Below, one piece after another: positions 1 through 64,000 of a DNA stretch of 64,000 bases (within the stretch, counting starts at the first letter, position 1; every line of letters starts with the position of its first letter). The notes under the pieces are model-generated. The model was given only the letters and a program-made list of their open reading frames with translations. It made no database searches and had not been told where the DNA came from. Position numbers and translations under genes: made by a program. Source of the stretch: Rhizaria sp. SCN 62-66 (taxonomy: Eukaryota); NCBI GenBank assembly GCA_001724265.1, contig MEDY01000094.1:1-64000 (forward strand), given 5' to 3'.

Positions 1-852
1 GGCGCGCCCGACGCCGCCGCCGCGGCCGCGGGCGCCGCAGGCACTGGCACGTCGCGCGCGGGCCGCGGCCGCAAGCCCTCCGCGCGCGCACAGGCCGCCG
101 CGGGGCTCGACGCCGCCGCGGGGCTCGACGCCGCCGCCGCCGTCTCCGGCGCTGCCGACGGTGCAGGCGTCCCCAGTGCCCCCGCGACGGGTCCCTACGA
201 CGCCGCCGCTGCGATCACGGCCGCGCTAATGAAGACCGGGCAGCTGTCCGCGGCCGCCGCCGCGACGGCCGGGCTCGTCCGGAGGGCGCAGCAGCAGCAA
301 CAACAGCAGGCGCAGGAGCAGTCAGAGCAGCAGCAGCTGACGCAAGCGCAGCAGCAGCAGCAGCAGCTACAGCAGGCTGCGCAGCATGCTGCTGTCGCTG
401 TCGCCGCGGCTCAGGCGCACGCGCAGGCGCAAGCCCAGCAGTACCAGCAGCAGCAACAACAAGCCGCTGCTGCGGCCGCTGCCGCCGCTAACGCCCACAT
501 GCAGCAACAGCAGCAGCAGGCCCAGGCTCAGGCTCAGGCGCAGGCGCACGCTGCTGTGGCCGCCGCTGCCCAGGTGCAGGCCCTGGCCGCGATCCAGCAG
601 CAACAGCAGCAGCAACAGCAACAGCAGCAGCAACAGCAGCAACAGCAGCAGCACATCTCCATGCAGATGCAGCAGCAACAGCAACGGCTGCCTGGCGCGG
701 GCGCGATCCCGTTCCCCGCCCCGATGGCCGTCGTTGGCCCGGCGCCAGGCCAGCCGCAGCAACAGGGCCAGGGGCAGGCGCCGCAGCAGGCGGTGCCTGC
801 GCCCGCGCAGCTGGCGCTGGGAATGACGCTCGGCCAGAGCCACCAGGGCTGA
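1..852 (+). CDS. 3' end of a Gln/Ala-rich low-complexity protein (5'-truncated by the window edge)
   Basis: Frame is open from base 1 to TGA at 850-852. It contains poly-Q/poly-A tracts encoded by CAG/CAA and GCN, and AT-rich non-coding sequence begins right after the stop. Confidence 0.75.
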   Translation, partial: GAPDAAAAAAGAAGTGTSRAGRGRKPSARAQAAAGLDAAAGLDAAAAVSGAADGAGVPSAPATGPYDAAAAITAALMKTGQLSAAAAATAGLVRRAQQQQQQQAQEQSEQQQLTQAQQQQQQLQQAAQHAAVAVAAAQAHAQAQAQQYQQQQQQAAAAAAAAANAHMQQQQQQAQAQAQAQAHAAVAAAAQVQALAAIQQQQQQQQQQQQQQQQQQQHISMQMQQQQQRLPGAGAIPFPAPMAVVGPAPGQPQQQGQGQAPQQAVPAPAQLALGMTLGQSHQG

Positions 853-1391
853 AGCAAACTGAAGCTCACAAGCTCGTAAGGCAAACTACACTTCAAACAT
901 TGGTGCTTTCTGCTTACGTTGCTGGAGCTTTCATATTTTTGACAAGATAACAAGATATAACTGACAAGATAGATGTATAGATTTAGTTGTAGTTCAGTAC
1001 TTACGTGTTTTAAAAATGGCTGATTGTGATTGGTAACTAAGTCAGCTCAGACAGGGTCACTTAAAGTACTTCCTGTTAGTATGTGTGTCGTATTATTAGT
1101 CGGAATTGTAACTCGTGAATAAGATCTATAATATACTGCAAAGTGATAATACTAAGAATACACACCGACTATTCCAACGCACGATGATGTCTTTGCCATG
1201 GCACGCAATGTTTCCGGTTCGTGACCAAGGTTAACGGCGACCAAGCTACCACTCAAAAGTGAGCTTCGAAACTTGAACGCAGCACTCTCAAACGGTATGT
1301 ACAATCGTCACAATTGAACACCACGGGCTTAACAAGTTTACTAACATGTATTCTTTTTATCACTCTTATTATATTTCAAAAGAGAGCTTTT

Positions 1392-3629
1392 ATGTCTTAC
1401 AATAGCGAATCGTCAAACTCAACGGCCGACCCCACAAACTTCAGCCCCTTTGGTCCCCCCTTGACCGAGGCCCGTCTGCCTTCCTGGGCCACTGAGCTTG
1501 CCCGCGAGGCAGAGTCGTCATCCGCATAGTCGCCATCTCTTAACGACCCGCCAAAGTTTCAGCCCGTGTCTCTCATGGGTCCCATCCCGGCCTCTTACCG
1601 CCCGCCTCGCACGATCCTGCCTTCCTCCAGCTCCTCCTCCGTCTCCGCGAGTGCAAGCAGTAACAGCGTACCACACGCGTTTGCTGCGACGTCTACGGGC
1701 TATGACGCGACCCCAACTGTGGCCCCGGCAGCGCAACACGCTGTTGCAGCGCGCCGGACGACTCCTGTCGACTCGAAGCCATTCAACTCCGCATCCTCCT
1801 CTGCGTCTGCGGCCGCGGCCGCTGCGGCTGCTGCCCAGAGGCGCGATCTCTTCTCCTGGAACTCTGTGTCGACGCGTCCGCCACTATTTACCAACCCTAA
1901 GGCGTTTTTGCACCCCCACGCCTACTCGGACACCGCTGTCGGCGCGCGACGCGGCGCCGCAGCGAGCTCTCTTACCCGGCCCGCCGCTCCCACCAACACA
2001 AACCGTGACGGCAGCAGCAGCGGCAGTGGCAGTGGCAGTAGTGCTAACGCTGGAGCGAGGCAAAGGCAGTCGGTGTTGCCTGCATCCCGCGCCCGCAACA
2101 AGACACACACTCCCGTTCACACTGCTCCTGCTGCTCCTGCTGCTGCAGCACCTGTGACTACAATTGCAAAGTCAGCGGCTGCGACTCCGAGCAAAGCCCA
2201 CAGCGGCCACGCCGGCGCGAGCGCGAGTGCGATGACATACGGCGGCGGTGGCGGCGGCGCTGGCGACGACGACGATGACGAGGACGACGCGGAACTCGCC
2301 ATGCACCACATGTTTCACTCAGGCGGCGCCGTCCCCCAGAGCGGCGCCATCCTCTCGAGCCAGCCCGCGCACAGCGGCGGTCCTCACGGCGCCGCTGGCT
2401 CTGGGGCAGCGGACCTCGACGACGACCCCGACGTGGGCATCGCGGCGCTCACAGCCGCCGCCGCCGCCGCCGCCGCCGCCTGCACGGTCACGGCTGGCGT
2501 TGCGCTCAAGACGCTGGGCGGCGGCACTGCCACACTCATCCACAAAACCACGCCCTGCGGCAACAACGCCGCCGCCGTGCACGCGGCCGCGGACGCGCTC
2601 GGCGACGCGAGAGCGAGCCCTGCTGTGAACGCTGCGGGGACCGGTGCGACTGCCGCGGCCGGGGCGGGGGCTTATGGTGTGAGTGGTGATGCCGCGAACC
2701 GGCTGCCGTACCGGTTCTCCGCGCCGGAGCTGGTCGATGAGCGTCCGCTGTACTTGCCCTCGGAGCTCGACGGCGGGTTCGTCGACCGCCGCAACGCGCG
2801 CGCACAGCAGCAACAGAGCAGCCACAGCAACCGCAACAGCGGCGCGAACCAGTTCGACTACAACGCGTACAGCAACGCCGGCAGCAACAGCAACAGCACC
2901 ATTGGCGTTCGTGGCAGCGGTATTTCGAGTATCTTCGGCTGGAACGGTCTGACGAGCAGTGCAAATGACCGGGACAGCTTGGCCGCCAGTGGCGCTCAGA
3001 CGAGCGGCGTCGCGGTCGCTGGCCGCCGCGCCGGCTCTGCGAAGTCCGCAAGCGCTACATCAAACGCAGCCCCCGATTTTAGTCAAAGTCAAAGCCAGAG
3101 CCAGGGCCAGGGCCAGGGCAATGCGCGGCAGTCCGCAGCCGCCGCAGCCGCAGCCGCCGCGGCGGAGGCTGCGCGCGCGGAGGCCGCGAAGGCCGAGGCT
3201 GAGGACGCGGGCACGCTGGCGCTGATCGCGGCGGCCGAGCGCGCGGCTGCCGCGTCCCGGGGCTTGCTGGCTCAGCGGCTGCAGGCGCTCGAGGCCAAGC
3301 ACCACGTCGCGCTCGTCCCGACCGCCGCGGGCAGGGGCGGGGCGGGCACTGCTGCTGCGGCGACGGCGGCGGCGGAAACTGTAGGGCCGGAGACGAGCAG
3401 TGAGGAGCCGGAACAGAAGAAGGCTGCGTACGGCAGGCGCAGCGGCCCTGGCACTGGCGGAAGCACTGGCGTGGGCGCGGGCACGCATGCTGGCGTCTCT
3501 CGGAGGGCCGCTGCGGCAAGTTTCAAGGCTGGACATGGAGACAGTGACGACGGTGATGATGATAAGGAGCCTGAGCTTGCGTTCCTGCGCAACAAGGGCC
3601 TCGTCACCAAGAGTCCAGTTCGGCGCTAA
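1392..3629 (+). CDS. Hypothetical Ala/Ser/Gly-rich protein (~745 aa if the in-frame TAG at 1527-1529 is read as sense)
   Basis: ATG 1392 (MSYNSES...) sits at the AT-to-GC transition. The ORFs 1314-1529 and 1566-3629 are in the same frame, separated only by TAG 1527-1529. Ends TAA. A probable 5'UTR intron donor GTATGT lies at 1295. An alternative start at ATG 1575 cannot be excluded. Confidence 0.6.
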
Positions 3630-3823
3630 TTCCGAGGACGATTTGACTCAGATATAGATATTTAACTAACACGTTACATTAGACAGATTTCATAAATAAA
3701 GACATCATTTTGCGATTTATAATAATCGTATTCGGATATGGCTTTAGGTAATTGACATCGTAACTAAGCTATGTAACAGTTGTATTCCTGCGTTGTCTCG
3801 CAACGCACCGATATGTAACAAAT

Positions 3824-4880
3824 TCAATACCCATCCCAGAGGTCCCCACCGACGCCGCTACCCCGCGCGTACTCACCGAGGCTATTCCCATCACGATCCA
3901 CGCCGTAGTAATCGCTATTGTAACTCTCGACCAAATGCGAGATGTCGTGCTCGTTCACGTGCACCTCGAGCCCCGTGTCCTTGATGACGTACTCGCACGC
4001 CACCTTGGCGAACTCGGACGACTTGGTCAGCGTTGCACGACGCACAACACTCGCAGCCCCCGCCGCGCCGTCGCCGTAGTCGTCGCGCGCGCCGGAGGTC
4101 TGCGGCCCGCTGAGGGCGATCTGCGTGGTCACGGCGTGCGTCCAGCCGACGCCGTACACGACCTCGGCCTCAGCCTCTGCCTGGGCCTCCGCCTCCGCTG
4201 CGGTCAGTCCGCCGGTCTCAGCCTCGTCCTTGGCCTCCGAGGCAGCATGTGCGGCGGCGGCGCCATTAGCGCGGACGTTGCCCACGCTTGCACTCGTAGC
4301 GCGCCAGGCGCTCCTGCCGCCGCGCCCGCCAGCCTTAGCGTATGACGAAGCTGGGGACAAAGACGCGGACGACGGCGCTGAGTTGGTGACGACGGCAGTG
4401 GCGTTGTACTCAACGGCGAGGGTCTTCAGCACAGTTGCCAGGAGCTGCAGCAGCCGCTGCCGCTGCAAGCCGAGGTCGGCAGACGACATCGCTGCTGTGT
4501 GTTGTTGTTGCTGTTGCTGATGCTGTTGACTCGCTTTGCTGGCGTAGATGCTGCCGGGGATGTACGCACCCTCAGCCGTGTACGCCGCACTGCGTGGCGC
4601 CGGGGGAGCGCCAGCAGCAGTGTAAGCAGCACCGCCTCGTCCCCCTGCTAAGGCTGACGCTGCCGTGCTGGCGTTGGGGCCGCTGAGCAAGTTCGCGAGC
4701 CCGTCGACGAGGACCACGGTGGCGTCTGCCTCGGCAACCGTGTCTACCAGCTCCTCGGTCAAAAGGGCGGTGAGTGCGGCGACCGTCGGCGCGGGCAAGC
4801 AGTGGATGCGCGCGAAGGTGCGGCTCAGGATGTAGTCGAGGCTCGACTTGTCGACAAGGTTGTCGTCATCGTTGTCATCG

Positions 4881-4957
<77 letters not shown>

Positions 4958-5698
4958 GTCCTCGTTGTCGTCCTTGTAGGGGCCAGCGCCACGGGCATCA
5001 CGCTGCTGCTGCTGTTCACAGCCTTGCTCACCGTCGCTCATCTTGCGTTGCTCCTGAGCATCGCGCCGTTGCTCACGGTCACTCGCGTGTCGCTGCTCAC
5101 GGTCAGCGCGTCTCTGCTCACGGTCGCTCTCGTGTCTCGCGACGAGCTCCCCGACCATCGCCGTCGCCAGTACCGTGCTGAACCCACTGCCCACGCCCAG
5201 GTCCACGTACATCACAGACGCGCCCAGCCCGCCGCAACGCCGTGGCAGCGCGGCCCGAACGGCGAGCGAATGTAGCGCGCGCGTCTTGCCGCTGCCGCGC
5301 GGCCCGAGCAGCTCGTAGAGCCCCGGCGTGAGGGCGAGCGCGCGCGGGAGACACAGGCGCGCCAGGGCCAGCGGGCGCAGCGCGGCGGGCGGGGAGAAGA
5401 GCGGGAGCGCGCGTGGGGGCCTAGGGGGCCGTGGGACGGCGAGCTGGGAAGATAGGGACACGGGCGCGGGCGCGGCGGGGTACAGAGAGATCGCGGGGCG
5501 GAGTGACGGACAGAGCGTTAGTGCGGCCTGCGAAACGAGCTCGGATACATCGTCGAAAGAGATGTCAAGGAGCTCAACAAGCTCAATCTAAGATGCAAAG
5601 AGGAGCTGGCTTGCGTCTGTGATACGAGCATATCGGAGCTTGGCTTTGAGGGTTGGAGAGGTCTTGAGACGCTCGACGGGCAGCGTAATCGAGGTCAT
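3824..5698 (-). CDS. RAD51B: RAD51 paralogue, RAD51B-like (624 aa with the in-frame TAG at 5590-5588 read through)
   Basis: Walker A GPRGSGKT, Walker B VVLVDG, LAVEYNATAVVTN, and a C-terminal GVGWTHAVTTQIAL...RRATLTKS...YVIKDTGL typical of RAD51B. The upstream in-frame segment from ATG 5698 (MTSITLPVERLKTSPTLKAKLRYARITDASQLLFAS*IELVELLDISFDDVSELV) resembles the RAD51B N-terminal helical domain. Ends TGA. Confidence 0.75.
4881..4955. repeat. (TCA)25 trinucleotide microsatellite encoding poly-Asp in the RAD51B-like gene
   Basis: Perfect TCA run read directly; it is GAT codons on the minus strand. Confidence 0.95.
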
Positions 5699-6325
5699 CC
5701 GCGGGGATGAGGGTTGCGCAGACAGATCCTGTGGGACTTGGAAGCTGAAATAAGAAGATAATTTGGAATAATCCGTGAAAGTGCGTCTTTCAAGTTATAC
5801 GAATCTCAGAAGCTCGTTTTGAGGTCCCATGACATCAGGATGGGCTCCGTTGCTGCGCGTCTGACTGGGCGCCAAAACGCTGGCCATCCAAATCCGCAGC
5901 TGAGTACAGTGATAGAACATAGTAACCCATACATTTAAGTTGAACTGTACTACTTTCAAATTATCAGCAACTTGAATTAAACGCCATCGTGCTATTATTG
6001 ATTGAGACCCAAATGCTATCGAGATATGCGCGAAATACACTTCGCCACCACATGTTGGTTTACAGTGACTTGCTCACAGTCTGTGGCGGCGAGCAGGGAC
6101 TGGAATCGAGCGAGCCCGCGACCCGAGTCGGGGCTGCGGGGGAGATGAGTTGGAGCACACTCGGGCCGTGTGGGAGACTGAGTATTGCGTTGCGTGTTTA
6201 CAATTGAGATGTGTATTCTAAGTAATTTGATTTTGGGCGAGACATGTGCTTGTTATACCTGTGTGACTGCGTGATGTGACGGCCGCCTCACCCGCTAACT
6301 CGCCCTGCGCTTTTTTTCTTTGTAG

Positions 6326-6729
6326 ATGTCTGACGACAAAGTTGAGACTATTGGTATCAAGGTCCGCTCTGCCCGCGGCGAGGAGGTACGTTAAGCTAAA
6401 CATTCATTGATGTCGCTTTCTATATTGTTGCTGTTTCCTTGTTCTACACCCGTCCGCTCCCCGAACTCACTCTCATGTTCCCGCCCTGCCTCTTTTCCCT
6501 CTCGCCCCGCTTCTCATTGTCTTCCCAGGTTCACTTCAAGGTGAAGCCCCAGACCAAGATGGACAAGGTCCTCAAGGCGTTCTGCGAGAAGGTCGACGTC
6601 GACGTGTCTTCTGTCCGTCTCACCTTCGACGGCCGCCGCGTTGAGGCCACCTCGACTCCCGCCGACCTCGGCCTCGAGAACGGCGACGTCATTGACATCG
6701 TCGAGCAGCAGGTCGGTGGCGCCTTCTAA
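6326..6729 (+). CDS. SUMO: SUMO (small ubiquitin-like modifier); exons 6326-6385 and 6529-6729
   Basis: Spliced product MSDDKVETIGIKVRSARGEE|VHFKVKPQTKMDKVLKAFCEK...RLTFDGRRV...TPADLGLENGDVIDIVEQQVGG-AF with the di-Gly motif. Phase-0 intron GTACGT...CCCAG at 6386-6528. Ends TAA. Confidence 0.93.
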
Positions 6730-7391
6730 GCGCCTCCCCGCTGACACACATGTTGTTTTGTTGGTTGGGTGAGCGCGGGAGCCGCCGAAGAGCGGAGGCC
6801 GCGCTGTGAAATGACGCCGGACGCCGCGGTGACCAGCTGCGGTGGACGGCCGAGTATGTCTTGTCGTTCCTTTGGCATCTATTTAGGGCTTATACAAAAA
6901 GCTTCTGTGATAATAAACACATCTATTGCAAACAGTAACACTTTTCTTATCTGTGAGATGTCACTTTTACGTTGAAACGAGATGTTTCAGCTTGATTTTT
7001 GACTTCATTTACCTGCGGACGATTGACAAGCCGTCGCGGTCACGCTGCCCGCGCTGGATTGCGCGCAACGGCGCGTTTCAAAAGAAGTGGCTCCTGCCAT
7101 ACCCTGGCCGTCATGAAAACATATATAGAAGCACATGTTAGAAAAATATTTTTTCTTTCTTTCCTGTTTTTTATATAGAATCTTTGTTGATCTACAGGTC
7201 TCTAGAGCTGCGCTTTTATCTATTGAAGCTCCTCTACAAATGCCTCCTCGCTCTTCACATTCTCTCGACTCTCTCTCACCACCGCCACTATTTTTCATCC
7301 TATCACGGTGTTCTCGTTATTTTTCATACGATTTTATTTTCTCAAAGTCTGACAGCACTTCACTCAGGCTTAGTTTTGATCACTAGAGATC

Positions 7392-10300
7392 ATGTTTCGC
7401 AGTTTGCGCCACCTCAAGCGTGGCTCTGGGCTCTTCTCGCCTTCGTCAGCTCTCTCAGCGCTTCCTACCTCGCTATCTGTCCCAGCGGCGCCCGCACGCC
7501 CCCTCGGACCGGAGCTCCCGCCTTGTCACGCCGCACCGCTCAGCACTGCCGCCGCCGCCCGCGCACTCGCGGCGAGCAGCTCCTCCGCGCCCGCCGTCTC
7601 CACAGCGCAGCACTTGCTCTTCGCCGCCAGCCGCCCCGTTCATTCGTACAATGGCGGCAATAGCGGCGGCCGCAGCTACGGCAGTTCGGGATCCTCGTAC
7701 TCGCACTCCCCGCCGTCGTCGGGCTACTCCAACCAATCCCCCGCCTCGAGATATGCCAGTCACAACAACAACAGCAACAGCAACGGCGCGAGCACGTTCG
7801 TCTCGAGCCACGTCACGATGGAGCGCGCCGACATCCTCAGCTACCTGGCGCGGCGCAACATCGTCTACAAAGACTATCCCGACAAGGTCGGCGTGATGGA
7901 CTGCCCGTTCTGCAAGCCGACGTACAACCGCCCAGACAACCAGTGGAAGCTGGCCATCTTTCCCAGCGGCGGCTTTAACTGCGTGCGCTGCGGCTCCTCG
8001 GGCAGTTGGTACGACTTCAAGCAGCGCCTCGGCGACCTCCCGGCAATCACCGACGCCCTGGACAACCCCGTCCCCGTGCACCCTCAGTCTTCCTACAACA
8101 GCGCCAGTAGCGGCAGCAAGTACGGCTCTAACGGCCCCCCCGCCTCTGGCGCGCGCCATGCGGGCGTAGCCGTGGGCACGGCCCCCGCGGCCGGCGGCGG
8201 CTACGGCCATAACGGCTACGCCGCGGCGTCGGCCCCGCTGTCTCAGAGTGAGGCCGCCTCGTGGGCCGCCTCGCTCGACGCGTTCCCGGACGTGTTGGCG
8301 TATCTGACCGGCGCCGGGCCGGGCCAGCGCGGGCTCGCGCGCGCGGTGCTCGACCTCTACAACGTCGGCGCCAAGCTGCACCAGTTTCCCGCGCCCTACA
8401 ACGCCAACTCGACCGGGAGCGGCGGCGGCAGCGGCGCGGTGCAGGGCACGGCGGCGGGTAACGCGGCGTCGCTGTCCAAGCTCGCCGCCGCGCCCGCCGC
8501 TCACGGCAACACCAGAGGGACCGCTGCTGTCGCGACTGTGAGCAGCGCTCAGGCCGGGAAGCCTGGCCAGGTGACGTGGATTGACCACCCCTGCGTCACG
8601 TTCCCCTGGGCGCGTGCACCGCTCGGCTCGCTGCGCTCCGCTCCTGCTGCCACTGCGGCAACAGCTGCGAACGATACTGGCGGCAGGATCATGATGTCGC
8701 CGCCGCCGAAGTCTGCGACCGCAACTGCTCCAGCCGCTTCAGTGACTGCGACTCTAGGCAAGACCTCTGCTGCGCATGCGAAGAACGCGTTCCAGTGCGT
8801 GCCGCTGCCGCCGTGCCCACGGAACCTCGAGTACGACCGCGTAAAGCTGCGGTCCATCGTTGACAAGTCGTCGATGCGTATCCTGCCCAAGGGCGGCGAC
8901 TGGGGCTTTTTCGGCTGGCACACGATCCCCGAGTCGGCGACCGAGATCATCATCACCGAGGGCGAATACGACGCCATGGCCGTGTGCCAGGCCACGGGCC
9001 GCCCTGCCATCTCGCTGCCCAATGGCTGCCGCTCTTTCCCCGTGCAGCTGCTGCCGTGCCTCGAGCGCTTCACCAAGATCACGCTGTGGCTAGACGACGA
9101 CGGGCCCGGTCGCGACGGCGCCGAGTCGATCGCCAAGAAGCTCGGCATGAGCCGCTGCCGCATTGTCGGCGCGCTGCCGTGGGACGCCGCGGGTGCTGCG
9201 GACGAGGCCAGCTACACGCCGCCCAAGGACGCCAACGACGCGCTGCGCATGCGGCTTAATTTGGAGAGCTTCGTCACGAACGCGCAGCCGTGCTCGCACA
9301 AGGAGATCGCGTCGTTCCCGTCATTCCGGCAGGACGTGCGGCGCATGTTCACGAACCCGAACGAACACGTGGGCGTGCCGCTGCCCAACATGCCGCACCT
9401 GCAGTCGCTCGTCAAGGGCCACCGCCGCGGCGAGCTGAGCATCTTCACCGGCCCCACGGGCGTGGGCAAGACGACCATTCTGGCTCAGCTCTCGCTCGAG
9501 GTGTGCCAGCAGAATGTCCCGACACTGTGGGGCAGCTTCGAGATCCGCAACCCGCGCCTGGTGCGCACGCTCATGATGCAGTACGCAGCGCACTTGGGCG
9601 TCGTGCTCAACACGGAACACGTCGAGAACTTCGACTACGTCGCCGACCGGTTTCAGGAGCTGCCGATGCACTTCCTCAAATTCTACGGCTCTTCGCCCGT
9701 GCAGGAGGTGCTTGACGCGATGGACTACGCCGTGTATGTGCACGACGTGCAGCACATCATCCTTGATAACCTGCAGTTCATGCTCTCTGGCCAGGGCAAG
9801 TCCGGCATGGACAAGTTCGACATCCAGGTACGCTTAACAATCGATATGACGACTTCACACTATCACTTTGAGGAACGAGTTTACCAGAGTATAGTATCTT
9901 ATCTCATTGCTTTATGTATTGTTTCTTTCATTCTGTGACTCTTTCGTTTAGGACAAAGCTCTGGAGTCGTTCCGCCAGTTCGCGTCTCAGCGTAATGTGC
10001 ACGTGTCCCTGGTCATCCACCCGCGCAAGGAGGCCGACAACTCGTCCCTGGGCATGTCCTCTGTCTTCGGCTCGGCCAAGGCAACGCAGGAGGCTGACAA
10101 CGTGTTCATCATTCAGTCGGGGCTGCCGCGCTCGCTCACCAAGCCGCTGGGCTTCGAGGGCAAGGGCAAGGGCGGCGGCGGCGGCAACGGGCGGCCCGAC
10201 CTTGCGCAGCACGGCGGGTACGACGACCCGCTCGTCGGCGAGGTGCTGGCGACCTTCTTCCGCACGCTCGAGCTGCGCAAGAACCGCTGGGACGGCGACC

Positions 10301-10755
10301 TGGGCGCGGTGCCGATGCGCTTTGACCGCGCGTCAAACCGGCTGTTCGAGCTGACGTCGGAGGACGTGCAAACTGGACTCGCGCCCTTTGTGGAGAAGCA
10401 CCGCAAGCTGAAGCAGATGGACCTCATCAAGCACATGCACCAGAACGCCAACGCGGGCGGCGCGGGCGCCGGGCCCAACAACCACAACGTGGTGCAGGGC
10501 TTCAACAACAACTCACCTGCTCACGGTCACCATCAACAGCAACAGCAGCCGCAATATGGACAGGAGATCCCCCTCGGCGGCTCCCCCGCTTCGGTGCCCG
10601 GCCAGCCCCCCGCGATGGGGGCGGCGGCCTTTGGCAGCGTCGTCGCGCCCGCTGCTTCCGCGCACGCCCCTGTCGGGCCGCCGAATAACGGCGGCAGGGT
10701 GCCAGTGGCCGCGCCCAAGCTGTACAACCCCACGATGGAGATTATCCTTGACTAA
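7392..10755 (+). CDS. TWNK: Mitochondrial Twinkle primase-helicase; exons 7392-9827 and 9952-10755
   Basis: Presequence-like N-terminus (MFRSLRHLKR), Zn finger CPFC...CVRC, TOPRIM EGEYD/LDDD/KDAND, and SF4 helicase motifs GPTGVGKT, HIILDNLQF, VIHPRK, GSAKATQEADN, KNR. Intron GTACGC...TTTAG at 9828-9951 is in phase. Ends TAA. Confidence 0.93.
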
Positions 10756-11124
10756 ATTATCTAACAGTGAACCTTAAAAGTCATTAAATTGTCATATTTA
10801 TTTATGTGTGCTATAAACACAGCTAAACTGTTTTCGCCGAGTTTCAGTTTTCCTCCCAATACAACATCTTTACATAACAAGCAAGCGAGGCTATTGATTG
10901 AAAAGAGGAATGAAGAGGAATGAAGATGAAGATCGAGTATGAATATAATGTGTATGTATTGAAATGTTCTCAACATTTCTCAATAATCACCTTCCAACAG
11001 AAACAAACAAACAAAACAACACCACAATACAGAAGCTGCTATTGTCCGCCTTTCGCTTGTTATCACTACTCCAACATATCACCACGGCGTCGGTGACCCC
11101 CGTCCCCTATTAAGGCTGATTGCT

Positions 11125-12846
11125 TTAATGGTAACGGTCGTTGGCCATCGCGCCGCGGCGCGCAGCCTTGGTGACGGTGATACCGTCGTCGCGGCGGTGC
11201 TTCTTGAGGATGTCGCTATGAGAGCCCTCGGCGCCGCCGAAAAGACCGCTGACGAGCTTGGCGTCGTAGGTGCCCTTGACGTAGTTGTAGTGGCCGCCGA
11301 GCACGTTCTTGGTCGACGAGTTGATGGTGGAGCCCGACGACGTGGACGTGGACGAAGTCTTCGAGTCCTTGAACACGGTCTCGCGCGTCCAGATAGGCTT
11401 GCCGTTGTCGTCGCGCGACTCGACCCAGCCCTCGCCGACGGGGCGACCGTTGACGTCGAGGTCGGGGTACTCCTGGTCCTTCTTGTTGGGGCGACGAGTC
11501 GTCTCGCGGGGCACGAGAGGGCCCTTGCTGATGTTGGACTTGGCCGTGGCCGCGGCCGTCTTCTTCTTGCCCTTGAAGAGCGCGCCGACGCCGCCCTTGC
11601 CGAAGATGTCGGAGAAGCGGGCCATGTTGCCAGTGGTCGAAGGGCGGGTGGGCAGCGTGCTGCCGTAGAAGAAGGGCGACGGGTACGGGCCGGCGTTGTA
11701 GACGAGGCCGTTGGGGCCGACATACGCCTGAGGACCGTTGCGGCCAGAGTGGCGAGGCAGGATGACACCGCCAGAAGTGTAGGCGGTACCGTCCTTGGCA
11801 ACGTAGATACCGGCGCCCTGGGGAGCACCGGTGTACTGCGCGAGCGGGGTGACGCCGCCCTGAACGGAGCCGACGACAACCTGCTTGCCGTCCTTGGTGA
11901 CGACAACCATGCTCTTGGGGAGGGAGCCGGACTCGCGGAAGCCACCGGCCTGGTCACGGAGCTGCTTGATGTAACCGAGGAGCTTGTCCTGGGTCATGCC
12001 GAGCTGGTTGTGGAGGAACTTGATGTTCATCCACTGCTGGCCCTGGAAGATGGCCATCTTGTTGTGCTGCGTGGTCTGGAAGATGAGCTCACGGTTGGCG
12101 AACGTGTTGTTGAGCCACTTGGACACGGCATCGAGGCCGGTGTTGATCTTGTTGCCGATACCGTCGACACCGTCCTGGACACGCTTGGTGAGGGCATCCG
12201 TGTTGGTCTTGACCTGGTTGTTGAGATCGTTGTACTTCTTGCCGATGTTGCCGGCAATCTCGGAGATCTTGTCACCGATCTTGCCACCGAGGCTGGCACC
12301 CCACTCCTGGGCCTTGGCAACAGCGTTACCAACCCAGTTGGAGACCTTCTCACGGACGGTGTTGATACCGTCCTGGATCTTGCCGACGAAGTTCTTGATA
12401 CCGGTGCCGACCTTGTCGACGGTGCTCTTGACCTTGCTGACGATGTTGTCGAAGAAACCGTTGGCACGGGAGCGCACGCGGACTTGAGAGTTGGCCGTAG
12501 AGCGGGCGGTCGCCTGGCCCTCGATAAGAGAGACGGGGGTGGGGAGCACGGTGGACTTCATGTTGCCAAGGGTGTTGACGTACATGTGCTTGTTCGCATC
12601 ACTGATGTACATCGCCTCCTCGTTGGCCTCATTAGCGAGGTCCTTCTGCTCAGCAGCGCTCATGACGTACGAGTCGGTCGAGGCGAGCACCTGGTTCGAG
12701 ACGTAGGTCGCCTCGGCCCAGTTGGACGCCTCCGCACCACTGCTTACGTCCAGAGCGGAGAGCCCGGCTTCAGCCTGGCCCTGGGTGACGAAACACCCAA
12801 GGGCAACAAGCATGAAGGCAAGGGTTAGAGCAACCCTTGACGCCAT
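11125..12846 (-). CDS. Secreted hypothetical protein with signal peptide and an amphipathic helical repeat block
   Basis: ATG 12846 is directly preceded by a pyrimidine tract plus CAG. Signal-like MASRVALTLAFMLVALGCFVTQGQA. Strong C/G-ending codon bias. Ends TAA. Confidence 0.8.
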   Translation of the reverse strand: MASRVALTLAFMLVALGCFVTQGQAEAGLSALDVSSGAEASNWAEATYVSNQVLASTDSYVMSAAEQKDLANEANEEAMYISDANKHMYVNTLGNMKSTVLPTPVSLIEGQATARSTANSQVRVRSRANGFFDNIVSKVKSTVDKVGTGIKNFVGKIQDGINTVREKVSNWVGNAVAKAQEWGASLGGKIGDKISEIAGNIGKKYNDLNNQVKTNTDALTKRVQDGVDGIGNKINTGLDAVSKWLNNTFANRELIFQTTQHNKMAIFQGQQWMNIKFLHNQLGMTQDKLLGYIKQLRDQAGGFRESGSLPKSMVVVTKDGKQVVVGSVQGGVTPLAQYTGAPQGAGIYVAKDGTAYTSGGVILPRHSGRNGPQAYVGPNGLVYNAGPYPSPFFYGSTLPTRPSTTGNMARFSDIFGKGGVGALFKGKKKTAAATAKSNISKGPLVPRETTRRPNKKDQEYPDLDVNGRPVGEGWVESRDDNGKPIWTRETVFKDSKTSSTSTSSGSTINSSTKNVLGGHYNYVKGTYDAKLVSGLFGGAEGSHSDILKKHRRDDGITVTKAARRGAMANDRYH

Positions 12847-13535
12847 CTGCGCGCGAAGCAAAGCCAGAGAGAAAGTGGGAGGAAAGGCAGAGGAGCAAGG
12901 TGGGGCAAAGGGCAAGGAGGGGAAGAGAGCAGGTCGTAAGGGGTGAGCAAGATGCAACAAAGAAACCTAGATAGAACCAATCGATGTGATAGACGCGGAA
13001 GAAATAAGACAGTGAATGACAGCGCAAAGGACGGCGGCGCTGGCCCATGGCAGATGAAATCAATGCGACTCGATGGACAGTGGGCCCAAGCGGGTCCTCC
13101 CCCTCACAAGCAAGCAAAACACTGCCCTAGGAAACACGTAGCGAGACAGCAGTGATTCACAGAGATATAAAAGAACGCAAATAATACTACATGCCGCACA
13201 CTAGATCTCCAGAGCCACAGGAATGCCAGGAAAAGGCTGCTCAACAATCCCAGTCACCCCCCTTTGAGAGAGGGACGCGACTTAACTTTCCTTTGATAAG
13301 TGCTCACGGTCACCTGCCAGTCTCAGCCAGTCTTAGCCCACGACCAACTCGAAGATGCCACAGAGGATTATGAAAAAACGTCTGCATTGATCACATGCAT
13401 TATGGAATTTCAAATAATATCAACTTTGCTTAGTCTCCGGCTTGCTTGTATTTTGTGCATTATTTATTAATTCTTTTGACGACCAGGATTTAGCATAGTC
13501 AGTTGGTTTTTTGAAGGTTGACCGAGAGTAGATAT

Positions 13536-16500
13536 ATGAGTCAGACCCCCCCTCAGTCAAAGGGCTTGTGCGTCATGTCTCGGTCACTCAATGTGGGTAT
13601 GGCCGCGCTGGCCGCAGTATCTGCCACTTTACTGTGGCTGGCGTACTTGAACGCGTCCAGTTTGGCTCCCAACGAATGCGCTATGACGTACTTTGACGGC
13701 TCTCTGCACTCTCTCCCCAAGGCGCCCTTGCACCCACAGTACTCGCTGCAGGAGTTCAAGCTGAGCTCAGCGGCCTCTAGCGCAGACAACGTTATATCTC
13801 CACTCTCTATTGCGGCACTTTCTACCCCAATTCGCGAAGAGTACGTCGTGTTCGTGCCAGGCAACGGCGGACACGCCTTTCAGTCACGCTCACTCGCCAC
13901 TCGCATCTTGCATCTCCAGCGTGACCTGGCCACCTCCACGCACACTGCGCGCTCGCTTAAGTCCTCGGACGCCGACATTGAGCTTATCCGCACGTACCTG
14001 ACGAACGGACTTGCCCCTCATCTCTCTATCGCCGCGCAGGCCGACGGAAACGCGGGTAATACCACCTCAGTCGCGCGTGCTGACGCAGCAGACGTACCTC
14101 GTCTTCTGCCTGCTACGGTCACAATCCCCAGTCGCGTACACATCCGCGTCTTTGCGCTGCATTTTCGAGAGGAGCTGACTGCGTTATCGTCCCGCAAAGC
14201 GCTCGAACAAGCCCACTACACGGCGCAGTGTCTGCAGTATCTCACCACTCTGGCAGAAAAAAACAGCGTGGGCATCTCTGTCGTGGGGCACTCGATGGGC
14301 GGCGTTGTCGCGCTAACCGCTGCCAGTCTCCTCGACAACAGCACCAGCAGTATGAGCGCCTTGGAGAATGCCCCCTCGAGCTCTCTGTTTGCGCCGCTGC
14401 ACACTATTGTGACCGTGGGCGCCCCCACCGCGGCCCCTGTTGCGGGCGTCGACCCCGACGCGGCCGCTCTCTACGCCGATGCGCTCGCCGCAGTGCCGCG
14501 GCGCGCGTTTCTCGCCATTGCTGGCGGCGAGCGCGACCTGCAGTCGCCTCCGGAGCTCTCGCTGACTCCGGCTGCCACTGCTGCTGCCGCTGCTGCTGCT
14601 GCTGCTGCGACGACCGGTGCAAGGCTGTCGATATTCGCGTCCCCGGGCCCCACACTCGCCTCCGCGTCGGCGTCGGCATCGTCGCAGTGGCCCGCGGCCG
14701 CCGCGCCCGTTGACCACCAGTGTCTCGCGTGGTGCGCGCAGGTCACCGCTCCGCTGGCCGCCGTGCTTGTGCGCCGTGCAGTCCTCACAACAGCCACCGA
14801 GGGCGGCTCAACCGGGAGGGAGCCGTTGGTGCGGTCTGCGGCGGCGATGGCTGTCACTGGCGCGGCCGACGCCGTCTCTACCACAACCTCTGCTGCTGCT
14901 GCTGTGTTTCCTGTTGCTGCTGCTGCTGCGCCTGAGGCTGCTTCTCAGTCTCAGTCCCTGCGCTCAGTCGCTGACGTTGTCGCGGGGGCAGCCCGCGCCA
15001 TGTCGACCGCGGCGAAGACTGTTGTTCTCATTCCAGAACTCTCGCCAGCAACTCTCAAGTCATCCGCGCTGCTGAGCTCTGACGGTGGGAAAGCCGTCGG
15101 ACTGCATGCAGTGGCCCTGGGCCAGCTCCCAGCAACGAAGACTGTCGCTATGACCGTAGTTTCATCGGTGGTGGCGACTGGGCTCCGTCTCTGTCGCACT
15201 CAAAAGACTCAAGCCGCCGCCACTGCGAGTGATCAGCCTCTGAGCAAGGTCTGCCGTGTTGTGCCGACAACTGTGGCGTCTCTTCCCGCGGCGCGCGTGC
15301 CTCTCGGGATTGTGGGATGGGACAACACAGAGCTTTCTCCTGCTCGCGCGCTCACTGATGCCGACAACAACGCCAGCGGCCGCTACGCCGACGCCGAAGC
15401 AGCTGCAAGTACGACTATTCTTGTTGCGAGCTCTGCAGACGTTGCAACAACGCTGACCGCGCTCAATAATCACGCGAAGGTCTGTGCTGGCTGCAAGGAC
15501 ACTCTCGAGCTCGTGTTGCCCTCTGTCTCCATGTCACTGCTATCTCGTTCGCTTACGAATGCTGAGAGTGTTGCGCGGATTCTTGATCCGCAGCAAAACA
15601 GCTTTGTCGCGCTTGCTGAAAGGTTTGGTGTAACGTCAGACAAAATGCAACACAGCCAGCATATTTGGGCACTGCTATCAGAGCCTCTCAACAATAGTAT
15701 TGCGCTACGTGGTCCCATATTGCGCGCATCAGCTGCGAGCGTGGGCATTGACGCCGTGCTTGTCCGCCGTCGCCGCGGGCACCGCGCCTTGGGGTCAGAC
15801 GGCCTTGAACGGCGTGTGCTGCCTGAAGTCGCAGCGTCGGGACTCGCGGCCACGCTGCGGCTGCAGGGGTTGCCCGTGCCTGTCTCCGCGCTGACCGCAC
15901 TCGAGCCGGTTGACATTGCTCCGGCTCGCAATAACAGCGATTTTGTACGCGGGCACAGTTAGGGGCTCGCGTTTGCCTGGGACGGTCTTTCGCCTGCGTG
16001 GCATTCTCGTGAATACGCCGCACGCTCCGGCAATGGTCGCTCTAGCTCCAGGTTTCCTGTCATTCTTAGCGCGTTTACGCCCGCCAGCGGCTCAGTGGCT
16101 CCTGCGCCCTGGTCCTCAGTGCCCGTGCCCGCGCCTGTGCTGCTGGCGTGCTCGCTGCCGGCCGACTACAAGCACAACGCCACGTCCCCCGCCATGATGG
16201 TGCGGCTGCAGTGCCCGCTGGCGCAGCAGCCGCGCTGGGCGTTGTCGGCGCGCGACATGTCAACCTACGGCGCGGACCATGTGATTCGGGCCGAGCACGC
16301 GCTGCGCAGCAAGGCCGAGGTCGCGGTCTCCCCGCTACACACCCGCCACGCCGCCGGCGCCGCGTTGGAGCGCGCGGCCGGCAGCGGCAACTATTACACT
16401 GCGCTGACGTGGGAGCAGTCGAAGATGGGCGACGCCGTTGATCTCGCCACGATGCCGCGAAGTTACGTGGCGTTCAGCCAGAGTAAGACCACGGGGGTCA

Positions 16501-18755
16501 CCGCGCTGCTGCCGTCACCGCGCGCGCGGCGCGTTGCCGTGCCGCCCGCAGTGCCTCTTGCTGCGTCTGTTGCGTCGGCGAGTCGCGCACTTATCACGGG
16601 TGATAACTGCGCCACCCCGGCTGCGTTCCGTGTGACACATGTTACTTTGGAGCGTGATAACAACGGTGATGACAACGCTCGTGACGCTGAAGAGGTTGTG
16701 GCTGTCCCGCTGCCGTTGACGACTCTCGGAAAGTTTCTCTGGGCTGGCCTCCCCGCTCTGCTGCCGATGACTTTGCTCTGCAGCTTCATCCTTGCCTTTT
16801 TTGCGCTGCGCAATTCTGGCCACAAGCCCTTCAAACTTTGCAATGACCGCAATGCTTGCCGGAAGAGTCGCGCCACATGTTTGCTGCGCAGTATGTTTTT
16901 TGTAATCATGCTGGTTACTGTTGCATTCTGTGTTACTTTCGCGTTTTGCATTGAGCGACCAGAATATAACCAGTTTAATCTCGCAAAAAGGCTTCAGTCC
17001 TCTGTGGTTGACGAGTACTGGGGCTGGTCTCCGTCTCTCCGTGTCGCGAATGCTGGCTTTAGCGCGAACGAGCCCAATAACGAGTGGAGGCCTTTCATGT
17101 ACTTCACCGATAGTGGCGCGCTTGCGACAGATCTGACAAACTGTGTCATGACTGCCAACAATGCCCAATCATGCACCCGACGCGGTGGTGTAATGCTGTC
17201 GGTGTATGTGCTTATTGCTCGCATTGTTCACAATTACACCGCGCAGATTGGGTACATTTTGTTATTGTCCACTGCGATCGCGATTGCGCACGCTATTCAC
17301 ATGATAGCCCTGCCTGTGATCGCTGCGATTGGTTTCCTGCTGCTGCTTATCCCGCGGATCTTGCTTACCTCTGTCATGCACAAACTTCAAGGGGTACGCT
17401 CGCTTATGCGTGTGTGTGCATGGGGAGCTAGGGCTGTTGTTGCTATGCTTGGTGTGTTTGTTACTGTGTACAGTGGGTACACTGCCTTTCTCTGTATTGT
17501 CTTGTCTCTGCAAACCAACGCTGATTTTCTGCCCCTGCGTGCGCTGGTACCGCTCACTACGTTGTTCCCCGCTGCTAGCACGTTCATCAACCAAGCCTTC
17601 ATGCATGCGTTTGACGCTGTCCGCAGTCTTTTGCAAAACCATCTAAACATTGACTTTAATCATGCTGTACCGCTGCGTCTTCCTCGTATTCCCATTGTTC
17701 CCGTTTCGCAACTCACGGATATTTCAATTGTAATGTTGCTTTTCGCGGCGTTTGCGGTCTCGATGTTAGCTCTGTTTGCTCTTAGCAACCTTCGTCGCGC
17801 TTACACTGCGCCTGGCACGGGTTTGTCAAATCGCGCGCTTTCTTTGATTGATGCACGTCAGCGTCGGGTAACCCGTTTTTGGGCTTTGATTACGCTTGTT
17901 GTTGTCGTATTGTGTCTGTTACCGAATGTTGTCGTTGTCACGCCACGCGCGAGTCGTGACGCTGTTGCGGGCTTACCTGCCGGATCACAGCAGCTGCTGC
18001 AGTCACCGCTTGTTGCCACGCTTGCTGCGGACGCCGGCGTTGGAGGTAACTCTATTATTGCAGAGCGCATCATCTCGCTGCCGCATGTGGTAATGCGGGC
18101 ATTAAATGAAGTCACTCGAGATTATGGAGACATTATTTTGTTGACAACGACATATGACTCCATGACGGGTCGCGCCATTGTTCGCTCTGAAGTATTTGCT
18201 GGTGTTGGGCTATTGGGCCTCCTTATAATTGCGACGCTCGTGTCACTGTATTTTGAGTTGAAACTCCTCAGCAACTACCTCTTGGCACACAACACAAGCA
18301 ATCCTAAAAGTGACGCACCTTCGCATTCATTCCATGACGACATCGAGTATGTGGCCGACGCTGTCATCAAGGGCAGTGATGCTACCACCAGGAGTAAATC
18401 GCCGTCTCTGAAGAAATTGTTCGTTATGCTACTCTTTTTCAGCACCTTTATCAAAACCGTTATGGACAATGCTTTTTATGCCCGTGCTGTTGCTGATACC
18501 TCGCATTGGACTCAGCTTAACATGACGCATCTTGACTTAGCAATGCTCGTGGTGCTGATTGAGATGTTTGTAAATCTCGCGTTGGAACTCATTGCGGCGT
18601 TGCTGCCCGTGACTTCACAAATTCATCACGTGACAGAACTAACAATAGTTGTCATGATTGGTTTGATGTCTTGCTTAACTGTCACTTGCCGCAGGGCACG
18701 AGTGACGGATGCGGCATTTCAGGCTCTAGAGAAGCAAAAGCGCATTGCTTCTTAA
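13536..18755 (+). CDS. PGAP1: GPI inositol-deacylase PGAP1/Bst1-like (~1739 aa with the in-frame TAG at 15960-15962 read through)
   Basis: N-terminal TM, NECAMTY, VFVPGNGG..QSRSLA, lipase nucleophile VVGHSMGG, IAGGERD, VDHQCLAWC. The downstream same-frame ORF 16095-18755 supplies the multi-TM C-terminus expected for PGAP1. Only one TAG separates the two ORFs. Ends TAA. Confidence 0.8.
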
Positions 18756-19743
18756 GTGCATTAAGCCGCCGCTCTTTGTTCCCTCCAACTCGACATAGTT
18801 TTTGTAAATTACCTACTTTACTTTAGTTGCCTCTTTTTTGTTTCGTATTTCATTGAGATAAAACGTAACTAGTCTTTTTTTATATTTAATACATGGACAT
18901 GTACAGTGTAATACGATAAACTGAATGTATGATAGAACGCGAATGTTAAAAACACATCACGATGCAACAATGCACTGTGGCGCATCGACTCTCGTTACGA
19001 CGCATTCACGGTAAACTCTTAAACTTCCTGCAAATATTCCGACTAACTTACGACGTCAGTACTATTGCACACACCTGTCTCGCACTAAAGACAACGTGAA
19101 GCTGTTGCAACATGACCCGACTCCAACTGCCTTGTCATATTGCACCACACCACAACAATGCACACGCGCAAATGCTTACTAACACTGGACCGCACACACT
19201 TGAGGAAGTGTGGAGTTGAGCACAAAGAAACACAGACACATGAAATACAACAAGAAACATATGATGAAAAACGAACTTGTGAAACTGATAATCCTAGACC
19301 GAGAAACAGTATATTCCTCGACCAGACAGTTTCACAAAAAGAATACAGAGCAGTCACTCAATCAGTCACACATAAATCAATTAGACGCAATTAGACGGTA
19401 AAGAAATACACAAAACAGAGTTTTCAAATTCGAAAATAACAAGAAGACATTTCGATCACACACTCAACGAAGTCCACGAATGAAGAAAAAAGAATGGCAT
19501 GCATTAGCCTCCAACCACGAGCTCGTTTTAAAGGAACTGACAACAAAAGCTCGAAATATACATGTAAAGTGACACCTCAACGTGTGCCACACCGATCTTA
19601 AACAAAAACAAACACATCTTTTTTTTAAAATGAATACAAAAACAGAACATAAAACAATTGTTGCGTCATCTGAGGAAATACCAGATAGTTAGCACACTGC
19701 TACAGTGACCAACACTGCATCAGTGGCTATGTCCTTCCCTCGC

Positions 19744-22700
19744 TTAGATGAGCACAACAGTCTCGCCCTGCACCATGGTCTTGACAATGATCTCGTTGCC
19801 GCGCTTAAACGTGACGACGAGCAGCTTCACGCGGTCAGGCAAGTGGCCCGGCAGCATGACGAGCTTGTTGTACCACTCGCGCTCACTGGCGTACCGGCTG
19901 GCAGCCTCGGACGACAGCACCGAAGCCACCGTCGCGGGCGGCGTGTTGACCACAGTGACCTTGCCCTTGTCCTTGTCGCCGGATGAGCGCGGACGGCGCA
20001 GCGTCTTGACCCAGCGCGACGGGCGGAAGGTGTCGACGGGGTACGTGGCGGCAGTCTCGCCGCTGTCGTTGTCAACGTCCTCCTCCTCGGACGAAGCAGC
20101 AGCCGCAGCAGCAGGTTGCTGACTCTTGCTCTTGGTAACAGAGGTCCTGTCGTCCTTGGTGGAGTTGGGAACGACGGTGTTGCCGCGCGGCGAGAGCGCG
20201 AGCTGCTCGGCGAGCGCGTACGTAACGTCGTACCATGCACCGCGCGTACCGTAGTGCGCCTGGATCACACGAGAGCTGCTCATGAGCGCACGCATACGCA
20301 GCGCGCAGAGCTTGGCGTCGGCGAGACTGCGCGCGGGGAAGTGGCGCTTGCTCAGGTCCGTGTCGGCACTGGAGCCAGTGCCCTTGCCTAGCATTGAGAG
20401 CACGACGCGGGTCTGCATCGGGCTCTTCTTGTTCTTACCGGGGACCTCCTGAGGGAAGACGTCAACCATGCGAGCGAGACGCACGTTGGCGCGCACAAAG
20501 CGCTTGGCGGCCTCATTGCTAGAAGAGCCACTGCCCTCGCGCGCGAGCATGCGAGCCGCGGCGCGGGCGTGGACAACAAGAACACGCACGTCGGTGACGA
20601 CGACCAGGAGGTCGGAGTCACTCATCTCGTTCTCGTCGTTGGCCGCCTTATCGGAAACATCAGAGGTAGTGCGGAGCGGGAAAGCAAGCAGAACACGCTC
20701 GCGCTCCATCTTGGCCCTGTAGCGACGCATCTTCGTCAGCAGGTCCTTCTTCTTCTTGCCCAGAGTCTTGTCGGCCTCGGTGCCAGTGGCCGAAGTAATC
20801 TCGAGCTCAAGCGCGCGCAGAGTCGCCGCGAGATCATCGTTGTCTCCGTCCTCGAGCGCCTTGACGGTCGTCTCGCTGATACCGAGGTTCTCGGTGATGC
20901 CGAGGCCGAGCGAGCGCGTGAGGCCAGTGACCTCGTACGCGTCGACGACGTCGCACTCGTCCTCTTCCGGGGGCGGGACCTGGTGGATGACGTACTGCGC
21001 CAGCGCGTCGCGCTCCTGGAACACAGTCAGCGCGCCGTTGTTGGCGATGAAACGAGGGAGACGGCGCCGTGTGCGCACGATCTCATCCTCGCCCAGCGCG
21101 CCCAGCAGACTGAACGTGGCACCAACACCCTTGAGCGTCGTGGTCACCATGTCGACCGCGCCGGACGCGGTCTTGGTCACCACGCCAGTCAGGCCCTTAC
21201 CGAGGCCCTTGAAGAAGCCGCCGACGCCGCCCTGACGCGCGCCCTTGAGCGGGTCCGCCACGATGCCCTTAAGACCGGAGAAGATACCATGTCCGAGCGA
21301 CTTAGCACCCTCAAGCAGACCGTCGCCGGCGTGCTTCACCTGCTTGCGGCCGCGCGCGCGGCGCTTAGCCTGGAACTCGGCGTCCATGGTCAGCGCGGCA
21401 ACGCCGGAGCCTGCGGAGCCGGTGATCTTGGCCGCGGCACCGAACACGCCCGTGGTGACGGACGTGATGAGAGACGCGGAGCCCTTGGCGATACCGGTAC
21501 CGAAATCCTTGGGCGACGACACGAGACCCTGAGCGGGAGCGTAGAAGAAGTCCTTGACACCCGCACCAACGCCTGAGACGAGGGACACGGGGTTACCGAG
21601 GAACTCGACGGAGCCGAGGATCTTGTAACCCTGGCCGATACCCTGCGTCACGTAGAACTGCACGATGGGCTGGAGCAGCGTCGCGACGTCGCCGTACGCG
21701 TCCTGCACGATGAGCGAGTTGAGGCACACCGGCGCAGCGTCGATGCTGCCAAGCACGCCGGACGCGGCGTTGAACACGGCCTGGATCGGATTGAAGGCCA
21801 TGGCCTCGCTACCAACACGGAGGTCGGGGTTGGCGCGGAACGTGAGGTACAGCTGCAGCGGCTGGATGTGAAGCAGCGAGAAGTAGAACTGTGCCGCGCT
21901 GCTGTGGCCCTCGGCGTGGTACATGTTGCGCTTGTCCAGCAGCATGTACTGCGTCGGGTCGGGCTCTGACACGAGGCGGGGCAAGATGTCGTTGACGACG
22001 GACAGAAGCTGCCAGATAAGAGATTCGTCGATCGTCACCTCAATCTCCTGCACCAGCACGGTCGCGTACTTGAAGACCTGAACGGGGTAGTCGGCTGCGG
22101 TCTTGGTGCGGCTGAGGCCGATGTGAATGAACGGCTTGCCCGACGCAATGGCGTCCTCGGAAGGACCGAAGACGATGGCCTCGGCGTCCGGGCCCGCGGT
22201 GACGATGCTGCTCTGGTGGTCAACCTGCATCGCCTGCACCGAAAGCTCAATCGCGCTGGTGGCGATTGAGTCAGTCAGCGAGACCACTACGCCCTCGATG
22301 GAAATGTAGAGCACTTCGCTCGCGCCACCACCGCCGGCATTGGCGCTGTCAACGAGGGACAGACCGACATGGTCGACGGCGAGTCGCACCTCCATCGACT
22401 CGCGGTCGATCAGGGGCTTCGCCATGGTGAGCTGGCACGTCGCCAGGACGCGCACCGGTGCCACAGGCAAGGCGAGCGCAGCCGCAGCAGAGACAGCAGC
22501 GTCAGCCTTAGCCTTGGTCGCAGCAAGAGCCGCCTCGAGCTGCGTGCTCTCGGCAGGGAGCATAGACGAAGACATCAACGACGACATCGAGATCGCGCTC
22601 GGCGCGCCTTCGCTGACGCGTCGTAGGTTCTGTGCGTTGGCCTTCTGCAGCGCGAGCGACGCCTGGACGCCCTCAAGGCCGGTGTGGAGACGCAGCGAGC

Positions 22701-25700
22701 CAGTCGAGTCGGACGCCTTGGCCTTCATCTTGGCCTCCTTGAACGCGCGCTCGATGTCCTCCTTCGTGACACCCATCACCGGCGGCGCCGTGTACGGCAC
22801 GGGCGCCGGCGTGAGCTCGGACGCGAGCCCGACGCGCGAGAGCGCCTTGGCGTTGCGCGGGGACAGCGACGAGTCCTCGACCGCGAAGTGCCATGTGGGG
22901 CCCGGCAGCAGAGTACGCGAGTCGCGCATCAGCGCGTCGAAGACCAGCGTCTCCTGCACAAGCTCGCCAGCCTTGGCCTTCTTGGCGGCCGCGGCGGTCG
23001 CAGCAGCAGCCTTGGCGGCAGCGGCAGCGTCCTCCTCAGGAGTGGTTGCGAGCGCGACGGTGTGGAGCGGGATGAGCACCTCGCCGCACGAGACGAACGC
23101 CGTCTCGGTGCTGAAAGGCAGGTGCGCGACCGAGGCCGTGCCCGTGGTCAGGCCGACGCCCGCGATCGTGGCCGCGGTCGCCATGGCGCGCTGCTCGCCC
23201 GACGGCGTCTCGGGCTCGCCCGTCGTGCCGCTGGGGGACGCCGCGGAGGCGTCCGCAGCAGTCGCCGCAGCAGTGGCCTTAGCGGCGGCCGAGTTGGGCA
23301 GCTCGCGCACCGTCTCGGTGAGGATGTGCAGCGACAGCACAGCGGCCGAGGATGGGACCTCCTCGTTGGCCATGGCGCGCAGCGCGGGCTGCACCAAGGA
23401 CAGCGGGACGGTGAAGGTGAGCTCGATGCTCTCGCCCTCGGGGACCAGCTCGACGCCACGCGTGCCGGGGGGCAGCACGGCCGTCTTCTCTTTGTTCTTG
23501 TCCTCGGCCTTCTTGGCCGCGTCGGCAGCAGCCGCGGAGCCCGCAGTGGGAGACGCGGGGGCAGCAGAAGCGGGAGTGAGACTGGAGCTGTTGGCAACCG
23601 CGCCCTCAGCGGAGGCGCCGTCAGCAGCGACAGGGCTGCTGGGGTTGTGCGTGCTCGTGCTGGGGTTATTGGGGTCCTCGTCGTCGAGCTCATCGATCAA
23701 GTTGCGCTTGATGACGATGGAGCCGGGCATCACGCCAGTGCACGGCACGAGCGTGAGCGGCAGCTGCGAGCCGACGCCGCCCAGGTTGGGGTGCAGTGAC
23801 GCGATGCGCATCAGGGCGCCCATTCTCGACGTTGCGCCACTGCCGGAGACAGCAGCGTCAGCAGCGATCTTGTTGATGTCGCGGCGGCCCCTAGCGTCCT
23901 CGAGCGCGGCCACACCGCTGTTGGTGAGCTGGATCTCGAAGAGGTCGATGAGCTGCGTGTGGCCGTTGCACTGCACGAGACCGCGGACCTTGACGGGGCG
24001 CCACGCCTTGGACAGCGTCTTGCCGGCGTCGCGCAGGCAGCCGAGGATGTGCTCCTGGCTCACCTGCACGGACTGGAGGCGCACCGTCAGTACGTACTCC
24101 TGACGCAGCTTGGCGGCGTCGGCGCGGCGCTTCTCCGCAGCGAGGGCGAGCGACTTGATGAGCGCATCAAGGTGCTGCTGCGCCTTCTTGACAGCGCCGG
24201 AAGAGAGCTTAGGAGCCGGGGCGGCAGCCGTGCTCGCGTTGTTGGCGGTGCCGCGGCGAGGCTGCATCGAGCCGGAGTTCGAAGGAACAAGCGCACCACT
24301 GCTGTTGTTGTTGCTCGCAGCGGCAGCGTTGCTGCTGCGAGGCGCAGGCGCGTCGGGCTCGTCAGCCGCAGAAGACGACGAGCAGCAGCTGAAGAAACCG
24401 CCCTTCTTCTTGGGCTTCTCAGCCGCCTTTGCGTTGGCACTTGCGTTCGCAGCATTGCTGCTGCCGCGCGCGCTCGCGAGGGAAGACGACGAAGCAGCGT
24501 TCTCGTCAGCCTCAAACACGACACTGAGGCCAGCGCTCGAAGGCGCCACAGTGCCAAGGGACGAGCTGGTGTTGTTGCCAACAGAGCTGCTGCCCATACC
24601 GGCAATAGCGGCGTTAACGGTCGCCTCATCCGCAAGGATCTGCAGCGTGTTGAGGTCGATCTTGCCCACGTCGAGGTCGCGCAGCTGGCTGGCGAACTTC
24701 TCGGTGAGCTGAGCGAGCAGCGACACCTGGTGCGCGAGGTCGGCCTGGAGCTCGTGCAGGATCAGCGCCTGGCGCGTGAGCTCGTTGGGCGCGAAACCGA
24801 TGGCAATGTTGAGCTGGCCGTGGAGACGCTTGTTCTGGCGCACAGCGTGCAGCTGCAGCCAGCGCGTCATGAACTTGACGGGGCACATGTCCCACGGGTC
24901 GTCGCTCGTCTCGGAGACCTCGTCGAACACGTCGGCAATGTGAGCAGCCGGCAACGGGGTGGGCTTCTCGGTCTTCTTAGCGGGAGCGGCAATAGTGACA
25001 GACTTGCCCTTACCCTTGCCCTTCTTCTCGTGCTTGTGGTCATTGCCGTCCTTGCCCTCCTCGTGGTCCTCGTCAGCATCGAGGTCGTCCTCGTCGCCCT
25101 CGGGCACCGCACCAAGGCCAAAGGCAACGGCACCGGACTTCTTGCCGGAGTCGCTGCCACCGCGGGCACCGAGCAGGCCAGTGACGCCGGCCGTGATCTT
25201 GGAGCTGGCAGCGCTCTGCACGCCCGCGGCAGAGTACATCGCGGCAACACGTGCGGCGTCGTATGCGGCCTGGCCGCGGGCAATGCACGAGAGGTTGCCG
25301 ACAATGACGCCACCGAGGAACGTGTCGGAAGTGACCTTGTTCTTATGGAAGACGGCAATCTTGAGGGCAGCCTTGTTCAGGGTCGAGAACGCCTTCTCCG
25401 AGAGAGCGAGAGAAACTTCGCCATCGGCCTCAGCCTCCTCAGCAGCAGCCTCGGCCTCAGCCGCGGAGCGACGAATAGCAGCCAGAAGGTCGCCGTCAAG
25501 CTTGAAGAAGAGCTCGTTGTTCCAGTACGGGTTGAGTGTATGCGCCGCAATGTCAGTCTTGTACGACTGGTTGTGCAGCGTGAGCACGGCGTAGCAGTCG
25601 GAGAGACCGTCCATACCGCCCGCAGTCAGCCAGCGCGCCTCGACGACGCGCACGCAGAGGTACGCCACGTCGGACACGCACAGAGGCTGCAGGTGCGTCG

Positions 25701-28700
25701 CCACGCGCGCGGGCGTGGCACTGACACCGCTGTCCACGTTGTTCGCGTTGTTGCTGTTGAGCTGCTGCAGCGCGGCGAGCTGTGCGACAAGCGCCTTCTG
25801 TGCCTCGACGCGGGCGTGGTCCTCCTTGAGGGCGGCCACAGCCTGCGCGCGGAGACGCACCATGACGACCGTGTCGGCGGCCGAGAGACCGTCAAGCGCG
25901 TCGACACCGGCGTCCCAGATGAGCGCGTCGATGTCGGCCTCCTTGCGGGCGGCCGCAGCGTCGTCGTCCTCGTCGTGGAACTCGGTGTCGACGTCGTCGG
26001 TGCGGCCGGCCCAGAGATCGATGCCGTCGTACAGCTCAGCCAGATTCGCGCCAGTCAACGGGTCGATGGCGGCCGCGAGACGCGCGCGCTTGGCCTGCGC
26101 GGAGTACGGGTGCAGCGCGGCCTCGTCGTCGGCGAGCGCCAAGCCCTCGCCGCTTCTACCGGACTGAGAGCGCGCCTGCTGGCGCGCCTCGGCGATGTTG
26201 AGCGAGTCAGAGCCGCGGAGGCCGATGGAGTACTTGTCGGCGGCGGCCAGGACGCCAGCGCGCGCCGCAGGGGTGCGGAGCAGCTGGTGGGTCACGAGGT
26301 CGACGCTGGTCTCGGGCAGAGGGAAGTCGGAGAGCACGAGCACGCGCGTGGGGCCCTCGGCGACGACTGATACGAACACGTCGTGTGTGGCGCGCTGCGA
26401 CGTGGCAGAGAGGATAGGGTTCATGCCGCCGGTCTGCGTGGTCACAACGGCCGACTGCATGACCAGCGAGGACACCGTGGACCGCTGAGCGCCGACGCTG
26501 CTGCCATTGCTGGTGCCGACAGCGCTCATCGACGTCGCAGTGGCCGCGGAGGTCATCTCGACCAGCGCGTTGGCCTCGACGGAGCCCGGCACAGTGACGC
26601 GGCCGAGCGAGCGGGCCTCCTCGAGAGAGAACTTCTTGTTGATAGTCTGCAGACCGGAGAGGATCGACACTTCGAGCTCCTTCTCGCCGAGCGGCTGATC
26701 CCAGGTGTAGACCGCAGTCTCGTAGGGCGCGAGCGTGGTCCAGTCCTGCGAGCCGCTCTGCGTGAAGCGGAACGTGTCGCAGGAAGTCCTGTTCTCGATG
26801 CGGTAGCGGGGGAACACTAGCGACTGGGGCTCAAGCACGATCGTCACACTGTTGCCCGTCGCGCCACGCACGTCGGGGCCGGACATGAGGATGCGCACGT
26901 TGGCCATGAACGACTGGTGCGTGGCCGTGTTGCGCAGGGTGAGTGTGGACTCACCAACCTTGTCCAGGTCGATAAAGCCGGACCAACCCCACTCGCCCTC
27001 CTCCCACGGCTTGGCCGCACTGACTGCGTCGGCCTTGCCCTTGCCCTTGCGGCTCTTCTTGCCCTTGCCCTTGCCCTTGCCGGCAGCCGCGGACTTGCGC
27101 GCAGCCTCCTTGGCCGCCGCGGTCACTTCGGCCTTGTCGACCGCGCGGCGCGCAGACATGACGCCAGAGCCATCGCGCTCGGGGATGTAGTGCGGCAGCG
27201 CAGTGCGCAACTCAGTAGCGTCAACAGTGTCGACGTCCGCGTCAACGGTCTCCTCGTCGACCTCATCCTCGTCGGCACCACCCTCGTCGTCATCGTCGTC
27301 GTCCGAGTCGAAGCGGACGCCGGCGCGGGACTTCTTGGCAGCGCGCGCGGCAGAGGCGGCCTCGATCGCGGTGCGCTTGATGCGCGCGAGCTCAGCCTGC
27401 TCGCGCGCAGTCACGGCCTCGTCGATGGCCTCGGCGGCGCTGTCCTCGGGCGTCAGCATGCGGAAGGCCACGAGGCGCTTCTGCTTGCTGTACGGGTAGT
27501 GCCAGGCGTCGACCTCGCCGTGGCGCAGGTAGAGCTCAGTCGAGTCGGTGGTAGAAGAGCAGGCAGCGACATGGTATGCGATGTCCTGAGTGATGAGGGC
27601 GCGGGCCTCCTTGCGGGCCTCAAGCGCGGCGGCCTTACCCTCGGCAGAAGCGTCGCCCTCGCCGCGCGCGACAAGCCAGCCGTTGCCGTTCTCGGCGTTC
27701 TTCTCCTCCTCGTCCGCCTGTGCAGACGCGCGCAGAGCAGCGGCCTCGGCGACCTGCATCTTGAGCGCAGACTGGTCCTCGACGTGGTGCTGGCGCAGCA
27801 GCACCGGCAGCGGCAGACGGTTCACAATCACGAAGCGCGGCGCGAAGTAGATGAACTTTGTGCGGCGGAACGCGCCCGTGCCGTTGCGGATGAGCGCGGA
27901 GACCTGGTACGTCGTCTGGTCCTGCACGCGCGGTGCGGCGGGGTAGGTGTGCTGCGTCATCGAAGTGAGTGTGAGCAGAGTCATGGCGCCAACAGCGTCG
28001 AGACTCATCTTGTCGGACCACTCGGTGGCGAACGAAGTCACCTTGCCCTGCGCCTGCGCGTCCGCGCGGCGCTGGTCGAGCGGCTTGGCGAGACGGCAGT
28101 AGACCTGCGTAGACGTGCCCTCGACGAGCTTCGCGGGCGAGAACATGACGGCACGCGCCCAGCAGCGGTCCTCCACAACCTCGGCCGCGGTCTCCGCACC
28201 GCCCGCGGCAGCGAGCTGGAAGACGTTAGCGGCCGCAGTCGCCGGGTCGACCACGGTCGTAGACTCGGCGCCGTCTTGCTTGCCCTGCTCGGTGAGCGCG
28301 GTGCGGAGACGGCGCAGAACGCGCTCCTGCGGGTCCACGCCGGCGTCGACAAGCTGCGCCTGCGTGAGGCAGAGGCGCTCAGCGGTGTCCTCGCGGGTCT
28401 CGCTGACGATGACGCCGAGGTTCGACGAGTCGAAGATCCAGTAGGGCGCGTAGAGCACGACCTTAACGGCCGCGTACGTGGCCGCGGTGACGACGCCGTG
28501 ACCGGCCGCGACGGCAGCAGAAATGTCGCAGGAGGAGATAAGACCGGAGTTGTCTGCCATCGCCGCAGACGGCGACGCCTGCTGCTCGGAGGTGTAGATG
28601 TTGGGCACGTGCGCGCGGGCAGCGCCGCGCTTCGCGGTCAGGAAGGGCGCGTACGACACTTCGGCGTAGACGAGCATGGCGCGGCCAGCGCGGTCGCGGC

Positions 28701-31700
28701 AGCGCAGCGTGAGCGTCTTGGAACCCTTCTTGTCGATCACCAGGGGCTCAGACCAGCTGACGCCGATGCCGGGGATCTTGACGGAGAGCGCGAAGACAGG
28801 CGCGTCCTCCTTGCTGAAGGGCACAGCGTTGCCGTCCTTGTCCGTTGTCGTCTCTGCGGGCGACGTGAGCAGGGGCGCGGCGAGATACGAGCGCATGGCG
28901 TGCGTGGGCGCGATCAGCGCAGACGTGGACGCCAGAGACACGCCGGTGAGCTTGCTGTCGGCGACGGAGTAATCAGACATGCCACTGCGGGCAGGAGCAC
29001 TGGAAGCGGGGCTGGCAGCGGCACCAGTGGTAGTGCCAGCGGCGCGCGCCTGCTTCTGCGCCTCCACAGCCTGCGCAGCGAGCTTGTTAGCGGTCTTGCC
29101 GGGCAGCGCGGTGACTTGGACGACCGCGGCCTCAGAGAGCATGTTGGTGACGGCGATAGGGGCCGTGAGCGCCCAGTAGATGCAGCCCTGACGCGCCCAA
29201 GACTGGACGACGGCAGTGAACGGCGCGTCGCCGGCAACGGTGGGCGCGCACTGGATCGTCTTGCCGGTCACCAGCGCGGAGAAAGGCACGACGGGCGACG
29301 GCGAGTGCGTCGCAGACGCCAGCGTCGGTTCGGCCTTGCTGGCGGGCTGCACGGAGAAGCCCTGGACGCGGTACGTCATGGGCAGGAAGTGGTGCTGGCC
29401 GGGCATGAGCGTCGCGCCGTCGAAGATCAGCGGCGTGTCAGTGAGGTTGACGACCGCGGTCGTGGTGTGGAGCGACACGCACTTGACGCCATTGATGATG
29501 CTGACATCAAGGACGATGGAGCGCACCAGAGTGGCGGGGTCGAACGGCGTCTCGCCGACGTGGCGCGCACTCGCAGAGCGAATCATCAGCGGGCCGGGTA
29601 GCAGCTGGTACATGCGCGAGCCAACGGAGTCGACGGCGACGTTGGTGAGCGGGAGGTAGCCATCAACCTGGAGGTTAATAAGGCGCTTGAAGGGGCGGTA
29701 AGCAGCCTCACGACGGCTTACGCGCTCGGCCTCTTCCATCTCAGCGAGACGCTGCGCGCGCGTCTTGTGAACAATGCCCATCTCCTCGGCAGCGGCAGCG
29801 GCGGCCTCGTCGTCCTCGATGTCGGCGAAGGCGCGCATGTTGTCGCCGATCGTGCCGGTCATCTTAGACAGGATGTCGTCGTCGAAGAAGAGCGGGCACG
29901 CGGAGTAGCGCTCGAGCGTCTTGGTGTAGTTCTGCACCTCGCGCTCCTTGCGCAGGCGCTCGCTGGCGACGTAGCGCCACACGAGCCAACGGAACAGGAG
30001 CTTGTTCTCGGCGCGGCGGTCGACCTTGCCGTCGTCCTCCGCCGCCTTTGCAGCCTCAGCCTTGGCGGCAGCCTGGGCCTCCTTCGACGCCGCGGGCGCG
30101 AGCTCGGCAGCAGCGACGTGGACGAACTCGCTGGCCTCCTGCGTGCACGGCAGGTAGCCGCCGTCGTGGCGCAGCATCTCTTCCTCGGTCAGGATGTGCG
30201 CCAGCTCCTTGAGCGCGCGCGGCATGTGGGCGACGCGGTTGAAGCGGGCGGACGCGCGCAGCTTGTGGCGCAGCGAAAGCGAGGAAGAACGGTCGGTGAT
30301 GCCTCTCGCGTTCGACATCGAAGTGGCAGCGGCGGCGCCGGCATCGGAAGGCAGGATGCCGAAGCAATACTTGACGGGGAGCTCGGTGCCGTTGTTGAGG
30401 CGGAAGAACGAGAAACCGCCCGACGCAGCAGAGGAAGAGCTGGCAGTGCTGGACATAACGTCGAGAACAGACTGGTCGTTGATGATCGAGCCGTTGGTGG
30501 AGCCGCGGGACGTTGACGAAACGCTGCTGCGGAGCTGACGCTGGCGGGCACGGATGCGCTTCATCTGGGCCTTCTGGGCCGCAGACAGCAGCTCGAGAGA
30601 CTGCGCGAGGCCGTCCATCATGGCACGCGTGATGTTGAAGTTCATCTTGCCAACGCTGCGGACGGAGACGCGCATCGGGAGCGTGACGCACTCAGCGAGC
30701 TCAATCTCGAACGTGGTGGGCTCCATGAGGGGCTCCCACTGCACGAGCGAACCGTTGTGGAAGTCGCCAAAGACGCGCGACTTGACCGTGATGACGCGCT
30801 TGTGGCCGAAGGCCTCGAGGCCCACACACACGTCCGACACGCCGAAACGCGCGAAGGGCAGCGGGAAGCCGGGGGCGTCGTTGACAAGCAGCAGCGAGAC
30901 GTTGTTGAGCACGACCTTTACGGACATATCGCCATAGGTGTACTTCATCAGGCCGGTGTCGGCCGGGGCAGGCGCGGGGGCGGGCGCCGGGGCGGCAGGC
31001 TCAGCGGCAGGAGCGGCGTCCGCAGCGGCGGCAGCGCCGTTCTCGGGCGCCGGAGCGTTGTCGGTAACGGCCGTGGGCGCCGCGGGAGGCATAGAAAGCG
31101 TGCCGATGACCGCGAACACGAGCTCGTAATCGTTGTAGGACAGCTTGACGTCGATGTCGGTGAGACCGACAAAGGCGGACAGACGCTGCTTCGCGGGTAC
31201 AGCGACAGCGTGGTCGCTCGAGCGGACGCCGCCGTAGTCACCAGTCGCACCGACAACAGCAGGCGAGGGGCGGATGATGGCGGCGGGCACGGGAGACGCG
31301 GTCTGCGCCATCTCGACGACGACGGAGAACGGCTTGATAATGGCCGCGGTGACGGGCAGCGCGGCGATCTCGCTGCGCAGCTTCTCGGGGTTGGCCGACG
31401 AAAGAACGGCGTTAACCATGCAGATGTCCGACACTTCAGCGAGCACACGCAGCGCGCCGTCGCTCTTCATGTTCGCGTTGGTGTAGAGACCAAGCGTGAG
31501 CGCGATCGACGCCGACGAAGCCTTGGACGGGTCCGTCACGAGCTGCAGCGCGAGCTGGGTGAGCTCAAACTGCACCGCGAAGCTGATAGGCTTGCTCGCG
31601 GCCACAGGACCAGTCATCTCGGCGGCCTTGTTGAGCCCCCAGGCGTCGTCGTTGACGCTGCCACGGCGGGAGCCGAGGCGGGAGCCGATGGCGGAAGCGA

Positions 31701-34700
31701 TGCGCGAGCCGAGCGCGGAGCCCTTCTTGGAGCCTGCAACGGAGCCGCCGTTGTGGAGCTTCGAGTTCAGGCGCGTGCGGGTGACAGAGTTCGTCACCGC
31801 GGGGCCGGAGGAGCGAGCGAGCATGAGCGCAGCGACGTCGGCGTCAGTGGCGCGACGATTATTGCTTACAGCCGGCGCAGCGGCGGGGGCACCAGGCGCG
31901 GAGTCGTTGGCCTTGGCGCCGGCGCGGGCGTGCAGGGTGGGGCGGCCCATGACAAGCGAGGCGCGGAAGCCGCTCTTGGAGGCCTGGGCGGCGGCGGCAG
32001 CGGCCTTGCTGTAGCGGATCACGCGCGCCCACTCGCGGGGCGACGACGCGGTCGGGGGCGCGTACTTGGGGAAGGTCAGGTCGGTGCGCTCGTTGAGAAG
32101 ACCCTTGAAGCGGCCGTCGTCGGCCATCAGTGACAGCGCCAGCGACATGTGGGGCTGCGAGAGGATGACGTTGAGGTCGGGCAGACCAGCCTGGACGGCC
32201 CAGTCGGGCAGGTCCAGCGGCGGCTGGTGCGTGTGCTGGGTGATGTACAGACCGGTGCGGGCGGCCATCAGCGCGCTGAGCGGAACCTTGGCCGCGCGCG
32301 CCTCCTCCTCGACGCGCGCGCGCGCGAGGACCGAGTCAGCGATGGAGAGCATCGGCGCGTACACGTGCTGCGTGGCCGAGAGGAGCACAGCCGAGAGCTG
32401 CAGGAGGTCGATCTTGCGCAGGAAGGTGCTGGGTGAGACGCGGGGCGCGGCGGACTGCTCGCGGCCGCCGTGCTGGTCGAGGTAGCAGACGGAGGCGAGT
32501 GAGAGGCCAGAGATGTGCACGTTGTACTGCACCTGCAGCGAGCAGTAGTCAATCGTGGCGCCCACCACCGACGCCGGGGTCTCGCGCTTCGCCGGCGCAG
32601 CGCCAGAGGCCGTGGAGGGCGTGTTGATGAGGGTGCGCGAAGGCGTGGTGGCGATGACGCGGTTTGCGAGGTCGGGCTGCGCAGAGGTCGGCAGGGAGTG
32701 GAAGTAGTCCTCCTGGTTCACGAAGAGCGCGCCAGAGACCGAGAACGCGCCCTCCTCCATCTCGAGGAACTCGTCGCTGTCGCTGTCGTCCTGAGTCGAC
32801 AGTGCGCGCGCGCCCAGCGTGGGCGTGGCGCCGCCGAGGCCGGCACGCGACGAGAGCTGGCGAATCAGCGCCGACGGGCGGCGGCCGAGCGCGACCGACG
32901 GGCGCGAGTTCAGAGACGGCGACGCGCCGGCGGGGGCGGCGCCGTCGAACGAGGTGCCAGCGTTAAAGGACGCGCCGGTGCGAGTCGACGGCAGCGCGCG
33001 CGCAGCGGAGACGGGCGTGGCGGAGCCAGAGAAGGCGTTGGCCGCACCGGGAGCGCTGGCGGCCTGCTTGGCAACAGCACTGGCGCGCGCAAGCTTGACC
33101 TTGTTGTTGATGTGGATGCCGTCGAGGCGCAGCACGAGGAGCTCGGGGGACGTGGACGAGGCGGGAATCACGACCGCGATATCCTCCAGGTCCACAGAGA
33201 GCGAGATGAGCATCAGAGGCTTCGACTCGGCCGCAGAAAGAGCCGTCGTGGAGGGCTTCGCAGCAACGGGGCCGGTGGGCGCGTTGCTGGGCAGCGCAAG
33301 GCCACGAGCGGGCGCCGAGGGCGTTGCGAAGGCGTCGCGGTTGGTCGTCTTGGACATCGCGCCGCCGAGCAGAGCCGCGCCGGCGGAGGAGCGGCGCACA
33401 GAGTTGGCGCCGGCGCCGGGGGTGCCGTTAGCCGAGTGCACGGCGGAGCCCTTCTTGGAGCCCGCGACGGAGCCGGCCTTGCTGTTCTTGGAGTGGAGCT
33501 TGGACGAGTTGGCGACGGCCGCGGCGGCGATGTCCGCGGGCGTCTGCACGCCAGCGGGCGCGGCGGGAACGGCGGTGACGGCAGCGATGACCTTGTCGAT
33601 ATCCTTGGCCCACGCGAGGGCGGAGTCGACGAACTTGTAGCACGCCACGACGCGGAGGCCGGAGAACTTGGCACGGACCACCATCGAGTGCGCGAAACGC
33701 GGCGCGCGGCCCTGGGTGAGCACGGCAAGCGCGGGCACGTTGTAGTCGTTCTCGAAGCCAGACGGCGCGGGCTCGGGCAGCGGCGAGGGGTCGAACGAGA
33801 AGGCGTCGCCACTCTTGCCGTCCGAAGCGGGGGAGCCAGTGCCGGCCGCGCGCGGAGTCGCAACCTCGCGGATCGCGGCGAGGCCGTGGCCGCGGGGCGG
33901 CACGATGGCCAGCGCGGCGGAGGAGGCAGGCGCGCTGGAGGCGAAGAAGAGCCCGCGCGCGGTGGCAACGTCGCGAGCAGCCTCGTCGATGCCGCCAGCG
34001 CGCATCACGGCAATGGCGTGCGCGAAAGAGAAGTACTCCTCCTCGTCCAGGTCGTCCAGCACGACGGGCTCGGGGGTGCGCATGTAGAACGAGACGTCGA
34101 TCAGCGCCGTGCCAGCCTTGGAGTTGCCAGCAACGTTGTCCTCGTCGTCCTCGTCCTCGTCACCGAAGCCCGTGTCGAGCGCCTTGGCAGCGGTGGTCGA
34201 CGTGTACACAATCTCGGGATACTCGACCTTGGCCGTCGCACGGTTCAGGTAGGCGCGCTGCACGCGCGCGCTCGCGTTCTTGGGCGCGGAGGACTGCGCC
34301 TTAAACCAGTGGTGCACGTACGCGTGCAGCTCACCGGCCGCGCCCGCGAGGGCGTCCTTGCCGCTGGCGCTGGGGTTGATCGAGGCCTGGCGCAACGCCG
34401 AGGGCGCGGCACCGGCGGTAGCGCCAGCAGTGGCGGCAGTGGCCGCAGCGATGGTCTCGGGTGAGAGCGAAGGCGCGCGGAGAGCAAGGTCAACGTAGTC
34501 GCGCGTGGCCTTGACGTCCTTCTTGACGGCCAGGTTGGACACGGTGAAAGCGCCGAGCTGAGCGCGCACAGCCATGCCGGAGTCCGCCTGCGCGAAACCG
34601 GTGGTGAAGTCGGTCACGGCGAGGCCGAGCACGCCAGTGCCGCGGCTGTTTAGCGTGACGGTAACGCCAGCAAATGTCGCTGCAACGAGCACAGAAAGCG

Positions 34701-37700
34701 AGAGGATCTTGAAACCAGCCTCGTCCGCCTTCTCCTCGGTGATATCGTGGGCGGAGAAGAGCGGCGCGACGGCGCGCTCGGTGCCGGTCAGCATCGCGGT
34801 CGACGGAGGCACGCTGACGGCGCCGCCGGGCTTTGCCGACACGGGGATGTCGCCAGAGCGCAGCGCGCGGTCGAGCGCGACGGCGCGGCCAGAGAGGTTC
34901 TTGGGCACAGCCAGCACACCGACACGTTGCGTCTCATCGCACACGGCCGAGGACACGCGGAACACGCGCGAGTCGTTCTTCGTCACGCGTTCGCGCGAGC
35001 GCAGGGCGAGCAGGCGCGCGCGGCGGCGCTGCAGGAGCTCCTCAAGTGCGGCGATCTGGCCCGAAAGCTCGACGCGGCGGTCGAAGCCACCGCCGGAGCG
35101 CTCGACGTTGGCCAGCTCGTCCTTAAGCGCGAGCAGGCGCGTCTGCACCTGGAGGTTGGCGCGGCGGTGCAGCAGCAGGAGCTCGACGGACGTGATGGTG
35201 TCGTTCTTGAGCTTGGCGAGCAGCTGGTCGACCTGTGCCTCACGCTCGGCGGCGCGGCGCTGGGCGCGTGCGCGCTCGGCCTCGTCCTCTGCGATCAGCG
35301 CGGCCAGCTCGGCGTCCTCGCCGGCGTACAGACGGTCGTAGAGAGTGTCGAACTCGCTGTCCTCGAGGTACGCGGACCGCGCAGCGGCAGCCTCGATGTC
35401 GACCTCGACGGAGCTAGTGTCTACGGAGGTGGCGTAGCCGGGTGAGTCGAAGCTGGGCGCAAAGCCGGCGTCGGGCTCGAGGCCCACGGACGTCGCGGTA
35501 GCAGCAGTAGCAGCAGCAGACTTCTTGCCCGCGGCCGGGGCTGGAGCATCCTTGGCCGCAGCAGCGTCCTTGGTGGCGCCAGCAGCAGCGGCGTCAGCCT
35601 CGTCGTCGAGAATGGCAGAGCCCTGAGTGGCGTCCTCGACGTTGACGATGAATTTGTTGGGCATCAGCTGCTTGATGAAAAAGAACATGAGGGCCGGCAG
35701 CGACTCACGGTTGATGGCGAGGTTCACCTTGCCGAACTGCGCGTTGACGATGGTGTTGGCGTAGGCGTAACGGGGGGACTCGCGCTGGACGAGGTCCACC
35801 TGCACGGCCATGAAGGCCGCCGTGAGCGTCGCGCCGGGCTGCGCGAGCGGCGACTGCGCGGGCGCGAAGGGCGCGAACTTGCTGTTGTACGCAGTCACCG
35901 GCACGGTCGAGGTGTGCATGAGGTACTTGGTGCTGGGGCTGAAGGCGTGCAGGCAGTCCTCGATGAACATGCCGCCGAGCGCGGTCTTGACGGACATGTC
36001 GTAGGGACGCATCTGGAAGTCGACGGCGATGTCCTTGATGGCGAGCGAGAGGACGTCGACCGGGAACTCGGGCACCAGGTCGTTTGCGATGGTGACGCAG
36101 ATAAGGCCGAGCTTAAAGTCGAGCGCGATGTTGATCGCCTCCGGGTTCACGGCGGGCGCAGCGGGCGTCTTCTCACCCGCGCTCGAGTCATCGGCGGAGT
36201 TCTTGCCGGCGACAGTGAGCGCAGTGGAGCTGCTGTTGGTGGAAGCCTCCGCGGCGGCAGCGGCGTTGGCCTCCGCAGCCTCAATGGCGTTGAGCTCGTT
36301 GTTGATGCGCGCGGTGAGCGAGGACCCGTTGGCGACGACCTTGCTCGCGGCCTCGGCCTGAGCCTTGGCGTCGGCGTCGCTCTTGAGCGTGCGCAGCAGA
36401 GCCTTGACGAGACGCAGCAGGCGCGCCACCTTGAGCGGGCTCACGGTCACCTCGATCGCAGGCAGGCTCACGGAGATGATGGTCTGGGGCAGGTTAAGCA
36501 CGACGTGGCGCTGCTGCGACGGCGCGGGAGCGACAACGACGGCCGTCTCCTTCTTGTCCTTCTTGTCCTTCTTGCTGTCCTTGCTGCTGGCCGCAGCGGC
36601 AGGGGCGCGCTGTGCGATCGCGGCGTCGGCAGTGGACTGCGCGGCGTTAATGAGGCAGACGTGGAGCCCGACGAACACCTCGAACGGACGCACGATGAAC
36701 ACCGACGCGTCGGGCGCGAAGAGGAACGACGGCGCGCCCGCGTACACGGTGAGCGCGGTGAGCGAGACGTGGAAGTTGTCATAGAAGCAACGCAGCTGAT
36801 CGCTCACGGGGAGCTGCGCCAACACGCCGGGGTCCTTAGTCGCCTTCTGCAGCAGCACCTTCTGCTCCTTGATCTCCTCCATACTGGGCGGCGCGGACTT
36901 AAACGTGAGCAGACCAAGGTCGACGACGAGCACGTGCGAGTTGATGTCGTTGGGGTCGTTGGGAATGATGATGGTGGGCGCCTCAACGCGCACATCCATG
37001 AGGTTGCGGCCACGGTTCTCGAGCGCAGCCACGGCGGCAGACTGCATGGAGCCGCGGACGTCGTTGAAGCGGGCCATCGCGCGCTCCTTGGCCTCGCCCA
37101 TGAACTTGGCCTCGGCGGGAGGCTCAAAGAACTGCGCGAGCTGCAGCAGCATGCCGGTGTTGACGATGATGTCGACGGCGGCAAGCTCGACGCCGAGCTT
37201 CATGTCGAGCCCGTCGTCGGGGTTCACGGCCTTGTCATTGAGCGACACAGTCGCGGACACCAGGGGGCGGTCCGCGCCGATGCGGCCGGCCGCAGCGGGG
37301 CGCTTGGAGCGGCGCATGAAGACCTCGTGCACCGTGCCGGGGGTCATGTGGTCCACGGCCTCGATAGCCCCCACGACGGCGGACACGGCCGTCGACGACG
37401 GGCGCAAACGCACCTCGGCGCCGATGCCCGTGATAGCGAGCGCGAGCAGCGGGGCGCGCGTGGGCGACATAAGCTTGATGGAAAGGGCGTCGAGGCGCGC
37501 GATGACTTCGATCTTGACGTACTTGGCGTTGACATTCTTCATCGCTTTCTCCTCCTCCTCGTGCTGCACCGCAGCGGGCTCGAGCACCATGCGCCGCACA
37601 AGCGCGTGGTCGGCGACCTTGGTCGGCTTCGCGGGGCCCTTGGGGCCAAACCAGCCCGAGAACAGCCCCTTAGAAGGCTTGGGGCGCCAGAAGGGCTTGT

Positions 37701-39084
37701 CGTCCTGGGCGTACTCGATCTGGACGACCTTAAGCGCGACAGCACGCCAGGCGAGCAGCGTGGACATGGCCTCCTCCTTCTCCATCAGCTTCAGCAGCTC
37801 CGTATCCGCCTCGGCAAGCTCGGGGTAGCCCTGGAAGTTGCGCTTGTAGAGGTCGGCGTACTGAATACCGCGGGTGACCATCGCCTCCTGCTTCGCGGCG
37901 TCGATCTCGGTCTTGAGCTTGAGCTGCGCCAGAGTCTCCTCCTGCTGCCGCTCAAGCATGGCCAGCGCGGCGGGTGAGTGCGAGAGCTGCGCGAGGATGA
38001 GCAGCAGGCCCTGGTACTGGTTCTTCTGGATCGCGAGGCCGATCTCGGTGAAGTGCACCTCGACGCCAATGGCCGGCGCGGGCGGAGAGAGCTTCTGCAG
38101 AGACTCCAGCGAGCCCTTGTGCATGGTGAGCTTGGCCGCCATCGACGTCGGCGGCAGGATGTACGACCAGCGCGCCTCGTGCATCGTGGTGAAGAGCGAG
38201 GAACAGTAGTCGTAGTCGACGGGGGGCAGTGCGGAGCCGGGGACGGGCACAGGCCAGGGGGCGGGCTCGGTGCTGCCGCTAGCACCGGTCACGGCCTTCG
38301 ACGTGGATGTAGCGGCCGCGGCGGGGGCAGTGTTGGACTTGTTCTTGTTGTACTGCGCGAGAGCGGAGCCAGGAGCAGCAGAGTTCTTATTGTCGTTGTT
38401 GGTAGATGTGTGGGTGATGGAGTCGAGGGCGGCACGCATACTCGCGTCGTCAACCTGGGTGGGCGTGTTGAAATAAACGCACACGTCGTTGACGGCAATC
38501 TGACGGCGGCCGGCGACGGTGGTGTCGATGCACTTAGTGACGGGGTTCCACTGCGCATCGCAGGGCTTGACGGAGACTTCGCGGATACCGACACCGAGGT
38601 TGATGTTGGGGCCCTCGAATACGACGTGAACGCGGTCAACCTGCACCGTGACGTGGTCGACGATAGTGTCTACGGTGCGCATGAGGAAACCCTTGGAATC
38701 CTCCTGGATCTCCTTCTCGGGGAAGTTCAGCAGCTCCCAGTTGTCGAGCTGCTCGAGCTTCTGCTTCAGCAGCTGGGCAGCGGCCTCGGCCTCAGCCATG
38801 GGGACGTCCTTGCCAGGGCCGACGACAATCGACACATCCTGCACGAGAACCTTAACGGGCGTGCTGGTGAGCCCGGTCCAAGAGAGCTTGACGTTGAGAA
38901 GGCCGACCTTGCCAGCCTTGATAGAGACCGGGAGCTTAAGGAAGTCGAAGGCGTCGGGCTTGACTTCGACGTTCTTCAGCGTGAGCTCACCGCCCATAGA
39001 GAACTTGAGCTGGTCGGAGGAAACATCCTTCAGGAACTGACCCACAGTGCTATTCAGCACCTTGGACAGAATGCTCTCAAACAT
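19744..39084 (-). CDS. VPS13: VPS13-family bridge lipid transfer protein, 6446 aa, intronless
   Basis: Chorein-N start (MFESILSKVLNSTVGQFL...LPVSIKAGKVG), WEPLMEP, SHR-BD/VAB-like repeats (LYAPYWIFDSS; FAPRFVIVNR; YRIENRT; YTWDQP), and C-terminal YKILGSVEFLGNPVSLV plus Gly-rich ATG2_C-like GFFKGLGKGLTGVV. Ends TAA. Confidence 0.95.
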   Translation of the reverse strand: MFESILSKVLNSTVGQFLKDVSSDQLKFSMGGELTLKNVEVKPDAFDFLKLPVSIKAGKVGLLNVKLSWTGLTSTPVKVLVQDVSIVVGPGKDVPMAEAEAAAQLLKQKLEQLDNWELLNFPEKEIQEDSKGFLMRTVDTIVDHVTVQVDRVHVVFEGPNINLGVGIREVSVKPCDAQWNPVTKCIDTTVAGRRQIAVNDVCVYFNTPTQVDDASMRAALDSITHTSTNNDNKNSAAPGSALAQYNKNKSNTAPAAAATSTSKAVTGASGSTEPAPWPVPVPGSALPPVDYDYCSSLFTTMHEARWSYILPPTSMAAKLTMHKGSLESLQKLSPPAPAIGVEVHFTEIGLAIQKNQYQGLLLILAQLSHSPAALAMLERQQEETLAQLKLKTEIDAAKQEAMVTRGIQYADLYKRNFQGYPELAEADTELLKLMEKEEAMSTLLAWRAVALKVVQIEYAQDDKPFWRPKPSKGLFSGWFGPKGPAKPTKVADHALVRRMVLEPAAVQHEEEEKAMKNVNAKYVKIEVIARLDALSIKLMSPTRAPLLALAITGIGAEVRLRPSSTAVSAVVGAIEAVDHMTPGTVHEVFMRRSKRPAAAGRIGADRPLVSATVSLNDKAVNPDDGLDMKLGVELAAVDIIVNTGMLLQLAQFFEPPAEAKFMGEAKERAMARFNDVRGSMQSAAVAALENRGRNLMDVRVEAPTIIIPNDPNDINSHVLVVDLGLLTFKSAPPSMEEIKEQKVLLQKATKDPGVLAQLPVSDQLRCFYDNFHVSLTALTVYAGAPSFLFAPDASVFIVRPFEVFVGLHVCLINAAQSTADAAIAQRAPAAAASSKDSKKDKKDKKETAVVVAPAPSQQRHVVLNLPQTIISVSLPAIEVTVSPLKVARLLRLVKALLRTLKSDADAKAQAEAASKVVANGSSLTARINNELNAIEAAEANAAAAAEASTNSSSTALTVAGKNSADDSSAGEKTPAAPAVNPEAINIALDFKLGLICVTIANDLVPEFPVDVLSLAIKDIAVDFQMRPYDMSVKTALGGMFIEDCLHAFSPSTKYLMHTSTVPVTAYNSKFAPFAPAQSPLAQPGATLTAAFMAVQVDLVQRESPRYAYANTIVNAQFGKVNLAINRESLPALMFFFIKQLMPNKFIVNVEDATQGSAILDDEADAAAAGATKDAAAAKDAPAPAAGKKSAAATAATATSVGLEPDAGFAPSFDSPGYATSVDTSSVEVDIEAAAARSAYLEDSEFDTLYDRLYAGEDAELAALIAEDEAERARAQRRAAEREAQVDQLLAKLKNDTITSVELLLLHRRANLQVQTRLLALKDELANVERSGGGFDRRVELSGQIAALEELLQRRRARLLALRSRERVTKNDSRVFRVSSAVCDETQRVGVLAVPKNLSGRAVALDRALRSGDIPVSAKPGGAVSVPPSTAMLTGTERAVAPLFSAHDITEEKADEAGFKILSLSVLVAATFAGVTVTLNSRGTGVLGLAVTDFTTGFAQADSGMAVRAQLGAFTVSNLAVKKDVKATRDYVDLALRAPSLSPETIAAATAATAGATAGAAPSALRQASINPSASGKDALAGAAGELHAYVHHWFKAQSSAPKNASARVQRAYLNRATAKVEYPEIVYTSTTAAKALDTGFGDEDEDDEDNVAGNSKAGTALIDVSFYMRTPEPVVLDDLDEEEYFSFAHAIAVMRAGGIDEAARDVATARGLFFASSAPASSAALAIVPPRGHGLAAIREVATPRAAGTGSPASDGKSGDAFSFDPSPLPEPAPSGFENDYNVPALAVLTQGRAPRFAHSMVVRAKFSGLRVVACYKFVDSALAWAKDIDKVIAAVTAVPAAPAGVQTPADIAAAAVANSSKLHSKNSKAGSVAGSKKGSAVHSANGTPGAGANSVRRSSAGAALLGGAMSKTTNRDAFATPSAPARGLALPSNAPTGPVAAKPSTTALSAAESKPLMLISLSVDLEDIAVVIPASSTSPELLVLRLDGIHINNKVKLARASAVAKQAASAPGAANAFSGSATPVSAARALPSTRTGASFNAGTSFDGAAPAGASPSLNSRPSVALGRRPSALIRQLSSRAGLGGATPTLGARALSTQDDSDSDEFLEMEEGAFSVSGALFVNQEDYFHSLPTSAQPDLANRVIATTPSRTLINTPSTASGAAPAKRETPASVVGATIDYCSLQVQYNVHISGLSLASVCYLDQHGGREQSAAPRVSPSTFLRKIDLLQLSAVLLSATQHVYAPMLSIADSVLARARVEEEARAAKVPLSALMAARTGLYITQHTHQPPLDLPDWAVQAGLPDLNVILSQPHMSLALSLMADDGRFKGLLNERTDLTFPKYAPPTASSPREWARVIRYSKAAAAAAQASKSGFRASLVMGRPTLHARAGAKANDSAPGAPAAAPAVSNNRRATDADVAALMLARSSGPAVTNSVTRTRLNSKLHNGGSVAGSKKGSALGSRIASAIGSRLGSRRGSVNDDAWGLNKAAEMTGPVAASKPISFAVQFELTQLALQLVTDPSKASSASIALTLGLYTNANMKSDGALRVLAEVSDICMVNAVLSSANPEKLRSEIAALPVTAAIIKPFSVVVEMAQTASPVPAAIIRPSPAVVGATGDYGGVRSSDHAVAVPAKQRLSAFVGLTDIDVKLSYNDYELVFAVIGTLSMPPAAPTAVTDNAPAPENGAAAAADAAPAAEPAAPAPAPAPAPADTGLMKYTYGDMSVKVVLNNVSLLLVNDAPGFPLPFARFGVSDVCVGLEAFGHKRVITVKSRVFGDFHNGSLVQWEPLMEPTTFEIELAECVTLPMRVSVRSVGKMNFNITRAMMDGLAQSLELLSAAQKAQMKRIRARQRQLRSSVSSTSRGSTNGSIINDQSVLDVMSSTASSSSAASGGFSFFRLNNGTELPVKYCFGILPSDAGAAAATSMSNARGITDRSSSLSLRHKLRASARFNRVAHMPRALKELAHILTEEEMLRHDGGYLPCTQEASEFVHVAAAELAPAASKEAQAAAKAEAAKAAEDDGKVDRRAENKLLFRWLVWRYVASERLRKEREVQNYTKTLERYSACPLFFDDDILSKMTGTIGDNMRAFADIEDDEAAAAAAEEMGIVHKTRAQRLAEMEEAERVSRREAAYRPFKRLINLQVDGYLPLTNVAVDSVGSRMYQLLPGPLMIRSASARHVGETPFDPATLVRSIVLDVSIINGVKCVSLHTTTAVVNLTDTPLIFDGATLMPGQHHFLPMTYRVQGFSVQPASKAEPTLASATHSPSPVVPFSALVTGKTIQCAPTVAGDAPFTAVVQSWARQGCIYWALTAPIAVTNMLSEAAVVQVTALPGKTANKLAAQAVEAQKQARAAGTTTGAAASPASSAPARSGMSDYSVADSKLTGVSLASTSALIAPTHAMRSYLAAPLLTSPAETTTDKDGNAVPFSKEDAPVFALSVKIPGIGVSWSEPLVIDKKGSKTLTLRCRDRAGRAMLVYAEVSYAPFLTAKRGAARAHVPNIYTSEQQASPSAAMADNSGLISSCDISAAVAAGHGVVTAATYAAVKVVLYAPYWIFDSSNLGVIVSETREDTAERLCLTQAQLVDAGVDPQERVLRRLRTALTEQGKQDGAESTTVVDPATAAANVFQLAAAGGAETAAEVVEDRCWARAVMFSPAKLVEGTSTQVYCRLAKPLDQRRADAQAQGKVTSFATEWSDKMSLDAVGAMTLLTLTSMTQHTYPAAPRVQDQTTYQVSALIRNGTGAFRRTKFIYFAPRFVIVNRLPLPVLLRQHHVEDQSALKMQVAEAAALRASAQADEEEKNAENGNGWLVARGEGDASAEGKAAALEARKEARALITQDIAYHVAACSSTTDSTELYLRHGEVDAWHYPYSKQKRLVAFRMLTPEDSAAEAIDEAVTAREQAELARIKRTAIEAASAARAAKKSRAGVRFDSDDDDDDEGGADEDEVDEETVDADVDTVDATELRTALPHYIPERDGSGVMSARRAVDKAEVTAAAKEAARKSAAAGKGKGKGKKSRKGKGKADAVSAAKPWEEGEWGWSGFIDLDKVGESTLTLRNTATHQSFMANVRILMSGPDVRGATGNSVTIVLEPQSLVFPRYRIENRTSCDTFRFTQSGSQDWTTLAPYETAVYTWDQPLGEKELEVSILSGLQTINKKFSLEEARSLGRVTVPGSVEANALVEMTSAATATSMSAVGTSNGSSVGAQRSTVSSLVMQSAVVTTQTGGMNPILSATSQRATHDVFVSVVAEGPTRVLVLSDFPLPETSVDLVTHQLLRTPAARAGVLAAADKYSIGLRGSDSLNIAEARQQARSQSGRSGEGLALADDEAALHPYSAQAKRARLAAAIDPLTGANLAELYDGIDLWAGRTDDVDTEFHDEDDDAAAARKEADIDALIWDAGVDALDGLSAADTVVMVRLRAQAVAALKEDHARVEAQKALVAQLAALQQLNSNNANNVDSGVSATPARVATHLQPLCVSDVAYLCVRVVEARWLTAGGMDGLSDCYAVLTLHNQSYKTDIAAHTLNPYWNNELFFKLDGDLLAAIRRSAAEAEAAAEEAEADGEVSLALSEKAFSTLNKAALKIAVFHKNKVTSDTFLGGVIVGNLSCIARGQAAYDAARVAAMYSAAGVQSAASSKITAGVTGLLGARGGSDSGKKSGAVAFGLGAVPEGDEDDLDADEDHEEGKDGNDHKHEKKGKGKGKSVTIAAPAKKTEKPTPLPAAHIADVFDEVSETSDDPWDMCPVKFMTRWLQLHAVRQNKRLHGQLNIAIGFAPNELTRQALILHELQADLAHQVSLLAQLTEKFASQLRDLDVGKIDLNTLQILADEATVNAAIAGMGSSSVGNNTSSSLGTVAPSSAGLSVVFEADENAASSSSLASARGSSNAANASANAKAAEKPKKKGGFFSCCSSSSAADEPDAPAPRSSNAAAASNNNSSGALVPSNSGSMQPRRGTANNASTAAAPAPKLSSGAVKKAQQHLDALIKSLALAAEKRRADAAKLRQEYVLTVRLQSVQVSQEHILGCLRDAGKTLSKAWRPVKVRGLVQCNGHTQLIDLFEIQLTNSGVAALEDARGRRDINKIAADAAVSGSGATSRMGALMRIASLHPNLGGVGSQLPLTLVPCTGVMPGSIVIKRNLIDELDDEDPNNPSTSTHNPSSPVAADGASAEGAVANSSSLTPASAAPASPTAGSAAAADAAKKAEDKNKEKTAVLPPGTRGVELVPEGESIELTFTVPLSLVQPALRAMANEEVPSSAAVLSLHILTETVRELPNSAAAKATAAATAADASAASPSGTTGEPETPSGEQRAMATAATIAGVGLTTGTASVAHLPFSTETAFVSCGEVLIPLHTVALATTPEEDAAAAAKAAAATAAAAKKAKAGELVQETLVFDALMRDSRTLLPGPTWHFAVEDSSLSPRNAKALSRVGLASELTPAPVPYTAPPVMGVTKEDIERAFKEAKMKAKASDSTGSLRLHTGLEGVQASLALQKANAQNLRRVSEGAPSAISMSSLMSSSMLPAESTQLEAALAATKAKADAAVSAAAALALPVAPVRVLATCQLTMAKPLIDRESMEVRLAVDHVGLSLVDSANAGGGGASEVLYISIEGVVVSLTDSIATSAIELSVQAMQVDHQSSIVTAGPDAEAIVFGPSEDAIASGKPFIHIGLSRTKTAADYPVQVFKYATVLVQEIEVTIDESLIWQLLSVVNDILPRLVSEPDPTQYMLLDKRNMYHAEGHSSAAQFYFSLLHIQPLQLYLTFRANPDLRVGSEAMAFNPIQAVFNAASGVLGSIDAAPVCLNSLIVQDAYGDVATLLQPIVQFYVTQGIGQGYKILGSVEFLGNPVSLVSGVGAGVKDFFYAPAQGLVSSPKDFGTGIAKGSASLITSVTTGVFGAAAKITGSAGSGVAALTMDAEFQAKRRARGRKQVKHAGDGLLEGAKSLGHGIFSGLKGIVADPLKGARQGGVGGFFKGLGKGLTGVVTKTASGAVDMVTTTLKGVGATFSLLGALGEDEIVRTRRRLPRFIANNGALTVFQERDALAQYVIHQVPPPEEDECDVVDAYEVTGLTRSLGLGITENLGISETTVKALEDGDNDDLAATLRALELEITSATGTEADKTLGKKKKDLLTKMRRYRAKMERERVLLAFPLRTTSDVSDKAANDENEMSDSDLLVVVTDVRVLVVHARAAARMLAREGSGSSSNEAAKRFVRANVRLARMVDVFPQEVPGKNKKSPMQTRVVLSMLGKGTGSSADTDLSKRHFPARSLADAKLCALRMRALMSSSRVIQAHYGTRGAWYDVTYALAEQLALSPRGNTVVPNSTKDDRTSVTKSKSQQPAAAAAASSEEEDVDNDSGETAATYPVDTFRPSRWVKTLRRPRSSGDKDKGKVTVVNTPPATVASVLSSEAASRYASEREWYNKLVMLPGHLPDRVKLLVVTFKRGNEIIVKTMVQGETVVLI

Positions 39085-40084
39085 TGCAAAAGTGGAGAAC
39101 GAGAGAAAGAGCGCGGGATAACGCTGGAGGGAGAGTTCTTAGTAAACGCAGTCAGTTGGATCGTGCGTTAGGGGGAGCGGGGGTGCGGCAGAAGCAAAAA
39201 AGCTATGACGCAAGGTAGCACTACTGTGTTAAACGCAGACAAGAGGTTGGATCTCTTGTAAACACTCAAACAGCGGTGGGGAAGGGCTAAAGAAACCAAG
39301 GTTGGACGTGGCTCCTTGTTAAGCTCTGCGCGGCGGGGGGGAGGGGACATTAGACAGAAAATAGAGACGCATGAGAAGATAAAAAAGGCATACGCACAAG
39401 ATCTAGCGCAGCAAATAAGTCGAAATATCCTTGCAAATGAAAAACCAGCTCATGCAATGAGTAGAGACGTCCCAGCAGACTTGTCTCTTTAAGCGGAAGC
39501 TCAGCACAGCACTCCGCGCGTAGCCATTCAAAATGCATTCGAATGTAGGCACTTGCTCTCATGCATTGTTGCCAATAATTACACAAATATAAAGAACAAT
39601 GAAAGACCTCGGAGGGTTCTCCCAGTGGAAATCCCCGATGACCCTCGCACAGCGCGCAATTCACCTGCGAGTCAAGACAAGATTCAGTCCTGGACCGGTC
39701 TGTCTCGCGGAGAGGGGGAGTACGACACAGAAAATGACCGTGAGACAATCATTTTAGCGAACCAGTCGGCCACTCAACCATGTGGTGTCGAATCGCGAGC
39801 ATATCCAGCGCCACCAACCAATCGTGCAAGTGCATACAATCTCGTGAATCTGTTCTTACTATCGCTAATCTATATTCACAGCTTATCGAGCATGCTGCAG
39901 ATTTCGATAAGACCATAAACTCGCTTCATATCTTCTCCTGCTGAGCTCACTTCTTAAACCCCTCTCTGTCGTTCATTTCGACCTCTGATGCGCTGACCCG
40001 TTACACTCCAGTCCGCTCCAGACGTCTCGAGGAGGGTTCTTGCTCGCCTTTCTTGCTTTTGTTGGTGCCTTTTTAGCTTTCCCG

Positions 40085-41767
40085 ATGGCTTCCACGCAGA
40101 ACCCGCACGAGGCGCTCCGCGCGCTGCAGGCGACGTACGTCGCTCAGGACCAGGCCCACGTCTTTGACCACGTTGACGTCGCCGCGCTCTCTGCTGAGGC
40201 CGCTGCTGACATGCACGACAAGCTCTCTTCGTTGGATTTGCCGTACCTTAAGACCAAGTTCGACGAGCTTTCGCAGCCCCTGCCCGCGATTGAGATCACT
40301 CCCTTCACCAACGGGCTCGACGCCACGTCTCTCTCTGCTGAGCGCCTCGCCGCGCTCCGCAAGGTCGGCCTCTCGCTCATCGCTGAGGGCGCTGTGGCTG
40401 TGATCCTCCTTGCTGGTGGCCAGGGCTCTCGCCTCGGCTCCGCGCTGCCCAAGGGCATGTTCCAGCCTGGGCTCCCCAGCGGCAAGCGCATCTTTGACTA
40501 CCACGGCGAGCGTCTCCTGCGTCTCCGCGAGCTCGCACAGAGCACCTGTGGCGGCAGCGGCGCGGTCAAGCTCCCTTGGCTTGTCATGACGTCTCCGGCC
40601 ACGCACGCCGAGACCGTGGGCTACTTCAACGCCGAGGTTGGTAGCGAGAACGGTCCCACGTTCAAGTACCCTGCCGAGGAGCTCACGTTCTTCCAGCAGG
40701 GCGCGCTGCCCGCGCTCTCGTTCGACGGCAAGCTGTTGCTCTCCGCGCCTGGCGCGCCCGTGCTGGCGCCCAACGGCAACGGCGGTATCTACAAGGCGCT
40801 GCAGACCTCCGGGCTGATGGCCAAGCTCGCCGCGCAGGGCGTCAAGTACGTTCACATCATCGGCGTCGACAACCTGCTCGCCAAGCCCGCCGACCCGGCG
40901 ATGCTGGGCTACGCCGCCGAGGGCGCGCTGGACGTTGTCAACAAGGTTGTCACCAAGAATGCCCCCACGGAGCGCGTCGGCGTGATGGCGCTCAAGAACG
41001 GCCGCGCAGCCATCGTCGAGTACAGCGAGATCACGGAGCAGCAGAGCACGGCCACGGACGCCGCGACGGGCGGGCTGCTCTTTGGCGCCGCCAACATTGC
41101 CAGTCACCTCTACTCGACGGCGTTCCTACAGGAGGCCGTGCGCCGCGCTGACGACCTGCCGTGGCACGTGGCGCGCAAGAAGGTCGCCACCTACACCCGC
41201 GACGCCGCGACCGGCGCTCTCACGGTCGTCGCGCCCGCGGCCGAAAATGGGATCAAGATGGAGATGTTTATCTTCGACTGCTTCTCGTGGGCTGAGACCG
41301 CCAAGACGGGGTACTACACCGTGGCGCGCGAGGACGAGTTCGCGCCCATCAAGAACGCTCGCGTCGCGCCCGTCGCCAGCGCTGTCCTCGCGCGCGCCGG
41401 CGCCGTGCCCCGCAAGTGCCCCAAATCGGGCGCTGTGTTCGTGCGCGCGCGCGTGGAGGACGTCACGGGCGACTCGCCCGACTCCGCCGTGCTCATGCTC
41501 GGCGCCGCGCACGCGCGCCTGCTGGCCCGCGCCGGCGCCACAGTTGCCGAGGCTGAGGAGGCTGTCGCGGCGCCCGAGGACGCGAGTGCGGTGACGGTGG
41601 TCGTCCAGGCGACGGCTGAGGTATCTCCGCGCATTGCGTACGACGAGTACGATGTTGAGAATGTGGCGGGCGTCTCTGGGAAGACCTTTGATGTGCCCGC
41701 TATCATCAGTGCCGCAATTAAAGCTCGTTTTGCTTTGATTCCGGACAATGCAGTGTGTGTTTGCTAA
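40085..41767 (+). CDS. UAP1: UDP-N-acetylglucosamine pyrophosphorylase
   Basis: LLAGGQGSRLG...PKG, PNGNGG, GVDN, VEYSE, KMEMFIFD, EFAPIKN motifs. First ATG at 40085. Ends TAA. Confidence 0.92.
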   Translation: MASTQNPHEALRALQATYVAQDQAHVFDHVDVAALSAEAAADMHDKLSSLDLPYLKTKFDELSQPLPAIEITPFTNGLDATSLSAERLAALRKVGLSLIAEGAVAVILLAGGQGSRLGSALPKGMFQPGLPSGKRIFDYHGERLLRLRELAQSTCGGSGAVKLPWLVMTSPATHAETVGYFNAEVGSENGPTFKYPAEELTFFQQGALPALSFDGKLLLSAPGAPVLAPNGNGGIYKALQTSGLMAKLAAQGVKYVHIIGVDNLLAKPADPAMLGYAAEGALDVVNKVVTKNAPTERVGVMALKNGRAAIVEYSEITEQQSTATDAATGGLLFGAANIASHLYSTAFLQEAVRRADDLPWHVARKKVATYTRDAATGALTVVAPAAENGIKMEMFIFDCFSWAETAKTGYYTVAREDEFAPIKNARVAPVASAVLARAGAVPRKCPKSGAVFVRARVEDVTGDSPDSAVLMLGAAHARLLARAGATVAEAEEAVAAPEDASAVTVVVQATAEVSPRIAYDEYDVENVAGVSGKTFDVPAIISAAIKARFALIPDNAVCVC

Positions 41768-42690
41768 AACTAACGCTTCATATGTTCGGCTTGATATGGT
41801 ACAGTGTAATAACAAACAATAACAACAATGCTACAAGGAGATCACTCAAGACTATTCATCGGTGATGGCAAGTATGACGAGAGTTACTATCTGAAAAAAC
41901 TACGAGTCGATACACCGGATGAATAAATAAATAAAAGATATATGATGAAAGTTATTCTCGTTTATTGAAAACATTTGAGTTTGAGACGAAGCTACTGGTA
42001 TTGTTGAGTAGTCAGGCGAATGTTGCGACTTTGCACTGAAAATGATAGAATTCGAACGATACTATAGTAAGACAAATAAGAACAAAGCGAACATGCGATA
42101 TTGATAGGCTAAATCTAAACAGAATCTAAGTATGGTATGACAGGGAACAGTAGAAAAGAGGCACGATCTGTAAAACAGCGATTGTTGCAGTTTGTGTTTT
42201 GGAAGTCAGAATAGCACAAGACAAAACATCATGAGAAAGAAGAAACAAGAAATGAAAAGTGAAACGGGGAAATATAGAAACTACGATAATGAAGAACGTA
42301 ATGTAGCAGAAATGTGTACTCACGACGCAAACACATGGTCCGCTCTGGAAAGAATATCACCGTACAATGGAATTGACCATGCTCTAAGTGACTCTGAAGA
42401 GAACACACGCGCGAGTGATTGTCGCGGTGACAACAAGCAGTCTCTGTCATCAATAATGCACCACACAAACAAAACCTGAAACATCATCTCTGTAAAACAC
42501 AGTCTACATGTTGGGAGACAGGTCATAAAAAAGAGGAAGTAGGACGATGCAGTGAGAATATATAAGCATTAGTCGGGTTACTGAGAAGAGACTGCGACTG
42601 ATTGAGTCGAGAATTTTTTTAGTAAAAGAAAACAACAACAACATGAAACCGAACACAGTAAGATGAATAAAGGCCGTTGAACGTGCAGCT

Positions 42691-45275
42691 TTACATCATC
42701 GGCAGCCCCTCATGGTTGTTGTTCAGCTCGTCGCACAGCAACTCCGCAGTGAGATCAAACGGGGGCAGAAACCTGTCAACAATCGCATCATACGCGGGGC
42801 CCGCGTACTTGAGATAGAGCGCCTTCATGGGCGCCGGCGCGTCGTCGGTGGCCGTCTGCGTCGCGAGAAGGCCCTCGCCGACGCCGGGCTGCGGAGAGCC
42901 GAGGAACGGGTTCGCCAGGTTCGCGCCGAACCCCATGGCGCAGATGAGCATGTGGTTCATCGACAGGATGCAACCCGAGAGCGTAGGCAGCGCGAAACGA
43001 GTGAGGTACGCCATCGCGCGCGGCCACGCCGTCTGCGACGCGTTGAGCACAGTGGAGCGCGGCAAGCGCTGCACCTGTATCGAGGTCTTGGCGCGAAAGT
43101 GCGATGTCAAGGGTCCTCGCTCAAGCACAGCGGCATCACGCAGGGCGTCCAGCTGTGCCAACGTGGTGCGGTGCGCGTGATGCGTGAGCAAGATGTAGCG
43201 GGTCAGGAACACGGCCGCAGCGGCGATCGCACTCGGGCGGTGGCCACTGTTGAGTAAGAGTAAAGCAAGAGAAAAGAAATGTAAGAGAAAGTGCACTCAA
43301 ACAAAAAGTAAAAGGATGCAATCAAGAGAAACAATATGAAATATGAAGTCAGTTAAGTTTTAAATATTAAAAAAATGGCGACGTACATGTAAAGCGGCTC
43401 CTGAGCGGCGAGCTCAATGATGAACATCGCAATGTGCAGTCCGAGCCCAGTAACGTTGCCAGCACGCGCGTAGCGGTAGCAGAAGTCGAGCGCAGTGGGC
43501 AGCGTAAGACCGAAGTTAAGCGTGGTGAGCATCACTGTCTCCATGCGCAGCACCTCGCTGCGCTCGTACGAGTTATCGGAGATGAAGACAAGCTGGTCGA
43601 CGAGCGGCGGGTGGACGTCCTCGTACTTGGCCGCAATCAGCACCGCGGCGACACCAACGAGCTGCAGCTTGGCGCGATGCACAGGCTCCTTGCTGAGCAT
43701 ACGGTCGACGTAATGGATCGCGAGGAACAGAGTCTGCGGCGCGAGTTGGTACTCTTCGACCACCTCAACAAGCCAGTCGATCAGGATCGAGCGCATCGTG
43801 TGCGTGAGGTCGGTCTGCACGTTTTCGATGTAGTCCGGCCGCGGGCAGTTGGCCATCTCGGCGCGCACGAGCTGGAAGTAGATCTCGTCCTCGTAGTCCT
43901 CGCACGGATCACGCACACCGCCCATCATAGCGGGAGGCGCGTTCTGATTCTGAGCCTGCTGCGCATCAGCTTGCGCCTGCGCTTGCGTAGCAGCTTGTGC
44001 CTGTGCTTGTGCCTGCACTTGGGCTGCAGCATGAGCTTCAGCCTGCGCTTGAGCCTGGGCTTGTGCATGTGCCTGCTCATAGACCTGGGCAGCATCAGCA
44101 GCTTGCGTAGCGTGACTGACAATTCTCGCATCAGCATCATTGGTAATGTTAGTTGCATTGACCGCGGCCGCAGAGTCACTATCGGAAGTGTCGCTTGCCA
44201 ATCCGCGCGTCGACGCTTGCCCGAATGACATGTTGGCATCGCCGGCGACTGTACTAGCCGGGGAAGCGCCGCCCCCAGTGGCAGCCGCTGAGACGCCAGT
44301 GAGGTCGTGGACATGCGAACGCGCCGAGCCGAGGTCGCGAGACGAGTTAGGGTCATTTAGGCCGTTGTTATGACCGTTAGCAGTCGCGATCATGCCAGAA
44401 TTGGCACTCGAGGTCGACGCAGAGGAGGAACCAGGGAGCGAACCGGAGGCGGATGCAACGGTGAGCACGTAGCCGGTCGCTACGGAGTCAGTGGCAGAGG
44501 CCGGGGGTGGAACAGCCGGGCCAAACACGCTAGCGCCGGCATATTGTTGCGGCTGTTGAGCATAGTGATGATTGGCAGCGTTGTTGCTCGGAACACAGTC
44601 GCCGTAGACGGCCGACTCAGCCGTCATCGCGGTCAGCGTCGGGGGACGCTCGTCCGCCATCGGCAAGCCCGCGCTGGTGTCGGCCGCAGAAAGCGAGGCG
44701 TCAAGGGATGCATCATCACTCTCAGTGGCCGCAGCAGCAGCAGCGGCAGCAGCAACGGCGGCAAAGGAAGGGTGGTCGTTGCGATAGACTTGGTGTCCAT
44801 GCGCCCGTGTTGCGACAGCATTGGGATAGCGAGGCGACTCATCAACCATGTCGGCGCCAGCAGAACCGTGGGTGGGCATAGCAGATAGGTCGAGCACCGC
44901 AGGAGCGCGAACGGGGGCCGCGACAGGACGCGAACTTCGGGTACGCGACCCTGCCCGCATTGCGGCGCCAGGGACGGCGTTGGGCGCAGCCATCAAGTTT
45001 ACAACGGGGGCTGATGCGTTGGCGCTGACGGATGCGAAAGCTTGACGACGGTCTTGGGGGCGCGCGGACGCCTTGACAGGCTTGTCAACAGCGGAAGGCA
45101 CAACAAACCCAGAAGTGACCGTGACGGAGTTCTCGGTTTGGTTAGCAAAGTGGGAACCAGTGGCGGCGTCCGCGTGGCCAGTCTGGGCACGGGTCCGAGT
45201 CACGACCGGGGTACGTCCTGAGCGGACGCCCGCTGACAGCGGCGCGGAACCGTTGGAGCCAGGAACTTGCGACAT
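42691..45275 (-). CDS. A-type (A/B-class) mitotic cyclin; exons 45275-43387 and 43246-42691
   Basis: Cyclin box MRSILIDWLVEVVEEY...TLFLAIHYVDRML...KLQLVG...AKYED. Intron 43386-43247 (GTACGT...AACAG) joins EPLYI|GHRPSAIAAAAVFL. D-box-like RQAFASVSAN in the N-terminus. Ends TAA. Confidence 0.9.
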
Positions 45276-47323
45276 GGGCAACGGAGGATAGTCCAGAAAG
45301 GACAAAGGCAGTAAAGAAGCGTACGAGAACGATAGTCAAGATGCCGTGGACGAGGGGGGCCTGAAGGAGAGGCACAAGTAGGCAAAAGACAAGATAGATG
45401 GTAAGTGTCAAAGATATATAACAACGTTTTGTGAAAATGTTAATTCTAATTGGCAGGGGCAAAAGTGACCAGGGGCAAAACACTCATTGAACCACTCAGG
45501 AATTTGAATCTAGAAACAGAGGGGCTTGCGCGCAAATTCATGCAACCCCGAGGCATAATTGCTCAGCTACCACTGTCATAAAGCGAGATAGGATATCTAA
45601 CCATGCCAAACACAGCTCCCAACTCAATTAAATAGCTTTGTAGAGTTAAAGCTTAATATGAAGCAAGATCCGAGTAGCAGCAGAACAGGATGAGTTCTGT
45701 CGAGCAGATGGCCCAGGGCAAAGATCACACTGCAAAATTGTCACAGCTACAGCGAACATCACAGTCACTTTGCAGAAGAGTTAATGAAATAAAGTAGTAG
45801 ATTTTAGAACAAAGTGATCTCGCAAAAAGGATCTAGTCGCTTTGACAGCACCTATATTGCACAAGAAGCATTGCCAATCAGGCTCAATTTTGAAAATTGG
45901 GGCGGCTTACTTTCCGAGACAAGGGCGCCATGTGACCCCAATAAAGCATCAAAACAGCAAATTTGATAAGCTTTCTCATTTTCTTTTGTACTGAAATTCA
46001 ATTATCATATAGCCCACGTACATTTATTTAACGTCGTAGTAATTTCAATAACATGAAAGATTGTTCCAGAGCATACAACAAGAAAATATAAAACGGCCAC
46101 CAAAGTATATTTGAGCACATATCACTATCGCAGCCAGCCTAAACATCGTATGTACATGCTAAAATTACCACATACTATGGGTCTCAAATGTCTTCATAAC
46201 ATACTAAAATGTTAACTGTACTGGATTCGACTAACCCTGAATAAAAGTGCTGTTCATGTCTAGATGTACATTAGAACAGTAAAACAATCAAGCATATATC
46301 GCGCATATGAAGAGACTGAACAGAGGCGCTAATGCCACCATATAAAGACATGCATAGGACATGTCATACTCAAAGGACAGAAAAACGCAGGAACGCTAAC
46401 CCCAATCAGCATTGCTGGGAAGTAACAAAAGAGCTTGGCGCGAATCTAGACAACACGCCTGACCCTGGATAGTTCAATGCATACTGCCGTATTCCAAGTA
46501 AAATAAAACATATAGTATAATATAGATTCAGAGTTGCACTATACCGAAGTGCAATGGATTCCAATTGATGATATGGTTCAGGTCACCTTCGACATTGCTG
46601 AAGGCGGTGGATGTGAGCTGCAGCGTCCCGAGAGGCTGACTGCCCGCCAACGGTCGAAGTTAAGCCGCAGCGAGCCGTTGAGTATAGCTCTGAGCGAGCA
46701 TATCAGTCCTCGGCAACGTCGCTGAAGCAGTGGACGAGAAATTAACACCTGCTGTACATGGCCGAGGCGTTATGCTACCAGGGCAAAGGCCTGGCGCGGC
46801 GAGTTGACGATTGTATATTTTGATAGAAACGAGCTCCCATCGGGCCCGACCCGCATTCGCTGCAAGGCGGGAGACTCCCCATAGACAGCATATGGTGCCA
46901 TCTATGCGTTTTGCGCTGTAATAAGACTGTTTTGTATAACTAGTTACCGATCTGCTATTTCTTAAGCACATAGCACATACGCTATTCTCCGCTGTATACC
47001 GCTCCAAACTACACCGTTTCTTTTCGACCCGTTGCTTTCCCCCCAAACCCCACATCGTCTGGCCTCGTCAGCTAACAGCGCTCTAAACTCACCCCTGATT
47101 CGTTCTAAGTGCAGCTTGTCGGTTTAAACCGCTTTGTCCTAGTTTAACACACGAATTTCCGCAGTGCTGTGGATTTTTGTGTTGTTCGCCCACATTCCCA
47201 GTGCGCTGCCGTCCGGCGCGCTTCCTGGCTGCATAGACTCATTTAGAGCCGTTTAACCGTTCTCCAAACACCGCAGAACGCGTTTTGCTCTCAGCTCTAT
47301 TCACTAAGCCAACCCCGGCTTAA

Positions 47324-50300
47324 ATGAGTTCAGGCAACCCCGCCGGGAACTCCGGCCTTGGTCCGCTCAGCCCTTCAGCCATCATGTCTTCAACGGATAA
47401 GATGCTCGGTCACCTGCCGCTGACGAGCCCGACGTCCAATCCGCCCGCAAGTTCCGCATCGAGCGTGGTTTCAGGTGTCAGCTCTACGCCCATGCTGAGC
47501 TACTCCTCCATGGGTGCCCCACAGGCCTCCGGTTCCGCCGCGCTGTCAGGCGCCAGCACGGCCTCCGGCTCGCTGACCTCGCTGCTCGGCGTCACAACGT
47601 CTGGCGCCAACAGTAACGGCAACGGCACTGCGACGGGCGCCAACACGCCGCGCCGCGCCGCCGCCGCTGCTGCCGCGACCTCTGCAGCTAATGCTATCAG
47701 TGGCCTTCCGCAGCCGGGTTCGTCTACTGCAGCCTCGATCGGTGCCTCACTTGGTCCGTTCCCTCACACACAGTCGCACACCGCTGGCTCGATCGCAGGC
47801 TCGACCTCGGCGGCGCAGGTCTCCGCCGCCGCCGCTGCTGCTGCTGCTGCAGTGTCCTCTTCCGCGCTTGCCGCGCCATCTTCCGTCGCGTCTGCGTACC
47901 CACGGCTGTCCTCGGCTCTCCCGGTCACCAGCGGCGTTGCGCACCACCACAACGCGCACAGCAACCACGCGCACACGCACGACTCGCTGCCCGCGTCGGC
48001 ACTCATCACCCCGGCAACAGGGCTGCACAAGGGCGGCGCCATCGCGCGCGGCAACGCGACCGTGCGCAAAGGGCTGGCGGCCAGCTTCGCGCACAGCACA
48101 GGCACCACGCCTGGCTACGGGCGCCACATGTCGGTCAATACCAGCACACCCGGCCTGGGCTCCTCGCTGCTCACGCCCACCGCGTCGGGCTCCAGCTCCG
48201 GCCTCGGCCACAGCCACGGCCACGGCCATTCGACGCTGTCGCAGCTCGTCAGCGCCGTTGGCGTCACCCCGGCTCCTGTGCGCGGTGCCGCCTCTGGCGC
48301 CGGCCCCGGCTCCGTCTCGGGTGTCAGCGCCGCCGCGGCCACGGGTATGGGCGCCGGCCCCGTCGCGCCCAACTCGGCCTCGGCTCTCGGCTCCGCGGGC
48401 GCGCTGCGGCCTGCTGGGCTGGGCGGGCTCTCGGGCGTCAACCTCAACGCCGCCATCGGCGGGCTCGGGGCCACGCCCAACGCCGCCGCTTCCACGGGCG
48501 CCAGCAACGGCAACAGCAACGGCGCCGCGGGGCTTGTGGGCGGGTACGGGGGCATCCCCGGCGTCTCGGGTGCCGTCATCGCGGCCGCTGCGGCTGCTGC
48601 TGCTGCGGCTGCCGCTGCGAGCGCAGCCTCCTCGGGCTCCTTGAACGCCGGGCTCGGGCAAGTGCTAGGAGACATGGCGGCGACCGGCTCGGCCGCCGCT
48701 GCTGCTGCCACAAACGCCGCTGCCTCTGCCACAACTGCTGCGCCATCAGCGACGACGGGACATGCGAGTAAGCGTAAGCCCGCAGCGACGGCGCGCGGGC
48801 GCAAGAGCAAGGGCGGCGCGGGCACGGGCGGCGCAGGCGCGGGGGATGACGGGGCTGGAGACGGCGCTGACGATGCCACTGAAGTGGGTGCAGCGACCGC
48901 CGCCGCTACTGCTGCCGCTGCGGGCTTTAACCCGGCCGCGCCCGTCGGGGCTCCTCGCATGCTTAGCAACTCAACGAACAGTGCCGCTACGTCGGTTGCC
49001 GGTGACGACGGGAGCAACAATAACAGCGACGAAGATGATGAAGAAAAGAGAAACAACGACGTCCGCGGGCGCTGGACGGCGGAGGAGGACGAAGAGCTCC
49101 GCCGCGCCGTCTCCCGCTTCAGCTCCAAGAACTGGAAGTCGATTGCGCAGGCCGCGTTCGGCGCCACCAAGTCCGATGTGCAGTGTCTGCACCGCTGGCA
49201 AAAGGTGCTCAAGCCGGGCCTAGTCAAGGGTGCGTGGACCGACGAAGAGGACCAGGTGCTCGCAGACATGGTAGCCCGCTACGGACTCAAGAACTGGACC
49301 GTGGTGGCCGCGCAGCTCAACGGGCGCCTTGGCAAGCAATGCCGCGAGCGCTGGGTGAACCACCTAGACCCCGCGATCCGCCGCGACCCGTGGACTGACG
49401 CCGAGGACGAGTACATCATCCGGGCCCAGAAGGAGCTCGGCAACAAGTGGGCGCTCATGATGGCGCAGCTCCCCGGCCGTCCCGATAACGCGATCAAGAA
49501 CCGGTGGAACTCGACGCTGTCAAAGCGCGTCCAGGACATGGCCAATGGGACCTACGTGCCCCCTTCAGCGCCAGCAATCAATGCCGCCAGCTCCGCGTCT
49601 GCCGGACTCCCGGCGATCACCGGCCCTGGTGTGGCCGCACCGTCGTCTTCCGCCGCCTCGGGCGCTGCTTCTGGCGCTGCGCCTGCGCTTGCGTCCGCGT
49701 CCGCCGTTGCTGCCGCCGCCGCTGCTGCTGCTGCTGCTGCTGCTGCATCAGGAGGCGCTGCCGCAATGGCCACTAACGCTATGGTTGCTAATGCGGCCAA
49801 GGCTGCGGCCGACGCCGATCTGGCGACCCGGAACGCCGGCGCGATCGGTGCCCGCAGCGCCGCCGTGCTGGCTGCGGTCTCCGCACAGCCCAGCCCCGCC
49901 GCGCGCCGCCCCGCGGCCCGCTCCGCGCGTGGCAAGGCCGCGCTGGCCGCCACTTCGGCCGCAATCGCCGCCTCAGTTCCGGGCATCGGTGCCACCGCTG
50001 GCGCGAAGCCCCCCCCGGCTGTGATGACCCCTGCGGGTGCAGCCGCCGCTGCCGCCGCAGCCGCCGTGGCTGCCTCGCTAGGGCGTCGGAGCTCGAGCCG
50101 TCGCGGCACTCTGGCCTCCGAGGCCGACTCTGCCGCCGCGGCCGCCGCTGCTGAGGCCGAGAACGTCGCTGCCGCGCTCGGGGGCGCCTCGATGCTACAG
50201 ACCGCTGCCGGGCGCGCGGGGCCCTCGCGCCGCAACCCCGCCTCGGCCGCAGCCGCCACTGCCGCTGCCGCTGCCGCTGTCATTGCCAACGCCGCTGCGA

Positions 50301-51967
50301 ACAGCGTGATCGCAGCGTCTGCTGGCGAGCATGGCCTGTCCACGGGCAACGTCGCCAACGGTATGGCCGCCGCCGCAAACGCTGCGGCCGCAGCTGCTGC
50401 TGCGGCGTCGCTGTCTGCGCAGCCCGCGTACGGCCTGCACTCGCACACGCACCACGGCCACGGCCACAGCCACGGCCACGCCGCGCACGGCCACCTGCAC
50501 GGCCACCGCGGCGCGGGGCTGTCCGGCACCGGACTCTCCGTCTCCACGCTGACCTCGCCCGCGCCATTCCCGTCATCCTCCGCGGCTGCGGCGATGGGCT
50601 TGGGCGCCGCGTCCTCGGCGCTGCCGCCGTCCCTCGTCACGCCCCAGTCGCAGCATGGGCTCACAGGCGCACCCGCCACGGGCCGCCTCACGCCGCGCTC
50701 GCTCGCCTCGCTTAGCGGCATCACGGGCGCCTCGGCCGCGGGCGCCAACGGCGGCGGCAACGGTGCTTCGGGTACTGCCGCGACGCCGCTGGGCACGGGC
50801 ACGACCCCGTTGTCGTCGAGCGCGCTGTCGTCCTACTTCGGGCTCACGCGCTCCGTGTCGGGCCACACCGGGCACGGCGCCGCCGCCGGCTCGGGCGTCA
50901 GCGGCGCCGGCATCGCGGGCACGGCGGCCACGCCCTCGGCGCCGCCCAGCTCCGTCGGCGCGGGCGGCAACGGCTCCTCCGCCGGCTCCGCGCTGTCGCT
51001 GCCGCTCGGAGGCCTCCCACCGCGCGCGCCGGGCCGCACCGGCTCGGCGACTCCCGCTGTGCCGGCCAGTGTGTCCGCGGGCGCAGGCGGTGCGTTCACA
51101 TTTTCGTCGCTGTCCTCGACGTCGACGTCCGCCGCGACCTCGCTCGGCGTCAACAGCGGACCCGGGTCACCCGTCGCGACCTCGGCGGCCGCGGCCAACG
51201 CAGCGGCCTCCGCGGCGGGGATGCCGCTGCCCGTGTCTGCGCTCACGGCTACCATGTCGGGCGCCAGCACGGCCTCGGGCGTCAACGGCGGCGGCAATGG
51301 CAACGGCGCGGGCAGCGCTGCGAGCAGCATGTCGCTGAGCGCTGCGACCGCTAGCTCCAGCACTACCAGCAGCAGCAGCAGCAACAGCAACGTCAACGAG
51401 CTCACCTCAGCCGCCGGCGCCGCCGGTGCAGTCTCTGTGCCGGGCCTGACTCCGGGCGTGTCCTCGCCCCGCGTGCGCGCGAGCTTTCCCGTCAACGGCG
51501 CCCTGGCGTCACCGGTCACGTCCGCGTCCTTCGCGGCCGCAGGTGCGACGCCGACGTCAAGCTTCCGCTTCATCGCGCGCGCCAACTCGCTCAAGCGTCC
51601 GCTGGAAGACGGCGGCGTGCTGTCTGGGCCGGGTGCCATGTCTCCTGCCGCCGCGGCCGCCGCCGGTGTCGGCGTGAGCGTCAACGTGAACGCCGCGTCC
51701 GCTGTGTCCGCGCGCGGGGCTAACTCGCCGATGACTGGGCGCACGTCCCCGAGCTCGCTGCTGAGTGGCGCGGGCGCTGGACGCGTGCCGATGCCGATGC
51801 TGCCAACCAAGAGCAACATCTATCTTGCGTCGTCACCGCTGCCAACGCTGGGCGTCAGCGTCGGTGTTGGAGGCTCCACGACACCGAGCCTCACTGCTGC
51901 CGTCGACAACAACGCCATCGTCAGCGCCAGCGTCAAGCGCTCTCGCTTGCAGTCCTCGTCTGACTAA
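47324..51967 (+). CDS. MYB3R: Three-repeat (R1R2R3) MYB transcription factor, 1547 aa
   Basis: Three Myb repeats at ~49060-49520 (GRWTAEED...DVQCLHRWQKVLKPGLVKGAWTDEED...GRLGKQCRERWVNHLDP...RPDNAIKNRWNSTL) within low-complexity arms rich in S/T-P sites. Ends TAA. Confidence 0.92.
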   Translation: MSSGNPAGNSGLGPLSPSAIMSSTDKMLGHLPLTSPTSNPPASSASSVVSGVSSTPMLSYSSMGAPQASGSAALSGASTASGSLTSLLGVTTSGANSNGNGTATGANTPRRAAAAAAATSAANAISGLPQPGSSTAASIGASLGPFPHTQSHTAGSIAGSTSAAQVSAAAAAAAAAVSSSALAAPSSVASAYPRLSSALPVTSGVAHHHNAHSNHAHTHDSLPASALITPATGLHKGGAIARGNATVRKGLAASFAHSTGTTPGYGRHMSVNTSTPGLGSSLLTPTASGSSSGLGHSHGHGHSTLSQLVSAVGVTPAPVRGAASGAGPGSVSGVSAAAATGMGAGPVAPNSASALGSAGALRPAGLGGLSGVNLNAAIGGLGATPNAAASTGASNGNSNGAAGLVGGYGGIPGVSGAVIAAAAAAAAAAAAASAASSGSLNAGLGQVLGDMAATGSAAAAAATNAAASATTAAPSATTGHASKRKPAATARGRKSKGGAGTGGAGAGDDGAGDGADDATEVGAATAAATAAAAGFNPAAPVGAPRMLSNSTNSAATSVAGDDGSNNNSDEDDEEKRNNDVRGRWTAEEDEELRRAVSRFSSKNWKSIAQAAFGATKSDVQCLHRWQKVLKPGLVKGAWTDEEDQVLADMVARYGLKNWTVVAAQLNGRLGKQCRERWVNHLDPAIRRDPWTDAEDEYIIRAQKELGNKWALMMAQLPGRPDNAIKNRWNSTLSKRVQDMANGTYVPPSAPAINAASSASAGLPAITGPGVAAPSSSAASGAASGAAPALASASAVAAAAAAAAAAAAASGGAAAMATNAMVANAAKAAADADLATRNAGAIGARSAAVLAAVSAQPSPAARRPAARSARGKAALAATSAAIAASVPGIGATAGAKPPPAVMTPAGAAAAAAAAAVAASLGRRSSSRRGTLASEADSAAAAAAAEAENVAAALGGASMLQTAAGRAGPSRRNPASAAAATAAAAAAVIANAAANSVIAASAGEHGLSTGNVANGMAAAANAAAAAAAAASLSAQPAYGLHSHTHHGHGHSHGHAAHGHLHGHRGAGLSGTGLSVSTLTSPAPFPSSSAAAAMGLGAASSALPPSLVTPQSQHGLTGAPATGRLTPRSLASLSGITGASAAGANGGGNGASGTAATPLGTGTTPLSSSALSSYFGLTRSVSGHTGHGAAAGSGVSGAGIAGTAATPSAPPSSVGAGGNGSSAGSALSLPLGGLPPRAPGRTGSATPAVPASVSAGAGGAFTFSSLSSTSTSAATSLGVNSGPGSPVATSAAAANAAASAAGMPLPVSALTATMSGASTASGVNGGGNGNGAGSAASSMSLSAATASSSTTSSSSSNSNVNELTSAAGAAGAVSVPGLTPGVSSPRVRASFPVNGALASPVTSASFAAAGATPTSSFRFIARANSLKRPLEDGGVLSGPGAMSPAAAAAAGVGVSVNVNAASAVSARGANSPMTGRTSPSSLLSGAGAGRVPMPMLPTKSNIYLASSPLPTLGVSVGVGGSTTPSLTAAVDNNAIVSASVKRSRLQSSSD

Positions 51968-52402
51968 AGTATAGATGTTGTTGACGTGGATTAGGATGCC
52001 TCTAGCATGTCACTATGAGACAGCAGTGCTGTGATGATGATCTCGAGATGTGTGCCGCGACCAAGAGCATGTACCCCAGTTGCAGTGCAGTGGATGCACC
52101 TGCTTCTATTGCTGGGATAGATGGTGTCGATGCAGTGCGCACTCGGATGCATTGATACAATTAAGTTAACTTTGATAGCCTTAATAAATACATATATTTC
52201 CTATTTTTATTCAAAAACACCCAGATCCCACGTCACTATCTCTCTTATTTCATGTGCCACACTCAAAGTGTCTAGCCGTTTTACGAAGACCAACAGCCGA
52301 CCGGTGCGGCTTAATTTCTGTGGCTGCCGTTTTTTTCTTGACCTGAGAGAAAGATGTTTTTCGTCTTGCTGACCTTCGTCAACCGTTGTTTGAAGCATCA
52401 TA

Positions 52403-54434
52403 ATGTCTGACGGTCTTCCGTTCTTGCCTGGTTACAGGATTGAGACTAAGTCGGTACGTAGAACTTTCATATCCTCCACAATCACCTGAAATAGAAACCC
52501 GCTCGAGCGCCCTAAACCGTTGCCCGACGGTTTCCCCCATTTCGTCCCCACCGCCGCTGGTGTGCTTCATTATCTTGCTTTGCTTTTATTAATCTACTTG
52601 AACAAGACGCATTTATCCACACATGCGCTTTAAATCCGCATTTATGCCTTTGTCTCGCGTGAATCCTGTCCTTTGAACCGATCGCCAATCCGTTTCGCTC
52701 ACTGGCCCCACTTTCTCTCGTTACCGCTCCCTTGCGCCCCTCTCCCTTTCTATTCTTTCCTGTGTACCAAACACCCTTGTTGCCCTGGTGCAGAAGAACA
52801 TGCACCACAAGGCGCATTACTTCGACGTTAACAATGGCATCCGCACCAATGTCGTTCGTGACCCCCTGGCCGTTGTTGCCCCAGCTGACCCCCTCGCCAT
52901 GACCTCTGGCTCCGCCACTGGTGGCGCTGGCGCGTACTTCGACTCCGTCGGCCGCACTTCTTCCTCCGCCATCGGCGCTGGCTCCACTGGCTCGCTTGCA
53001 GGCGGCAACGCCACCGGCGCCGTCGGCGAGGGCGTGCCCTCGTGGGTTGCGCTCGACCGCAAGGTGCTGCGCTTCTACGGCTACTTCAAGGAGGCCGTGT
53101 TCTCGTCCCCTTCTGAGAACTTCCGCGTGCGTAAGTGCATCGTGTACTACTACCTCGAGGACGACTCCCTGCACATCGCTGAGCCCAAGATCGAGAACTC
53201 CGGTATCCCCCAGGGCGTCTTCATCAAGCGCCACCGCGTGCCCAAGGCCTCTGGCGAGTTCGTCGGCGTCCCCGACCTCGCCATCGGCGCCGACCTCGCC
53301 CTCTACGGCCGCCACTTTCACCTCTACGACTGCGACGCCTTCACGCGCGCGTTCTACGAGTCCAACGGCCGCCCGCTCGGCGAGCCCGAGGAGGCGCCCC
53401 TCGACCCCTTCACCAAGAAGAACACCGTCAAGACGACGAGCCACAACAAGCTGATGCACCCGCACAAGGAGTTCATGGAGGCCTCGCTGGGTAAGTCGAT
53501 GTACGGCACCGACATCGAGGGCACGCAGAAGTTCCTGCGCAACGACGGCAAGGTGCTGCGCTTCTACGCCATCTGGTCCGACCCTAACCTCTTCGGCGAG
53601 AAGCAGGCCTTCGTGGTCCACTTCTTCCTGGCCGACGACACGGTCGAGGTGCTCGAAGTGCAGCAACCCAACTCGGGCCGCGACCCCTTCCCGGCGCTCA
53701 TCAAGCGCGGCAAGCTGCCCAAAAACTACAAGGACCACACGGCCGACATGGCGAGCATCGGCTGGCAGCGCGACAAGGAGGTGCGCTACTACACCGAGGC
53801 CGACTTCCGCGTCGGCGACTACATCACCGCCTACGGCCGCAAGCTCTTCCTTTGCGGCGCGGACCGTTTCACGCAGGAGTTCTACATGGAGAACTTCGGC
53901 ATGACGGCGGCCGACTTCCCGCGCCTGTGCATGGACGACGAGGCCGAGACCGTGCCGCGCCTGCTGCCGCCTGCGCACACCGGCTTCGGCTCCGAGGAGG
54001 ACTCGCTCGGCTCCTTCCTCTACCTTATGCCCAAGATCCCCAAGCAGGACTTCAAGAAGCTCATGGAGAACGACGGGCTATCGCTGCGCTTCGCTGCCAC
54101 GTTCGTGAACCCGCAGCCCGAGGACCGCGACCGCCGCTTCGTGATCACGTACTTCCTCAACAACGACACGATGAGCATCTTCGAGAAGTTTGACCGCAAC
54201 TCTGGCTTCGTCGGCGGCAAGTTCCTCGAGCGCATGCGCTGCAAGAACGAGGCCTCGGGCGAGTACTTCAAGCCCTCTGATCTCTACGCCGGCGCCCAGG
54301 TCACCGTCAACAGCTTCAAGTTCAAGCTCGTCGACGCCGACGACTCGACGATCGAGTTCATGCGCCAGAACCCCCGCGTGTTCGGCTCCGTGCTTGATGC
54401 TCAGGACGCGTACCTCAACTCTGCGCGCCAGTAA
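52403..54434 (+). CDS. EFHC1: EFHC1/Rib72 axonemal DM10-domain protein; exons 52403-52453 and 52794-54434
   Basis: Exon 1 MSDGLPFLPGY matches the family N-terminus. Phase-0 intron GTACGT...TGCAG. Three DM10 repeats (VLRFYGYF, VLRFYAIW, SLRFAATF) with ENSGIPQG, NSGRDPF and NSGFVGGKFL. Confidence 0.92.
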
Positions 54435-55083
54435 GCGAGCGATCGACGAGCAAGCTAAGCAACTATTCACGCCTTAAGTTGTCGAGGGCAATATTTGACA
54501 ACGGGACATAAACGTGCATGCGTGCTTTAAGTAAAACGAAAGCATCGTTCTTGTCTCTCTTGTCTTGTCGTTGAAGTCATCGATTATTTCGTGTCTTTTG
54601 TCTTGGTCCTAGTCTTTTGGGAACATGAAAACAGTAACAAAACAACACCACACGCACAAACAAATTCTCTTGATCTAATCTCGTGCTCACTAGCATTGTA
54701 TTCGTAGTCCGGATATGTGTCCTAGTTGGATACGATTACGATTAATAACTTGATTGTTGTCGCCGTATCGGCAGCGGCCTGCGACGGCGCGCGACCGGCC
54801 TACTCTAGCTCTAGATAACATATGATGATTACTCGCACAATCATACGTATTAAGACGTACTTGATATAGACGTATAATAGGAATAATACGAAGAACAAAA
54901 AAGAACAAAAACACCTGATAAAAAAACAAACCAATATTACCTAACAATACACTTTGTACAATTTGTTGATTCAATCGTATCTTAAGCTCAACAAACGCGC
55001 TCAACAAACGCGTGCAGTTTTTGCTTATCTACCAGTCTGTCTCTGTCCTTCACTTATTTCTTTCGATGATAGTGCGCCTGCGG

Positions 55084-56333
55084 TCACCGCACTTCCCTGC
55101 CGTGGATGGTGTACTTGTCGTAGGTCTTGGCCGGGTCGTAGACCTCCCAGCGCGTGGCAGGGAAGATGTGTTTGTTGCGCTCGTACCAGGCGCGCGTGAG
55201 CACCTTGCCAGCGTGCGACTCGTCCTTTTCCACGCGCGCGTCGCCTAGCAGGCGCACGTCCTCGTGCACGTCAAAGCAGAATAGCGGGCCTGACTTGCCG
55301 CGCGCCTTTGTCACGATCAGATCGTGGAACGTGTAGTGGTGGGGGATGATCAGGTCCTCCTTGATGTACATCATCGACTCAGCCGAGAGCTTGCGCAGCT
55401 CGCTGAATCGGTCCGAAAGCGTCGCGCGCACCTTGTCCAGGAACTGCTCGATCGTGGAGCCCTTTGTGACGCGGATCACGTTGCGGTGGCCCGAGCCGTC
55501 CCAGTACGAGTACACGATCTCGATGACCTCCTTCTTCTCCGCCTCGACTTTGGCCGCCCATTGCGCCTCCAGCGTCCGCCGCAGCGCCGCCTCCTCCTCC
55601 TCGCGCGCGCGATCGGGCAGGAAGTCCGTCGCCGCCGTGGGGTCCTTGCTCACAGTCACCTTGCCCGCAGGCTTGTTCGCGGCAGGCTTGTCGCTGTCAG
55701 CCTCTGCGCTCGCCACAGCTGCGGCGGTCGCCTCCGCGGCCGGCTTGGACTTGGCCTTGCTCTTGGGCAGCGGGAGCTCGAAGTCGGCGTCGCCGTCGTC
55801 GCCATCTGCATCGAACGACAGGAAGCTCATGTCCTGTTTCTGCTGAGCTGCGCGGTGGCGCTTCGCGGCCTGGGCGATCTCGGCCTCGGCGGCGGCCGCG
55901 GCGGCCGCGGCCTGCGCGGAGGCGGCCTCGGCGTTCTCGACAATCTGGCGCTGCTGCTTGTACGCCTCTGCGGTCATCAGACCGACGGTGGCGGACTTAA
56001 ACTGGCTCTCGAGGAACGCGTCGTGAGTCGCGAACTTGTCCTCTGCACACAAAAGCAAAGCAATGAAGCATGATGTCATTTTATGGTAAGTGTGGAGAAA
56101 AAAGTCGTAGCGCATGTCTCAAAGATAATAGTTCAAATTTAGATAGCAGAGTACAAGTTTGGGAGAACTTGAGTGAGTTTTGTCGACATACCAGTGAGCA
56201 TGAAGGATGACTTCGAAGCCTCGTTCTTGATGTCGGCCTTGCGGCGCTCAAGCTGCTCAACTTGAGCAGCGCGCTGCTTCTCAAGCTGGCGCACGCGCTC
56301 AGCATTGGCCTTAGTACCCTTGTACTCGGCCAT
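55084..56333 (-). CDS. FAM50: FAM50/XAP5 circadian/splicing-associated protein; exons 56333-56192 and 56042-55084
   Basis: MAEYKG start, [71 protein letters not shown]. Intron GTATGT...TGCAG at 56191-56043. Ends TGA. Confidence 0.93.
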
Positions 56334-56989
56334 AGAAGCAGAAAGACACTGCAACGGCAGCGAAGAACAGCGTTTGTCATGGTGAGTAAGATAAGGGGGG
56401 AGCGAAGGAACAATGAGATATGTGAAAGCATAGATAAAGATAAAATGCCGCAACAACTCGCCTAACAGTACAACACGTTATAAGGAGTCTGAAAATGTTG
56501 CTTGAAGCAATATGATGGAGAGCAAAATTTCGCGTAATCGGACGAAATAGAGCGTGATGTCCAGATCAACATAGTACTGTGGGGAAGAGGGACCCTGAGA
56601 ATCAAGGACAGATCAATGACTGATATGAAATTAAATACGGATCATGGCCTATATGACACGCTAATATCAACCATCCAGTCATATGACTATTTAACGAAGA
56701 ATAGACTGTGATCGAGAGTGCTTTTTCGAGACAGGTCTTGACGGCTGCCACTACCACACCGCGCAGCAAACCGACGCCGTCCGAGGCAAGTCTGACCTCA
56801 ATGATCTATAGCGTCTCTATTGTCGGTAAGAATCGCATTTAAGCGGTGCATCCGTATTTTTTTAGAAGCAAACTTTATACTCGCTTTATTCGATATCTCT
56901 CCTTATCGCTTTCACATGTCTACGACTTCCTTACTCACCCGCTCCCGGCTTTTCCCCAACCATCCTTGTTCCTCGCTTTTCTACAGCCT

Positions 56990-57193
56990 ATGTTCCTGGA
57001 CAAGCGCAACGACGAGAACAACGCTCCTCCTTCCAGCAGTGGCTTTGGCCCCTTTATCGCGATTGTGCTGGCGATCCGCTTCCTCCCCACTGCGTGGGCG
57101 TGGTGGAAGGGCGGCGACAAGTACCTCACCACCGGCGTCACCCCCGAGCAGTTCGCCGCCGAGGAGAAGCGCCTCAGCAACCGCCCCATCTAA
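56990..57193 (+). CDS. Small 67-aa single-TM protein (weakly Tom5-like)
   Basis: ATG lies 3 nt after the acceptor CTACAG (5'UTR intron from GTAAGA ~56826). Strong coding-type codon bias. Hydrophobic FIAIVLAIRFLPTAWAWW. Ends TAA. Confidence 0.65.
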   Translation: MFLDKRNDENNAPPSSSGFGPFIAIVLAIRFLPTAWAWWKGGDKYLTTGVTPEQFAAEEKRLSNRPI

Positions 57194-58023
57194 GCGCGCA
57201 CGCCCCAATCTCGCGCTTGTACACGGGGATTTGCGCGCACACGCTTGGATGCGATGACGGCAAGGCACAGCTGCACTGCTGCCTCAGCTAGAGCTCAATG
57301 CTGCTGAGTCTGTCGTGTCGACCACGCTGCGCTACACGCGACCGCTAGAGTCCTAGCGGACGTCCAGCGACGTGCAGAATGTGATGACGTGAGTGTGCGA
57401 CCTCGATATTATTTAGACCTAATCCTATGATCACCAATAACGTATCTAAGGCAAAACAAACGCTGTAAATAGGTTGCTGCAACAACTGCTGCTGCCATCT
57501 GTACACGTCTGTTGAACCACAAACAACATTTAATCAACAACAATACAAACAAATACAACCATTTATGCGAAAACACAATCGAGGCTTTTAGAATATTAGT
57601 TTTTTTGCTTTATAGACTACGAAATAAACAGCAGCGCTGCCCTCCTAAGCCCCCTCTACGTTCTCGGCACCCTCGATGCACGCGTCAGCGACGGCCCCAC
57701 TCATCCGGTGCGGCGCTCAAACGCGCGAAACACGGCATAACAGAACACAGGAGTTGAAGAAAAGCAAACAGGGCACACCAAAAAAAAGAAACAATGAAAT
57801 ACGAGACGAAAAAAAAAACCTACACGATAACTCTACATGAGCAGGGCGCTTGCGGCCTCAAGAGTGCAGCGCAGCCCTGGCTCCGACGACTCAAAACAAG
57901 CACACAGATACTATAATAGGTCGCTGCCGCCGCACGTACTCGCCGGCGACAGCGCTTCGTTGTTGTTATACAGTGTACAACACTATTACTGCCATTGCTC
58001 GCCGCAGCGCGCCTAGACCGCTC

Positions 58024-58911
58024 TTAGACCGCGCCCGCCGCGCCGCCGCGCCCGCCGCGGAAGCCGCCGCGCCCGCCGCGATAGCCGCCGCGACCCTCGC
58101 CGCCGGCGTTGTTGTTGTTGTGGTGGTGGTAGCCGCCCCGGCCGCCGGCGCCGCCGCGGGCCCCGCCGCGGCCACCGCGGAAGCCGCCGCGGCCCTCGCC
58201 GTAGTGCGGGCGGTCGTGGCCCTCGCGCGCCTGCGCGGCGTGCGCAGCCTGGTCCTCCTTGACCTTGTCGAGGACCTCCTCGGACACCTGCATGTACCTG
58301 CAGAGGGAGGTGGCGACAGAGAGTGCAACAACAACAAAAAAGAGATTTACAGAGTGATGATGAGAATAAATCAATATGAAAGTTTGTCATAATACCGACG
58401 GAAGTTTGATTGATGTGTTCGTTCAGTTTCTCCTCCAACTGTGACCTTGATGGCGAGATATAGGGCGGGGAGTGACGTACTTGATGGTGGAGCCGCGGAT
58501 GAAGACCTCGGAGAGCTGCCAGAAGCGCTGGCCGTCGCGCGAGGTGCAAATGGCCTCCTTAAGGTGCACGTTCATCCACGCGTCGACGGAAACGAGGTAG
58601 CCGTTGAATGTCTCGCCGTTGCGGAGCTCAATGAGCTAAGAAGCGAAGCAAGTGAGTGAGAGCGAAGATAGATTGAGTGAGCGAGAGAGTCGATCAGAGC
58701 AGAGGAGAAAGTATGCGGGAGAGAGATGATATTAAGTGCAGAGTGGACGTGATGCGTACCAGAGAGTTCCCGAGCGCAGCGCGCAGGAGGTGAAGGGGAA
58801 GCTGTGTGCAAAGCGCAGCGCAGGGGAGAAGACAGAAAGGGAGGAAAGTTAGAAAACGTTCGATTGCGAGAAGTGTGTGTGGTGAGAGTGGGTCACTGCG
58901 AGACGTACCAT
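58024..58911 (-). CDS. LSM4: LSM4 (U6 snRNP / decapping Sm-like protein); exons 58911-58909, 58801-58760, 58635-58481, 58297-58024
   Basis: Spliced [79 protein letters not shown] plus an RGG tail. All three introns are GTACGY...AG and in phase. Ends TAA. Confidence 0.93.
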
Positions 58912-59324
58912 GAATCGAAGAGTCTAACTCAGTAATTACGATCGAAAATGGGATGTCGACACAGCTGAGACGCCGGAGGATCTACAACTGACTGTGTGTG
59001 GGGAAGAATATCGGGGGAAGAGCGAGAACCACATTCGAACAAGGTGAGACAACCGACAGGCAAGAGAACGACAATCAAAGCACATCTATCGACTTTTGAC
59101 GGAACACAAATAAAACCATAAAGATAAAACGCCTCAAAAAAACTAGGACAATATGAAAGCATGATATACCAGTGAACGATCGGACTGGGAGAAGCTCTTT
59201 CTTGGCACGATTCGCTGGACCACGGTCGCTTCCCGTTGGGATGCGCAAACGCGGGTGAGGTGCAACCTTGTCTTTGGTATCCCGGTGTCAACCATCCTAC
59301 GTTTGCGTAGAAACTGTGTTCGCG

Positions 59325-59950
59325 ATGAAGCCCTCTACTTTGGCTACTCTCCTCGTTTTTGTTTTGGCTGCTGTGATGCAGGACGTGTGGCGCGCCAACA
59401 ACCTTGCTGCCCAGGCGCAGATCCGTCAAGAAGAGACCGCAGTCGCCGCAGGCACCTCTACCCCCGGTGTCGTGTCCTCTGTGTCCAACTACCTTGACGC
59501 CAGCTCTGGCCAGCGCGTGCACGTTGCCTTCTGCTCCAGCTGCGGCTTCGGCAACAAGTACATCGAGCTCAAGAGCGCGATCGAGAACTCGGTGCCGGGC
59601 ATCGAGGTCTCCGGCTCCACCTACCCTCTCCCGCTCTGGAAGACCGCCGTGTCTTGGCTGCTTTGGCTTGCCGCGCCGCTCATCTACTTTGGCCACGAGA
59701 CCTTCTTTGCTGCCACCAACCTCCCCATGCCCGAAATTGTCAAGAAGATCAAGGTACGTTCTCGCATTGCATTCCTATGAAGCAACCACTTATGTGGAGA
59801 ATACCTCGATCATATCATCTCTCATTGCACGTTGGTAGATGTATTGTGTATTGCACTCTGCTTATTTTTTTATCGTCTCTTTCTATGCTATTTTCTTATC
59901 ACGACCTCTTGCTACCTTCTCTGTTGTTCTCTTCGTTCCCCGAATCGCCC

Positions 59951-59989
<39 letters not shown>

Positions 59990-60186
59990 GTTACGGCTAC
60001 CAGGCCGCGATGGCTGGCTTCTACCTTGGCACAATGCTGTCCTCGCGCTTTACCAACTCCGGCGCGTTCGAAGTCGCTTTCGACGGCGCGCTGCTCTTCT
60101 CGCGCCTCGCCACCGGCGCCTTCCCTGTGCCCGCCGACATCGCAGGTCTCGTCAAGGAGGGCCTCGCCGCGGGGGGGCACGCGTGA
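59325..60186 (+). CDS. SELENOT: Selenoprotein T-like (Rdx family) protein with CxxC; exons 59325-59753 and 59989-60186
   Basis: Signal-like N-terminus, VHVAFCSSCGF, IEVSGSTYP, and C-terminal SGAFEVAFDGALLFSRLATGAFP. Phase-0 intron GTACGT...ACAG. Ends TGA. Confidence 0.85.
59953..59986. repeat. (AC)17 microsatellite abutting the SelT intron acceptor
   Basis: Perfect AC run read directly, immediately followed by AG at 59987-59988. Confidence 0.95.
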
Positions 60187-60687
60187 GCGGGCGCATCACG
60201 GTGGACAGCGCGCTCTTTCTTTGTCTCTCTTTGGCCGGGGCTGCGAGGAGGGAGCGGGCGACGAGTCTGGTAATGCTGCCGATGTGGTAACGCTCACAAA
60301 GTGACTGACTGCGAAGTGACGAGCTGTGATGTAACCTTGTGAGTGGACACGGCGTATTGTGGCCATGCGCTCGATGATTCGCGAGTAAGTTATCAAAATA
60401 CAATAGATCTCTTTTACTCAAAGAATAATCAAACAATGAACATTGTGTATACGCTGTGATGTGACAACAAAGTGTCATCAACACTGATGGAGGCAGACTA
60501 GATAGTGATAGAAAATGGTACAGTACAATCTTAAACTCGAGGCTAAAGTAACAAGGAAAAAAAATGTTCTTCATAAATCAAAACAAAACGACCATGCATA
60601 TCAACACTAGGATTGAAATTCCATGGCACTAAAAAACGTGTGGAGTTACTCATGAACGCCTACTCGCAGCACAGTTAAGGAACGGAC

Positions 60688-63600
60688 TTAGCGACGACCG
60701 GTCTTGCCATTCTTCGCTGGCGTCCCAAACGCGGAGCTCCCCGCGCCCGCACCGACACCAACGCCGGCGCCCGCAGCGAAACCGCCCGCGCCGCCCTTGT
60801 GCGGTGTCGGCGGCAGCGACCGGCCCCCGCGGCCCGCGGCCCCCGCCCCCGACGCAGCCGCCGCCGCCGCCGCCTCCGCCTCGGCCGCGGCGGCCGCCTG
60901 CTCCTCGGCAACAACAGCTGCCGCGGCCGCCGCGGCCGCCGCGCCGCCGCCGGTCTTGCCCAGCTCTGCAAGCCCGCGGACGTGGAGGCGCAGCTCGCGG
61001 CGCGCGTCGAGCAGCGTCGAGGCCGCGCCCCAGCCGCCCGCCGCCAGACGCGCCGCAGCATAGAGGCGCGCCACAGCGGGCGCCAATGCGGCAACGGCGG
61101 CCGCGGGCGACGGCGCGGCCGCGGCGCGAACGGCGGCGGCCGCGGACAGGGACGCCAGCGCGCGAGCCGTGTTCGTCAGCAAAGGCAGCGGCGGCGCGGC
61201 AGAGGCAGAGGCGACAGAGACGGCGGCGGCAGAGGAAGAGGAGGAGAAAGGCAGAGAGCGGCGGTGCGGCGAGTGGCTCCGAGCAAGATTGTGCGGGTTG
61301 GAGTTGCCGCCGCCGCTGCCGCTGCCACTGCCGCTGAAGAGCGAGGTGACGGTGTTATGGGGCCACGGCCACGTGTCGCTGAAGCTCTCGTCCCCGCCAA
61401 TCGCGGCAGCAGCGTTCGCGGCGGCGGAGGCTATGTCAGCGGCGGCCGCAGAGACCACGTCGAAGTGACCGTGGGCCAAAAGGTGCGACTAAGACCGTGA
61501 AGTGTACGACTGCGGGCGCGACGACGGCCGCGAGCGTTGACCGTGAGCAGCAGAGTGACCGTGGGCCCCGTGATAGTGATGATGAGGGTGATGCATATGC
61601 TGCTGCTGCTGTTGCTGCAAGAGCAGCTGCGCCTGCATCTGCGGCAGCGCGGCGCGGTCGAGCAGCCCCGCGCTGGCGCTCTCCAGCGCCGCCAGCGTGC
61701 TCGCCAGCGCGCCCCGCGGCGGCGCCAGCGGGGCCCGGTGCACCGCCGGCAGCGCGGCCACGGAGCACTGCTGCGCGCACGAGAGGATCCAGCGCTCCAG
61801 CTCCGCCGCGGTCTCCGCGGCCGCCGCGGCGGCACCCTGGAACTGCTGCTGGTGTTGTTGTTGTTCCAGTTGCGGCGGCGCTGACTGGTCCCACAAGTCG
61901 CCCGCCAGCCCAGCGCCCGCGTTGGCGCCGGAGACCGCGGAGGCCTCGTCGTCAGCAGCGGCGGCCTGGAGCCTGGAGACGACCTCGGCGACGAGCGCGC
62001 GCGAGGCCGCGATCTCGGACGCGGCGGCGCTCTCCTCTGCGGGCGCCAGCGCGGTAGCGGCCGAGATGAGCGCGCTGAGGCAGCCCACCAGCACGGCCAA
62101 CGCGGGCGCCGCGGCAGAGGCTACGGCCGAGTCCGCGGCCGAGAGCGAGGGCAGCGCAGCCGCGACGGGCACAGGAGTCGCGGAGGTCGCGCTGTGAGCG
62201 CGCAGTGCGTGGGGGGGCGGCGGCGGGGCGGCGCCGGAGAGAGTGCTGGTGTCGATGCCGACGAGCAGCGTCGACACCACGTGCGAGTGCGCGCCAGTCG
62301 CACCGGCGCCGGCGCCGCTGCCGCTGTAGGCGACGCGCATGGGCTGGCCGCTGTGGCCGTGCGACTGCGAGTGCGCGTGCGACAGAGCAAGAGTGAGAGC
62401 CAGACCCGACGACTGCTGCTGCTGCTGCTGGCCAGTCTGCTGCCCATGTCGCATCTGCTGTTGCTGTTGCTGCAGCTTGACTGTGGTGAAGGCCGACTGC
62501 ACGAACGCCCTCGCGGCAGCGGGCGCGGGCAGCTCAGTCACGTACGCCAGCGCCATCGCCGCCGCTACGGCGCGCTTCTGCGCCTTGTACGCCAACACGC
62601 CGGCGAGATCGTCAGTGTTGACGTCTGCGTCCGCGTTACCGGCGCCGTCGCCGTCGCCGTCGTCGTCGCTGTCGCTGTCCGAGGAAGGCGGCGCGCCGGG
62701 CCCCGCCGCCGCGAGCGCGGCCGCCGAGGCCGCCGTGACGACGCACGCGCCCGGGAGCGCCCACGCCGGCGCCGGTCCGCCTGCTGCGGCCGCAGCGGCG
62801 GCGGCCGCGGAGGCCGGATCGCACAGCGCTGACGCAACCGTGACTGCAGCTTCGGACGCGGCCAGCGCGAGCGGCAGCGCAAGGGCCCACAGCCGCTCGG
62901 CGCTCGCCTCGTCCGCAGCAGCAGCAGCGGCGGCGGCGGCAGCGGCACTGGCGGAAGTGGAAGCACTGGCATGGTTCGGGTTGGCGTTGCCGTTGGTGTT
63001 TATTGTCGCGCCGCTCATGTCGGTGGTAAGGTCGCCGCCCCAGTCGCCCGAGGCCGCGGCCGCAGCGGCGCGCGAGTACTCGCCCAGCGAGGCGGGCAGG
63101 TCGCTGCCTTCGACGGCGGCAAGCCGGGCAGCGGCGGACGCGGCGGCCGCCTGGGCCGAGACCGCGGCGGCGGTGGCCGCGGCGAGGCGGCCGAGCGCGC
63201 CGGAGCCCGCGCTGCCGCAGCAGTCGTCGCCGTCAGGCGAGCCGTCGCCGTTGCCGCTGTTGTTACTGTTGTTGTTGTTGCTGCTGCTGAGCTCAAAGTG
63301 GGAGCGCGTATCACGGTGCAACAGCGACTGCGAGTGAACATGCGACTGCGGCTGTGCGGGCGAGACTGGGTCAGAGCCGAGCAGCGCTGCGAGCGTGTTG
63401 ACGGTCTCCACCGCGGCGGCCACGGTGCGCGGCAGCTGCCAAAGCAACAGGTTCGGCTCGTCGCCCCCGCAGTCAGCGCCCTTGCCGGCGGCACTCGGGG
63501 ACTGGCTGCCGTTCGCCACGGCAACGGGCGACGGCGAGTGCGACAGCCTGGGATCGTTGTCGCCTGATAGGGCGAATGAGGCCGATAAGTCGCGCACCAC

Positions 63601-64000
63601 GCCGGCGCAACCCAGCTCCCGGTCTCGGTTGCTGTCGCCGCCGACAACGCCGCTGGAGCCGAGGTTGCACTCGCAGTCGCCGACGCAGCAGCACCCGCTG
63701 CCCGCGCCGCCAGCATAACAGCCAGCTCCAGAGTCGGCACACGCAGCCGTAGCAGCTGCGGCAGCGGCGCCGCCGGGCGCAAGCGCCGCGACCGACGCGG
63801 CCGCCTCCGCCGCGGCCGTGGCCTCCGCCGCCGCGGCCGCAAGCGCTGCCCCCAGGGGCCTGAGCGCGGCGGCGTAGGCTGGCGCGGGCGGCAGCGCGCG
63901 CAGCGGCGCGTGCGTCTCCGCCGCGGCACCGGCCTCGGCGACGGCGTCGAGCGCGCAGAGCAGCAGCGGCAGCGACGCGAAAGCCATACGCACGCACGCG
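60688..64000 (-). CDS. 3' part of a large Ala-rich hypothetical protein (5'-truncated; in-frame TAG at 61491-61489)
   Basis: ORFs 63993-61489 and 61479-60688 are in the same frame, separated only by one TAG. Composition stays GC-rich and coding-like across it. Ends TAA at 60690-60688, where AT-rich sequence begins. Confidence 0.7.

Follow-up and report, generated by a model that had tools for sequence, protein, structure and literature searches.

Genes Carrying In-Frame TAG Codons

The window, the whole 64,000 nt stretch that we analyzed, contains four genes with an in-frame TAG codon. The genes, the codons and one candidate intron are as follows.

1392..3629, + strand: gene g2, 745 codons including the TAG, TAA stop, no Pfam family
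1527..1529, + strand: in-frame TAG no. 1, GCA TAG TCG, codon 46 of g2, an Ala/Ser-rich low-complexity gene
3824..5698, - strand: RAD51-paralog gene, 624 codons including the TAG, TGA stop, Walker A GPRGSGKT at residues 131-138
5588..5590, - strand: in-frame TAG no. 2, TCT TAG ATT, codon 37 of the RAD51-paralog gene
13536..18755, + strand: PGAP1-like gene, N-terminal anchor and PF07819 lipase domain ahead of the TAG
15945-15962, + strand: candidate mini-intron at site 3, GTACGC...TTAG, 18 nt, a multiple of three
15960..15962, + strand: in-frame TAG no. 3, AGT TAG GGG, joins ORFs of 815 and 930 codons into one PGAP1-like gene
60688..63999, - strand: gene g17, more than 1,103 codons, 5' end beyond the window, TAA stop, no Pfam family
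61489..61491, - strand: in-frame TAG no. 4, TCT TAG TCG, within g17, a long low-complexity gene

The positions and contexts of all four TAGs had been given in an earlier note on this DNA, and they match on re-reading of the sequence and the translations. The possibility of assembly error, raised in the same note, was checked against independent DNA contigs. The same codon is present, with no differences, in contigs covering TAG 1 (X4, 771-1701, another study), TAG 2 (X4, 5295-6553) and TAG 3 (X3, 15198-16621). These three TAGs are unchanged across samples from 2015, 2017, and 2025 (three studies) and are therefore not assembly errors. Among the polyA contigs listed, none crosses a TAG; those at 5035-5457 and 16190-16425 lie downstream of TAGs 2 and 3, respectively.

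Site 1 is the weakest of the four because an alternative ATG lies 16 codons 3' of the TAG. The AT-rich leader of g2 stops at the ATG at 1392. In g17, no Met occurs among the 266 codons past TAG 4.

The RAD51 paralog scores 22.0 bits against the Pfam Rad51 family, exactly at the cut-off of 22, and its residues 124-174 match RadA, RAD51B, XRCC3, and XRCC2 chains (E 4e-5 to 4e-3). The sequence thus has a RecA-type ATPase core with a Walker A motif; it may be RAD51B or another paralog. There is no ATG between the TAG and the Walker A motif, and the earliest Met past the TAG is at about residue 164; the start of the gene needs to lie upstream of its TAG. Reading through the TAG had been proposed to restore a RAD51B N-terminal domain, and sequence searches gave no confirmation, as neither Pfam nor PDB recognized such a domain. 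The N-terminus had no Pfam match, and its sole PDB match was an unrelated repeat protein. A single-sequence AlphaFold2 model, weak at a mean pLDDT of 50, places helices at residues 15-23, 29-34, 37-44, and 48-62. This region may resemble the helix-hairpin-helix N-domain of human RAD51B.

PGAP1 proteins have an alpha/beta hydrolase domain and a C-terminal multi-pass membrane domain. The ORF upstream of TAG 3 carries PF07819 on residues 110-419 (E 1.4e-23, 84 bits, cut-off 24.3), including GHSMGG, so that the hydrolase domain with its GxSxG serine is present. Hydrophobic windows above threshold number one before residue 809, the TAG, and 13, partly overlapping, after it. The downstream part had no Pfam match, no homolog beyond its own stored protein and no usable Atlas match. 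The two halves are stored in the database as separate proteins (P0124 and P0003), and no other homolog was found. For none of the four genes did we find a homolog alignment over the TAG, including by Pfam and PDB sequence searches.

Reading Frame, Coding Signal and Gene Termini

Both flanks of all four TAGs show coding-type codon usage in the frame of the TAG, and the other two frames score negative. The 45 codons upstream of site 1 have a coding score of 0.554, matched by 0/480 windows off frame and by 1.6% of the 438 intergenic ones. The 36 codons upstream of site 2 score 0.36 (0/602 off-frame windows, 4.0% of 554 intergenic windows). At site 4 the 266 downstream codons score 0.553 in frame, vs. 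-1.15 and -0.76 out of frame. Another 266-930 codons follow each of the four TAGs before the frame closes, at a GC of 0.62-0.68, a GC3 of 0.66-0.81 and no drop in GC; TAG 3 is not flanked by an AT-rich spacer, the GC being 0.67 on its upstream side and 0.64 on its downstream side. At 16 of 16 ORF ends in TAA or TGA, by contrast, the next in-frame stop follows within 1-23 codons, and the GC of the next 150 nt is 0.31-0.60. This difference is beyond chance. Every one of the four sites thus has the mark of a stop-to-sense change, an in-frame UAG inside coding sequence with open frame and coding signal on both sides.

Across 15 exon or gene models (16,542 codons) we counted four in-frame TAGs (0.24 per 1000 codons), no TAA, no TGA, and no frameshift, in agreement with the earlier report that no gene model has an internal TAA or TGA. 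An ORF scan with only TAA and TGA as stops gave no other convincing internal TAG. A TAG at 12969 was rejected as internal, as it sits in a 5' leader and the signal-peptide Met of the gene is downstream. VPS13, described before as free of TAG, is so over its 6,464 codons. The four TAG-bearing genes have weaker codon bias than most of their neighbors (GC3 0.59-0.74 in three of them, 0.80-0.89 in most others).

Among the 13 solid genes, 10 terminate at TAA, 3 at TGA and none at TAG; besides these, two to four small ORFs are of uncertain status. An earlier tally of 13 TAA and 4 TGA agrees as to the absence of TAG and differs slightly in its counts. A TGA at 9936 is not a terminus, as it lies inside an intron. 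The ORF scan across the 64-kb window placed no TAG near the 3' end of a gene. As a baseline, 5 of 28 EFHC1 orthologs of relatives (identity at least 50%) end in TAG, against which 0/13 has P ~0.08, a weak statistic from a small sample. Close relatives (82-85% EFHC1 identity) have no in-frame TAG in the 3.4 kb available from each, and this counts against reassignment. So does a relative at 62% identity, in which one gene may end at TAG.

UAG as a Sense Codon and the Alternatives

The sequence shows that the TAGs exist in the DNA and lie within uninterrupted coding sequence, and that the genes of the window never use TAG as their terminal codon. Four TAGs within coding sequence, together with the lack of TAG at gene ends, suggest that TAG is probably translated. 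Thus, this organism probably reads UAG as an amino acid while UAA and UGA stay stops, on the strength of four codons and 13 termini from one 64-kb contig. We infer that this would hold across the genome. In such a code, UAG would not be an efficient terminator in an uncultured, GC-rich, intron-poor eukaryote. Ribosomes would insert an amino acid at UAG, presumably by way of a tRNA with anticodon CUA and/or an eRF1 blind to UAG. Termination would be at UAA and UGA only, and UAG would be a very rare codon. No tRNA gene is present in the 64-kb window, which counts against reassignment; eRF1 is not encoded there either.

The earlier note had argued for reassignment on two further grounds, and both proved weak, even though UAG as a sense or read-through codon with UAA and UGA as stops best explains the tests. 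The first was that only TAG, never TAA or TGA, occurs in frame. With the codon usage seen here, a one-base change to a stop codon would produce TAG in 73% of cases, and four of four would therefore be TAG by chance with P ~0.29. The observation fails to separate reassignment from nonsense mutation. The second was that the contexts favor Gln. Among tripeptides of the proteome Gln ranks 11th of 20 for the four contexts, and SQS is counted 11 times, compared with 42 for SSS, 30 for SAS, and 25 for SGS. What remains in favor of Gln is precedent and the short mutational distance of TAG from CAG.

A more specific form of reassignment, which we regard as unlikely, is that an unsampled eukaryotic lineage is early in codon capture of UAG. 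UAG would have gone from gene ends and come back as a sense codon at ~0.2 per 1000, mainly in weakly biased genes, via a new tRNA-CUA. The residue could then be other than Gln or Leu, as the contexts are Ser/Ala-rich.

Of similarly low probability is a UAG that still stops translation in other genes and is read through at the four sites by near-cognate tRNAs or a weak suppressor, as a programmed signal or an ambiguous intermediate. The extreme rarity of the codon (4/16,542) and its absence from strongly biased genes such as VPS13 are consistent with a leaky stop, the 0/13 TAG termini are only weakly significant, and at sites 3 and 4 both the truncated and the extended isoform could be meaningful. 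Known read-through motifs include UAG-CARYYA and UGA-CUAG. The 3' contexts here (TCGCCA, ATTGAG, GGGCTC, and TCGCAC) share no common element and do not fit these motifs, and local folds are not more stable than those of shuffled sequence (z 0.32, -0.22, -0.22, and 1.59). The signals of programmed read-through, a common 3' context and a stable downstream structure, were thus lacking at the four sites. In addition, a stop at codon 37 would leave the RAD51 paralog as a peptide of 36 residues only, and therefore decoding there must be efficient.

We give a still lower probability to a standard code in which the population is clonal and the TAGs are genuine nonsense alleles of genes that it can do without or that are decaying. 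The 73% bias of nonsense substitutions toward TAG would fit, as would the lower codon bias of the four genes, and some organisms can live without RAD51 paralogs or PGAP1. Nonsense alleles would, however, disable 4 of about 13-15 genes of a compact genome in which no frameshift, TAA, or TGA accompanies them. Codon usage remains intact for the 266-930 codons past each TAG, and sites 1-3 are identical across the three studies and their sampling years.

Restoration of the genomic TAG in the transcript, from UAG to UGG by A-to-I editing or from UAG to CAG, is very unlikely. Filamentous ascomycetes provide a precedent: A-to-I editing in fungi favors a U at the -1 position as well as hairpin loops, and it repairs premature UAG codons in 71 Fusarium pseudogenes, according to passages of the published accounts (PMC11156358, PMC10776026). 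The likeness to this restorative editing of ascomycetes is a genomic in-frame UAG within an otherwise intact gene, and the UAG is unpaired in the minimum-energy fold at all four sites. Those folds are, however, no better than shuffled sequence. The ascomycete editing is stage-specific and affects <1% of genes of non-flagellated fungi (PMC11156358, PMC10776026). In this organism one gene in four would have to be edited, a proportion far above the fungal rate. An axonemal EFHC1/DM10 gene in the window makes it likely that the organism bears flagella and does not belong to the ascomycetes. For the RNA run, the listed differences are G>A at three places, none of them at a TAG, and no RNA evidence of editing emerged; RNA coverage of the TAGs was not established.

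Least of all do we credit a mixture of ordinary causes, with an upstream stop in the 5' leader at site 1, a tiny in-frame intron at site 3, and nonsense alleles or chance at sites 2 and 4. The ATG past TAG 1 would suit it, and so would the 18-nt stretch at site 3, which keeps the frame and whose removal would excise the TAG, a point counted against reassignment; the 5' splice sites of the Twinkle and cyclin introns are GTACGC and GTACGT, respectively. Against it, the real introns, of which there are two, measure 124 and 140 nt and have a GC of 0.35 and 0.30, whereas the 18-mer has a GC of 0.61. With 78 occurrences of GTACG[CT] on the two strands of the window, moreover, a copy no more than 30 nt from a TAG is nothing unusual. 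The leader upstream of TAG 1 scores as coding, and four separate coincidences would be required.

Comparison With Known UAG Codes

Reassignment of UAG alone is already known from Iotanema, the rhizarian exLh, and some ciliates. If the sense reading of UAG is real, what is unusual here is the rarity of TAG, at 0.24 per 1000 codons. In Iotanema spirale (Fornicata) UAG is Gln and UAA and UGA are stops, a meaning drawn in the cited passages from many UAG codons at conserved columns (PMC5304391). The window is like Iotanema in the split of UAG from UAA, the in-frame UAG in nuclear genes and UAA as the main stop, and differs in that its codons number four and do not fall on conserved columns that could be aligned (PMC5304391). 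A gene for a Twinkle-type mitochondrial helicase in the window would argue against a fornicate origin.

In exLh (Sainouroidea), as described in passages of the same paper, UAG is Leu, with 384 UAG codons in 71 genes or about five per gene (PMC5304391). The in-frame stops of exLh are all UAG, genuine termini are only UAA (56) or UGA (15), and UAG is rarest in highly expressed genes. The TAGs here are likewise in genes of weaker codon bias. Compared with exLh, the window has 4 TAGs in about 15 genes (16,542 codons), and their contexts give no hint of Leu (PMC5304391, same passages).

Phyllopharyngean ciliates, going by portions of the source, read UAG as Leu or Gln from three independent origins and use it widely as a sense codon; UAA has become fixed as their favored stop, and their genomes contain suppressor tRNAs (PMC11687900). 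Reassignment of UAG only is the shared feature. Unlike in these portions of the ciliate account, UAG is rare here, the contig has a GC of 51-73% and the two verified introns have lengths of 124 and 140 nt (PMC11687900).

If UAG is indeed translated, a codon missing from gene ends and still very scarce within genes would reveal how a stop can be lost and then captured again, and would help to test codon-capture against ambiguous-intermediate models, and the early-capture form would be a natural snapshot of the process in a GC-rich nuclear genome. Metagenome pipelines cut short or split genes of this organism, e.g., the PGAP1-like gene stored as two proteins. The organism turns up repeatedly, in data that several studies drew from wastewater and bioreactors.

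In-frame TAG codons, gene ends and gene content

The earlier note took four in-frame TAG codons as evidence that UAG is a rare sense codon, and all four (4/4) lie exactly where it had placed them: TAG 1 at 1527-1529 (+) in a low-complexity gene, TAG 2 at 5590-5588 (-) in a RAD51 paralog, TAG 3 at 15960-15962 (+) in a PGAP1-like gene, and TAG 4 at 61491-61489 (-) in gene g17. The 15 exon/gene models (16,542 codons) contain no other in-frame stop, with TAA and TGA at 0 each, as had been claimed. An ORF scan of the window with only TAA and TGA as stops yielded neither a fifth convincing internal TAG nor a TAG near any gene 3′ end. A TAG at 12969 was rejected as a fifth site, being in a 5′ leader upstream of a signal-peptide Met. 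The note was also right that no terminus is TAG, but its count of 17 comes down to 13 solid genes (TAA 10, TGA 3). The TGA at 9936 lies within an intron. TAA is the main terminator (10/13) despite a coding GC3 of ~0.8.

The GC content of the window is 51-73%, and both strands carry long intron-free ORFs. The features are as follows, with Pfam support marked.

19744-39138, minus strand: VPS13-like ORF, 6,464 codons, no intron and no TAG; GC3 0.86, a very strong codon bias
7380-9827 and 9952-10755, plus strand: Twinkle-type primase-helicase, one 1,083-codon gene across an intron (Pfam)
9828-9951, plus strand: Twinkle intron, 124 nt, GC 0.35, GTACGC...TTTAG, joining the primase and helicase ORFs
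minus strand: cyclin, separate N and C parts joined by an intron (Pfam)
43386-43247, minus strand: cyclin intron, 140 nt, GC 0.30, GTACGT...ACAG, joining the N and C domains
PGAP1-like lipase (Pfam)
UDP-sugar pyrophosphorylase (Pfam)
three-repeat Myb protein (Pfam)
axonemal EFHC1/DM10 protein (Pfam)
XAP5 (Pfam)
RAD51 family protein (Pfam, weak match)
6400-6729, plus strand: small ORF, from codon-usage score
56139-56477, minus strand: small ORF, from codon-usage score
56843-57193, plus strand: small ORF, from codon-usage score
58024-58386, minus strand: small ORF, from codon-usage score
59259-59780, plus strand: small ORF, from codon-usage score

The Twinkle and cyclin introns, both AT-rich, are the only two verifiable introns in the window. 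Together with the Pfam gene set and the long ORFs, they indicate that the contig is nuclear and that its source is a flagellated eukaryote with few introns. Three of the TAG-bearing genes have a GC3 of 0.59-0.74, a weaker bias than in the VPS13-like gene (0.86). The five small ORFs (102-173 codons) show coding-type codon usage (scores 0.5-1.0) without matching any Pfam family, and might represent either short genes or exons missing from the gene models.

The contig derives from metagenomes of bioreactors and wastewater: four runs from three studies (2015-2025) each contained at least 80% of the window's sampled words, and a polyA metatranscriptome contained 22%. We found no tRNA gene and no rRNA or other Rfam family in the window, and a hunt for repeated motifs gave no organism-specific repeat. 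A search for a mis-binned relative among prokaryote genome contigs returned only one unrelated contig, at 39% identity.

Coding signal and evidence from other samples

After 16/16 ORF ends at TAA or TGA (one later found to be intronic, two from uncertain small ORFs), the next in-frame stop follows 1-23 codons on, and GC after such ends drops to 0.31-0.60 over the next 150 nt. No stop interrupts the frame for 699, 587, 930 and 266 codons downstream of TAGs 1 to 4, respectively, and in all four cases GC remains at 0.62-0.68 and GC3 is 0.66-0.81. A codon-usage log-odds score was trained on seven Pfam-supported genes, no TAG gene among them. Taken over the whole flanks, the TAG frame scores above zero both before and after each TAG (4/4), and the two remaining frames score below zero; stretches past true stops (n=13) are mostly negative. 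In the 100-codon windows directly upstream of TAGs 3 and 4 the log-odds is about zero (-0.06 and -0.03). The 45 codons upstream of TAG 1 score 0.554, a value attained by 88% of 240 coding, 0/480 off-frame and 1.6% of 438 intergenic windows. For the 36 codons upstream of TAG 2 the score is 0.36, attained by 93% of 301 coding, 0/602 off-frame and 4.0% of 554 intergenic windows. There is no Met in the 266 codons downstream of TAG 4.

The Walker A motif of the RAD51 paralog occupies residues 131-138, in a region that matches RadA, RAD51B, XRCC3 and XRCC2 chains. The first Met downstream of TAG 2 is at about residue 164, past Walker A, so that a functional protein must begin upstream of the TAG. 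Read-through had been said to restore a RAD51B N-terminal domain, which we could not substantiate, as neither Pfam nor PDB sequence comparison recognized the N-domain. Its single-sequence fold is poor (pLDDT 50) and helical on either side of residue 37. A homologue search with this paralog gave no match, probably because hits to its poly-Asp tract crowded out other candidates. This tract of ~36 codons (GAT/GAC), inside the ATPase gene at 4400-5100 (-), differs among samples, with single-base gaps at 5085-5090 in contigs of the 2025 DNA run and the polyA RNA run. In the PGAP1-like gene, the anchor and lipase domain precede TAG 3 and the remaining 13 hydrophobic windows all follow it. The downstream ORF found only itself among 1.84 billion representatives, a query of 1,201 residues with TAG 3 in its middle matched only the window's own two halves, and the C-terminal part had no usable Atlas match.

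Comparison across studies covered sites 1-3 (19.9 kb). TAGs 1 and 2 are present with 0 differences in contigs of the 2025 run, and TAG 3, likewise with 0 differences, in a contig of a 2017 run, each from another study. The independent DNA runs thereby confirm sites 1-3 and rule out assembly error there, at the level of assembled contigs, in which a minor second allele could go unseen. Among the polyA RNA pieces listed, contigs lie downstream of TAG 2 (5035-5457) and of TAG 3 (16190-16425), and none crosses a TAG; the run holds >13,000 more pieces.

Possible readings of the TAG codons

On the simplest account of the data, UAG would specify an amino acid and UAA and UGA would be the stops, and we consider this reading reasonably likely. 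The observation behind the earlier note is confirmed and its interpretation partly supported. The only-TAG pattern is real (4/4), but with the codon usage seen here TAG would arise in 73% of all single-base nonsense changes, and plain mutation would give the pattern with P ~0.29. EFHC1 orthologues from relatives of at least 50% identity (n=28) end in TAA (21), TAG (5) or TGA (2); against this baseline 0 TAG in 13 termini has P ~0.08 and is only mildly unusual. The preference for Gln from the flanking residues did not hold up: Gln ranks 11/20 in the four contexts, outranked by Ala, Ser, Leu, Gly and Thr, among others, because of proteome composition.

A leaky or dual-meaning UAG is an unlikely alternative, since the 3′ contexts of the four TAGs differ and no structure stands out, hairpins at the TAGs being no better than in shuffled sequence. 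Genuine nonsense alleles in dispensable genes are harder still to credit, given zero frameshifts, intact codon usage downstream of the TAGs, and persistence of the TAGs over ten years. Restorative RNA editing, like that described in ascomycetes, seems improbable. At site 3, 15945-15962 (+) forms an in-frame 18-nt GTACGC...TTAG whose splicing would take out TAG 3; the GTACGC, 15 nt upstream of the TAG, has exactly the sequence of the Twinkle 5′ splice site. It is probably there by chance, because GTACG[CT] occurs 78 times in the window, counted over the two strands. A mixture of coincidences that includes such a mini-intron is very improbable, the element being far shorter and GC-richer than the Twinkle and cyclin introns.

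A sense UAG with UAA and UGA kept as stops has precedents. PMC5304391 describes Iotanema, in which UAG = Gln, and the rhizarian exLh, in which UAG = Leu, with 384 UAG in 71 genes and termini of 56 UAA and 15 UGA. Phyllopharyngean ciliates have UAG-only reassignment to Leu or Gln, according to PMC11687900. The likeness would be in the kind of code change; the present organism differs in its very low UAG frequency and GC-rich genome. In exLh, UAG is likewise reported to tend toward weaker-bias genes, as in the TAG genes of the window compared with the VPS13-like gene. A full-text literature search for such codes in wastewater or other protists gave no report matching this organism. If real, sense UAG here would be a further case beside these lineages, and it merits genome-resolved follow-up.

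EFHC1 relatives in metagenomes

EFHC1 relatives were found at 85%, 82% and 62-65% identity; an Atlas look-up gave no taxonomic clue. The two closest, each represented by 3.4 kb, show no in-frame TAG. No in-frame stop interrupts EFHC1 at loci of at least 50% identity, except in an apparent intron of one locus (L027). Three distant loci (42-44% identity) from other metagenomes have a single in-frame TAG each, which stands against E in one (L044:587) and K in two (L072:896, L074:539); these are probably other lineages with known variant codes or stop-codon reassignments. The 62% relative (loci L004/L005) has TAGs in leaders only, plus one six codons before a TAA, which may be a true TAG terminator. 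L004 belongs to a metagenome contig of 619,686 bp (GC 0.53), in which the termini are TAA-rich too, and would be a good comparison genome for this organism.

What the first reader, a model, noticed from the sequence alone, without database searches (positions are those of the whole stretch)
5461..5698. In-frame TAG inside the conserved N-terminal domain of the RAD51B-like gene
From ATG 5698 the frame reads MTSITLPVERLKTSPTLKAKLRYARITDASQLLFAS*IELVELLDISFDDVSELVSQAALTLCP and runs straight into the ATPase ORF. By eye this matches the RAD51B N-terminal pattern (S/T-x-x-E-L-x-x-L-L-D/G). The TAG falls at a position that, from my recollection of homologues, is usually Pro or polar, which fits Gln better than Leu. 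The nearest donor-like GT (GTATCA) would give a 38-nt intron that shifts the frame and deletes aligned residues. This is the best single site because it lies in a folded domain.
Basis: partly seen in the sequence, partly recalled or inferred. Interest (0 to 1): 0.8.

Follow-up and report, generated by a model that had tools for sequence, protein, structure and literature searches.

The report
In-frame TAG inside RAD51B-like gene
A DNA-repair gene of an uncultured, GC-rich wastewater eukaryote carries a TAG "stop" codon inside a folded domain, probably because this organism translates TAG as an amino acid.

Summary
On the minus strand, ATG 5698 opens a frame that meets one TAG (5590-5588) at codon 37. 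The frame then runs on for 587 codons through a RAD51/RadA ATPase core to TGA 3826-3824.

The 36 codons before the TAG are real coding sequence:
- Their codon score is reached by 0.5% of intergenic windows.
- They match the N-terminus of a RAD51B orthologue colinearly (BLASTP E 1e-6).
- They add about 25 bits to a profile of the N-terminal domain.
- AlphaFold2 folds residues 1-60 at pLDDT 81-97. The fold lies 1.8-2.1 A from the N-terminal domain of human RAD51B, and the TAG is the first residue of helix 3.

No intron like the window's eight can remove the TAG. An independent contig from another study carries it unchanged.

Three further genes in the window have a single in-frame TAG. None has an in-frame TAA or TGA, and 0 of 16 genes end in TAG.

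Best reading (about 0.55): UAG is translated in this organism. The amino acid is open.

No RNA contig covers the site, no tRNA(CUA) was found, and only 64 kb could be examined.

The parts
3824..5698 (-). RAD51B-like gene read through the TAG: 624 codons from ATG 5698-5696 to TGA 3826-3824, no intron found
   Evidence: Pfam Rad51 E 1.5e-4, just under the cutoff. NCBIfam RadA E 1.4e-9. PDB sequence hits RadA 3.9e-5 and RAD51B 9.5e-5.
5588..5590 (-). The in-frame TAG, codon 37. In the model it is the first residue of helix 3 of the N-terminal domain.
   Evidence: Unchanged in X4 contig 5295-6553.
5591..5698 (-). 36 codons upstream of the TAG, from the start codon through helices 1 and 2 (residues 15-23 and 29-34)
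   Evidence: Codon score 0.359. BLASTP against RAD51B orthologue P0007: E 1e-6, residues 7-36 against 5-34. 15.0 bits alone against the N-domain profile.
5504..5587 (-). Rest of the N-terminal helix-hairpin-helix domain (residues 38-65; helices 37-44 and 48-62)
   Evidence: pLDDT 92-97. (rmsd 1.8-2.1 A to the human RAD51B N-domain chains 8faz_B and 8ouy_A).
5282..5305 (-). Walker A motif GPRGSGKT (residues 132-139). It lies upstream of the first in-frame ATG after the TAG (Met in GASVMYVD).
   Evidence: G137 and K138 invariant.
4875..4957 (-). (GAT)n run that encodes a long poly-Asp insert in the ATPase core
5588..5625 (-). The 38-nt GTATCA...CTTAG stretch considered as a mini-intron and rejected
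1527..1529 (+). Second in-frame TAG: codon 46 after ATG 1392 of a low-complexity gene that ends at TAA 3629
   Evidence: ATG-to-TAG codon score 0.534; 0.12% of intergenic windows reach it.
15960..15962 (+). Third in-frame TAG. It joins an 815-codon ORF (PGAP1 lipase domain) directly to a 930-codon ORF in the same frame.
   Evidence: Unchanged in X3 and X4 contigs.
61489..61491 (-). Fourth in-frame TAG. It joins an 836-codon ORF (open at its 5' end) to a 266-codon ORF in the same frame. The downstream part has GC 0.76 and codon score 0.55.

Best explanation
The gene is an intact RAD51B-type recombination mediator, and its mRNA carries a UAG at codon 37 that the ribosome translates. The organism, an intron-poor, GC-rich eukaryote known only from bioreactor and wastewater metagenomes, reads UAG as a rare sense codon and terminates at UAA, less often at UGA. 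UAG may be fully reassigned, or it may be efficiently suppressed by a tRNA with anticodon CUA.

Shown: the TAG is in the DNA of two samples, it is in frame, and it lies inside a folded, homologous domain. No usual intron can remove it. Three other genes show the same pattern. No gene in the window ends in TAG.

Inferred: that UAG is present in the mature mRNA, that it is decoded, and by what. The amino acid is not settled; the one informative column favours Glu over Gln and argues against Leu.
For: 1. Coding continuity. The same frame runs on both sides of the TAG. The upstream 36 codons have coding-type codon usage and no stop other than the TAG.

2. Homology across the TAG. A phmmer search of 1.84 billion representatives gave P0006 (E 3.4e-19, 46% identity) in one stretch, query 8-182 against 3-163. 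P0007 matched query 6-72 against 4-70. P0007 is a RAD51B orthologue: 4e-57 to human RAD51B, next RAD51C at 3.8e-26. A profile built from the 26 homologues, without the query, scores the read-through N-terminus at 53.4 bits. The part after the TAG alone scores 28.6 bits.

3. Structure. AlphaFold2 gives pLDDT 81-97 for residues 1-60 and four helices, two on each side of the TAG. Foldseek's 10 best rows are all RAD51-family entries; the best is 9q2a_B (RAD51B), and the two N-domain-only RAD51B chains fit at rmsd 1.8 and 2.1 A.

4. No standard-code rescue. After the TAG the first in-frame Met lies behind the Walker A motif.

5. No usual intron. The eight introns in the window have GTACG[TC] or GTATGT donors and are 107-235 nt long. 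No GTA[CA]G[TC] donor lies on the minus strand between 5210 and 7925.

6. The same pattern occurs elsewhere in the window. Single in-frame TAGs lie at 1527, 15960 and 61489, and no in-frame TAA or TGA was found in a gene's sense frame.

7. The terminators of the 16 genes are TAA 12, TGA 4 and TAG 0. TAG makes up 21.6% of all stop trinucleotides in the window, which gives about 0.02 for 0 of 16 by my arithmetic.

8. Independent contigs carry the TAGs at 5588 and 15960 unchanged.
Against: - No RNA contig covers 5588-5590. The polyA-RNA contig of X5 ends at 5457, so splicing, editing or a downstream transcript start are not excluded directly.
- No tRNA gene of any kind lies in the window, and no eRF1 gene could be examined.
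- Only 4 TAGs occur in roughly 17,000 codons. The 6464-codon VPS13-like ORF has none. That is far rarer than in described UAG-sense codes.
- Only the RAD51B site has homology on both sides. The PGAP1 and low-complexity cases rest on frame continuity. Codon scores next to two of the TAGs are weak: PGAP1 0.17 and -0.03, and -0.64 upstream of the 61489 TAG.
- In this codon usage, 77% of sense codons one substitution away from a stop lead to TAG. 'All four are TAG' is therefore also what random nonsense mutations would give (about 0.35).
- Glu (GAG) in the closest relatives is one substitution from TAG.
- The sample of 16 terminators is small.
Confidence: 0.55

Rival explanations
1. Nonsense allele or young pseudogene. 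A single GAG-to-TAG (or CAG-to-TAG) substitution has knocked out the RAD51B-like gene. UAG is an ordinary stop and only the 36-residue peptide is made. The other in-frame TAGs are likewise recent nonsense mutations or 5' leader sequence.
For: The closest homologues have Glu at the column, and GAG is one step from TAG. 77% of one-step nonsense paths in this codon usage give TAG. The gene is very divergent and full of low-complexity inserts. RAD51 paralogues are dispensable in some lineages (general knowledge).
Against: Four of 16 genes in 64 kb would each carry exactly one nonsense codon, with no frameshift and no second stop. These include 587, 930 and 266 open codons downstream. The TAGs at 5588 and 15960 are identical in contigs from other studies and years. 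Walker A and the C-terminal VYGVGWTHAVTT motif shared with P0006 are intact. No gene ends in TAG.
Confidence: 0.15
2. Gene-specific programmed read-through. UAG is a normal stop genome-wide, but in a few low-abundance genes a leaky UAG near the start throttles expression. Near-cognate tRNAs insert Gln, Tyr or Lys at low efficiency.
For: Two of the four TAGs lie close to the start (codons 37 and 46). In-frame TAGs are very rare (4 in about 17,000 codons). RAD51 paralogues are needed in small amounts (general knowledge).
Against: No known read-through context follows the TAGs; the next codons are ATT, TCG, GGG and TCG. No local RNA structure is stronger than shuffled sequence, with z from -0.22 to +1.59. 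This reading does not explain 0 of 16 TAG terminators. The PGAP1 and 61489 TAGs lie deep inside long genes.
Confidence: 0.1
3. The TAG never reaches the ribosome in frame. Either an unconventional intron removes it, or transcription and translation start downstream at a non-AUG codon. One such intron would be the 38-nt GTATCA..CTTAG combined with the out-of-frame ATG at 5631-5629, which would give M-L joined to IELVELL.
For: The TAG ends a pyrimidine-rich stretch (ctcctctttgcatcttag) that looks like an acceptor. Removing the 38 nt puts ATG 5631 in frame with the ATPase ORF. The RNA contig of X5 stops at 5457, so no RNA is seen over the site (a contig end proves nothing).
Against: None of the 8 introns in the window resembles it. 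Their donors are GTACG[TC] or GTATGT, always with G at position 5, and their lengths are 107-235 nt. The mini-intron model loses helices 1-2 and scores 28.5 bits against 53.4 bits for read-through. The deleted 36 codons have coding-type usage and homology. The other in-frame GT..AG options also lack the donor consensus (90 nt from GTCGAG, 213 nt from GTATAA at 5800). There is no in-frame ATG before Walker A.
Confidence: 0.08
4. Restorative RNA editing. The A of UAG is deaminated to inosine, so the codon is read as UGG (Trp). Filamentous ascomycetes correct premature UAG codons this way during sexual development.
For: Fungal A-to-I editing prefers U at -1 and hairpin loops, and restores UAG-interrupted genes. 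I saw this only in search-listing abstracts (PMC11156358, PMC10776026). In the minimum-energy folds, 3 of the 4 UAGs lie in hairpin loops, and the fourth lies in an unpaired internal stretch. A recombination gene could be stage-specific.
Against: The folds are no more stable than shuffled sequence. Trp occurs in 0 of 26 homologues at this column and scores 51.9 bits against 55.9 for Glu. The organism has a ciliary DM10 gene and a RAD51B-type paralogue, so it is not a filamentous ascomycete (inference). Editing does not explain the lack of TAG terminators.
Confidence: 0.07

Closest known systems
Nuclear codes in which UAG alone is a sense codon and UAA stays the main stop: rhizarian exLh (UAG = Leu) and the fornicate Iotanema spirale (UAG = Gln) (PMC5304391, passages read); phyllopharyngean ciliates (UAG = Leu or Gln) (PMC11687900, abstract read)
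   Same: In-frame UAG only, with no in-frame UAA or UGA. UAA is the dominant terminator and UAG is not seen as a terminator. A tRNA(CUA) is the expected decoder.
   Different: There UAG is abundant (384 in-frame UAGs in 71 exLh genes) and its meaning was fixed from many conserved columns. Here there are 4 UAGs in about 17,000 codons and one informative column, which favours Glu and has no Leu. No tRNA, eRF1 or mRNA evidence is available. The genome is GC-rich and the lineage is unknown.
Oligohymenophorea sp. PL0344, a ciliate with UAG = Glu and UAA = Lys (PMC10553269, abstract read). From recall: UAR = Glu in peritrich ciliates. From the search-listing abstract of PMC12153298: UAR = Glu in Blastocrithidia.
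   Same: UAG read as Glu would match the residue most common at the RAD51B column (15 of 26).
   Different: In those codes UAA is reassigned as well. Here UAA ends 12 of 16 genes. The window also does not look like those lineages: GC is about 62% and introns are 107-235 nt.
Human RAD51B (RAD51 homolog 2) in the BCDX2 complex (PDB 8faz, 8ouy, 9q2a)
   Same: An N-terminal four-helix domain, then a linker, then a RecA-type ATPase core with Walker A. The N-domain model superposes at 1.8-2.1 A. The closest clean homologue, P0007, is a RAD51B orthologue.
   Different: The protein is 624 residues against about 350. It has a Pro-rich linker and large low-complexity inserts, including a long poly-Asp run. 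It reaches RAD51-family models only over the Walker A region. At the TAG column human RAD51B has Pro (alignment printed).
Restorative A-to-I editing of premature UAG codons in Fusarium and Neurospora (PMC10776026 and PMC11156358, search-listing abstracts only)
   Same: Functional genes interrupted by a single in-frame UAG.
   Different: That editing yields Trp, which is absent from the aligned column. It is known only in filamentous ascomycetes, and there is no supporting RNA structure here.

Membership tests
RAD51 / RadA recombinase superfamily | RecA-type ATPase core with a Walker A motif (GxxxxGKT) in the RAD51-family context | tested here: met
   GPRGSGKT at residues 132-139. NCBIfam RadA E 1.4e-9. 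PDB RadA 3.9e-5 and RAD51B 9.5e-5. Pfam Rad51 E 1.5e-4, 21.5 bits against a cutoff of 22. G137 and K138 are invariant in A2.
RAD51B (RAD51 paralogue B) | N-terminal helix-hairpin-helix domain homologous to that of RAD51B | tested here: met
   Profile of 26 homologues: 53.4 bits. AlphaFold2 pLDDT 81-97. Rmsd 1.8-2.1 A to 8faz_B and 8ouy_A over 67-68 columns, with weak Foldseek E values of 0.015-0.022 for this small domain.
RAD51B (RAD51 paralogue B) | Orthology to RAD51B rather than to RAD51C, XRCC3 or other paralogues | tested here: inconclusive
   The second-best homologue, P0007, hits human RAD51B at 4e-57 against RAD51C at 3.8e-26. The query itself hits RAD51B at 9.5e-5 and XRCC3 at 1.5e-3, but RadA at 3.9e-5. 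No tree was built.
Nuclear genetic code with UAG as a sense codon | In-frame UAGs in several genes at positions aligned with residues of homologues | tested here: inconclusive
   Four in-frame TAGs in 4 of 16 genes. Only the RAD51B site can be aligned with homologues. No homologues were found around the PGAP1 TAG.
Nuclear genetic code with UAG as a sense codon | UAG not used as a terminator; other stops retained | tested here: met
   TAA 12, TGA 4, TAG 0 of 16 genes. The sample is small.
Nuclear genetic code with UAG as a sense codon | A tRNA gene with anticodon CUA | not testable with these tools
   ARAGORN found no tRNA of any kind in the 64-kb window. No genome is held for the window.
Nuclear genetic code with UAG as a sense codon | UAG present in the mature mRNA, neither spliced out nor edited | not testable with these tools
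   No RNA contig covers 5588-5590. X5 ends at 5457, and X5 and X9 have depth 0 over 5596-6051.
Nuclear genetic code with UAG as a sense codon | One consistent amino-acid meaning across many conserved columns | not testable with these tools
   One column only: Glu 15, Pro 3, Gln 1 and Leu 0 of 26.
Spliceosomal intron of this genome (rival for the TAG) | Donor GTA[CT]G[TC] and a length of about 100-240 nt, as in the window's eight introns | tested here: not met
   The candidate is GTATCA and 38 nt. The eight introns are 143, 124, 140, 107, 124, 183 and 235 nt and about 148 nt (XAP5, GTATGT donor; counted by eye from the sequence). The SUMO intron is confirmed by a spliced cDNA contig.

The most novel reading that the evidence does not exclude
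An uncultured, GC-rich, non-ciliate eukaryote from wastewater uses a nuclear code in which UAG alone is reassigned, to glutamate, while UAA and UGA remain stops. The codon is caught at a very early, low-usage stage: about 2 per 10,000 codons, already purged from gene ends. UAG = Glu with UAA kept as a stop is not among the codes I found described (searches; abstracts).
Probability: 0.2. Interest if true: 0.85.

Novelty: new member of a known kind. Interest (0 to 1): 0.62.

Why it matters
Reassignment of UAG alone is known from only a handful of eukaryotic lineages, most of them ciliates. A new case in a GC-rich, intron-poor flagellated eukaryote from wastewater would add an independent origin.

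The codon is so rare here that it could show an early stage of stop-codon capture: UAG already avoided as a terminator, but only just appearing inside genes. That stage is predicted by theory and seldom observed.

There is also a practical consequence. Standard-code gene callers cut these genes. The protein databases hold only the 36-residue stump of this RAD51B-like protein (P0008).

If instead the TAGs are nonsense alleles, the finding is ordinary.

Tried and rejected
Searches for relatives or for more of this organism, all empty:
- Loci related to the RAD51B-like protein or to its relative P0006: metagenome contigs and genome contigs.
- DM10 protein in genome contigs.
- Word-indexed protein searches: N-terminal 200 residues and the PGAP1 region around its TAG gave nothing. 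The N-terminal 70 residues among shorter proteins gave only the window's own 36-residue peptide. Searches scored only the 8000 candidates that shared most words with the query; I suspect, but did not check, that the low-complexity parts crowded the list, so I treat them as weak negatives.
- No whole genome is held for the window. Earlier findings: none.

RNA evidence: no RNA contig covers 5588-5590. Two 151-nt records of X9 stop at 15954 and start at 15967, on either side of the PGAP1 TAG. I read them as a read pair with an unsequenced gap, so they are not evidence. Absence of cover proves nothing.

The N-terminal 79 residues alone against Pfam and PDB sequences gave no meaningful hit. Homology appeared only with the 1.84-billion-protein search and a profile.

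The C-terminal 930 residues of the PGAP1-like gene have no Pfam or PDB relative. That TAG therefore rests on frame continuity only.

Intron alternatives rejected:
- GTACGC 15 nt before the PGAP1 TAG looked like a donor. GTACG[CT] is common inside coding sequence, with many copies inside the VPS13-like ORF. The flank is GC-rich (0.64-0.67). The best acceptor, at 16069, gives 125 nt and breaks the frame.
- GTACAC before the 61489 TAG likewise gives 19 or 77 nt, neither in frame.
- U12-type reading of GTATCA: there is no branch-site match and the length is too short (by eye; consensus recalled).

tRNA scan of the window: none. RNA hairpins around the four UAGs: not better than shuffles.

The argument 'all in-frame stops are TAG, so it is not mutation' is rejected. 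77% of one-step nonsense paths give TAG in this codon usage.

Full report
**What the window is.** The 64-kb window has about 62% GC and carries eukaryotic nuclear genes. These are a SUMO gene, a Twinkle-type primase-helicase, a PGAP1-like lipase, a 6464-codon VPS13-like ORF, UDP-glucose pyrophosphorylase, a cyclin, a Myb protein, a ciliary DM10 protein, XAP5, an LSm protein and an Rdx/SelT-like protein. Genes are intron-poor. I found eight introns. Seven begin GTACG[TC] and one begins GTATGT. Seven are 107-235 nt long, and the XAP5 intron is about 148 nt, counted by eye from the sequence. The SUMO intron (6386-6528) is confirmed by a spliced cDNA contig in run X9. The stretch is held by bioreactor, wastewater and activated-sludge runs. 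No genome is held for it.

**The observation.** On the minus strand, ATG 5698-5696 opens a frame of 36 codons, then TAG at 5590-5588, then 587 more codons to TGA 3826-3824. The part after the TAG contains a RAD51/RadA ATPase core. The Walker A segment GPRGSGKTRALHSLAVRAALPRRCGGLGASVMYVD aligns with RadA and with human RAD51B, XRCC3 and XRCC2 (Pfam Rad51 sits just under its cutoff). The first in-frame Met after the TAG lies behind Walker A. Under the standard code, without splicing, no functional ATPase can be started. The TAG is not an assembly error: a 1259-nt contig of run X4, from another study ten years later, covers 5295-6553 with no difference. It also carries the SUMO intron unspliced, so it behaves as DNA.

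**Are the 36 upstream codons part of the protein?**
- Codon usage. On a codon model trained on ten other coding stretches of the window, the 36 codons score 0.359 in the frame of the TAG, against -1.02 and -0.50 in the other two frames. That value is reached by 0.5% of 1610 intergenic windows and 0.05% of 1940 off-frame windows. It is at the low end (6.6th percentile) of in-frame coding windows.
- Homology. A phmmer search of 1.84 billion representatives with the first 200 residues (TAG read as Gln) gave 28 hits. The best, P0006 (558 aa, 46% identity, E 3.4e-19), aligns in one stretch across the TAG position. It shares the low-complexity style and the C-terminal motif VYGVGWTHAVTT with the query. 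P0007 aligns to query 6-72 and is a RAD51B orthologue: 4e-57 to human RAD51B, next RAD51C at 3.8e-26. The upstream 36-residue peptide alone matches P0007 colinearly, 7-36 against 5-34, at E 1e-6.
- Profile. A profile of the N-terminal domain built from the 26 homologues, without the query, scores the read-through N-terminus at 53.4 bits. The downstream part alone scores 28.6, the upstream part alone 15.0, and the 38-nt-intron model 28.5. One caveat applies: the homologues were found with the read-through query. Most of them, however, matched best on the Walker A region.
- Structure. AlphaFold2 on the 27-row alignment gives pLDDT 81-97 for residues 1-60 and helices at 15-23, 29-34, 37-44 and 48-62. 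The TAG codon is the first residue of helix 3, so the domain has two helices on each side of it. Foldseek's 10 best rows are all RAD51-family entries, and the best is 9q2a_B, which names as RAD51B. The two chains that contain only the RAD51B N-domain superpose at rmsd 1.8 and 2.1 A, with TM 0.77-0.78 normalised by the target. The E values are weak, as expected for about 68 residues.

It ends in a pyrimidine-rich acceptor-like stretch. Together with an out-of-frame ATG at 5631 it would even restore the frame. But it has no G at donor position 5, which all eight real introns have. It is about a third the length of the shortest real intron, and it would delete two helices that are homologous and coding-like. 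No GTA[CA]G[TC] donor lies on the minus strand between 5210 and 7925. Other in-frame GT..AG pairs (90 nt from GTCGAG, 213 nt from GTATAA) also lack the consensus. RNA could not settle this. The polyA-RNA contig of X5 covers 5140-5457 and stops there, and no RNA contig covers 5588-5590.

**The same pattern elsewhere in the window.** Reading TAG through joins long ORFs in three more genes.
- TAG 15960-15962 links an 815-codon ORF with a PGAP1 lipase domain directly to a 930-codon membrane-rich ORF in the same frame. X3 and X4 contigs carry it unchanged.
- TAG 61489-61491 links 836 codons (open at the 5' end) to 266 more. The downstream part has GC 0.76 and coding-type codon usage, whereas true intergenic DNA here has GC 0.34-0.49.
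- TAG 1527-1529 lies 45 codons after ATG 1392 of a low-complexity gene, and the ATG-to-TAG stretch scores 0.534.

None of the TGA or TAA sites that passed the scan lies in the sense frame of a gene as an in-frame stop; the one TAA in a gene's frame is the start of the cyclin intron. The 16 genes end in TAA (12) or TGA (4) and never in TAG, although TAG makes up 21.6% of stop trinucleotides in the window. By my arithmetic that gives about 0.02 for 0 of 16.

**Cautions.**
- Only the RAD51B site has homology on both sides (searches found nothing for PGAP1).
- Codon scores right beside the PGAP1 TAG and upstream of the 61489 TAG are weak.
- The 6464-codon ORF has no TAG.
- In this GC3-rich codon usage, 77% of sense codons one substitution from a stop lead to TAG. 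Random nonsense mutations would therefore also give mostly TAG.

**Which amino acid?** At the aligned column the 26 homologues have Glu 15, Pro 3, and Asp, Ser, Ala, Ile, Thr, Gln, Gly, Asn one each. None has Leu or Trp. Human RAD51B has Pro there (alignment printed). The profile gives E 55.9, Q 54.4, W 51.9 and L 51.6 bits. The position is a variable polar helix cap after a conserved Ser/Thr. It argues against Leu and mildly for Glu over Gln, but it cannot decide. The other three TAGs lie in unalignable sequence.

**Explanation and rivals.** I take translation of UAG as the best reading (0.55), whether by full reassignment or by strong suppression through a tRNA(CUA), with UAA and UGA as stops.
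- Nonsense alleles (0.15) fit the one-step GAG-to-TAG path. But they require four otherwise intact genes in 64 kb to be broken once each, and stably so across samples.
- Gene-specific read-through (0.10) fits the rarity and the two TAGs near gene starts. It lacks any known context or structure and does not explain the terminators.
- Removal by an odd intron or a downstream non-AUG start (0.08) contradicts the intron rules of this genome and the homology.
- Restorative A-to-I editing to UGG (0.07), as in filamentous ascomycetes (abstracts in the listing), would give Trp, which no homologue has. The hairpins that place three UAGs in loops are no better than shuffled sequence.

**Comparison with what is known.** UAG-only reassignment with UAA kept as the main stop is described for the rhizarian exLh (Leu) and for Iotanema (Gln) (PMC5304391, passages read). 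It is also described for phyllopharyngean ciliates (Leu, Gln) (PMC11687900, abstract). UAG = Glu is described together with UAA = Lys in one ciliate (PMC10553269, abstract). The present case would be a further, independent lineage. It has a far lower UAG usage than those, and possibly a meaning (Glu, with UAA still a stop) that I did not find described in my two literature searches. I file it as a new member of a known kind, not yet proven.

**Verdict.** Its preference for Gln is not supported. The step from this site to a changed genetic code is plausible and consistent across the window, but it rests on four codons and sixteen terminators. It needs mRNA reads and the rest of the genome.

Noticed in passing
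window 19744-39138 (-): A single uninterrupted 6464-codon ORF, from ATG 39084 to a TAA stop, with a VPS13-like N-terminal region (Pfam VPS13_N, E 3e-57). It has no intron and no in-frame TAG.
   Followed up: partly
window 4875-4957 (-): A run of about 28 GAT repeats encodes a long poly-Asp insert in the ATPase core of the RAD51B-like protein. Imperfect 21/45-nt repeats next to it (5049-5136) encode SDREQRR-type repeats.
   Followed up: no
window 59325-60186 (+): An Rdx/SelT-like gene with a CSSC redox motif (Cys where selenoprotein T has Sec, from recall). Its 235-nt intron ends in a (CA)n run, and the gene stops at TGA.
   Followed up: partly
window 1297-1385 (+): A possible intron just upstream of ATG 1392 of the low-complexity gene: GTATGT donor, TACTAAC-like box and an AAAAG end. 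If real, that gene may start further upstream than assumed.
   Followed up: no
window 15947-15980 (+): An 8-bp GC-rich stem (ACGCGGGC / GCUCGCGU) encloses the PGAP1 UAG in a 10-nt loop. The local fold is no more stable than shuffled sequence (z -0.22).
   Followed up: partly
window 5699-6325: The RAD51B-like gene and the SUMO gene are divergently oriented. Their start codons are separated by 627 bp of lower-GC DNA (0.49), which looks like a shared bidirectional promoter region.
   Followed up: no
window, all 16 gene ends: TAA ends 12 of 16 genes although third-codon-position GC is about 0.8. The base after TAA is a purine in 11 of 12 cases.
   Followed up: partly
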